The notes beneath the pieces are model-generated. The model made no database searches, was not told the DNA's origin, and worked only from the letters and a program-made list of their open reading frames with translations. The position numbers and the translations under genes are program-made. From positions 1 to 31,381 of the forward strand of contig JAEOTM010000124.1 in the NCBI GenBank assembly GCA_016839815.1: 31,381 nt of DNA, written 5' to 3'. Shown piece by piece: positions 1 to 31,381 of this stretch. Source of the DNA: Candidatus Hodarchaeota archaeon (GTDB taxonomy: Archaea > Asgardarchaeota > Heimdallarchaeia > Hodarchaeales > Hodarchaeaceae). Every line of letters begins with the position of its first letter. The first letter of the stretch is position 1.

Positions 1-558
1 CCACCGTGTATGGTTCAACTCTATTTTGAGTTAGAAAAGACGGGGCGGTTAGTTCATGTTCAACGTCTTCAGTTAGGTTTTTTCCTTAAACGACTTGGAA
101 TGGCAGTAAATGAGCAGCTACATTTTTGGTATGAGAAATCAGTGGATAATGTAGGACAAACGTTTTCAGAGTTTCAACGAACCTCAGGCTATCAAATTCG
201 TCATCTTTACGGACTAGAAGGAGGAAAAAAGGATTACAATGTGCCTCAATGCTCTACAATTGCAACTGGATATTTTTGTCCTTTTACACATTTAGCTCCT
301 ACAATATTAACTGAGTTCCTCAAAGAAAATTACTACACAACTAAAAAGAATCTATCTATTGGTGATTCTCCACTGAATTCGATAATATCTATAAGTGGTA
401 GTAATCCTACTCAAGCCTGTACACAGTACTTTCGTCTAATTTACAATAGAACTTTTTACCGTAAAATAGTTCATCCTCTTCAATGGACACGATTCGCTAT
501 GAAAATTGAGGATCTTACATCCAAAAATGAGTCTACTGAAAAGCCAACGACGGAGTAG
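1..558 (+). CDS. priL: DNA primase large subunit, C-terminal Fe-S domain (5'-truncated by window edge)
   Basis: The frame is open from base 1 (cca ccg tgt atg = P-P-C-M, the PriL 'PPC' motif), so ATG at 10 is internal. Also HxxRLQLGFFL, YQIRHLYGLEGG, further Cys in PQCSTI and FCPF, terminal HPLQW. Sits directly upstream of priS. Confidence 0.9.
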   Translation, partial: PPCMVQLYFELEKTGRLVHVQRLQLGFFLKRLGMAVNEQLHFWYEKSVDNVGQTFSEFQRTSGYQIRHLYGLEGGKKDYNVPQCSTIATGYFCPFTHLAPTILTEFLKENYYTTKKNLSIGDSPLNSIISISGSNPTQACTQYFRLIYNRTFYRKIVHPLQWTRFAMKIEDLTSKNESTEKPTTE

Positions 559-569
559 AAAAACATACG

Positions 570-1583
570 ATGACTATTGCAAATCGAAGAACAGAACTCC
601 GAGATTATTATTCAACATCGTTTGATGTCCAAAATCTGTCACAGGTGATCGATTTTTCTTCTTTTTCTACACGAGAGTTCGGATTCGTAAGTTTGAGTGG
701 AAAGTTTTTTAGAAATATATCATTTGAAACCCCTAAAGCTTTACAAGACTTTTTAATCGACCGATGTCCAACTGATGCGTATATCGGAGCGGTTTATGAA
801 AATCCTCCTTCACGTCAGAATCCAATTCATACATTAGAATGGAAAGGACATGAATTAGTATTTGACATTGATTTAAATGACTATGACGCAGTACGGAAAT
901 TTGTATGCGACTGTACTGGCGCGGGTCAAGTGTGTATACGTTGTTGGCAATTAATTAATGTCTCTATTAGCCTCATTGATGAAACCTTACGACGAGATTT
1001 TGGGATGAGGGAAATTGTCTGGTTATTTTCTGGAAGACGTGGGGTTCACGGATGGGTTCGTGATCCTGAAACTATTAGTTTAGATCGTGATCTGCGTCAA
1101 TCAATTATAGATTACTTATCTGTAATCAAGGGAGAGGATGAAACAGCTCGGGTACAAGATAGAAAGCAATTAAAATATGAGTTTAGAAAACGAACAGAAT
1201 ACACAATTTTTAAATACTCTTTAAAGGATGTACGGAGAAAAGATCTAGTCGCGATTGGATTAAGTGGGAGTGCCGCATCAAAAATTGTGAATCAGCTAAA
1301 ACATCAGGATGGAAAGGTAGATGAAAATCTTATTAGAAGATTCAACAAGAGCTTGGCGAGTGTAAACAAGTACGATGAAGTAATTCGTCGTTGGGCTCCT
1401 CGGATAGATCATAAAGTCACTATTGATTTACGACGATTATTACGTATGCCTACGTCTATTCATGGGAAAACAGGTAGAGTTGCTCGATTTTTAGACTTAG
1501 ATACAGTCTTTGATTTTAATCCAGAAGATGAACCCTCAATTTTCTCTGATATAAAAAAGTCCAAGGAAATATCTGGATTTTAA
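570..1583 (+). CDS. priS: DNA primase small (catalytic) subunit, archaeo-eukaryotic primase
   Basis: REFGF, ELVFDIDLNDYD (catalytic DxD), SGRRGVH, IDHKVTIDLRRLLRMPTSIHGKTG; Cys cluster CDC..CxxCW. Confidence 0.96.
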   Translation: MTIANRRTELRDYYSTSFDVQNLSQVIDFSSFSTREFGFVSLSGKFFRNISFETPKALQDFLIDRCPTDAYIGAVYENPPSRQNPIHTLEWKGHELVFDIDLNDYDAVRKFVCDCTGAGQVCIRCWQLINVSISLIDETLRRDFGMREIVWLFSGRRGVHGWVRDPETISLDRDLRQSIIDYLSVIKGEDETARVQDRKQLKYEFRKRTEYTIFKYSLKDVRRKDLVAIGLSGSAASKIVNQLKHQDGKVDENLIRRFNKSLASVNKYDEVIRRWAPRIDHKVTIDLRRLLRMPTSIHGKTGRVARFLDLDTVFDFNPEDEPSIFSDIKKSKEISGF

Positions 1584-1665
1584 TGTCTAGATTTCCCCCA
1601 AAATAAACAAAATTAATATTTTACATTCAAATGTCTGTTATTTCACTTATACTAATTCAGGTGAG

Positions 1666-2871
1666 ATGTTGAAATTCGGTATTCGCGATAAAATACTTTT
1701 TCCCTTATTTGGTTTCCTTATTATAATTTTCTGGTTAACCAAATTTACCCTATCTACTTTCTACTTAATTTGTTTTATGATTGTAGGTCTGGCAATTGCA
1801 ATTCTCGCGTCAGAAAAAGCTGTTGAAGGAATAGACGTTTTTGGAAAACGAATGAGACTTACTCCTTACGTCTCGGGAGTACTTTCTTCTTTAGCAAGTA
1901 ATTCTCCAGAATTAGTTATTGGAGGATTTGCCATCCTCAATGGGAAAGTAGAGTTTGCAATTGCATTTATTATTATCGCAACAGGTTTTAATATCTTAAT
2001 GCTTGGAATTTTAGTGATGCTTGGAAATTTTTATCGCAAAGGACCAATCATTATTCCCAAAGAAGTTATTGATATTGAGGTACCAATAGTACGAGTCGCA
2101 ATAGTAATAGTTGGGTCTATATTCGTTTATGGGATTGTTCTCTTTTGTCTGGAAGCCTTTGAGCTCGCAATGAGTGCTGACCAGATTATAGAAAAGACTA
2201 TTCCTCACCTTCCATATGAAGCGAGTATAATTACAGTCCTCGTCTATCTCTTCTATCTTTTCTTTATTATTCGTCATAATCTAAAGAATCGTGATCCTGA
2301 ATCACCTACCACCTCATCAGGTAATGATCACCTAGGTAGTCGTTCGCTTTTGATTTTCACCCTTGTTTTGGCCTTTGTGATGATATTTTTTGCTGGTGAA
2401 ATGATCTCGTCATCTGTGGAACTATTTTTGGATCATGGGATTGATTTAAACGAATTTCAATTAGCCTTCTTTATTGGTGCCGCAGCATCAATTCCAGAAC
2501 ATGCAATCGCTTTATTAGCTGTCAAACATGAAGGGGGAATTGAATTAGGACTTGGAAATTTGATTGCAGGAACCATGCAGAATCTCCTACTTATGACGGG
2601 ATTAGTTTCCTTATTCTCATATATCGGAGCTGTCTTGGGTATTGCTGGCAATAGTTTTCGTGGGATTCCATTGATACATTATGTCCAAGGAACAGGTGAG
2701 CTTCCCGTGCCCTTTTTACTGGTACAATTCGGGTTTGCCTGGTTGCTCCTGTTTATGATAAAATCCTCGATGACTGATGACCAGAAATTAGACATCTATG
2801 AAGGATTCACGATTACTATCGCACAGGTTTTTGTGTTTGTCATTTTCTTAAGAGGGATACTTGGATTTTAA
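1666..2871 (+). CDS. Ca2+/cation antiporter (CaCA superfamily, Na+/Ca2+ or Ca2+/H+ exchanger)
   Basis: About 11 TM helices; two alpha-repeat motifs (SSLASNSPELVIG and GAAASIPEHAIA); GGTGA RBS just before the ATG. Confidence 0.85.
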   Translation: MLKFGIRDKILFPLFGFLIIIFWLTKFTLSTFYLICFMIVGLAIAILASEKAVEGIDVFGKRMRLTPYVSGVLSSLASNSPELVIGGFAILNGKVEFAIAFIIIATGFNILMLGILVMLGNFYRKGPIIIPKEVIDIEVPIVRVAIVIVGSIFVYGIVLFCLEAFELAMSADQIIEKTIPHLPYEASIITVLVYLFYLFFIIRHNLKNRDPESPTTSSGNDHLGSRSLLIFTLVLAFVMIFFAGEMISSSVELFLDHGIDLNEFQLAFFIGAAASIPEHAIALLAVKHEGGIELGLGNLIAGTMQNLLLMTGLVSLFSYIGAVLGIAGNSFRGIPLIHYVQGTGELPVPFLLVQFGFAWLLLFMIKSSMTDDQKLDIYEGFTITIAQVFVFVIFLRGILGF

Positions 2872-2897
2872 GTGAACAATAGAACAGAATATTTTAT

Positions 2898-3521
2898 TTA
2901 TTGGAATTGTCCTGCAACTCCAATCCACCCAGGAACGTGGCAAATTTTGTGAATTCTGATTTCCTTCCTATAAAACAATGTAGATATTCTTCTTATGGAA
3001 AGGGGTCGTTCAAAACCAAATATCCATTGGCCTGTACACTCTAGGTACCATCTATTTAATCGATAGAAAATATCAGGAGTGGGTACCCAACATATTAACC
3101 ACCCTTCCTCTTTAAGATGTTTTAAATGGTTAAAGAGAACTATTTCTTGGTTTTCTCCAGTAAAATGTTCTAGCAGACCATGTGAGTGTACAAAATCATA
3201 TTTTTGGCCTAGATTAAGCTTAAGGATGTTTCTTTTAACAGTTTTAAGTTTAACTCCTCTTTTTTTATAATATTGCTTTGCTAGGGTGAGAGCATATGCT
3301 GAAGTATCAACAAGAGTTGGAGATAATTGATATCTTTTAGTTAATCTGAAAGAGATTTGGCCAGTTGATGAACCCAATTCTAGGAGCGATCCATGGGAAA
3401 TATTCAAGCCATGAAGTAATAATCGATAATTTCTCCAGACAGTAAAGAAGTAATGGGCCTGAAATAGGGGAGTAATTGATTTTTTAGCGTAGGAATCCCA
3501 AGCAGGAGGTCGTTGCGACAT
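2898..3521 (-). CDS. Class I SAM-dependent methyltransferase
   Basis: Motif I LLELGSSTG, acidic VD after strand 2, YDFVHSHGLLEHF, LKEEGWL. Confidence 0.85.
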   Translation of the reverse strand: MSQRPPAWDSYAKKSITPLFQAHYFFTVWRNYRLLLHGLNISHGSLLELGSSTGQISFRLTKRYQLSPTLVDTSAYALTLAKQYYKKRGVKLKTVKRNILKLNLGQKYDFVHSHGLLEHFTGENQEIVLFNHLKHLKEEGWLICWVPTPDIFYRLNRWYLECTGQWIFGFERPLSIRRISTLFYRKEIRIHKICHVPGWIGVAGQFQ

Positions 3522-3613
3522 TCAAATCATCTTCTATGATCACCTACATAAAATCTATAATGAATATTTCTACGTGTATTAATAATTAATTTCCAAGTAA
3601 ATGAGGTTAGAAA

Positions 3614-4246
3614 CTGACAATTCTTTTGTTAACGGGATTCGAACCCTTTGGAGGGTATTCTGTAAATCCTTCAGGGATGATCGCAAACGATTTAGATACA
3701 CAGATATTCTCAAAAATAACGGTTATCGGAAAAACAATACCGCTTCGCTATAATGAGATAAAGCATGAAATTACGCGATTGATAGATACCTATAAACCTG
3801 AAATTGTCATTAACATGGGTCAGGCATCTCGAACGGCAATTTCAATTGAAAGAATAGCAATTAATCTCGCCAATGCTAAGAGAACAGCTTATAACTGTGG
3901 TTCAAAACCCACCGATGAACTTTTGGAATCAGAAGGTCCGGCTGCATATTTCAGTACTCTTCCAGTCACTAATCTTGTCCAATTTCTGAATGACAATCAA
4001 ATTCCCTGCTATACTTCTTATTCCGCTGGTACATTCGGATGTAATCAAATTATGTATCACTCACTTCACCATGTTACTACCCAGGAAAACGCTTTATCCT
4101 GCAAAGTAGGGTTTATTCATCTTCCTCTATTGCCTGAACAGGCTGTAAATAACCCAATGAGTTCATCAATGGACTATCTTATTATGAGGAAGGGAATTTC
4201 TCTTATTATTACTAAATTGTGTGAAATGAAGAAATCGGAGAGCTAG
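3614..4246 (+). CDS. pcp: Pyroglutamyl-peptidase I (peptidase C15)
   Basis: LTGFEPFGG, NPS, catalytic triad E (ERIAIN), C (AGTFGCN), H (GFIHLP). Start placed at CTG 3614 (track uses TTG 3626), see findings. Confidence 0.93.
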   Translation: MTILLLTGFEPFGGYSVNPSGMIANDLDTQIFSKITVIGKTIPLRYNEIKHEITRLIDTYKPEIVINMGQASRTAISIERIAINLANAKRTAYNCGSKPTDELLESEGPAAYFSTLPVTNLVQFLNDNQIPCYTSYSAGTFGCNQIMYHSLHHVTTQENALSCKVGFIHLPLLPEQAVNNPMSSSMDYLIMRKGISLIITKLCEMKKSES

Positions 4247-4314
4247 TATTTTTCTTTGTTAATGTAGAGTATAATGGAAAACACTTATTATTACAGGAAT
4301 ACACATAGGATCAT

Positions 4315-6270
4315 ATGTTATTTCCTAGAAAAAATAGTGGGGATAGAAATAAGGGGATTATCTTTACCTCACTGATTATATGTATTTTATTGATCTTTAG
4401 TTCGGGTAAGTTAGCTGGATCACTGATAATCAAGCCTGAACTCAGTATTGAGTCAAGCAGTGCGGCTGGTCAGATTCAGAGAGTAGCTTTAATGCCTAAT
4501 CTTCCCGAACCATTTAATATGAGAGATTGGGAGCAAGTAACACGTGATTACGATGCACTTTTTTTTAACCTAAGTGCAACTGGGACTTTTTTACCATTGA
4601 TGTCAATAGGAACGAATCATTGGGGAGCAGTGGGGGATCGTGATGTTTTCAGAGCCCCTTCTTATATAGGATTACCCATGTCAGATGAAGCTATCAATCT
4701 TATGGCAGCTGTTCTAAGTGCTACACTCGTAGGAATTGATAAAACTAATCAAAGTGGGTACAATTGGGTGGAAATGTGTGAAAATTGGTATAATATTGAT
4801 ACTCAACAATTTATTTATTTGAACAATTTGCAAACTCATGCTAGTACAAGTTTTTGGTATGTATTATTTCCTAATTTGTTATTTTATATGCTTGCGGATT
4901 ATTATCCTGATGTTGGAGATTTTGAAAACCAGATGAGGGGAGTCGCAGATAGATGGTATGATGCATGTGTAGGTATGGGTGGAAGAGTTGATCCTTGGAC
5001 TATTCCAAATTTTTTACATACTGCATTTAATTTTGCTGAAATGAAACCTTACGACAATGGGATATGGAGAGAACCTGATGCAGCTGGAGCCATTGCTTGG
5101 TTGGAGTATATGGCGTATTTGAAATTTAGTGATCCGAAATATCTGATTGCGGCGGAATGGTGTGTAGAATATTTACACACGATTTCCTTTAATCCTTATT
5201 ATGAAGTTTTATTGCTGTATGGAGCATTAATTACTGCACGTATGAATGCAGAACTTGGTAGAGCGTATAATTTGAATAAAATAATTGATTGGTGTTTTGG
5301 GACAGGAACCGGATCGGTACGTTCAGGTTGGGGAGTTATTGCCGAACAATGGGGAGGTTTTGACGCCTATGGATTAGCAGGAAGTATAACAGACGGAGGA
5401 GGTTATGCATTTGCTATGAATACTTTTGAAACTGTTGGTGCACTCGTCCCTATAGTACGATATGACGATCGTTATGCTCATGATATGGGAAAATTTGTCC
5501 TAAATGCTGCTAATGCAGCACGGCTTCATTATGGCACTGATCTAGATGCAACTCATCAGGATAGTGAAGATTGGAAAGATGTTTACGATCCAAACGATTC
5601 TGTAGCGTATGAATCACTAAGAGAAACTTATGGTGGAATTTCTCCTCTTGCAACTGGTGATTATAACAGGGATAGGTACGCTTCCCAAACTGGACCTACG
5701 AATTTAGGGTTATATGGGAGCTCTCATGTAGGAAATCTAGGTGCAATCATCGCACCAACAAATGATGAGAAAATATTACAGCTAGATTGTTTGGTAACAG
5801 ATTATTATCACGAAGAAGCTTATCCGACGTATCTCTACTATAATCCGTATAATGTAAGTAAAATAGTGGAACTAGACGTAGGTGCGGGAAACAAGAGTTT
5901 ATTCGAAACTACTTTAGAAACTTTCCTCATTTCCAATGTTTCAGGAATTACGTCATTTGATCTTCCCGCCGATACTGCCTATGTTATCGTCGTTGCTCCT
6001 GCAAACGGAACAGTTACTTATGATGGAACACGAACCCTGATTAATAATGTGACTGTTGATTATGAACCAGTTGAGCCAACAACAACAACAACCATTCCTA
6101 TAACTGAAACAACTTCTACAACAACCACATTAACAGTCACTGAAACCACTGACGAATCAACACAAGAACCAACTACCACCACAAGTTCAAGTCCATATTC
6201 CAATCTACTAGTAATAACTCTAAGTCTATGTGTATTTGTCTTAGTCCTGAGGAGAAAGAGGAGAATATAG
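4315..6270 (+). CDS. Secreted, C-terminally anchored protein; probable alpha/alpha-toroid glycosidase-like domain plus Thr-rich stalk
   Basis: N-terminal signal/TM; Trp/Tyr/Asp-rich helical core (MPNLPEPFNMRDW, FWYVLFPN, GGYAFAMN, VRYDDRYA, YGSSHVG); T-rich linker; SPY-TM-RRKRR tail. The fold assignment is inference. Confidence 0.7.
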   Translation: MLFPRKNSGDRNKGIIFTSLIICILLIFSSGKLAGSLIIKPELSIESSSAAGQIQRVALMPNLPEPFNMRDWEQVTRDYDALFFNLSATGTFLPLMSIGTNHWGAVGDRDVFRAPSYIGLPMSDEAINLMAAVLSATLVGIDKTNQSGYNWVEMCENWYNIDTQQFIYLNNLQTHASTSFWYVLFPNLLFYMLADYYPDVGDFENQMRGVADRWYDACVGMGGRVDPWTIPNFLHTAFNFAEMKPYDNGIWREPDAAGAIAWLEYMAYLKFSDPKYLIAAEWCVEYLHTISFNPYYEVLLLYGALITARMNAELGRAYNLNKIIDWCFGTGTGSVRSGWGVIAEQWGGFDAYGLAGSITDGGGYAFAMNTFETVGALVPIVRYDDRYAHDMGKFVLNAANAARLHYGTDLDATHQDSEDWKDVYDPNDSVAYESLRETYGGISPLATGDYNRDRYASQTGPTNLGLYGSSHVGNLGAIIAPTNDEKILQLDCLVTDYYHEEAYPTYLYYNPYNVSKIVELDVGAGNKSLFETTLETFLISNVSGITSFDLPADTAYVIVVAPANGTVTYDGTRTLINNVTVDYEPVEPTTTTTIPITETTSTTTTLTVTETTDESTQEPTTTTSSSPYSNLLVITLSLCVFVLVLRRKRRI

Positions 6271-6344
6271 TCTTCCTCTTCACCTCCTCAGAATTTGACT
6301 TTTTGTCATATACTTTAATAAAAAACTCCTTTTAGAGGGAAATC

Positions 6345-8213
6345 ATGAAATTAACTGTTCTCCCTTTTCGAAAAGTAATTCTTCTTTTTATTGCATTCAG
6401 TATCCCGGTCTTACCAACAGTCTCTATGGTTTTCAGTCAGTCTAGAGGAGTAGATGAAATTACTATCTATACCGACTGGGATTCAATGATAAAATCACGT
6501 AAAACTGCAATTAATAAGTTACCTGCATACACTGAATTTCCTGAATATGCTACAAACTGGACCGACTATACACAAAATAGTATTGATGATCTTTTGACTT
6601 ATGACGACTGTTGGATTAATCTTTCAGGAGGAAATATTGGATTTCGACCGTATGTAAAAGGAGCCGATGGATGGGGAGGAGAAGATTGGACCAGAGAAAG
6701 CTCTGAGCTAATAGCTACCGTTGATGTAATCTGGCCTTTATATCGTTACTTACAACTACATCCTAATTCTACACAGGAGTCACTTGTTAACGAATTCATT
6801 GATAGCTTCCCTTTGTATTATTCCGAATTTTACCAACAAGCTACGAATGGCCCAGGAGAGACTTCTCATGATTCTTGGTACTACTTAGAGAATTCAGTTT
6901 TGAAATGGGGGCAAATCTTTATGATGAGTCAATCTTCGATATTAAATGAATCATATTATGGCTCTCTCAACAGTGCAATAGATATGGCACATAATTTTGA
7001 CTATCTCTTCCCACAATTCGTCAGTGTTGAGACAAAACTACAAACTCGAAATGATAATATAAATTATGGAACTTCTGGATTATTAGCATTCAGTTTAATT
7101 GATGCTTATGAACTTACAGGAGATCTTAGTTATTTAACTGAAGCGAGTATTGCCCTTGAGGCGATGAGAGCTGTTAAACAACCATACAAGCTGATGTATG
7201 AACCACAAGAAATAGCTGCAGGAGTAGCTGCGGCATCAAGACTGCTTCAGTATCTAGATATAATTGAATCAACTACCGATTTTGCTCAACTGGCTATTGA
7301 TTTATTCTATGCAGAAGAACAAGTCTTGTATTATGATAACAGCAAGATCGATTGGTCATTTGGACTCAATCACGATCCAAGTCTTTGGTTGCCATTAAAC
7401 TGGCGAGATGGGATGCATTCACCATATGCGAATCCAAAGGAAGTTGGAACAGGAGGGATTAATGCCCCAGCTTATAAAGAAAATATTGAGGCAATTTTAT
7501 TTTGGACTTCTTTTCTTAAAGATATCTATTTTAGACCTGGCTTCAAAGCAATTGAACCCCTGAAAATTCTCAACTTGAATCGAATAAAGAATTTTTACTT
7601 CTTCAGCCCTAATATTCCTGATCAATACGAACGGTTTTATGGTCCAACCACACTTCAGTATGTGCCTTATGAAGATATAGATTATCATGCTACAAGAGGA
7701 TTTTACGACCCTGATCCGTTAAAAGCGGGATATAATGGAAAAGAGATCTATGGAGCTGGAGAAACTATTTGGAATTATTTAATGTTTGAAGCATTAGGAC
7801 AAGCAAATGATAGTAATTCTCTGATTCTTAACCTGAACATTTTTGATCAATCATACAGTCCTGCTCCTGAAAATCGAGCTTACATCGTTTTCAATCCTTA
7901 TGAGGAACAGAGAAATCTGGAATTTACCTTAAAACATTTAACAATCCAATACAATGTCTATGTTAATGGATCATTACTGGGTCAGTATCAACCAGGAGAC
8001 TCTTTTAGCACAAATCTTCCTCCTCTAGGTTCAGCTTATATTACTCTAGCAGATATCTCCACAGAGTGGACAATACCTATAGCAAATGTTACAACACTCC
8101 CTCACGGCACAGATTCCCTTGAAGAATTTACACCCATCATTCTGTTTCTTGGAATCTCGAGTATAGCTTTGATAGCTGTACTAATGTATGCAATTTTTAC
8201 AAAGAAAGAATAA
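6345..8213 (+). CDS. Secreted, membrane-anchored alpha/alpha-toroid glycoside-hydrolase-like protein (paralog of 22117..24540)
   Basis: Signal peptide; HDSWYY, AYELTGDLSYLTEA (six-hairpin glycosidase-like repeat), PYEDI, GKEIYGAGE..YLMFEAL; C-terminal TM followed by KKE. Confidence 0.7.
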   Translation: MKLTVLPFRKVILLFIAFSIPVLPTVSMVFSQSRGVDEITIYTDWDSMIKSRKTAINKLPAYTEFPEYATNWTDYTQNSIDDLLTYDDCWINLSGGNIGFRPYVKGADGWGGEDWTRESSELIATVDVIWPLYRYLQLHPNSTQESLVNEFIDSFPLYYSEFYQQATNGPGETSHDSWYYLENSVLKWGQIFMMSQSSILNESYYGSLNSAIDMAHNFDYLFPQFVSVETKLQTRNDNINYGTSGLLAFSLIDAYELTGDLSYLTEASIALEAMRAVKQPYKLMYEPQEIAAGVAAASRLLQYLDIIESTTDFAQLAIDLFYAEEQVLYYDNSKIDWSFGLNHDPSLWLPLNWRDGMHSPYANPKEVGTGGINAPAYKENIEAILFWTSFLKDIYFRPGFKAIEPLKILNLNRIKNFYFFSPNIPDQYERFYGPTTLQYVPYEDIDYHATRGFYDPDPLKAGYNGKEIYGAGETIWNYLMFEALGQANDSNSLILNLNIFDQSYSPAPENRAYIVFNPYEEQRNLEFTLKHLTIQYNVYVNGSLLGQYQPGDSFSTNLPPLGSAYITLADISTEWTIPIANVTTLPHGTDSLEEFTPIILFLGISSIALIAVLMYAIFTKKE

Positions 8214-8257
8214 TAGAAGAGTAAGTTAGAAAAAAGAGAGGGGGAGAGAAAATGTGA

Positions 8258-9670
8258 TTATTTTCTCTTACGAACGAATACAGCGGTGCCTATGAGGCTG
8301 AGGGTGATGACTACAAGCTCAAATCCTGGAGCTCCATCATCATCAGTGGTAGGTTCTGCATGCTCTGTGATATCAAATGTGTAAGTAGCTACCCATTTGG
8401 TATTCACCGCATCCGCATGATCTGCCATAGAGCCTGAATAAGTGTTGAATGGTGTCCAATATCGATTAAATCCACCAGTTGGGAAGGCATCAAACGCGTA
8501 ATTCATTACAATCTCGTTTCCACAGTCAATGTTTGTGAGATCATCTAAGTATTCATAGGGACCCCAATTGTAGACATAACCGTGTTTAGAACCTTCATTG
8601 TAAAGAGCGAAGTAGGGTTCTGTGACCTTTGACAGATTGAATGTGGCAACACCACGATCATAGGTATCATCACCTGGAGCATAAACCTTGGAAAGATTGT
8701 TTGATCCAAATGTATCGTATTGGCTATCCATAAGCTGATGTTTCATTCTTAGTGGTTCATCTAAAGCATTCAGAACCGAGAAATCAGTCATAGCTTGTGT
8801 AGCATTGGCACCAGTTAAAGTGAAGTGTTGAGCAATTCCAGGGAAATCGTTGTAAATAGTATATGTACGGGTAGCGTTCATATTTTCAACTTGTTGCCCT
8901 AGGTTGTCTTTGAAGTTTGAATTGGCAACAGCTTTAATAACAGCTCGAACGGGTCCAACAGATTTAATTTCAATTGTATCAGGAGCACCTCCGCCTCGTG
9001 GCCAACCTTCGTCAGCATCTTGGAAGAGTGAGGAAGCCCATCGCCATCTCCAATTGTTTGATGCATTATGGAATCCGCTAACTGCATCCCAACTAGCATC
9101 TTTCATGATGACATGTTTCCAAGTTCCTTGTCTCCAGTCTGCTTCAACTTGAAGACATAGAATTCCCCAGTTGGTTTCGACCCAAATGACATCTCCAATT
9201 GCATGAACATCGTTGGCTAAAGCCGAACCGTTCATTAAATAGGCAGATGACCAAGATGGAAGCCAATCACTATAAGTCACGTTATAATCTCCTTGACCCA
9301 TGGTGATTGTGGCAGATTGACCGTTTGATGTACCTGTTTTGTTTGCCTCTAATTCAAAGGTAGCTGTACCACTCGCTGCAATTGCGGAGGGTAGTTGGAA
9401 GACTAATTCATCAAGGTCAGCATCGTACTGAGTGGGGAGAGCGGTTGTCCCATCCATTACAATGGCGGTTGCTAAGCTGAAGTTACCCGAAAATTCTGAA
9501 CCAGGGATAATTACAGGAGTACCAGCAACCAAAGCATCACTACCTGCTGTAACAACAACAGTAGATGCATGATAAGCTGAAACTGAAGTTGGTTTCGCTT
9601 GGGGGGACAGCATTAAAAATGATAGGATGAATAATCCTATCGCTAACATTTGTATGTTTCGCTTTTTCAT
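8258..9670 (-). CDS. Secreted surface protein, DUF4861-like beta-supersandwich, with PGF-CTERM-like sorting signal
   Basis: MKKR signal peptide; LPTQYDADLDELVF and GPVRAVI motifs; C-terminus GAPGFE-hydrophobic helix-RKRK. Confidence 0.7.
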   Translation of the reverse strand: MKKRNIQMLAIGLFILSFLMLSPQAKPTSVSAYHASTVVVTAGSDALVAGTPVIIPGSEFSGNFSLATAIVMDGTTALPTQYDADLDELVFQLPSAIAASGTATFELEANKTGTSNGQSATITMGQGDYNVTYSDWLPSWSSAYLMNGSALANDVHAIGDVIWVETNWGILCLQVEADWRQGTWKHVIMKDASWDAVSGFHNASNNWRWRWASSLFQDADEGWPRGGGAPDTIEIKSVGPVRAVIKAVANSNFKDNLGQQVENMNATRTYTIYNDFPGIAQHFTLTGANATQAMTDFSVLNALDEPLRMKHQLMDSQYDTFGSNNLSKVYAPGDDTYDRGVATFNLSKVTEPYFALYNEGSKHGYVYNWGPYEYLDDLTNIDCGNEIVMNYAFDAFPTGGFNRYWTPFNTYSGSMADHADAVNTKWVATYTFDITEHAEPTTDDDGAPGFELVVITLSLIGTAVFVRKRK

Positions 9671-9720
9671 TTTAAAAACCTAATTTATATTTTAATAGTT
9701 TAGGAATATGAAAATTTATT

Positions 9721-9732
9721 CATTAAAGATTA
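9721..9732 (-). promoter_or_regulatory. Putative BRE/TATA promoter of the 470-aa gene
   Basis: Minus-strand TAATCTTTAATG about 50 nt upstream of the ATG; similar to the element at 12364-12376. Confidence 0.4.
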
Positions 9733-9985
9733 GAAAAGTCAGACATCGGAGTTTTTTCTATCTTCACACTTGTTTAATTCTTTTCTTTTTTAAATCTAAC
9801 TCCAAAATATTTCTAGTTTAAGACACAATATGGGTAAGTTATATGGGTTGGAGGAAAGAGTCACAAAATCCCAATTTCGAGCCTGATGGTACGAGAAAAT
9901 GTACCGACTTTAATCTCCCAGAGAATTGAACACGATTTGAATGGTTTATAGGAAGAATAATAGAACTTAGTTTGAGGTGAATATC

Positions 9986-9994
9986 AAAAAAAAA
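9986..9994 (-). terminator. Oligo-T archaeal terminator candidate for the 754-aa gene
   Basis: A9 on plus (T9 on minus), about 40 nt downstream of the stop at 10034. Confidence 0.45.
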
Positions 9995-10033
9995 TTTGTG
10001 AGAGAAGAGTTGAAAGTGTTATTCTTCTTCTTC

Positions 10034-12298
10034 TCAAACCTCATCATATTTCAAGCGATGTAATGCTCCAGATTTCAATGCAAGAATTACTGCGGCAATA
10101 AGAACACCACCTCCAAGGAATAAGGGAATTAAACCTTGGCCAGGGGAATACTCCACTGCTACAGTGTAGCTAAAGATTTCCGAGGTATTGGAATTTGGTG
10201 GATCAGCATCATCAAATGCTGTGATTTTATACTCTACCTTTGTTCCCTGCTTTTGAGGTGGGATTGAGGCCTTCCATAATCCATATGCACTCTTCATTGA
10301 GACATTGTACCATGTCCCATTACTGTAATACAGAATTACTGCCGAGACATCACCTTCATCATCCTCAACGGAGGCACTTATATTCACTCTCTGGGTATCT
10401 CGAACAATATCTATGGGATTTCTCGTCACAGCTCCTATAATGGGAGGAAAAACGTCTGCTCCACCACCAACTCTTACTGATGGAGGACTATCTCCCGTAA
10501 GTGTGGATGTTTCAAAGTATGCTTGCACAAAGAATGAATTGAACAGGTTGAGAGATGAAACATCGATATCAGCGGCTCCCCATGTCTGAGATGTTGGATC
10601 CCAAACCAGAGTTCCTGCTATCCCTGTTTCGGTCTTTTCTTTAAAGTTCATGAGTTTGTAAGTGGCACTGGTTGCAGTAGTATCTGTAATAAATTCAGCT
10701 GTATCAGTTGCAAAAGCTGTAATGTTCTCTATTTGCATTATATAATTATCAAAGTCAAGATCAACATGCGGGGCCGATACAAATAGATAATCAAAAGGAA
10801 TATCAGTTACAGAGATGATAGAGCTGTTGAAACTGAATGTAGGATCTGGTCGTAAGTATTCATCATATTTATCATGCATGAATTCAATTTTATCTTGGCC
10901 TTGCAGAATATCGACATCAAAAGGATGATACCTTGTTTTCAATGGCAGTTGAGCACCAGAATAGAAATTTTTGACACCTTCGGTTGAAGCACTCCAGGTA
11001 ATGTTACCGAAACCCGTTTCGTCAAAAATAAATCCATAACCGAGCTTATCATCATCTGGTTGTTCCCATTGGGGAGGTGTGATTGTTGTTCCCTCTAATA
11101 AGGCTTCGATATACCAAGGGGAGCTAAAATCACCTGAATCAATATGATGAATATTTGTATCATCTGGAGCGCGCATAACCCACCCTTGCCCATACCCTTC
11201 ATCTTGAGTATATCCAGGAACGTAAATTCCTTTATAGAAAGTACCGGGTCTACCACCACCCCATTCCCGGTTTTGATACTCAAGAGGAAGAACGGAGAAA
11301 CTTCCCGCTTCAGGTCCAGTAATATCCATCGAATAATCAAGAAAAGGTTGATTGACGTATAAGTCATAAGTAAATAAACCAAAAATTTCTTCGGTTTTAG
11401 TTGGTCCACCAAAGACTCCCTTTACATAGGGTTGAGTACTTTGTATAGTAACTCGGGCACGTATAGGTCCAGGAATTAAATCGATTAATTTTCCTGGATA
11501 TGGTCGTGTGGCGTATTGATTTTGGGAGGTAAATTCTTCAATTCGGGCAAATCGTGACCATTTCCAAATTTCTGACGGATAAGGGAATTTTTGCTTAATA
11601 ATGTCGAATCGAGATTCACCGAATTCATCTAGAAGGGAAATTTCGTAAATAGCCCCAGAAGACCATGCTGCAGAAATTAATACCGCACCCTGAATGATTT
11701 CGTTCTCAATGTAATACGCACCATTGTTTGGATCAATCATGTCAGGATATAAGTCATCAATTTCATCAAGCTTTGGATAAGGCGTGATACTACAAACTTC
11801 TGGAAAATATGGGGGTGGAAGGTCTAAATCAAGTGGACTAAAGTAGACTGTAAAAGAGGCTGTTTGCCCTATTGCTAAATCCACTTCATCTGGAAGGGTG
11901 AAAAGCAACTCATCATTTTCTGAAAATCCCGTAATACCATCTACATCATCTACTTGAGAGGGAATCAACTCTCCATTATATGTAACGTAGGCTGCATCCC
12001 ATTTGATATCATCTGAGCTTTCAGATGTATTCATACCAAATGGATCGATTGATACTGGGAGATTAGGGGCTATATCATTCAATTTGATTATAATAGCTGT
12101 GGATGCAGGTAAAGCATGGGTACCAGGTGCGGTGACATTAATATCTACTTTGATCATCTCATCAGTTTGAACGGTTTTTGGAAAAATTCTTTCTTCTGCC
12201 ATCGAAACACTTTTTGGTCTGCTTTGACCAATATTGACTTGAGTTAGTAGAGAAGTTAACAATACAATAAAGATTATAGACTTTAACGACTTTTTCAT
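10034..12298 (-). CDS. Secreted, membrane-anchored DUF4861-like protein with C-terminal Ig-like domain
   Basis: MKK signal peptide; IPSQVDDVDG..NDELLF and GPIRARV motifs; Ig-like module (PPII..VNISASVED..VILYYS..WKASIP..VEYKITAFD); C-terminal TM; GGTGA RBS. Confidence 0.7.
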   Translation of the reverse strand: MKKSLKSIIFIVLLTSLLTQVNIGQSRPKSVSMAEERIFPKTVQTDEMIKVDINVTAPGTHALPASTAIIIKLNDIAPNLPVSIDPFGMNTSESSDDIKWDAAYVTYNGELIPSQVDDVDGITGFSENDELLFTLPDEVDLAIGQTASFTVYFSPLDLDLPPPYFPEVCSITPYPKLDEIDDLYPDMIDPNNGAYYIENEIIQGAVLISAAWSSGAIYEISLLDEFGESRFDIIKQKFPYPSEIWKWSRFARIEEFTSQNQYATRPYPGKLIDLIPGPIRARVTIQSTQPYVKGVFGGPTKTEEIFGLFTYDLYVNQPFLDYSMDITGPEAGSFSVLPLEYQNREWGGGRPGTFYKGIYVPGYTQDEGYGQGWVMRAPDDTNIHHIDSGDFSSPWYIEALLEGTTITPPQWEQPDDDKLGYGFIFDETGFGNITWSASTEGVKNFYSGAQLPLKTRYHPFDVDILQGQDKIEFMHDKYDEYLRPDPTFSFNSSIISVTDIPFDYLFVSAPHVDLDFDNYIMQIENITAFATDTAEFITDTTATSATYKLMNFKEKTETGIAGTLVWDPTSQTWGAADIDVSSLNLFNSFFVQAYFETSTLTGDSPPSVRVGGGADVFPPIIGAVTRNPIDIVRDTQRVNISASVEDDEGDVSAVILYYSNGTWYNVSMKSAYGLWKASIPPQKQGTKVEYKITAFDDADPPNSNTSEIFSYTVAVEYSPGQGLIPLFLGGGVLIAAVILALKSGALHRLKYDEV

Positions 12299-12363
12299 AC
12301 AAAATCACCTTAAGAAAATATATACGGGTTAGGTTTAATTAAGCAAATGATGAAATTTCTATG

Positions 12364-12376
12364 ATTTAAAAGATTA
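12364..12376 (-). promoter_or_regulatory. Putative BRE/TATA promoter of the 754-aa gene
   Basis: Minus-strand TAATCTTTTAAAT about 65 nt upstream of the ATG. Confidence 0.45.
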
Positions 12377-12470
12377 TGTCTCATCCAAAGCAAAGCAGTT
12401 AAAGAAGAACAGATGAATTTTAAAGTCTATTATAAATCAATTAAATTATAATTATCAATGATGAGTATTT

Positions 12471-13151
12471 ATGGTCAAATCATACAGCGATGGCTTGCTG
12501 GCTCCTTTTGCTAAGTACATGGCCAAGTACGGAGACTGGCAGATATCGGATCTAGGGGCAAGCGTTTTAGTACCTAAAGAGAATTACCATTTTGACTCAA
12601 TACTTGTCCGATCAAAACGACTTTCTTATTCTGCTGACAAATCGTGGGAATTTACAGCCTCGGTAGTTATGATCAACAAAGAAGATTTTTCCTCTGAAAA
12701 TTTTTTACTTTTTCAACGTCTTAAGGGATATGAATGCGAGGTAGTGAGAAAAGGACACTTGAGGAAAAAATATTCATTTCAATCAGCATCACTACTTGAA
12801 CCTCTTCAAATAGAAATCCCAGGTCTATACATCAATGGATCCTTAGTTGAATCTCTCAATCAAGACCATTCTGTATTGAGCAAGGTTCAAAAAATTGTTC
12901 CAGATCAAATATCGATCCGACTATTCTCCCAACCTATTGTAACAAAAGACCTGGATGAATACTGTCGGGAATATAGAAAAACCTACGAATCCCCCACCGA
13001 GCTAATATGGAATGTTAGCATCGAAAAGTTTGTAGATATGATTTTATCTAGAAAGAGATATTTTCAAACGATCGATCTGATCGTTGAACTTCTTGAAGAA
13101 ATCGCATCTAAAGTTCAAAGGATCACACAGGAAACTCAAGCAAGATTGTAA
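12471..13151 (+). CDS. Hypothetical soluble protein (226 aa)
   Basis: Long ORF filling the gap, divergent from 12298 and convergent on the OPT-like gene; no motif recognised. Confidence 0.65.
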   Translation: MVKSYSDGLLAPFAKYMAKYGDWQISDLGASVLVPKENYHFDSILVRSKRLSYSADKSWEFTASVVMINKEDFSSENFLLFQRLKGYECEVVRKGHLRKKYSFQSASLLEPLQIEIPGLYINGSLVESLNQDHSVLSKVQKIVPDQISIRLFSQPIVTKDLDEYCREYRKTYESPTELIWNVSIEKFVDMILSRKRYFQTIDLIVELLEEIASKVQRITQETQARL

Positions 13152-13157
13152 TAATCA

Positions 13158-15059
13158 CTATAGTGGCAGTTGAATTGTATTTTTAATCAGAGACAAAAAT
13201 GTGGCTAAAGCGATAACTATCCCGACTCCTGCACCTGTACCAGCAAGTATTACTGCGCGATTCGTATTCCAATTTTCCATCCGACTTTTTAAAAGCTGGG
13301 CAAACAGCGCACCTAAGAAGGTGGTAAATGCATATGGAATAACTGTAATAGTTCCTACAGAAAACGAAATCACAGAGATAGGAATTGGTGTACCCCATTC
13401 AATAATGTATAGAAAGAGAGTAGCGATGAAAGCAATTCCAAGGATAATTGGATCAATAATTGCAGTTGGATTTGTGACGAAAGTAGCAATTTTACCTACT
13501 TCAAGAGGCCAAAAAGGAACTGGAAAGATTACAGAGGGAACTTGAGCTATCGAAAGAAGGGCGGATACCCAAAAGATTCCTGCAATCCAAGCGACAAACG
13601 AGGCCAAGAAATGGGCTTTAATTAAACTCCCTCGTTTTGTATATGTAAGGTCAGCCGTTTTAAATGTAGCAACCCATCCTGCTCCCCCTTGTGATATTAC
13701 TAAAGGTATGAACCAAATTTTACCACCTATAGGCGCATTTGCTGCAACAAAAGCCGACTCTTTTACGTAAGGTATAAGTGGAAGATTAGCTGTTATTCCG
13801 AAAGCATATGCCATGGTTAAGGAAGACAGAAAACTCCAACCAATCGTTAAGATAATAAGAACAATAATCATTTGTTGAGAAAGATCAGGAATAAGTAACC
13901 AAGCGACAACCACTGAACCTAATGTCCCTAATATGAAAAAACCAAAAAGAACACTTAATTTTGGTGTACCACCTTCAATCTCTTCCCCCTTTCCTTTGGA
14001 AAGTTTCCGTAAATCTCTTATAGTAGTTATAAAGATCTTAGGATTACGTAAGATGGGGATTAAGGCTGAGCTTAAGAGCAAACCAATTGTCCATGGTAGC
14101 CAAAAGTTCAGCTGAGAGTTATTGAATGTATCTACAAGAGACATTCCTTTTTCCCAACCGATATCTACGCTATTAGAAACAAGTAATGGATTTATAATTA
14201 AATTAACAAATATAGATCCTACAAGAATACTTACTACTACATTTAAAGGAAGAATAAAACCTGTGACAAAGAAAATAATATCTGTTGCAATCCCAAATGT
14301 TGCCCCGTTGAGAAATCCTTCAACTGAGGGTGTGAAATCAAACCAAGGAATCGGAATTAGAGTTATATCAAATACTAGAGGGAAAAAATACAGAATAAAA
14401 CCAGCAAAACTAGCGATAATCGCGCTAACAGAGAAAACCTGTAATTTATTTTTATCCTCCCATGTTAATGATTTTGCTCGTTCAGCCTCGACTTCAGCAG
14501 TCGGAAATGGTAACACTTCAACTTTTGTGTATAAGTAATTGAAGACTATTCCAAGAGAAATATCCGTAGATTTCGCTAGAAGAGCGTTAATAATGAGTAG
14601 TCCTAAGGGTAGGATAAAGACAGGATTTAAAATCGTCTGCACAGGACCAAAGTATGCTGGTGCAAACCAGTCGGGAATCAAAGCTGTGAGTGGAACACCA
14701 TTAATGAGCTGAGAGCTAATTATTGGATGATGTCGTAGATAATAATTGAAAACAAGCAGTACTATCATTTCCATACCAAGGGCCGTACTTGTCACATTAA
14801 TCAACATGAATACTTCTTGTTTAGTTAGAGGATTATCAGCTAATTTTGCAAATACAGCGAATAGGACTATTGTTGTGTTCAAAACTGCCCCAATAAACCA
14901 TTGGTTTGTTACAAAATATAGATAAATGGCAGCAGGCTGTATTATAACTGCGGAATACACTATTGCGAGACCAACTCGCCATGTGAATCCGCTTTGATAT
15001 TCCTCTTTATGCTCTTCCATCTCGATTGGTTCATCTTTGCTTACATTAATTTCACTCAT
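13158..15059 (-). CDS. OPT/YSL-superfamily-like multi-pass membrane protein
   Basis: Roughly 15-17 hydrophobic segments; SGFTWR, LTKQE, EVLPFP motifs typical of OPT-like 'peptide transporter' proteins; last gene of a 3-gene operon. Confidence 0.75.
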   Translation of the reverse strand: MSEINVSKDEPIEMEEHKEEYQSGFTWRVGLAIVYSAVIIQPAAIYLYFVTNQWFIGAVLNTTIVLFAVFAKLADNPLTKQEVFMLINVTSTALGMEMIVLLVFNYYLRHHPIISSQLINGVPLTALIPDWFAPAYFGPVQTILNPVFILPLGLLIINALLAKSTDISLGIVFNYLYTKVEVLPFPTAEVEAERAKSLTWEDKNKLQVFSVSAIIASFAGFILYFFPLVFDITLIPIPWFDFTPSVEGFLNGATFGIATDIIFFVTGFILPLNVVVSILVGSIFVNLIINPLLVSNSVDIGWEKGMSLVDTFNNSQLNFWLPWTIGLLLSSALIPILRNPKIFITTIRDLRKLSKGKGEEIEGGTPKLSVLFGFFILGTLGSVVVAWLLIPDLSQQMIIVLIILTIGWSFLSSLTMAYAFGITANLPLIPYVKESAFVAANAPIGGKIWFIPLVISQGGAGWVATFKTADLTYTKRGSLIKAHFLASFVAWIAGIFWVSALLSIAQVPSVIFPVPFWPLEVGKIATFVTNPTAIIDPIILGIAFIATLFLYIIEWGTPIPISVISFSVGTITVIPYAFTTFLGALFAQLLKSRMENWNTNRAVILAGTGAGVGIVIALATFLSLIKNTIQLPL

Positions 15060-15077
15060 GATTTGCTGCCCTCTGTA

Positions 15078-18000
15078 TCACTTTTTTAAATTTTTTCTGA
15101 ATTTCTCTGAATTCAACGCTTTTTCTTCTTTAGGAAGACTTCTCCAAATAAGCAGCTGCTTTCTAATACTATCTACAAATCGTCTAACCGAAGATTCCCA
15201 AGCAAGTAATATTCCTTCAAGACGGACTAAGTTAATCTCAAACACATAATGAAATTTAATTTCCTCTAGGTAGGAGTAGACATCTACTTCTTGTTTCAAT
15301 CCCGCATCGAATGGTGCTAAATTCACAGTAGCTGTAAGATGTTTTTCTTTTCGTTCTCGATCTGTTTCACTAGTAGCAATGTTTTGCGCGAAAAAAGCTC
15401 CTCCTACACTCTCTGATTCATAAATTTCAAAAAATTCTCGCAAAAACTCAATAATTCCTTCTGCTTCCTGTTCGGTTGCAGCTACGAATGGAAGTGGAAT
15501 ATTCCAGGTTTTTCCATCATCTTCATAGGTAGTCTTTAACTCCCATTTTCGTCGTACCGAGGGAACAGACATTTTGGCCGAGATTCTCAAGGGATAGATT
15601 GTACTAAGAAGGATTCCTCCAATTCCCAACCCTAGTGCTTGAACAATGGAACCTGAGGAATAATTGATGGCTAATGATTCTGGAAAGATCCCTAGTGCTG
15701 AGAGGACTACAGCTGATGTAATACCCATTAAATATCCTATTACAGATCCAATAACGGCATACACAAGAAATTCGGCTAAAAATAAGCCTGCTATATGGAC
15801 GGGTGCTAATCCTAGTGATGTAAATGTATTAATTTCTTTTTTTGACTCGTAAACGGTGCTAACTGAAGTATTGATCATTATTAAAACGGCTATTACTAAT
15901 GGGATTCCAAGCTCTCCCAATCCTTCTCCAAGACTTTGCAATTGACGTTTGAAAATGGTTACTTCATCATTATATCCTACTCTAACCTGTAAATTCCTAC
16001 CGTAGGTTGAGGATATTGTCCTTGCAATGTCTTCATAGAGAGTAAATTCTTGAGAAGTCTGATTTTCTGCTTTAATCGAAATTGAGGAAAGGGTTCCTCC
16101 AAATGATTTAACTGTATGAGCAGGTAGAATGAAAGTATCATCAGGATAGATATGGACATTTGGAGCTGGTGCGTGGTTGTTCTTTGGGGTTAATTTTTCA
16201 TTATCATAATCTCTTAAGCGTTCAAACTCTATCGAGTCCAAAATTCCCACGACTAAAAATTCTTGGCCTGCCCAAATAACTGTTTCATTGACTGCTACAT
16301 TTAATTTTTCACTAAGTTCATTAAACAAGATGCATTCTGAACCATTTGAGCTTGTAAACCATCTGCCAGATAGTAATATTGACTCAAGTGGATGAAAGTT
16401 TGTTTCTAAAGGTGTCATGCCTAGGATGGCTGAACCTTCCCACATGTTATTCCCATCAGGAGTTTCTACCTTAACATAACCATTCGGATACTCAGATTTG
16501 TCGGAGGGTGGATAGAGCCACCAGCGAGAGGCGATCTGAATTTCATCTTCATAAGATACTTCTAAATTTGTAATTAATTCTTCTGGTAATGGAAATTCCC
16601 AATCCTTCGTTCTAATATAAATACCATCGTAGGAGATTTCCTGAGCCTCTCCTTTTGAGAATGTAGCAACCTGAGTTGTTGCAGAAGTAAAAAGTGTTAA
16701 TGAGAATGTAATGAGAACAATCCCTGATAGTGCAATAACCGTTCTTCCTTTCCTTTTTTTCATTCTCGAAATTCCAGTACTCATGGCTATTAGCAAAGTA
16801 GAGGTTCGAGAAGTGTCAGCGAAATGCGAACCTAGCTGCTTAAGACGCAGACTCTTGAGGTAATCATAACCCTCTTGGTATATCATTAATAAGGCTGGAA
16901 ATACAAAGATTGTTGCTACAACTCCAACAATAATCATCGCGATATTTTGTGACAGATGCATCCCTGGATGGATAATATAAAAGAATCCAAATCCAGCCGC
17001 ATAAATCGTACTAGTAGCCAAAATTCGCTTTATTCCACTATCAAAATTAAATAATAACGCAGAAAGAGCAAAAGCAAATGGAATGAGAAGAACGGCGAAA
17101 AATATCGATGTAGCGGTTCCATCCTGTATTACTTTTCGTGCCTGCCTAAAAGAATCGTACGCCCAAGTATGGGATTCTATTATGGTAGCAATTGATTGCG
17201 AATATTGATACTTGCTCTTTAGTAGGTTTGCAGTGATTAATAAATCAGAGGCAGTTTCAAATGTAGTCTCCACCAAAGCATCATAGATATTATATCGTGT
17301 GTACAATGCGACATAGGTTTGGGTGATGGAGAGTAGATCTCTTGTAGTTATGAATGAGGAATAACCAAGATTTTGAAATTCTCCGTGCCCAAGAGTATAT
17401 CCCTTTCCTCGCAAGGTTTGGTTATCTGAATTTGTCGCATAAACTCCGAGTAAACCATCGTTGTATTTACCCACTATAATAGAGGGGATATCTGGTTGAA
17501 GGAATACTAAGCTTACAGTCTTAGATCCTGTATATCCATAAGAAAAGTATACATTTCTGGTCACAGGATCTAAAACGCTATAGTCTATATTATGTGCAGC
17601 ACTAACTTGTGTAAAAGGGTGATAAAGCCCAAAAATACTGATAGTGCCACAATCGAATACGGTAGGATTGACTGTGGTTCTCCTTTTTGTCAAAGTATTA
17701 GAGTTTTTGAAGTATTGACCCCGAGTTCCAAGATCAATAGCTTTAATCATTCTTCCATCTGTATCAAACTGATATGCTTCAACAACAAACTCAAGTGGAT
17801 AATCTGGTTGTTCTGAAGACACACCACGGATTTGGTAATAACCAGTTTCATCCGATTTAGTTATGTATGAATATTCGCCAAAGGTACTATCGCGATTATT
17901 GTAGGATCTAATCCTGACTAGAGCGTTTGGTACATTTACAAGCCACGCATTTGTCTCATCATACTGTTTTACGTATCCTTCTATGTAACCATAGCCAACA

Positions 18001-19583
18001 TGTGCATTAGTGGCAACTTTTAACGAAAATTGTTTATTTTCAAGATTGGTTAATACTGAATTTAAACCATCGTCTAGAATCAATTGAGTGTAAGCACATA
18101 AGCTATATATTACTTGGTTTTTCAGAAATGTGAAGTCTCTTAAAGAAATATGTGAATATAAATCAACGGGGGTATTGAATTTTAAACGATGTGATCCTGA
18201 TGTAAATAAAGATAATCCTAATACGTTTGATGCAATAAAAGGTTCATGATCACCTACAAAAGTTATGGGGGAAATATCCTTAAACTCCTTATTAGTAACA
18301 TATGATTCTACAGCAAAAGAATAACCTGATTCGCTCTCAATCAAATCTGTATAGCTCAAGAGATAATCTTGAGCAATATCCTTTAGTTTTGTAATGAGAC
18401 GATTTCCACTTGTGTATTGAAGTTGGAATTTGTACAAATATCCATATGGATTGATCGCGATTTTATCATTTGTAGAAGAAAGATCAAATGAAAGAAATAA
18501 TTTATACCCTTTGTTTTTATTTAAGGAACTATAATATTGGTCCACGAAATTTCTTGCCCCAGCTGCTTGTTGATTATGTCCTGAAAGAGCTAGAAACATG
18601 ATTGATTTTTCAGGTACAATATCATTTTCATTAATAAGACGAATGAATTCTAGAAGGGTCGCTATACTGCAAGATTCGTCTGCGCCGGGAGCAATAGCTG
18701 GGATAATTGATGTTGAATCGAAATATGCAGAAATAATTATGAAATCTTCACTTTTGCCCGGTAATATACCCATGACATTCTTTGCATCAATCGAAGTCCA
18801 TTCCATATCCGAATAGAGGGTAATTTGTTGATCTCCTGGAATTGATAGCCCCTTTATCATAGTAGCTGTGGTTTGATTTTCAATAAAAAGTCTGGGAAAG
18901 TGAAGAGGAATATCTAACGTTTTTTCTTCTGCTTCAAAACGATTAGTATCATTCGTAGGAAGAAAAATTACCCCACTAGCTCCTAGACTAGCTACTTTAA
19001 GCCAATTATCTAGTGAATTGAATTCAAGTACAACGATTGCATCTTCAATCTTTTTTCCATCCAACTCAGAATAAGTTCCTGTTCCTCCGTAAACTAGGGT
19101 ACCAGTTACTCCAATGGACGGAATTCTACTCGGATTTAGAGAATTTGGCATTAAAGTATGTGCAGTAAAATTCTCTCCTTCTACTTCGACACTTGTGCTT
19201 TTATCAATAGGAACTAGAAGAGGATACGTGGGAAAAGATACATTCTCTAAACCTTGATCAACAAAAAAGTCTCGAATATAATTTGCAGCAAGCTCATATC
19301 CTGGATAACCTGTAAACCGACTTCCACCAAAAGTGGAAAAATTGCTAATGTGACTTTGAATATTAGAAAAATATGTATTATTAATCTGGTTGCTTAATTC
19401 TTGATATCCTGGGAATTCTGCTGATTTAGAATTTGATTGTAAAACCTCAGTTTCTGTTAAATTATTTATTCTTTCTTCTCCATCTTCCTGAACAGATCTT
19501 TCTTCAAAAAAAAACTGATTACTTACCACAAGGGAGAATAGGAAAAAAAAGAAGAATAAGGTTCTGGAGTATTTCAAGATCAT
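15078..19583 (-). CDS. Fusion protein: PA + M28 peptidase-like ectodomain, carboxypeptidase-regulatory-like beta domain, TM bundle, MacB-type extracytoplasmic domain and FtsX permease
   Basis: SRFTGYPG..AANYI, PA-like GTLVYGGTG..GASGVIF, AYFDS..APGADE..LLEFIR, DHEPF; C-terminal FtsX signature VYESKKEINTFTSLGL..LFLAEFLVYAVIGSVIGYLMG and YPLRISAK. Confidence 0.85.
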   Translation of the reverse strand: MILKYSRTLFFFFFLFSLVVSNQFFFEERSVQEDGEERINNLTETEVLQSNSKSAEFPGYQELSNQINNTYFSNIQSHISNFSTFGGSRFTGYPGYELAANYIRDFFVDQGLENVSFPTYPLLVPIDKSTSVEVEGENFTAHTLMPNSLNPSRIPSIGVTGTLVYGGTGTYSELDGKKIEDAIVVLEFNSLDNWLKVASLGASGVIFLPTNDTNRFEAEEKTLDIPLHFPRLFIENQTTATMIKGLSIPGDQQITLYSDMEWTSIDAKNVMGILPGKSEDFIIISAYFDSTSIIPAIAPGADESCSIATLLEFIRLINENDIVPEKSIMFLALSGHNQQAAGARNFVDQYYSSLNKNKGYKLFLSFDLSSTNDKIAINPYGYLYKFQLQYTSGNRLITKLKDIAQDYLLSYTDLIESESGYSFAVESYVTNKEFKDISPITFVGDHEPFIASNVLGLSLFTSGSHRLKFNTPVDLYSHISLRDFTFLKNQVIYSLCAYTQLILDDGLNSVLTNLENKQFSLKVATNAHVGYGYIEGYVKQYDETNAWLVNVPNALVRIRSYNNRDSTFGEYSYITKSDETGYYQIRGVSSEQPDYPLEFVVEAYQFDTDGRMIKAIDLGTRGQYFKNSNTLTKRRTTVNPTVFDCGTISIFGLYHPFTQVSAAHNIDYSVLDPVTRNVYFSYGYTGSKTVSLVFLQPDIPSIIVGKYNDGLLGVYATNSDNQTLRGKGYTLGHGEFQNLGYSSFITTRDLLSITQTYVALYTRYNIYDALVETTFETASDLLITANLLKSKYQYSQSIATIIESHTWAYDSFRQARKVIQDGTATSIFFAVLLIPFAFALSALLFNFDSGIKRILATSTIYAAGFGFFYIIHPGMHLSQNIAMIIVGVVATIFVFPALLMIYQEGYDYLKSLRLKQLGSHFADTSRTSTLLIAMSTGISRMKKRKGRTVIALSGIVLITFSLTLFTSATTQVATFSKGEAQEISYDGIYIRTKDWEFPLPEELITNLEVSYEDEIQIASRWWLYPPSDKSEYPNGYVKVETPDGNNMWEGSAILGMTPLETNFHPLESILLSGRWFTSSNGSECILFNELSEKLNVAVNETVIWAGQEFLVVGILDSIEFERLRDYDNEKLTPKNNHAPAPNVHIYPDDTFILPAHTVKSFGGTLSSISIKAENQTSQEFTLYEDIARTISSTYGRNLQVRVGYNDEVTIFKRQLQSLGEGLGELGIPLVIAVLIMINTSVSTVYESKKEINTFTSLGLAPVHIAGLFLAEFLVYAVIGSVIGYLMGITSAVVLSALGIFPESLAINYSSGSIVQALGLGIGGILLSTIYPLRISAKMSVPSVRRKWELKTTYEDDGKTWNIPLPFVAATEQEAEGIIEFLREFFEIYESESVGGAFFAQNIATSETDRERKEKHLTATVNLAPFDAGLKQEVDVYSYLEEIKFHYVFEINLVRLEGILLAWESSVRRFVDSIRKQLLIWRSLPKEEKALNSEKFRKNLKK

Positions 19584-19637
19584 TATTCTCCTAGTTTGAT
19601 TACATGCTTGTGTCGTCTTCTAGGTACTGGTTATTTT

Positions 19638-21833
19638 TCATCTTCCTATTAGTCCTCTTAAGAAGAAATATACAACACCTATAATCGAAAGTAACCAGAT
19701 TAACAGGACTATACCGTAATAATAAATATTTTCTACTGTAGAATTAATTATTATCATTGGAAAGATTGCTGGAATCATGATTGATACCAATGAGAATCCC
19801 CATATACCAGCTGTACCCAAAAGATATCCTACTGCCCCTGGTAGTAGAATCGTGGTGTATGCACGTGTACCACCAATTCTTACTACAGCATATTTGAGTA
19901 CATATGCGATTAAGATGGGTAACCACCAATAACCTCCTCGAAGACTGAGTAAGATTGGTGCAGCAATGGGATTTAGGGGCAACCAAGGACTACCCAATCG
20001 GATGATATTCAACCCTATTGCAAAGACCATACCCAAAATTGCCTGTCCCCAAATATCAACCCTGTAGCTCGTGAAATCCCAAAAACCTCCAGTCACTAAT
20101 GTATAAGCAGCCTCTGTATAATCAAAGTTGTGACCAGCTTCTCCTGACCATTCATTACTTAGACCATAGAAGTATGCAAAGAATGGCCATACAGTTAAGC
20201 ATAAAATAATTATAGCAACTACTGCAATAGCGTGACTCTTGAAGATATCGCGGGTAGGAGTCTTCGTGATTCGAGCAATATTGTAAGACTCCAATGCCGA
20301 AATCGCGGGGGCAGCAGGAGCAGCATCTCTCTGGAAGAACTGTATCCATAAAGCCGTTACATAGAATCCTGCCTGATCAACTGGTTTATTGTCCCCATCA
20401 ACTCCAATGAGTGCACGAACTGAATGAATACCATGAAGGTGAACATAACCAGGATGTCCAATTCCCATACCCGCAGTTTCTGCTCTAAGTCTTGCACCTG
20501 CTACATAAGCTATAAGTAGGAAGATTACAGCATAAACAGCGCCAATTAAAGGAGCGCCACTTAAGAGTAGGGACATCATAAATATGAGAGCACAAACGAA
20601 TAATCCAATCCAAGCGGCACGATAAGGAATTGGTTCATTCGATTCATCTATTACACTTGGATCCCAGATTGCTTTAATTGTTCTCCACAAATATCGACGC
20701 TGTAGAATGATGGCCCAGAAAGCACACCCAAATAAGATTCCCCATTCTCCAAATGTGAAAAGTGACATTCCACCTCCTTTTGCAAATCCTAAATCAATAT
20801 CTGGAGGTGACGCCCAGGGAGGACCTGTAGGTGGTGCAATTAAACCCATCTCTGTTTGGAAAATTGGAATTAAAATCCAGAATAGTAAATAAAAGATGAG
20901 TGACGAAAGTAGAACATTTAATGAGACCAAAAGGAACACTGCTATCATTACAGGTTCAGGGCGTGATTCAAGGAATGCATTAGGTAAGAATTGACTTAAA
21001 CCGAATTCTTGTCCGAAATCGATTCTTACTGCCCATGCCTTTCCAGGTTGGATACCCAAGAGATCGACATCAGCAAAGATATCTCCCCATTCAGGATAAA
21101 CTACTCTCAAAAACTCGAAAGACGACCAAATAATCCCAAGTAAAGCACCAAAAGATAACCAAGTATAGCGCCTTCTTCTGTCATGAGGTTTTGCAAAGGG
21201 GGCTTCTAGCAATTCCTGAACAGGTTGTGCAAGTGGAAACGCTAATCTTTCCACATCTATCCATGGTTTTCGAAATATTTGGATAAGGAATAAACACATG
21301 AAAGCCCAAGCAATCGATGTAATTGCCCAAAAAATAATTGGCAGTAACCATTCCCCAATATTTGGTAATACTCCTCCATCAAATGAGGCATAATATTCGG
21401 TAGATGATGGACCCCAGAATGAAGGAGCGAAATTTGAGGGAGGTGGTGATTCACCACGGAGAGGGTACATTGCATTTAGCAATAATCTTCCTGCTAGAAA
21501 TCCAGAATTCGTAATAGGGATGCCTACCACTAATAAACCCCAAATAAACGTTAATTCTTGACGAGTTAATTTTGTTCCTCTTAATCTTACTCTCTCAAGA
21601 GCTTGAAGACCAAAGATTAACAGGAAGAAGGGGAAAAGGATACTCATTTCTTCTATGAATATTTGTGGAGCTTCTCCAAAGTTACCAGCAAATATACTCA
21701 TCAATCCCCACAATAATAAGATCACCATTCCAATGGATAATGATCTTTTTGTTAATCCAGTTTGAGGCTGATCTAGTTCATCTATCTCAGTTGATTTTTC
21801 TGCTTTTTCGGCGTCTAAACTCATTTGAATCAC
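19638..21833 (-). CDS. Multi-pass membrane protein, DUF6785/DUF6784-like (distant OPT relative)
   Basis: Roughly 17 TM; GLTKR, LTRQEL, WLLPIIFW, RKPWIDVERLAFPLAQ, RLRAETAG, WLPLNPI, KYAVVRIGG..Y..P.AVG. Start may be ATG at 21824. Confidence 0.75.
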   Translation of the reverse strand: MIQMSLDAEKAEKSTEIDELDQPQTGLTKRSLSIGMVILLLWGLMSIFAGNFGEAPQIFIEEMSILFPFFLLIFGLQALERVRLRGTKLTRQELTFIWGLLVVGIPITNSGFLAGRLLLNAMYPLRGESPPPSNFAPSFWGPSSTEYYASFDGGVLPNIGEWLLPIIFWAITSIAWAFMCLFLIQIFRKPWIDVERLAFPLAQPVQELLEAPFAKPHDRRRRYTWLSFGALLGIIWSSFEFLRVVYPEWGDIFADVDLLGIQPGKAWAVRIDFGQEFGLSQFLPNAFLESRPEPVMIAVFLLVSLNVLLSSLIFYLLFWILIPIFQTEMGLIAPPTGPPWASPPDIDLGFAKGGGMSLFTFGEWGILFGCAFWAIILQRRYLWRTIKAIWDPSVIDESNEPIPYRAAWIGLFVCALIFMMSLLLSGAPLIGAVYAVIFLLIAYVAGARLRAETAGMGIGHPGYVHLHGIHSVRALIGVDGDNKPVDQAGFYVTALWIQFFQRDAAPAAPAISALESYNIARITKTPTRDIFKSHAIAVVAIIILCLTVWPFFAYFYGLSNEWSGEAGHNFDYTEAAYTLVTGGFWDFTSYRVDIWGQAILGMVFAIGLNIIRLGSPWLPLNPIAAPILLSLRGGYWWLPILIAYVLKYAVVRIGGTRAYTTILLPGAVGYLLGTAGIWGFSLVSIMIPAIFPMIIINSTVENIYYYGIVLLIWLLSIIGVVYFFLRGLIGR

Positions 21834-21894
21834 GCAAACCTAATAGAAGGGTAGAATAGTAAAAATAAATTAGCTCGTAGGAACGATACTAATG

Positions 21895-21909
21895 TATTAT
21901 TAAACTTTT
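21895..21909 (-). promoter_or_regulatory. Putative BRE/TATA promoter of the DUF6785-like / M28-FtsX / OPT-like operon
   Basis: Minus-strand AAAAG-TTTAATAATA about 60 nt upstream of the start. Confidence 0.5.
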
Positions 21910-22116
21910 ACCACCGATTGTAGATTCGCATATATAAATCGAAAAGTCTTAGAAATTGGGAGGTGGGCCTTTTAATTAGTTCATCCATTCGTAGTCAATA
22001 ATGAGTAAAGTTCTAGTCATTCAAAATCCACACAATAGACCAGTAGTAGAATTCCCAAATTTTGTATCAAGAGGCTACAGCACTAAGTAGAAAATATAAG
22101 GTGCAATTCTAATAAA

Positions 22117-24540
22117 TTGATTCCCATGAAACATCTCCAAGCTAGGTTTTTAATTTCAGAAAAACATTCACTTTTGTTAAAGAGAGAAAATAACGCATAC
22201 AAGACAATTTTTGAATCAAATAGAAAAGGCGAATGGAAGGAAAGCGCCTTAATCCCGTTAATTACTTTGGAAGAAAACCAACCAGTATGGGCGACGGAAC
22301 TTCACCTGAATGATAGTGAAAATGGTCAGATAAATCTCCTTTTGGAGACGAGAAAGGAAAAGAATTACATAATTTCTACAGAAATTAAAACAAGTCCGAA
22401 TTTTCATCCATGGCTTCATTTTAGAACTACTATTAATTTTGAAAAGGACTACACATTCAACGAAATGGGACCAGAAGTAAAACTGGATCTTGGGTTGAAA
22501 GATTATCGTTTAGAAAACATGGTATCAATTCGACAGCCAACACGCCACACACCCTCCACTGATGAATGGAAGTCAAATGATATGCCAGCTACGGCGATTT
22601 GGAACTTTAAAACCAGATTACAATCATTTTTCTTCATGAATTTTTCAGAAATGGAATGGATGTCCCCTCAAACTATCGAACGTTTCTCAATCTATGAGTG
22701 CGGAATTCAGTCCGACGGGTTAATCGGTTTAGTCCATAGAATTCCACTTAAATCACCAGTTACGTTTTCCAAAGGGACAGTGCTCAACTTTGATTTCTTT
22801 TTTCTTCAAGAATTCCGAGAAGAACACCCTACACAATGGGATTTAGTAGAAGATCTTACTAAGCACTGTTTTAAGCTCGTTCCAAGTTATGTCCCTTTTG
22901 CAAGGGAAGGTTTAAACTGGACAGATTTTTCTGAAGGATGCATAGATGATCTAATGAAGGAAAATCTTTGCTGGGTAGATCCCAAATCTCCTAAATATTT
23001 CGCATACGTAATGGATGACTCTGAACTCAAACGAAGGGAAGCTATTGGTAGATCAAATATCTTCGAAACAATGACGTTACTCTCACTACTTCCACCATGG
23101 ATCTTGTATTCACAAATACATCAAAAAACGGAAATAATAAATCATCTAAAACTAATGTACAAAACTCTAGAGCATTTTATTGACCAAGAATCAGATTATT
23201 TTTACAATAATATAAAATTTAACCCTAATGAAAGTCATGAAATAATAAAAGCGACGGAGTATTCTATTGGTGATTCCTGGTATTTTTTTGAACCAATATT
23301 AAGACTAGGATGGGTGATACGTCTCGCTCCTTTATTAGATTTAGGCCAAAATTATTATAGGACCTTCAAGAATATGGTGAAGATGTCCACTGAATTTGTT
23401 ACTAAGCACAATTATGAAATCACAGCATTTTATGACCCTTTTACTCAAAAACCTCTTCATGAAGTTCTCGATAAGGATGGAGAAAGAGAAGAGCTCTTGA
23501 AGTTGTCAAGGGGTAAAGAGGACATAATTTGGAAGAAGAAGGCAAAAAATTTCGCTTGTCTTGGGATTCACCTATATATTGTTGTAGAAGCATATTATTT
23601 ATTCCAAGAAAAGCACTACCTTGAAGAAGCGATCAAAAGTGCAAAGAAATTAGCCAGTTTTTCTCCAGACATGTTATTTTGGGAACCATTCGAGATTGCT
23701 TATGCAGTTTCTGGATTTACTGATCTAACAAAAATTACAAATGATAATACTTACCTAGAAGTGGCAAAAAGATTTCTATTAAATGAATTAAGAATGTTCT
23801 ATTGGTATGAGGATAATTCCTTTAATTGGAAGGGTAAAAGATCAAATTTAGGATTACCAATGGCCTGTATTGGTATTCGATATCCAGCAGTAAAAGAAAA
23901 TGTTGAGTCAGTCCTTCCTTGGTTAATGTATCTAAAAACTGCAATGAATATTAAGGGAATTATGATACCCGAGGGAATATTGAAATTCTTAAATCTCGTT
24001 AGGATAAATACTTTTTACTTCTTCTCAGATGTATTGCCAAAGGAATTTATATATCCTCCAAGAAGAAACACTCCTTGTCCGTATATTCCATTTGAAGATC
24101 TTGAAATGCTTGAAACAGCTCCACATTTTTCTGTATCACAAGAATATGTTGAAAAAGGGTCACGTACTGGAATTTTGGGAAGAGAAATCTACGGAGCAGG
24201 AGAAATAATATACCTTTATTTGATGTTTGAGGCGTTAGCTAAATGTAATGTGTCTGATATAATGATTTTAAATCTAGATCTGTTTGATTTCTCTTTACTA
24301 AAAGAATTCCCTCCTAAAATCCTTAATTTTGTACTATATAATCCTTTAGAAGAATCCACAAAATGTCAGGTCGTTTTTTACACATGCGAAACAGAAATGT
24401 ACAAGATGAAACTATATTCACTTCAATCTGCAAAAGTTGCTCAAAATCTCACTCTCTCAAAGAAAGAATTAGATAATGGGATAGAGTTTGTCTTGGATAA
24501 AGAAGAGGTCTTAAATGTCACACTTACTCCGATAGAGTAA
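22117..24540 (+). CDS. Cytoplasmic alpha/alpha-toroid glycoside-hydrolase-like protein with N-terminal beta domain (paralog of 6345..8213)
   Basis: No signal peptide or TM; GDSWYF, EAYYLFQEKHYLEEA, PFEDLE, GREIYGAGE..YLMFEAL. Start TTG 22117 or ATG 22126. Confidence 0.7.
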   Translation: MIPMKHLQARFLISEKHSLLLKRENNAYKTIFESNRKGEWKESALIPLITLEENQPVWATELHLNDSENGQINLLLETRKEKNYIISTEIKTSPNFHPWLHFRTTINFEKDYTFNEMGPEVKLDLGLKDYRLENMVSIRQPTRHTPSTDEWKSNDMPATAIWNFKTRLQSFFFMNFSEMEWMSPQTIERFSIYECGIQSDGLIGLVHRIPLKSPVTFSKGTVLNFDFFFLQEFREEHPTQWDLVEDLTKHCFKLVPSYVPFAREGLNWTDFSEGCIDDLMKENLCWVDPKSPKYFAYVMDDSELKRREAIGRSNIFETMTLLSLLPPWILYSQIHQKTEIINHLKLMYKTLEHFIDQESDYFYNNIKFNPNESHEIIKATEYSIGDSWYFFEPILRLGWVIRLAPLLDLGQNYYRTFKNMVKMSTEFVTKHNYEITAFYDPFTQKPLHEVLDKDGEREELLKLSRGKEDIIWKKKAKNFACLGIHLYIVVEAYYLFQEKHYLEEAIKSAKKLASFSPDMLFWEPFEIAYAVSGFTDLTKITNDNTYLEVAKRFLLNELRMFYWYEDNSFNWKGKRSNLGLPMACIGIRYPAVKENVESVLPWLMYLKTAMNIKGIMIPEGILKFLNLVRINTFYFFSDVLPKEFIYPPRRNTPCPYIPFEDLEMLETAPHFSVSQEYVEKGSRTGILGREIYGAGEIIYLYLMFEALAKCNVSDIMILNLDLFDFSLLKEFPPKILNFVLYNPLEESTKCQVVFYTCETEMYKMKLYSLQSAKVAQNLTLSKKELDNGIEFVLDKEEVLNVTLTPIE

Positions 24541-24566
24541 GTTATTTAACGAATAATTCGAATAAA

Positions 24567-24752
24567 TTAGCCACGACTTCTTGACATGCGTTGTCCATAA
24601 ATAGCTGTTGCTATAACCACAATGAGTAAGGTTATTTCAATAAGAAATAGGGATAGTTCACCAATTTCATTCATAACGTCAGTACTGAAAATAGCAAGTA
24701 GCAGAGCTATTACAACACATACACCCGCAATAATCTCATTGTTTTCTGCCAA
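24567..24752 (-). CDS. Small two-TM membrane protein (61 aa)
   Basis: Two hydrophobic stretches with a basic C-terminus; GGTGA RBS upstream of the TTG; fills an otherwise empty gap. Confidence 0.6.
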   Translation of the reverse strand: MAENNEIIAGVCVVIALLLAIFSTDVMNEIGELSLFLIEITLLIVVIATAIYGQRMSRSRG

Positions 24753-24845
24753 AATTTATTCACCAAAATTAGTATCGAACTTGTTTTTTTATTAATATTT
24801 TGTCAATTTTTAAGTTTTTTCCTGAAGAAATTACCTTATAGAGTG

Positions 24846-25583
24846 TTAATATGAAGGAATACTCACATCTTGCGAGGATATTGATACATCAATTCTTTTT
24901 TGCGTTCTTGTAATTTTACCATCACGTAACCAAGAAATCCTATCAGCAATATCAATTAATTTTAGATCATGAGTCGAATTAATCACAGTAACTCCAGTTT
25001 CATGTGAAATTTCTCGTAATAATTCAACAATGGCAAATCCTGTTTTTAAATCTAGATTTCCTGTGGGTTCGTCTGCTAGCACAAGACTTGGTTCTCCTGC
25101 CAGCGCGCGCGCGATAGCTACCCGCTGTTGCTGTCCTCCTGATAGTTCATCCGGTGTGTGGTTCATACGATCACCTAAACCAACACGCTCAAGCATTTCT
25201 TCAGCCCTCTTCCTTCGCTCTTTACGTGAGTATTTCTGAAAGACTAAGGGTAAAGCAACATTTTCCAATGCGGTAATGACTGGAACTAAATTGAATGTTT
25301 GGAAAATGAAACCAATTTTATATGCTCTTAAGGAAGCTAATTCTTTTTGAGTCATTTTGGAAAGGGGAACACCCTCAAAGTATACTTCTCCTTCTGAGGG
25401 AACGTCTAACGCACCAACCATATTGAGAAATGTTGTTTTCCCGCTACCTGATGGACCCATGATAACATGGAATTCACCACGGGGAATAGATAGAGAAATT
25501 CCATTTAATGCCTTGACTTCTTGAGTTCCCATTTGGTACGTCTTTACAACATTTTCCATCTGTATTGTAATGTTCTCTGTCAT
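24846..25583 (-). CDS. ABC transporter ATP-binding protein, MacB/LolD type
   Basis: Walker A GPSGSGKT, GFIFQTFNL, LSGGQQQRV, Walker B VLADEPT, H-loop STHD. ATG at 25583 follows a GGAGTGA RBS (track start GTG 25592). Confidence 0.95.
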   Translation of the reverse strand: MTENITIQMENVVKTYQMGTQEVKALNGISLSIPRGEFHVIMGPSGSGKTTFLNMVGALDVPSEGEVYFEGVPLSKMTQKELASLRAYKIGFIFQTFNLVPVITALENVALPLVFQKYSRKERRKRAEEMLERVGLGDRMNHTPDELSGGQQQRVAIARALAGEPSLVLADEPTGNLDLKTGFAIVELLREISHETGVTVINSTHDLKLIDIADRISWLRDGKITRTQKRIDVSISSQDVSIPSY

Positions 25584-25596
25584 GTTCTTCACTCCT

Positions 25597-26319
25597 TCAG
25601 GTCATCGCATCCACTTGTATATCCGCTCTATCTTCAATTCTATCTACTCTTCCATCACGAATCCAGATAATTCTGTCACTAATACTAATCATTTTCAGAT
25701 CATGAGTAGCAGAGACGATAGTTGTTCCTTGTTCTTCGTTGAGATTTCTGAGCAGTCCAATGATTTCTAATCCCGTGGCAAGGTCAAGGTTTGCTGTAGG
25801 TTCATCTGCTAGTATGATTGCGGGATCATTAGCTAAAGCTCTAGCTATGGCAACTCTTTGTTGTTGTCCTCCCGATAATTGTCCTGGTTTATTCTTAGCT
25901 CGATCTTCAAGCCCTACTAATTTTAATATCTCCTTTGATCTCTTCTTTCGATCCTCTCGTGGGACTCCAGCAAATACCATTGGGATTTCAACATTCTCTT
26001 GAGCAGAAAAGGCAAGTAGTAAGTTAAAGGTCTGAAAAATATACCCTATCTTCCTATTCCGTAACCATGCTAATTCGTATGCATCTAGTTCTGATATATC
26101 GACCTGATCGATATATATTTCTCCACTAGTAACTGTATCTAATCCCCCTATAGCATTGAATATTGTACTTTTACCTGATCCTGAAGGGCCCATAATGGAG
26201 ACATATTCTTCTCGTTTAATTTTGAAGGAAATCCCTTGAAGTGCATGAATGATAACCTTTCCTAATTGATATTGTTTATAAACATCATCTATTTCAACAA
26301 CATATTCTTCTAAACTCAT
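25597..26319 (-). CDS. ABC transporter ATP-binding protein, MacB/LolD type
   Basis: Walker A GPSGSGKS, GYIFQTFNL, LSGGQQQRV, ILADEPT, ATHD. Confidence 0.95.
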   Translation of the reverse strand: MSLEEYVVEIDDVYKQYQLGKVIIHALQGISFKIKREEYVSIMGPSGSGKSTIFNAIGGLDTVTSGEIYIDQVDISELDAYELAWLRNRKIGYIFQTFNLLLAFSAQENVEIPMVFAGVPREDRKKRSKEILKLVGLEDRAKNKPGQLSGGQQQRVAIARALANDPAIILADEPTANLDLATGLEIIGLLRNLNEEQGTTIVSATHDLKMISISDRIIWIRDGRVDRIEDRADIQVDAMT

Positions 26320-26334
26320 ATTTCAACCACCATA

Positions 26335-26937
26335 TTAGTTTTCATACCTTAAAGCTTCAGCTGGTGATAGTTTAGAAGCTCTCCGAGCAGGAATATACGT
26401 TGCTAGAGAAGTTAATACGATAGCTATTATTAGACAAGCTAGGAGTAACAAGATTATAGAAGTAATATTTGCTTCTAAGAGGACAATTAACTCATCTAGT
26501 GATGCTCTATTCAGATTTATTCCAATTCCCATTCCAATACCAATGATTCCTCCAAAAAATCCACCTAAAACTCCCAGAAGTAATGCTTCCACAATGAATA
26601 AGCGGACGATATGAGTATCTAATCCTCCAATGCATTTGTAAACTCCAATTTCCTTTACTCTTTCGTTAACGGCCATTAACATGGAATTAGTTATTCCCCC
26701 AAACGCAACTATTAATGAAATCCCAACTAACCAATACTGATATGCTTCTACACCCTTTTCTGTCTGTAACCAATCTAAGATAAGTGAATTTGTTAAGAGT
26801 GCAGCCATGAAGGCGATACCAAGTATAATGCCTAATGCTGTGATAACAGATCGGAAAAATCGTCTTCTAATATTTGAATATGAGAGATATAATACTTCGG
26901 AGAGTGAAAACTCTGGTTCGGGGAGATCTAGGCTCAT
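26335..26937 (-). CDS. Minimal FtsX-like ABC permease lacking an extracytoplasmic domain
   Basis: NIRRRFFRSVITALGIILGIA, GITNSMLMAVNERVKEIGVYKCIG, IPARRASKLSPAEALRYE; only about 15 aa between TM1 and TM2. Confidence 0.9.
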   Translation of the reverse strand: MSLDLPEPEFSLSEVLYLSYSNIRRRFFRSVITALGIILGIAFMAALLTNSLILDWLQTEKGVEAYQYWLVGISLIVAFGGITNSMLMAVNERVKEIGVYKCIGGLDTHIVRLFIVEALLLGVLGGFFGGIIGIGMGIGINLNRASLDELIVLLEANITSIILLLLACLIIAIVLTSLATYIPARRASKLSPAEALRYEN

Positions 26938-27311
26938 GCTATTACCTCCTCAGAACTTGATCTTTCCTCGTCCATCTCTATTCCTTTCATAACCTTCTCC
27001 CATTGAACGAGTTTCTCTGTTATATCAATAAGGTGCTTTCTAAGGATCTCGACTGTCTTTTCTTCGTTCATTCTAGTTGCATTCCACGTCACATATGGCG
27101 CATAGAATTTACCTTTTTCCAAAATAATTTTCCTATTCGTATCAATACGAAATTTCAAATACCCTAATTCTCTTAAGTAGCAATAATCATTTTTACAAAT
27201 GATATCGATTTCTCCACCTTCATCAGAATCTTTTTTCAAATAGAGAAGGGAGTAATCCGAATAGCCATTAATTGATTTGCCACATGGGCATTGAATAGTG
27301 TTTTCGGACAT
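26934..27311 (-). CDS. Small Cys4 (putative Zn-binding) protein, translationally coupled to the FtsX gene
   Basis: CPCG ... CKNDYC; ATGA stop/start overlap at 26934-26937. Confidence 0.75.
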   Translation of the reverse strand: MSENTIQCPCGKSINGYSDYSLLYLKKDSDEGGEIDIICKNDYCYLRELGYLKFRIDTNRKIILEKGKFYAPYVTWNATRMNEEKTVEILRKHLIDITEKLVQWEKVMKGIEMDEERSSSEEVIA

Positions 27312-27343
27312 AAATATTTATTCCTTGGATTATTCAAGAAGTT

Positions 27344-27373
27344 TACTTTAACCTAAATTAGCTGGTTAAAGTA
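27344..27373. repeat. Perfect 10-bp inverted repeat with 10-nt spacer upstream of the Cys4/FtsX/ATPase operon
   Basis: TACTTTAACC-taaattagct-GGTTAAAGTA, in the intergenic region between the dehydrogenase stop and the 125-aa start. Confidence 0.7.
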
Positions 27374-27404
27374 CTTTTGGAGTATCTTGTTTCCTATGAG
27401 GATT

Positions 27405-28451
27405 TTACGGTTTTATTAAAACCTTATTCACATCATCTAGCTGACTTTTTGCTAGAGAAATTGCTTTTTCGATACTCGTAAGTTGGAATTCATGGGAAAT
27501 CAATGAAGTAGGTGTTATTGTTTGATCAGATAGTAAATTTAAAGCCATTAGATTTGTGTCGGGATTAGTAAAGGATCCAAATAAGGAAATTTCGTTTGCA
27601 TATAATCTGTGAATATCTAAATTAATAGTTGACAGTGGATCAGCCACCCCAAAAATAAGTGCTTTTCCTCCTTTGTTGAGGCTATCAATTGCTTGCTTTG
27701 CTGTGAGCTTTGAACCTACACATTCTATTGCAACATCTACTCCCTGACCTTGAGTTTCAGTTTTAAGAGTTGGGAACACATCCTCCTCAAATGGGTCTAA
27801 AATAATATCTGCTCCGATTTTTTCCGCCAATTTTCTCCTGGATTTTACAGGTTCACTTACTAGCGTCTTACATTGTGTGGTTGCCTTGATAACAGAAAGC
27901 ATCAATAAGCCGATCGGCCCTCCCCCGATAATATAGATTACATCAGATTCAGTAATATCGATCTTATTCAAACCATGTAAACAACAAGCGAGCGGTTCCA
28001 TGAATGCAGCCGATTTTAAGGAGACATTTTCCGGTATCTTATACGCTACTGTACTTGGACATATCACATACTCCGCAAATGCTCCATTTCGTGTAACACC
28101 AATGGCTTCCCAAGATTGACAAAAATGATTTCGATTTTTTTCACAATAGTAACAAGAATCCCTTTGTAGATCATTACAGGATAAATTTGGGTTGATGGCT
28201 ACTCGATCTCCGATTTGTAAGTCATTTCTTAGCTTAGAACCAACTTTCACTATCTCTCCTGAAAATTCATGACCTGGTACTAATGGGTACTTTGCAAATG
28301 GGACTTTTCCATCAAATAGATGAATATCCGTCCCACAGAGACCACAATATCCAGTTTTTACGAGAATCTCGGTTTCTTTAATCTTTGGAATGTCAATCGT
28401 TTGTAAACTGACTTTTTCTGGCTCCACAAATAAAGCAACGTTATTTAACAA
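27405..28451 (-). CDS. Zn-dependent medium-chain dehydrogenase, sorbitol/polyol/sugar dehydrogenase-like
   Basis: GLCGTDIH, GHEFSG, four structural-Zn cysteines, EPLACCLH, GGGPIG Rossmann motif, acidic residue in SEP (NAD preference). Confidence 0.9.
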   Translation of the reverse strand: MLNNVALFVEPEKVSLQTIDIPKIKETEILVKTGYCGLCGTDIHLFDGKVPFAKYPLVPGHEFSGEIVKVGSKLRNDLQIGDRVAINPNLSCNDLQRDSCYYCEKNRNHFCQSWEAIGVTRNGAFAEYVICPSTVAYKIPENVSLKSAAFMEPLACCLHGLNKIDITESDVIYIIGGGPIGLLMLSVIKATTQCKTLVSEPVKSRRKLAEKIGADIILDPFEEDVFPTLKTETQGQGVDVAIECVGSKLTAKQAIDSLNKGGKALIFGVADPLSTINLDIHRLYANEISLFGSFTNPDTNLMALNLLSDQTITPTSLISHEFQLTSIEKAISLAKSQLDDVNKVLIKP

Positions 28452-28522
28452 TCCTAATAAACCTCTATTACATCTTCCGATAGTTAGCTATCTTCATCAT
28501 CATTCTAGGACTGGATCTTAAT

Positions 28523-29479
28523 ATGGACTTTAAAACCATTGGTTGGCAGGATATAGTCTTAAAAGTTCCTGATGAATGGGAAATAGTATTTGCAACGAAA
28601 CCACCCAAGAAGAAAGGTAAAGAAAAAACTGGCTATTTTGGCTTTCGGACCACAAAGAAAAAACTCCTCGAATTTCGATGGGTAGAGGTCGAGAAGGGGA
28701 AAGCTCCAGATTTAGATGTTGTTATTGGTGACTATTTCAATACTATTCAAAAAGAACAGAAACGAATTAAGAAACGAACCGACAGCGGGATTGAAGTCTC
28801 CACACACAAAGGAAAAACCCTGTACTGGACATCAGAAGATATGTCACTTCATGGTTATATTGTAGCATGGTATTGCAATGTTCTACACAGGTTAATCATA
28901 ATGCAAAGTCAATTTTCAAGTGATGAAGCCCATAAAATTAAAACAGATATTATGCAAGTCTTAGAAACGGTTAAATGTCATCCAGTAGATTACGAAAGTA
29001 AGTGGGTTGCACCAAATCTTACCATTTTTACCCCACGATCAATGTATTTGATTAAACAAGCTTTTTTAGTCGGGTTATCATTTTTTCAACTTCGATATGA
29101 AATTCTTGATATTTACTGTTACAGAATAGGGTTGGCCAACCAAAAAATCAATTCAATCGATGAATTACCAGCTTGGTTCCTGAATTATTATCCTAAAACT
29201 CTTCCAGGTATCCCTTCAGGGTTTAAACCAATTGAAGAGGACTTTAGCAAGAAAACACTCAGCAAGAAAAAAGATATAGTATGGAACTACAATAATAAGG
29301 AACAGAAAAGCACTTTCCCACTTAAATCAAAATCCGTATTTCAAGGATATTTTTGGCAAAATGAAGAAAAAAATGATATATACTGTTTAATATTCAAGTA
29401 CAAACGTCAATCATCAACAAATAAGAATATTGTGCAAATAATTGAGAAAATGTTTAGCTTAGCAGTTAGGAATAATTAA
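28523..29479 (+). CDS. Hypothetical soluble protein (318 aa), neighbour of the PqqD-like gene
   Basis: Long ORF; N-terminal GWQDIVLKVPDEWE resembles the start of PsbP/Mog1/DcrB-like folds (inference). Confidence 0.7.
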   Translation: MDFKTIGWQDIVLKVPDEWEIVFATKPPKKKGKEKTGYFGFRTTKKKLLEFRWVEVEKGKAPDLDVVIGDYFNTIQKEQKRIKKRTDSGIEVSTHKGKTLYWTSEDMSLHGYIVAWYCNVLHRLIIMQSQFSSDEAHKIKTDIMQVLETVKCHPVDYESKWVAPNLTIFTPRSMYLIKQAFLVGLSFFQLRYEILDIYCYRIGLANQKINSIDELPAWFLNYYPKTLPGIPSGFKPIEEDFSKKTLSKKKDIVWNYNNKEQKSTFPLKSKSVFQGYFWQNEEKNDIYCLIFKYKRQSSTNKNIVQIIEKMFSLAVRNN

Positions 29480-29491
29480 ATAGTGATTTTT

Positions 29492-29956
29492 TTATTCCAT
29501 AGAGACCTCTTCAACTGTTTTACCTTTTAAATCTGACTTTTCAACCATTTCCTGGGGAATTTGCCATCCAATAAGATGTCTCATATTGAGAAGTGTAAGG
29601 TATTTTGTGACTGCTGTTTCAGTCTCGGTGAACGTTAATTTATATTCCTCTTGAAATTTCTTAATTATTTGCTTAACTGTATTATTTCCATCGCATAATT
29701 CGAAAGTAAATTTACCTAGTTTATCCAATTGTATCTTTTTATAGTTTGGTGATGGAAGTAGTCTTCTTCTCAATGATTTCTTTTTAAATTTTGAAATATC
29801 AACTTCAAGCAATATTTGATCATCTTTTTCTTTTAAAACGGTTATGAATGTGCTTTGAATTGGTTTTAATTTATAGAATTCCTCTTTAGTTACGTGAAGA
29901 GATTTCTTCTCCATTTTATTTGCTTTTTTTGAGGTTGATCCTTTGGATGATGTCAT
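29492..29956 (-). CDS. PqqD-family (RiPP recognition element-like) protein
   Basis: IQLDKLGKFTFELCDGNNTVKQIIKKF...AVTKYLTLLNMRHLI matches the PqqD pattern L[DN]xxGxxxWxLxDGxxTVxxI plus terminal helix. Confidence 0.8.
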   Translation of the reverse strand: MTSSKGSTSKKANKMEKKSLHVTKEEFYKLKPIQSTFITVLKEKDDQILLEVDISKFKKKSLRRRLLPSPNYKKIQLDKLGKFTFELCDGNNTVKQIIKKFQEEYKLTFTETETAVTKYLTLLNMRHLIGWQIPQEMVEKSDLKGKTVEEVSME

Positions 29957-30051
29957 TAATATACGCTCAATAGTATTATTGATGTTAAATCATCAATTAT
30001 TAACGTACAAACCAGTAAATTAATAATTAATAAGCAATTTGCAAATTAGTT

Positions 30052-31381
30052 ATGCAGAACAGTGTAATTCTTTCAGATTGGCTTTTTTGTGTTGTAGATC
30101 TGACACAGAGAGAAGATATTTTAAGTTTAATGACAAAATATAACGAAATTTCTTCCATACCATTAGAAATGAAAGAATTTATTGTTCCAGGAACCTTACA
30201 ATCGAATATTGCAAGAATAGATGGATTAAATCCTTACTATGAACAAAATATGAAAAAATTTCAAAAGTATGAGAATCAGCTGTTAGTTTTAGTAGCAGAA
30301 ATAGTCATTGAACACGCTGATGCAAGAAACGGGCTAGTGTTTGACCACATAGATACCGTGTGTGATATTTATTTAAATGGACATTTGATCAAACATACAA
30401 AGAATGCTCACATGATTATTGAGGTCGACCTCCCTGCAAAAAATCTGAGAGAGGGAAAAAACCTCATTTTTCTTATTATCTATCCTCCCCTTCCTGAACA
30501 TCTGGATAATGATGTTTCTAAGATACTTAATGAACGAGTTCTTTATAGGAAACCAACTTATAATTTTGGTTGGGATTTCTCACCTAGATCACTCACAAAG
30601 GGTATAGGAAGTGTTGTCTTAATACGAAAGGAAAAACTTGAGATCACAGATATTTTCACTTATACAAAGAGAATTTCTGACACCTTTGGTATGCAAATTT
30701 TGGAGTGGGAGATAGAAAGTGAATTAAATGAAGAAAAAACTATCTCATTACAAATTATTGATCCAGATAACAGTAAAATTTGTTATTATAATGATATAAA
30801 GAGTAATATCAGGAAGGGGAGAAATAAGTATGAAAAAGAGGTAAAGATTGACAATCCCAAGTTATGGTGGCCACATGGATTTGGCCGACAGCCTTTATAT
30901 CACTTGAAAATGATGATTAAGGATATAGAATTAAGCAAAGAACTGTTGTTTGGAATTAGAACCGTTAAATTGATTCTAGAAGACGAAAATGACAGTCACT
31001 TCACATTTGAAATTAATAATCAAAATATCTATGCAAAAGGAGCGAATTGGGTTCCTACCGATTCATTGTGCAACTGGACTAATAATGATCACATATACTC
31101 CCATCTAGTTCAAATGGCAAGGAATGCGAATTTTAATATGCTGAGGATCTGGGGTGGAGGAGTAGTTGAACGAGATGTGTTCTATAATCTGTGTGATAAA
31201 CTAGGAATAATGATTTGGCATGATTTTCAATTTGCTTGTGATATTTATCCTGAAACCGAGGAATATCTAACCGAGGTTGAACTAGAGACTCAAGCAATCA
31301 TCCAAAGGTTAAGAAATCATCCTTCGATAGTTATCTGGTGTGGTAATAACGAAAATGAATGGATAGACTTTCAAAAAATCC
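30052..31381 (+). CDS. Glycoside hydrolase family 2, beta-mannosidase type (3'-truncated; absent from the ORF track)
   Basis: Manual translation from ATG 30052: VPGT, IDT..YLNG, RKPTYNFGWDFSP, LWWPHGFGRQPLY, FGIRTV, AKGANWVPTDS, NMLRIWGGG, WHDFQFAC, RLRNHPSIVIWCGNNE (acid/base Glu at 31351-31353). Confidence 0.93.
   Translation, partial: MQNSVILSDWLFCVVDLTQREDILSLMTKYNEISSIPLEMKEFIVPGTLQSNIARIDGLNPYYEQNMKKFQKYENQLLVLVAEIVIEHADARNGLVFDHIDTVCDIYLNGHLIKHTKNAHMIIEVDLPAKNLREGKNLIFLIIYPPLPEHLDNDVSKILNERVLYRKPTYNFGWDFSPRSLTKGIGSVVLIRKEKLEITDIFTYTKRISDTFGMQILEWEIESELNEEKTISLQIIDPDNSKICYYNDIKSNIRKGRNKYEKEVKIDNPKLWWPHGFGRQPLYHLKMMIKDIELSKELLFGIRTVKLILEDENDSHFTFEINNQNIYAKGANWVPTDSLCNWTNNDHIYSHLVQMARNANFNMLRIWGGGVVERDVFYNLCDKLGIMIWHDFQFACDIYPETEEYLTEVELETQAIIQRLRNHPSIVIWCGNNENEWIDFQKI

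Follow-up and report, generated by a model that had tools for sequence, protein, structure and literature searches.

An undescribed archaeal membrane system that combines a MacB/FtsX-type ABC motor with two OPT-fold permeases and may serve glycan uptake

A Hodarchaeales (Asgard archaeon) locus was found to encode an undescribed membrane system consisting of a MacB/FtsX-type ABC motor, two OPT-fold permeases, and three cytoplasmic proteins of no known family. The motor genes lie in cis of the permease genes and encode their candidate motor. The arrangement of the genes is far beyond chance, and it is repeated in paralogous clusters and across two phyla of archaea; a search of the literature found no description of the system. 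We consider the chances about even that the system is a modular glycan-uptake machine, in which one shared type VII ABC motor serves exchangeable receptor/OPT-channel cassettes. If sugar-polymer uptake is confirmed, it would represent a new kind of nutrient importer.

The window analyzed here is the whole stretch of 31,381 nucleotides. A previous sequence-only reading had placed the cluster at positions 13158–29956. Every gene listed in it proved to be an intact ORF at the coordinates first given, and the family assignments were borne out; however, the proposed limits excluded a conserved 226-aa gene lying just outside. Below, “giant” denotes the 1501-aa FtsX fusion and its orthologs, and “triad” denotes the DUF6785, giant, and OPT-like genes. 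The features are as follows:

12471–13151, plus strand: 226-aa cytoplasmic accessory protein, family unassigned, conserved with the system
13158–15059, minus strand: 633-aa OPT-like permease, family homology to OPT, own Pfam match absent
15078–19583, minus strand: 1501-aa giant, Peptidase_M28, MacB_PCD and FtsX (Pfam)
19638–21833, minus strand: 731-aa DUF6785/DUF6784 permease, Pfam DUF6785 (E 6e-34) and DUF6784 (2e-8)
22117–24540, plus strand: 807-aa (alpha/alpha)6-toroid protein, GH76-like (w807), between the two operons
24846–25592, minus strand: ABC ATPase 2, 248 aa, MacB/LolD type, ABC_tran E 5e-34
25597–26319, minus strand: ABC ATPase 1, 240 aa, MacB/LolD type, ABC_tran E 8e-36
26335–26937, minus strand: mini-FtsX, 200 aa, FtsX E 2e-16 (Pfam)
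26934–27311, minus strand: Cys4 protein, 125 aa, four invariant Cys
27405–28451, minus strand: Zn-dependent alcohol/polyol dehydrogenase, ADH_N and ADH_zinc_N
28523–29479, plus strand: 318-aa cytoplasmic accessory protein, family unassigned
29492–29956, minus strand: PqqD-like protein, 154 aa, PqqD E 7e-7, above the cut-off

From its N-terminus, the giant comprises an anchor, a PA/M28-like pseudo-peptidase ectodomain, a further ectodomain, and a bundle of three TM segments, which are followed by a MacB-type TM1-PCD-TM2-4 unit and a conserved cytoplasmic C-terminal domain of ~150 aa. Pfam assigned Peptidase_M28 to residues 269–482 (E 2e-12), MacB_PCD to 948–1178, and FtsX to 1229–1339. The PA domain proposed earlier was called in relatives but not in the window's own copy. 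Alignment to the Vibrio aminopeptidase revealed that the canonical metal site is missing (H97 replaced by Y, E151 by H, and E152 by N; the last His ligand, H256, placed by alignment of giants, is N), which agrees with the previous description of the M28 domain as a pseudo-peptidase. This replacement pattern was common to 23 giants: the E151 position was His in 22/23, while the E152 and H256 positions were never Glu or His and often Trp or Tyr. Aromatic residues at these former metal-ligand positions may resemble sugar-binding sites. Identity between giant orthologs was 58–84% within the genus and about 30% to those of Bathyarchaeia.

Both flanking permeases, previously read as OPT-like, belong to the OPT superfamily according to Pfam matches in family members and hhalign. 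The 633-aa protein itself had no Pfam match; nevertheless, its same-genome paralog c686 (30% identity) matched Pfam OPT with an E value of 6e-13. Pfam OPT was also matched by 5/9 members of the 633-aa family and by some members of DUF6785, a large family with 4982 clusters at 50% identity. The hhalign comparison of the 633-aa family with DUF6785 gave an end-to-end alignment (569 columns, prob 99.3, E 5e-20). By homology, the two permeases are full-length OPT-superfamily paralogs of each other, the 731-aa protein being a divergent paralog of the 633-aa protein. In the latter, hydropathy analysis flagged 17 partly overlapping segments, corresponding to roughly a dozen distinct TM segments. At every locus examined, the OPT-like gene adjoined a giant.

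The mini-FtsX has four TM segments without an extracytoplasmic domain; only about 14 residues separate TM1 and TM2, and the loop measured about 12–15 residues in an alignment of 10 orthologs. The two ATPases are 51% identical to each other, and both retain intact Walker A/B, signature, and H-loop motifs. ATPase 2 matched the LolD model with an E value of 7e-73, below the equivalog cut-off. On the phylogenetic tree, the “second” ATPases of three cluster types formed one clade (support 98/99), and all motor ATPases clustered apart from the remaining MacB-type ATPases of the genome. ATPase 1 showed 64–68% identity to the Bathyarchaeia ATPases that flank mini-FtsX and Cys4 genes. The presence of two distinct ATPases fits with two distinct FtsX halves. 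The Cys4 ORF shares 4 nt with the start of mini-FtsX, and its residues C8, C10, C39, and C44 were unchanged across 14 sequences; it was 42–47% identical to Bathyarchaeia copies located after an ATPase gene. Its AF2 model (pLDDT 80.6) had no convincing PDB match. This protein is a putative conserved cytoplasmic subunit of the motor.

Neither the 226-aa nor the 318-aa protein contains a TM segment, the former also lacking a signal, and no Pfam or PDB match was obtained for either. The genome has a second cluster, in which a 226-aa paralog (c234) stands between the giant and DUF6785, and a 318-aa paralog leads the giant's operon as its first gene. Eight families in total (giant, DUF6785, OPT-like, mini-FtsX, ATPase, Cys4, 318-aa, and 226-aa) recur in that cluster at 21–64% identity, and the second cluster type is complete in a relative, G007. 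A third, “disassembled” cluster contains most of the eight families; there, the neighbors of the motor copy are an OPT-like gene, a gene for a 579-aa FtsX+PCD protein, and a pair of free-standing M28-like genes. Thus, the genome holds three separately diverged motor copies, each adjacent to a giant/FtsX plus OPT-like set. The type-1 block of the window was syntenic in nine Hodarchaeales genomes (39–93% identity), and the 226-aa gene was syntenic in eight genomes.

The phyletic profiles were concordant, with the caveat that the system-bearing genomes are mutually related, so that the counts represent few independent events. Among 41 relatives, 13 genomes had a full-length giant, and the 318-aa family showed exactly this distribution; mini-FtsX was found in all 13 and Cys4 in 12 of them; according to the Cys4/mini-FtsX profile, G013 and G023 were additional carriers of motor parts. 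Neither Cys4 nor mini-FtsX was found in the eight giant-less genomes of the genus. Among 101 Bathyarchaeia, the giant, 318-aa, and 226-aa families shared the same five genomes, the 226-aa homologs often adjoining a giant, and Cys4 was present in these five and in two genomes without a detected giant. The mini-FtsX was single-copy in 6/7 giant-bearing Bathyarchaeia genomes, and an ortholog was also found in at least one genome without a detected giant. Thus, in both phyla, the occurrence of the Cys4, 318-aa, and 226-aa families coincides almost perfectly with that of the giant.

In Bathyarchaeia, the triad has multiplied, with about 18 copies per genome, and the motor parts are encoded elsewhere in one or two copies. 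One genome contained 18 loci with a giant and an OPT-like gene, and the sequence retrieved for 16 of them also included DUF6785; the same genome carried one mini-FtsX gene, two Cys4 genes, and two ATPase pairs, none near triads. Instead, these motor genes have CdvA-like and aldehyde:ferredoxin oxidoreductase genes as neighbors. Between the phyla, identity was 36–68% for motor parts and 24–37% for cassette parts.

Such separation counts against a shared machine and raises the possibility that two independent gene sets are adjacent in Hodarchaeales through a lineage-specific accident. In that case, the triad would import its substrate in the manner of OPT transporters, driven by protons, with its FtsX-like component as a passive accessory that has no ATPase, and mini-FtsX, the ATPases, and Cys4 would belong to a small ABC system of their own. 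The lack of any ATPase within 10 kb of triads in Bathyarchaeia and metagenome contigs is in line with this, as is the occurrence of mini-FtsX and Cys4 in genomes without a detected giant. However, three diverged motor copies in one genome are each associated with a giant/FtsX plus OPT-like set; three families with no other known role follow the giant across two phyla, the 226-aa homologs of Bathyarchaeia even adjoining it; and the giant has kept the elbow helix, TM1-4, and the conserved cytoplasmic domain. We therefore regard independence as highly unlikely. The paralogous clusters, the synteny, and the near-perfect co-occurrence agree that operon A (the triad) and operon B (the motor genes) constitute one conserved system, and they uphold the earlier proposal that the two complement each other.

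The gene context points to sugar-polymer uptake. In one Bathyarchaeia genome, glycoside hydrolases accounted for 11/61 triad neighbors vs 3/71 random proteins, a modest enrichment (p about 0.02) that is based on top-25 family tallies only, in a genome rich in CAZymes anyway. The catalytic domains of these hydrolases begin at residues 12–29, leaving no signal peptide, and the enzymes look cytoplasmic. Glycoside hydrolases and sugar oxidoreductases dominated the top neighbor families, among which Zn-alcohol dehydrogenase genes recurred. Bacterial DUF6785 genes, which have no FtsX partner, adjoin GH5, LacI, GH123, and GFO/IDH/MocA genes. Thus, the CAZyme association noticed in the window extends to Bathyarchaeia and bacteria, and of the relatives suggested in the sequence-only reading, those in other archaea were found, whereas PVC-like bacteria have DUF6785 alone.

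Within the window, the 807-aa protein is predicted to be cytoplasmic, without a signal or TM segment. Its AF2 model (pLDDT 79.9) contains a toroid domain that aligned with GH76 alpha-mannanases over about 320 residues (Z 20–23, rmsd 3.6–4.0 Å); the protein probably processes the glycan cargo enzymatically. The gene was syntenic in nine genomes and missing from the second cluster type; an extracellular paralog is located at 6345–8213. A GH2 protein is likewise predicted inside the cell, and four surface-anchored proteins with conserved synteny are predicted outside. The Zn-alcohol dehydrogenase gene was present in most syntenic loci and missing in two (L028 and L030); it is dispensable to the system.

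The functionally characterized OPT relatives transport peptides or metal chelates rather than sugars, which counts against a glycan cargo, as does the peptide-binding PqqD-like protein nearby. Instead of free glycans, peptides or glycopeptides might be imported: peptide termini would be bound by the ectodomain of M28/PA origin, oligopeptides would be carried by the OPT-fold pair as they are by its eukaryotic relatives, and the PqqD-like protein would handle the peptide in the cytoplasm. The OPT and M28 ancestry is compatible with such an import, and so are the pyroglutamyl peptidase at 3626–4246 and the single Asparaginase_2 (glycosylasparaginase-type) and NamZ (NamZ_N) genes among the Bathyarchaeia neighbors. 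Apart from these two matches, however, no peptidase family occurred among the top neighbor families of Bathyarchaeia, and the Trp/Tyr residues at the former metal-ligand positions would rather suit a sugar. The PqqD-like gene, listed earlier as a component, does recur near FtsX paralogs and was syntenic in some genomes, but mostly directly upstream of shorter paralogs of about 1000–1250 aa (L016, L042, and G000:C60); it was missing from most triad loci, and its association with the system is loose. Peptide import thus appears quite unlikely, and the cargo is most likely oligosaccharides or glycoconjugates.

In the proposed glycan-uptake machine, the motor layer would be an asymmetric type VII (MacB/FtsX-type) ABC core built from mini-FtsX, the two distinct ATPases, and Cys4, to which the cytoplasmic 318-aa and 226-aa proteins probably belong as well; it is present in one or two copies in Bathyarchaeia and in three, once per cluster, in this Hodarchaeales genome. 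The giant and the DUF6785-type and OPT-like permeases would form a substrate-specific cassette layer that can be multiplied. Outside the cell, surface-anchored proteins (4315–12298) would bind and cut the polymer, and the metal-site-less PA/M28 ectodomain together with the MacB periplasmic core domain of the giant would capture the ligand. The giant would supply the second FtsX half alongside mini-FtsX, with each half resting on its own ATPase. Through ATP-driven motion such as occurs in MacB, LolCDE, and FtsEX, the ectodomain would load or gate the OPT-fold pair, which would form the membrane path. Processing of the product inside the cell would fall to the 807-aa GH76-like enzyme, GH2, and the dehydrogenase.

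To our knowledge, the type VII ABC systems characterized so far are all directed outward or toward the envelope, including by activation of extracytoplasmic partners, and no importer is known among them, which counts against uptake. The same parts could work outward: surface-anchored (glyco)proteins or lipid-linked glycans might be extracted, released, or activated by the motor and the giant, or these might turn on extracellular hydrolases in the manner of FtsEX, with the OPT-fold proteins serving as scaffolds or exporters. The four syntenic surface-anchored proteins are consistent with such a function, as are the CdvA-like gene at the Bathyarchaeia motor loci and the clostripain-like, beta-lactamase-like, and Rce1-like genes beside the third paralog type. 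However, about 18 cassettes, each located by different cytoplasmic-looking catabolic glycoside hydrolases, fit nutrient acquisition better; bacterial DUF6785 lies beside sugar-catabolic genes and a LacI regulator without an FtsX partner; and known OPT/Yellow-Stripe-like members are importers. We consider outward work fairly unlikely.

Comparison with known type VII ABC systems (MacB, LolCDE, FtsEX, HrtBA, BceAB) shows that an FtsX-type membrane domain with four TM segments is shared, as are the MacB periplasmic core domain that the giant carries between TM1 and TM2, MacB/LolD-type ATPases with intact motifs, and two unlike FtsX halves, as in LolC/LolE. In contrast to these systems, the mini-FtsX half lacks an extracytoplasmic domain entirely; the giant adds about 800 extracellular residues (pseudo-M28/PA domain), three TM segments, and a cytoplasmic tail of 150 aa; the ATPases are encoded by two different genes, and the system has no membrane-fusion, outer-membrane, or hydrolase partner; linkage to two OPT-fold permeases and three unassigned cytoplasmic proteins is genetically obligate; and the Bathyarchaeia motor genes are separate from the many cassettes. 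Both permeases are homologous over their full length to the OPT/Yellow-Stripe-like family (Pfam PF03169, TC 2.A.67), but they are very divergent, the 633-aa copy missing the Pfam model; they form an unlike pair that in archaea always lies beside an FtsX-type giant, in a context of glycan catabolism rather than peptide or metal-chelate use.

The giant shares an M28 fold following a PA-type region with nicastrin, nicalin, the transferrin receptor, Vibrio AAP, and GCPII, and, like nicastrin and the transferrin receptor, has no co-catalytic zinc site; in contrast to them all, its M28 fold is fused to an FtsX permease, and a conserved His occupies the position of the catalytic Glu of M28 aminopeptidases. 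Pfam Nicastrin matches in two paralogs were weak and below the Pfam cut-off, and they do not indicate a relationship to gamma-secretase or ER complexes. By analogy only, the system recalls the polysaccharide utilization loci of Bacteroidota (SusC/SusD with a TonB-ExbBD motor) and group II ECF transporters (a shared EcfAA'T with many S components): substrate-specific receptor/channel cassettes lie by matching glycoside hydrolases while the motor is encoded once elsewhere, with surface-anchored binding and cutting proteins outside and processing enzymes inside. The SusC/D, TonB, and ECF components have no homology to the system described here, whose hosts are archaea with a single membrane and whose energy would come from ATP via the ABC motor.

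All open reading frames named in the sequence-only reading were recovered as described there by ORF calling and translation of the window, which is contig C85 of a 4.24-Mb assembly with a completeness of 89.5%. Three genes formed operon A (21833->13158, minus strand) and four formed operon B (27311->24846, minus strand). The genes of both operons and those between and around them were as follows:

12471-13151, plus strand: 226-aa protein
13158-15059, minus strand: 633-aa polytopic, OPT-like protein (operon A)
15078-19583, minus strand: 1501-aa M28-like/MacB_PCD/FtsX protein, here called the giant (operon A)
19638-21833, minus strand: 731-aa protein with DUF6785 and DUF6784 (operon A)
22117-24540, plus strand: 807-aa protein, w807
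24846-25592, minus strand: ATPase of 248 aa (operon B)
25597-26319, minus strand: ATPase of 240 aa (operon B)
26335-26937, minus strand: 200-aa FtsX protein, mini-FtsX (operon B)
26934-27311, minus strand: 125-aa Cys-rich protein, Cys4 (operon B)
27405-28451, minus strand: Zn-alcohol dehydrogenase
28523-29479, plus strand: 318-aa protein
29492-29956, minus strand: 154-aa PqqD-like protein
around the operons, plus strand: GH2 protein

The genes of operon A are termed the triad, or cassette, and those of operon B the candidate motor, or motor for short. The 226-aa gene ended 7 nt from the 633-aa gene, and the stop of the Cys4 gene overlapped the start of the mini-FtsX gene. The 731-aa protein matched both Pfam models, with 117.8 bits for DUF6785 (cut-off 25) and 35 bits for DUF6784 (cut-off 26.4). 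The PqqD domain was detected in the 154-aa protein at 30 bits (cut-off 23.4). In Pfam and family searches, the window ORFs included neither radical SAM, YcaO or cyclase genes nor a gene for a precursor, and a RiPP export system was rejected because both maturase and precursor were missing there. The PqqD-like gene, which the sequence-only reading had counted among the parts of the machine, is only loosely tied to the system here and more often precedes shorter FtsX paralogs.

At the genomic level, strong evidence from paralogous clusters, synteny and phyletic profiles in two phyla joined operons A and B into one unit, as their complementary content had led the sequence-only reading to propose. 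A second cluster was located on contig C104 of the same genome, and each of its genes was a paralog of a window gene (21–64% identity). Its order was ATPase (truncated at the end of the contig) <- mini-FtsX <- Cys4, then -> 318-aa -> 1643-aa giant -> 234-aa -> 991-aa DUF6785 -> 686-aa OPT. The ortholog of this cluster in another genome (locus L042) was complete, with both ATPases present. By analogy with L042, contig C60 probably continues C104, with the starts of the two contigs adjoining (G000:C60:1-4447 and G000:C104:1-533, G000 being the genome of the window). C104 starts within the first ATPase and C60 with the second one; next on C60 come genes for a 1010-aa FtsX protein and a PqqD-like protein, an arrangement identical to that of L042. 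A third motor copy on contig C101 (G000:C101:8589-23944) had the same order of Cys4, mini-FtsX, ATPase and ATPase; beyond the motor, this “disassembled” cluster contained two ~460-aa genes, a 730-aa OPT-like gene, a 579-aa protein with FtsX and the periplasmic core domain (PCD) and without M28, and two free M28-like genes (405 and 415 aa). The type-1 block, extending from the 318-aa gene through the surface proteins past the 226-aa gene, kept its order in nine Hodarchaeales genomes, with identities of 39–93%.

The full-length giant was present in 13 of 41 relatives, all within one genus, and the 318-aa family occurred in exactly these 13. Orthologs of mini-FtsX were found in all 13 giant-bearing relatives and the Cys4 family in 12 of them, both also being present in relatives G013 and G023. 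The 318-aa, mini-FtsX and Cys4 families were absent from all eight giant-less genomes of the genus; outside the genus, a clear mini-FtsX ortholog was observed in one Bathyarchaeia genome in which no giant was found. Of 101 evenly sampled Bathyarchaeia genomes, five had the giant; the 318-aa and 226-aa families were found in these same five, and Cys4 in the five and two more. The Fisher p values for co-occurrence were tiny but overstate the case, because of the kinship among the carrier genomes; the important point is that the set travels together in two phyla. We consider it quite likely that the parts belong to one functional system.

Three Pfam domains were assigned to the giant:

residues 269-482: Peptidase_M28 (E 2e-12)
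residues 948-1178: MacB_PCD (E 1e-6; 29.6 bits, cut-off 27)
residues 1229-1339: FtsX (E 3.7e-11, above the cut-off)

The layout of the protein was derived from its translation, a hydropathy scan and an alignment of six relatives. An N-terminal anchor is followed by ~800 extracellular residues, comprising a PA-like region, the M28-like domain and a poorly conserved stretch. After this ectodomain come three TM segments, a basic cytoplasmic elbow, and a MacB-type TM1, the periplasmic core domain and TM2-4. The C-terminal part is a conserved cytoplasmic domain of ~150 residues, which bears one of the two most conserved motifs in the family. According to Pfam and the TM layout, the four-TM FtsX membrane domain of type VII ABC systems was present in both the giant and mini-FtsX. 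The PCD between TM1 and TM2, also characteristic of that class, was found in the giant and not in mini-FtsX or the 1253-aa paralog type. The 1253-aa paralog of the giant in the genome of the window (G000:C36:25075-28827; L018:7076-10837), which lacks the MacB periplasmic core domain, had no OPT-like or motor genes nearby and adjoined clostripain-like C11 peptidase, beta-lactamase-like and Rce1-like genes; a PqqD-like gene preceded the same paralog type in another genome.

The match of the giant to M28 was real at the level of the fold. The canonical M28 site consists of the ligands H97, D117, E152, D179 and H256 and the catalytic E151 (Vibrio aminopeptidase, AAP, numbering). In the alignment of the giant with AAP (E 5e-10), H97 corresponded to Tyr, the catalytic E151 to His and E152 to Asn; the last His ligand, H256, placed via the alignment of giants, was Asn in the window protein. 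Among 23 aligned giants, His occupied the catalytic position E151 in 22, and E152 was never Glu; N, Y, H, W, T or A stood there instead, and several copies from Bathyarchaeia had Trp. None of the 23 had His at position 256, and D117 was variable. Thus, an active co-catalytic zinc aminopeptidase was rejected, as the metal site is missing from the M28 domain of the giant. The domain has an M28 fold and is not a canonical M28 peptidase; its non-canonical site is old and stable. Where the metal ligands once stood, the residues vary and are often aromatic, which suggests a pocket diversified for binding.

Mini-FtsX matched the Pfam FtsX model at E 1.7e-16, above the cut-off, and its TM1-TM2 loop had ~14 residues. 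The two ATPases were of the MacB/LolD type, shared 51% identity and had all motifs intact. Their best NCBIfam matches were LolD, MacB, DevA and FtsE (E 1e-60 to 1e-73), all under the equivalog cut-offs; thus, neither ATPase is an ortholog of any named system. On the tree, the motor ATPases formed one clade separate from the other MacB-type ATPases of the genome, and the “second” ATPases of three Hodarchaeales cluster types grouped together (support 98/99), which indicates that the ATPase pair predates the split into cluster types. Two unlike ATPases would fit two unlike FtsX halves, for which the giant and mini-FtsX are the candidates. Gene adjacency and phyletic co-occurrence bear indirectly on the putative assembly of these halves on the ATPases. 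The complex prediction for giant residues 905-1350 and mini-FtsX, run with our own alignments, scored 0.27 and 0.23 (mark 0.32) and was counted neither way. For the Cys4 model (pLDDT 80.6), no convincing structural relative was obtained: Foldseek returned nothing at E<=0.001, the best VIA Z score was 5.2, and Yippee/RIG-I-CTD-like zinc folds reached only Z ~3.5–4.5. Searches of PDB sequences with w807 and the 318-aa and 226-aa families gave no match, and the Cys4, 318-aa and 226-aa families had no relatives in Pfam, NCBIfam or PDB.

The proposal that both permeases flanking the giant are divergent members of the OPT superfamily was borne out by profile comparison and by Pfam matches in relatives. 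Direct BLASTP between the 633-aa and DUF6785 proteins gave only E 0.08, so that profiles were needed to link them; hhalign of nine 633-aa-type against ten DUF6785 proteins resulted in a probability of 99.3 (E 5e-20, 569 columns). The 633-aa protein of the window had no Pfam match at E 0.01, and five of the nine proteins of its type matched Pfam OPT (best E 5.5e-14), as did some DUF6785 members. The paralog c686, the OPT-like protein of the second cluster, matched OPT (PF03169) at E 6e-13 over profile positions 104-621. Homology of the 633-aa protein to OPT is thus clear at the superfamily level, and this copy is at most a putative member of the OPT family itself. No fused giant/OPT protein or longer form of the OPT-like family was found, in a search that carries little weight as evidence.

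Of 121 sampled Asgard genomes, 117 yielded no giant; outside the one genus, a single partial match was obtained. Restriction to Asgard archaea was rejected, since the giant was also present in Bathyarchaeia. When 185,579 species genomes were scanned with just two peptide patterns, which gives a lower bound, it was detected in Hodarchaeales-type MAGs and Bathyarchaeia only; metagenome contigs contained additional archaeal triads. DUF6785 alone was much more widely distributed: it formed 4982 clusters at 50% identity and extended to Armatimonadota, Elusimicrobiota and PVC-like bacteria, in which it occurred without the FtsX partner.

One 3.4-Mb Bathyarchaeia genome contained 18 loci with giant and OPT-like genes in variable order, and a DUF6785 gene lay inside the fetched stretch at 16 of them. 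Away from these loci, the genome had one mini-FtsX gene, two Cys4 genes and two pairs of ATPase genes. In two other Bathyarchaeia genomes, the motor genes were arranged as ATPase -> Cys4 ... mini-FtsX -> <- ATPase within ~5 kb. Identity between the phyla was 36–68% for motor parts and 24–37% for cassette parts. In its logic, the combination of a conserved low-copy motor with many diverged cassettes matches TonB and its SusC/D partners, or the group II ECF transporters. At the Bathyarchaeia motor loci L099 (G164:C8:54000-68000), L100, L101 and L102, a conserved aldehyde:ferredoxin oxidoreductase gene interrupted the series of ATPase, Cys4, mini-FtsX and ATPase; a CdvA-like coiled-coil gene preceded the motor genes in three of the four, and TldD/PmbA-like genes followed them in L099. 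The CdvA-like and oxidoreductase neighbors could reflect mere common ancestry of the locus or hint at another role of the motor.

The ATPases encoded at 24846-26319 of the window were 58–68% identical to those of L099–L102, i.e., between Hodarchaeales (Asgard) and Bathyarchaeia (Thermoproteota), and the system was patchy, occurring in 5 of 101 Bathyarchaeia genomes and in one of 43 Asgard genera. Such identity together with the patchiness suggests horizontal transfer between sediment archaea.

One possible function is the proton-coupled import of oligopeptides or metal chelates of the OPT type; the gene context points instead toward glycans. The neighbor pool comprised 61 non-triad proteins of at least 170 aa from 19 fetched Bathyarchaeia loci (18 with the giant). 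Its glycoside hydrolases belonged to GH78 (3), GH42/GHL6 (3), GH10 (2), GH3, NamZ and GH106, and GFO/IDH/MocA oxidoreductases (4) and Zn-ADH (3) were also present. The CAZyme enrichment looked for beside the triads was detected: glycoside hydrolases made up 11 of the 61 neighbors versus 3 of 71 control proteins drawn from arbitrary positions of that genome (p = 0.02); both counts come from top-25 tallies and are lower bounds. In the neighbor hydrolases examined, the catalytic domain began at residue 12–29 and no signal peptide was present; these enzymes should be cytoplasmic. Other triad or DUF6785 contexts included GH5+LacI+GH123, GFO/IDH/MocA, oligogalacturonate lyase, DUF4185, GH57, GH4 and GH130.

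In the window, four genes at 4315-12298 (651, 622, 470 and 754 aa) had no Pfam match and encoded proteins with a signal sequence and a C-terminal anchor, from which they are predicted to be surface proteins. In most of the nine genomes they kept synteny with the transporter block, and they probably form an outer layer of the locus, for binding and cutting. Neither signal sequence nor anchor was present in w807 or in the GH2, 318-, 226- and 125-aa proteins. The w807 model (pLDDT 79.9, pTM 0.86) consisted of a beta-sandwich, an (alpha/alpha)6 toroid and a second beta-sandwich, and the best structural matches of the toroid were GH76 alpha-mannanases (Z 20–23, rmsd 3.6–4.0 Å, ~320 residues). The product of 6345-8213, predicted to be extracellular from its signal sequence and C-terminal anchor, was a paralog of w807 with 28% identity; the two appear to represent one unclassified enzyme family with cytoplasmic and extracellular copies. 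GH130 and GH4 in the same block of another genome hint at a mannose-containing substrate. Enzymes outside, a membrane system and enzymes inside constitute the layout of an uptake locus, which supports import of glycan fragments and does not prove it.

In the proposed mechanism, a shared type VII ABC motor, composed of mini-FtsX, the two ATPases, Cys4 and two further cytoplasmic proteins, would drive exchangeable cassettes, in each of which a giant FtsX protein bearing the receptor would be joined by a heterodimeric channel of the OPT fold. Three points weigh against the full model, in which a shared ABC motor powers glycan uptake via OPT-fold cassettes: Bathyarchaeia motor genes adjoin the CdvA-like and oxidoreductase genes and not the triads, mini-FtsX occurs in a genome in which no giant was found, and known type VII ABC systems act outward. 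We regard this full model as evenly poised between right and wrong.

In sediments, Bathyarchaeia and Asgard archaea rank with the most abundant organisms and are thought to live on detrital polymers, and little has been described of how they take up glycans. If the model is correct, the system would be a main route of carbon entry, with up to ~18 copies per genome, each beside different glycoside hydrolases, and would serve as a genome marker for predicting substrate use. It would also give a function to DUF6785/DUF6784, with their thousands of clusters, and to three unannotated protein families. The window itself would be useful experimentally, as motor, cassette, surface proteins and cytoplasmic enzymes lie in one clonable block of ~25 kb.

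Literature searches on DUF6785, on nicastrin/Asgard/FtsX, on archaeal type VII ABC systems with OPT and on Bathyarchaeia/FtsX/GH retrieved no description of the system, and a survey of Asgard transporters mentions only uncharacterised MacB-family homologs (PMC7997004). As read from its sequences, the system adds permeases of the OPT superfamily to a core of the type VII ABC class. We know of no described system that combines the two, nor of any with an ectodomain-less FtsX half or with the Cys4, 318-aa and 226-aa families. To our knowledge, all known type VII ABC systems act outward; if the model holds, this would be the first MacB/FtsX-type mechanotransducer paired with permeases of a secondary-transporter fold, and perhaps also the first member of this ABC class to act in import. 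Tentatively, and with somewhat less than an even prospect, it may represent a new class of primary-active importers, an archaeal counterpart of TonB/SusCD and the main sediment glycan route of Bathyarchaeia and Hodarchaeales, passed between the phyla by transfer. Neither SusC-like TonB-dependent transporters nor SusD-like lipoproteins were among the families of the window ORFs, and the likeness to SusC/SusD polysaccharide utilisation loci would be one of locus logic, not of descent.

Follow-up and report, generated by a model that had tools for sequence, protein, structure and literature searches.

An M28-fold head without its two-zinc site is fused to a MacB/FtsX-type permease and encoded between two OPT-like paralogues

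The M28-like domain encoded in the window, by which we mean the whole 31,381-nucleotide stretch of DNA analysed here, is the extracytoplasmic head of a MacB/FtsX-type (type VII ABC) permease of about 1,500 residues, and the canonical co-catalytic two-zinc M28 site of this head has been lost. We are inclined to regard it as a non-hydrolytic pseudo-aminopeptidase head on a type VII ABC protein, encoded in an operon with two OPT-like (oligopeptide-transporter-like) paralogues.

The M28-like span, 18150-19330, corresponds to residues ~85-478 within a single open reading frame, 15078-19583 on the minus strand. The gene and its parts are as follows.

15078..19583, minus strand: whole gene, pseudo-M28 head plus MacB/FtsX permease, 1,501 aa (P0001; ORF list, translation, Pfam)
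19503..19562, minus strand: N-terminal hydrophobic signal-anchor, residues 8-27, with basic residues before it (hydropathy scan)
18042..19406, minus strand: PA-inserted M28-fold head, residues 60-514, extracytoplasmic (model m3f13ec69228c, fold matches)
18789..19226, minus strand: PA/apical-like insertion, residues ~120-265, boundaries approximate (fold alignment, weak Pfam PA)
17361..17951, minus strand: beta-rich stalk domains, residues 545-741 (model md77a872e70ae)
16833..17360, minus strand: helical hairpin and three membrane helices, residues 742-917 (model, hydropathy)
15564..16751, minus strand: MacB/FtsX module with TM1, periplasmic core domain and TM2-4, residues 945-1340 (Pfam, Foldseek)
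15084..15509, minus strand: conserved cytoplasmic C-terminal alpha/beta domain, residues 1359-1500 (model)

Using Pfam, three domains were assigned to the 1,501-residue protein: M28 (residues 269-482), MacB_PCD (948-1178; 29.6 bits against 27) and FtsX (1229-1339; 43.6 against 25.5). When the permease module was compared by Foldseek it matched MacB (5gko, 7e-11) and also LolCDE, YbbAP, HrtBA and BceAB (7e-11 to 1e-5). As in type VII ABC proteins, TM1 and TM2 of a four-helix FtsX module are separated by a Porter/Sabre core domain on the extracytoplasmic side, and this TM1-PCD-TM2-4 FtsX fold is common to the C-terminal half of the M28-FtsX protein and to MacB, LolCDE, FtsEX, HrtBA, YbbAP and BceAB. 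Unlike these transporters, the M28-FtsX protein adds a giant N-terminal head, three membrane helices and, at its C-terminus, a cytoplasmic domain, is obligately paired with OPT-like proteins and in most lineages has no adjacent ATPase. By hydropathy, both the head and the PCD lie outside the membrane, and N-glycosylation sequons are confined to the parts of the protein predicted to be outside. The fusion of the M28 domain to the permease had been overlooked in the preliminary description of this DNA.

The remaining parts are less familiar. For the beta stalk a Pfam search gave no match, and a profile search of the PDB returned only six insignificant ones (best E 0.16). The C-terminal alpha/beta domain found no match in Pfam or, by sequence or profile search, in the PDB; W, P, G, R and W residues are invariant in its family alignment (A4). 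We also considered the extra three membrane helices as a degenerate second FtsX module, a proposal that hhalign against the FtsX region (probability 5%) left unsupported by sequence.

The head matched Pfam Peptidase_M28 (PF04389) at 47-50 bits against a cut-off of 21.3 (E 2e-12) and, by phmmer, the Aeromonas/Vibrio proteolyticus aminopeptidase (AAP) at E 6e-10 to 8e-9. Since the Pfam score is far above the cut-off and AAP is also matched, the M28 assignment is not due to chance. The best single-sequence PDB match of the head was 2anp. An AlphaFold model of the head (pLDDT 89.3) aligned with AAP at Z 29.1-29.2 and an rmsd of 2.4 A over 265 residues, with BSAP at Z 30.6 over 379 residues and with 2ek8 at Z 28.2. 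For the catalytic core, AAP (1amp/1rtq) is the closest match, with 21-22% identity, Z 29 and an rmsd of 2.4 A. In both fold and profile comparisons the head was matched best by bacterial aminopeptidases in which, as in the head, a PA domain is inserted in the M28 fold, namely BSAP/YwaD of B. subtilis (6hc6), the Aneurinibacillus AM-1 enzyme (2ek8), PaAP of P. aeruginosa (8acg) and a Shewanella protein (3iib). These enzymes are secreted, soluble and active with two zincs, whereas in the head three of five ligands and the base are replaced and a permease is fused to the domain.

A PA-like insertion had been claimed from the sequence, and we found that it is real by fold: the PA-containing 2ek8, BSAP and TfR align with the head over ~380-400 residues, but AAP, which has no PA domain, over ~265. 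By sequence the insertion stays below threshold (Pfam PA 13.1 bits at residues 159-229, cut-off 23.9). Its family-conserved residues are P146, N147, K221, P226, P230 and R231. A search for stand-alone close relatives of the head that might serve as outgroups returned just contig-end fragments of the family and four weak generic M28 matches.

Active-site residues were mapped by alignment with AAP and with intact M28 paralogues from the same genome. The motifs AYFDS, GADES, SGHNQ and FNTPVD, quoted in the preliminary description, were all present at the coordinates checked, and the positions are assigned as follows.

18714..18728, minus strand: motif 1, AYFDS, residues 286-290; Zn ligand H97 is Y287, and D289 is AAP D99
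18672..18686, minus strand: motif 2, GADES, residues 300-304; bridging Asp D117 is D302, and D118 is E303
18570..18584, minus strand: motif 3, SGHNQ, residues 334-338; general base E151 is H336, and ligand E152 is N337
18477..18491, minus strand: motif 4, SFDLS; ligand D179 is kept as D367
18162..18179, minus strand: motif 5, FNTPVD, residues 469-474; ligand H256 is N470

The five metal ligands of M28 enzymes (H97, D117, E152, D179 and H256) and the base E151 read Y287, D302, N337, D367 and N470, with H336 at the base. Three of the five ligands and the general-base Glu are replaced in the head, and D117 (D302) and D179 (D367) are kept; H97, E152 and H256, which AAP retains, are Y, N and N. The substitution of the first zinc ligand and the loss of the catalytic Glu pair, both proposed earlier, are borne out by the AAP and the paralogue alignments alike, and the proposed change of the last ligand from His to Asn is also confirmed. 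The reported change of GADD to GADE is a genuine one (D118 to E303) but removes no ligand, D118 being a non-ligand and D117 being kept as D302.

At E<1e-30 the family comprises 524 clusters (50% identity), nearly all of 1,450-1,550 aa. It occurs in Asgard archaea, Bathyarchaeia, Brockarchaeota and at least six bacterial lineages, and it is equally present outside Asgard. A paralogous short class of ~1,230-1,270 aa (e.g. C36/P0044) keeps the head and is without the MacB PCD. Conservation was counted in 189 relatives, each of at least 1,000 aa, in an alignment with a mean column identity of ~42%. When the metal-ligand columns were aligned across these homologues, a check put forward with the first description, the Glu-Glu pair was absent from all 189: Glu occurs in 0/189 at the E151 position, which is His (H336) in 166/189 (88%), and in 0/189 at the E152 position, where W (72), N (50), H (27) and Y (20) are found. 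The H256 position is mostly N (56), G (54) or F (15), and across the family this residue, 470, may be N, G, F, D, S, Y or K. At the D117 position Asp is present in 99/189 (52%), and D367 is kept in 156/189. Position 287 is H or Y in 165/189 and alternates between H, Y and N, close Heimdall relatives included. The Zn2-type triad (287, 302, 367) reads H-D-D in 47/189 and Y-D-D in 35/189, together 82/189. D289 is present in 189/189 and E or D at 303 in 177/189 (94%). Within the same genome, stand-alone M28 proteins keep H/D/EE/D/H, and three out of three FtsX-fused paralogues lack the EE. The former active-site pocket, which stays polar, is still under selection, and because His336, Asp289 and Glu/Asp303 are conserved it appears to have been remodelled rather than to have decayed.

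Since the two-zinc site is lost across the family and the domain lies outside the cell, a non-peptidase role is the best reading of these data. The domain had been described as a receptor and not a protease; the second part agrees with the loss of the site in the head and its 189 relatives and with the location of the head, while "receptor" goes a step beyond these observations. We infer that the head is most likely a non-hydrolytic receptor for a ligand, perhaps a peptide, in an ABC-OPT membrane machine. The head would bind its ligand without cleaving it. The descent of the head from aminopeptidases, and its OPT partners, would make a peptide or an amino terminus the most plausible ligand.

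It is also conceivable, though in our judgement unlikely, that the head is a remodelled enzyme acting on a surface or imported substrate, either through a mononuclear metal held by H/Y287, D302 and D367 (the Zn2 site of AAP) with His336 as the base, or through a metal-free His/Asp centre. The frequencies of H336 (88%), D289 (100%) and E/D303 (94%) among the relatives, and the H-D-D or Y-D-D Zn2 positions in 82 of them, would suit such an enzyme. The top single-sequence match, 2anp, points the same way: this AAP variant has His at the general-base position, like H336 of the head, and its title reads "Functional Glutamate 151 to Histidine mutant" (Bzymek et al. 2005, pmid 16142900), which on the wording of that title makes His at this position compatible with catalysis in AAP. 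However, both Zn1-specific ligands are lost and their positions, 337 (W/N/H/Y) and 470, vary freely, the bridging Asp is retained in just 52% of members and residue 287 toggles even between close Heimdall relatives. The family has no one common ligand set.

Nicalin, nicastrin and GPAA1 are M28-fold scaffolds, and the head model aligns with GPAA1 (GPI transamidase, 7w72_A) at Z 19.5. With these precedents, with the long beta and helical stalk seen in the model and with a short class that drops the MacB PCD while retaining the head, one might suppose that the head is a structural spacer or scaffold that sets an envelope distance or docks a protein and has no small-ligand pocket. We consider this a little less likely again than a remodelled enzyme, as the strongest conservation falls on the former active-site positions and on the charged PA residues K221 and R231, a pattern that argues for a pocket rather than a passive spacer.

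The preliminary description had further proposed the head as a candidate relative of nicalin, nicastrin and the transferrin receptor (TfR), and the host is indeed a Hodarchaeales-type Asgard archaeon. Searches with the family profile did recover TfR (9e-16), nicalin (2.5e-11, 46 bits) and nicastrin (5e-3, 18.6 bits), and the head model aligns with TfR at Z 27.0-27.4 (Z 26-27 for TfR and GCPII together) over about 400 residues. However, active bacterial PA-M28 enzymes come out ahead by each measure used. The best PDB match of the profile is 2ek8 (2e-26, 95.7 bits, profile positions 12-301), and AAP is matched at 1e-16 to 2e-18 (63-70 bits). Nicalin gave E 0.4-0.8 in single-sequence searches, and neither nicalin nor nicastrin is among the best 50 fold matches listed in either run (lowest Z listed 18.4 and 25.9). 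The comparison by profile and fold that had been suggested at the outset favours active bacterial aminopeptidases, with TfR weaker by both and nicalin and nicastrin weaker by profile. The stretch ending in ATLLEFIR, said to resemble the equivalent region of the eukaryotic proteins, fares no better, for residues 262-350 match AAP at 4e-9 to 5e-8 and nicalin at 0.37.

As a control we used an intact PA-M28 peptidase of the same genome, which matched TfR at 2e-8, nicalin at 0.017 and nicastrin at 0.003-0.1 and outscored the pseudo-M28 head against all three. Pfam Nicastrin (PF05450) gave 21.5 bits with this control and 15.3 bits with the head, against a cut-off of 25. TfR1 and GCPII (M28B) are, like the head, membrane-anchored PA-M28 ectodomains, and TfR is non-catalytic and ligand-binding. 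Yet in sequence the head is no closer to TfR than to active bacterial enzymes, and an ordinary M28 encoded in this genome is closer to TfR than the head is; the membrane part differs, and the TFR_dimer helical domain gave no Pfam match at E<=10 in residues 27-560 or 540-830; after the M28 core the model has beta-rich domains. With nicalin, nicastrin and GPAA1, which are inactive M28-fold ectodomains serving membrane complexes, the analogy is functional; nicalin and nicastrin have different partners and no PA-to-FtsX architecture. With the family equally found in archaea outside Asgard and in six or more bacterial lineages, and its FtsX fusion and OPT partners lacking a counterpart in the eukaryotic proteins, it is very improbable that this head is an Asgard relative or forerunner of nicalin, nicastrin or TfR. 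The likeness goes no further than an inactive M28 fold serving as the ectodomain of a membrane protein, and a specific relationship is not supported. A tempting claim, that Asgard archaea have here a "eukaryotic signature protein", thus loses its support.

The favoured reading, a non-hydrolytic receptor, also draws on the genes that surround the M28-FtsX gene.

19638..21833, minus strand: polytopic membrane protein of 731 aa with DUF6785/DUF6784, encoded upstream in the operon, 54 nt before the M28-FtsX gene (Pfam)
13158..15059, minus strand: downstream operon partner, probable OPT-superfamily membrane protein, 633 aa, 18 nt past the M28-FtsX gene (hhalign, Pfam OPT in orthologues)
24846..27311, minus strand: candidate motor module of a 125-aa protein, a 200-aa FtsX protein without ectodomain (mini-FtsX) and two ABC ATPases (Pfam, NCBIfam)

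In nearly every locus, archaeal or bacterial, the next gene downstream encodes a homologue of the 633-aa protein, and the M28-FtsX/OPT pairing recurs in Asgard archaea, Bathyarchaeia, Gemmatimonadaceae, Planctomycetota and Poribacteria. Synteny with the DUF6785 partner was seen at Heimdall and Thermoproteota loci. We found that the 633-aa and DUF6785 families are paralogues (hhalign probability 99.7-100%, E 4e-27). This paralogy is visible only by profile-profile comparison, and BLASTP of the two flanking proteins alone fell short of significance (E 0.09). Pfam OPT (PF03169) was matched by orthologues of the 633-aa protein at 43.8 bits (L093) and 44.5 bits (L026) against a cut-off of 25.8, over profile positions ~104-621, while the 633-aa and 731-aa proteins of the window itself stay under that cut-off; a profile search of the PDB with the OPT-like family (A3) gave no match.

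The two ATPases and the mini-FtsX are encoded ~5 kb from the M28-FtsX gene. The same module adjoins a paralogous M28-FtsX locus on contig C104, which has the same gene set, and a third copy occurs on C101. Its neighbours there are an OPT-like protein and a MacB-like permease that is not fused, together with four TldD/PmbA peptidases and two PA-M28 peptidases with intact sites, a gene set with a peptide theme. At non-Heimdall loci no ABC ATPase was found within ~7 kb. Three other family-bearing genomes encode full-length mini-FtsX orthologues elsewhere, in open frames of 207-236 aa; in a fourth a 246-aa frame matches partially, and a fifth has just a 510-aa FtsX protein. Prediction of a complex between the FtsX module (residues 930-1348) and the 200-aa mini-FtsX scored 0.29 (mark 0.32), which speaks neither for nor against binding.

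Coupling of this module to the M28-FtsX protein, and of both to the OPT-like proteins, is suggested by the gene arrangement. Conformational work by the FtsX module may hand the ligand to the OPT-like carriers or gate them, with energy presumably supplied by the ABC ATPases and small FtsX protein, whose genes are close by in Heimdall genomes and at other sites in the remaining genomes. We tentatively suggest, as a possibility that we hold with well under even confidence, that the head receives the substrate for a hybrid machine of uptake, with a MacB/FtsX mechanical ABC motor serving OPT-fold carriers. OPT-fold carriers are otherwise thought to work alone, on the proton gradient. If true, OPT transport would here be "binding-protein-dependent", in a system found widely among uncultured archaea and bacteria.

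Our literature search found no paper that describes the M28-FtsX family, which joins three well-known parts (M28 fold, type VII ABC and OPT) in an unstudied combination. It would give prokaryotes an example of an M28 pseudo-enzyme whose pocket has been rebuilt and is conserved. Public annotation names its genes "M28 family peptidase" or "antimicrobial peptide ABC permease". The peptidase label is probably wrong, and counts of extracellular peptidases in Asgard archaea, Bathyarchaeia and sediment bacteria would therefore be inflated.

Other neighbours in the window look glycan-related, among them a GH2 protein, two alpha/alpha-toroid-like paralogues and DUF4861-like proteins. The cargo could for this reason be a sugar oligomer instead of a peptide.

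The M28 head is part of a single long reading frame whose product, the M28-FtsX protein, combines known kinds of module, an M28 pseudo-enzyme and a type VII ABC permease.

15078-19583, minus strand: M28-FtsX gene, a single open reading frame of 1,501 codons
18150-19330, within that frame: span of the preliminary description, residues ~85-478
Residues 269-482: Peptidase_M28 (Pfam, 47.4 bits against a cut-off of 21.3)
Residues 948-1178: MacB_PCD (Pfam)
Residues 1229-1339: FtsX (Pfam)

We found no description of the M28-FtsX family in the literature; its public names are M28 peptidase or antimicrobial-peptide permease. The closest homologues of the protein (80–82% identity) carry the names Hodarchaeales, Hodarchaeota or Heimdallarchaeota, and the window encodes archaeal primase PriL and PriS, which bears out the earlier assignment to a probable Asgard genome.

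The head matches the Aeromonas/Vibrio proteolyticus aminopeptidase (AAP) with E 6e-10 to 8e-9 (phmmer). Active-site residues were mapped by aligning the head with AAP (phmmer) and with those M28 paralogues in the genome that are catalytically intact.

Active-site residues of AAP and their counterparts in the M28-FtsX protein
H97 (Zn2 ligand): Y287
D99 (second shell): D289, kept
D117 (bridging ligand): D302, kept
D118 (non-ligand): E303
E151 (general base): H336
E152 (Zn1 ligand): N337
D179 (Zn2 ligand): D367, kept
H256 (Zn1 ligand): N470

The M28 motifs quoted in the preliminary description were all found and their coordinates verified. By the AAP mapping the head has other residues in place of three of five metal ligands and of the general base, confirming that its canonical site is lost. 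The description had correctly listed replacement of H97, E152, H256 and the general base E151, but had overlooked that D179 is retained as D367. Its reading of GADD to GADE as a ligand loss does not hold, because the bridging D117 is kept and D118, the altered residue, is not a ligand.

An exhaustive search returned the family as 524 clusters at 50% identity (E<1e-30), nearly all of 1,450–1,550 aa, and residues were tallied for 189 members with a length of 1,000 aa or more. Glu is found in none of the 189 at either position of the former pair: at the E151 position His (H336) is kept in 166, and the E152 position is most often W (72), N (50), H (27) or Y (20). The H256 position is mainly N (56), G (54) or F (15), and the H97 position carries H in 88, Y in 77 and N in 14; the bridging Asp at the D117 position is retained in 99. 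Within the same genome, all three FtsX-fused paralogues (contigs C36, C85 and C104) lack the Glu pair, and the stand-alone M28 proteins (contigs C101, C76, C34 and C81) retain H/D/EE/D/H. Judging from these residues, canonical two-zinc chemistry is lost across the whole family.

Mean column identity across the family alignment is only ~42%. D289 is invariant in the 189 members, position 303 is acidic in 177 and D367 is kept in 156; P146, N147, K221, P226, P230 and R231 of the protease-associated-like (PA) domain are at least 90% conserved. On these columns the former active site is evidently still under selection across the family, which argues for a working pocket, remodelled, and leaves room for non-canonical chemistry. 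The head could be a remodelled enzyme with a Zn2-type triad and His336. AAP E151H is described as functional in the title of PDB entry 2anp (Bzymek et al. 2005, pmid 16142900), and 82/189 members have the full H/Y-D-D set; however, no ligand set is common to the whole family, and we consider such an enzyme unlikely. That the head is a passive scaffold or spacer, to be weighed against the argument for a working pocket, we hold to be quite unlikely.

A stand-alone 420-aa M28 homologue of the same genome (contig C155, 3074-4333, plus strand) keeps motifs 1 and 2 and has D-A-S-K-W where the Glu-Glu pair is expected. It is a candidate for a second, independent M28 pseudo-enzyme.

Residues 60–560 were modelled with AlphaFold from 22 homologues (mean pLDDT 89.3). 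The PA-like insertion proposed earlier is real by fold, with a Pfam PA sequence score under the cut-off.

Matches of the family profile (E) and best fold matches of the head model (Z, residues aligned)
2ek8 (Aneurinibacillus AM-1 PA-M28 enzyme): E 2e-26; Z 28.2, 384
AAP (1amp/1rtq): E 1e-16 to 2e-18; Z 29.1-29.2, rmsd 2.4 A, 265
TfR: E 9e-16; Z 27.0-27.4, ~400
BSAP (B. subtilis PA-M28 aminopeptidase, 6hc6): E 3e-14; Z 30.6, 379
Nicalin: E 2.5e-11
GCPII: E 4e-8; Z 24-27, ~390-410
Nicastrin: E 5e-3

The head had been put forward as a candidate relative of nicalin, nicastrin and TfR. We found that the family profile ranks an active bacterial enzyme first (2ek8, with AAP next). As a single sequence the head reaches nicalin at 0.78, with no match to TfR or nicastrin at E<=1, and scores 15.3 bits against Pfam Nicastrin (cut-off 25); the TfR helical domain was looked for in residues 27-560 and 540-830 and not found. 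A control, a catalytically intact PA-M28 protein of the same genome, outscores it (TfR 2e-8, nicalin 0.017, nicastrin 0.003–0.1, Pfam Nicastrin 21.5 bits), which counts against the link. Residues 262–350, the stretch singled out as resembling the eukaryotic proteins, match AAP at 4e-9 to 5e-8 versus 0.37 for nicalin. The family is found equally often in Asgard and in non-Asgard archaea and bacteria. Five comparisons thus indicate that the resemblance is, as far as these scores go, a generic M28/PA-M28 signal, and a specific kinship with the eukaryotic pseudo-peptidases is highly improbable. The analogy with TfR, nicalin and nicastrin is purely functional: a membrane complex served by an M28-fold ectodomain that is inactive.

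A second model (residues 545–1501, pLDDT 84.7) and hydropathy gave the following order.

Residues 8-27: signal-anchor
Next, before the stalk: PA-M28 head
Residues 545-741: beta-rich stalk
Next: helical hairpin
Residues ~794-917: three membrane helices
Next: basic cytoplasmic loop
Residues 945-965: MacB-type TM1
Residues 971-1216: periplasmic core domain (PCD)
Residues 1222-1326: TM2-4
Residues 1359-1500: conserved cytoplasmic alpha/beta domain

The C-terminal half matches MacB (7e-11), LolCDE, HrtBA, YbbAP and BceAB (Foldseek). Head and PCD are predicted to be extracellular, and N-glycosylation sequons are confined to them. Length varies among relatives: a short paralogue class of ~1,230–1,270 aa (C36:25057-28833; P0044) has the pseudo-M28 head and FtsX helices without the MacB PCD, with no OPT-like neighbour detected beside the C36 gene, and Poribacteria members (loci L053, L057 and others) reach ~2,443 aa, with a long insert between M28 head and FtsX module.

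A DUF6785/DUF6784 membrane protein gene lies 54 nt upstream of the M28-FtsX gene and a gene for a 633-aa membrane protein 18 nt downstream. Almost all of 80 loci have a homologue of the latter immediately downstream; the loci are drawn from Heimdall-, Hod- and Hermodarchaeota, Bathyarchaeia, Brockarchaeota, Thermoproteota, Gemmatimonadaceae, Latescibacterota, Armatimonadota, Planctomycetota and Poribacteria; archaeal loci have a DUF6785-like gene upstream. The two families show homology along their entire length (hhalign probability 99.7–100%, E 4e-27), and 633-aa orthologues reach Pfam OPT with 43.8 and 44.5 bits (cut-off 25.8) over nearly the whole profile. Among the loci examined, ABC ATPases occur near the M28-FtsX gene only in Heimdall loci. 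Beside both the window locus and the paralogous C104 locus lies a module in which ATPases accompany a 125-aa protein and a 200-aa FtsX that lacks an ectodomain (mini-FtsX). Three of five other family-bearing genomes encode full-length mini-FtsX orthologues (open frames of 207–236 aa) away from the locus; the fourth has a partial match (246-aa frame) and the fifth only a 510-aa FtsX protein.

We lean towards reading the protein as a type VII ABC permease whose head binds a ligand without hydrolysing it, and which cooperates with OPT-fold carriers. The analysis shows that the catalytic site is lost and the gene pairing conserved, and it shows the fold, topology and fusion of the protein. That the head binds a ligand, what kind of ligand this would be, and a coupling to the ATPases and OPT-like proteins are inferred.

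A second full copy of the system lies at C104:1-18000. Its ATPase is truncated at the contig end; the other products are a mini-FtsX, a homologue of the 125-aa protein, an M28-FtsX paralogue of 1,627–1,644 aa, and DUF6785 and OPT-like proteins of 889 and 686 aa, respectively. An 'unfused' analogue at C101:5000-24500 encodes a mini-FtsX with two ABC ATPases and a 128-aa protein, an OPT-like protein of 730 aa and a MacB_PCD+FtsX permease of 579 aa. It also holds peptidases, four of them TldD/PmbA-like and two of the PA-M28 type with the catalytic site intact. This gene set gives the system a peptide-related flavour, whereas the remaining window neighbours are glycan-related by appearance, so the cargo may be peptide or glycan.

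Further window genes were as follows.

4315-6270, plus strand: 651-aa protein of no Pfam family
6345-8213, plus strand: 622-aa protein
22117-24540, plus strand: 807-aa protein
29492-29956, minus strand: PqqD/RRE-like gene
10034-12298, minus strand: 754-aa DUF4861-like surface protein

In the non-Asgard archaeal loci L026 and L028 the cassette is accompanied by a very strong homologue of the 651-aa protein (E ~1e-143), suggesting that this protein travels with the M28-FtsX system. The 622-aa and 807-aa proteins match no Pfam family and are paralogous to each other, with 27% identity across ~545 aa (E 1e-38); weak homologues of them flank the cassette in the same two loci. The placement of the PqqD/RRE-like gene with respect to the mini-FtsX/ATPase module is conserved in the Heimdall chromosome CP070760 (L001:1-21), and contig C45 carries a paralogue of the 754-aa protein with 63% identity.
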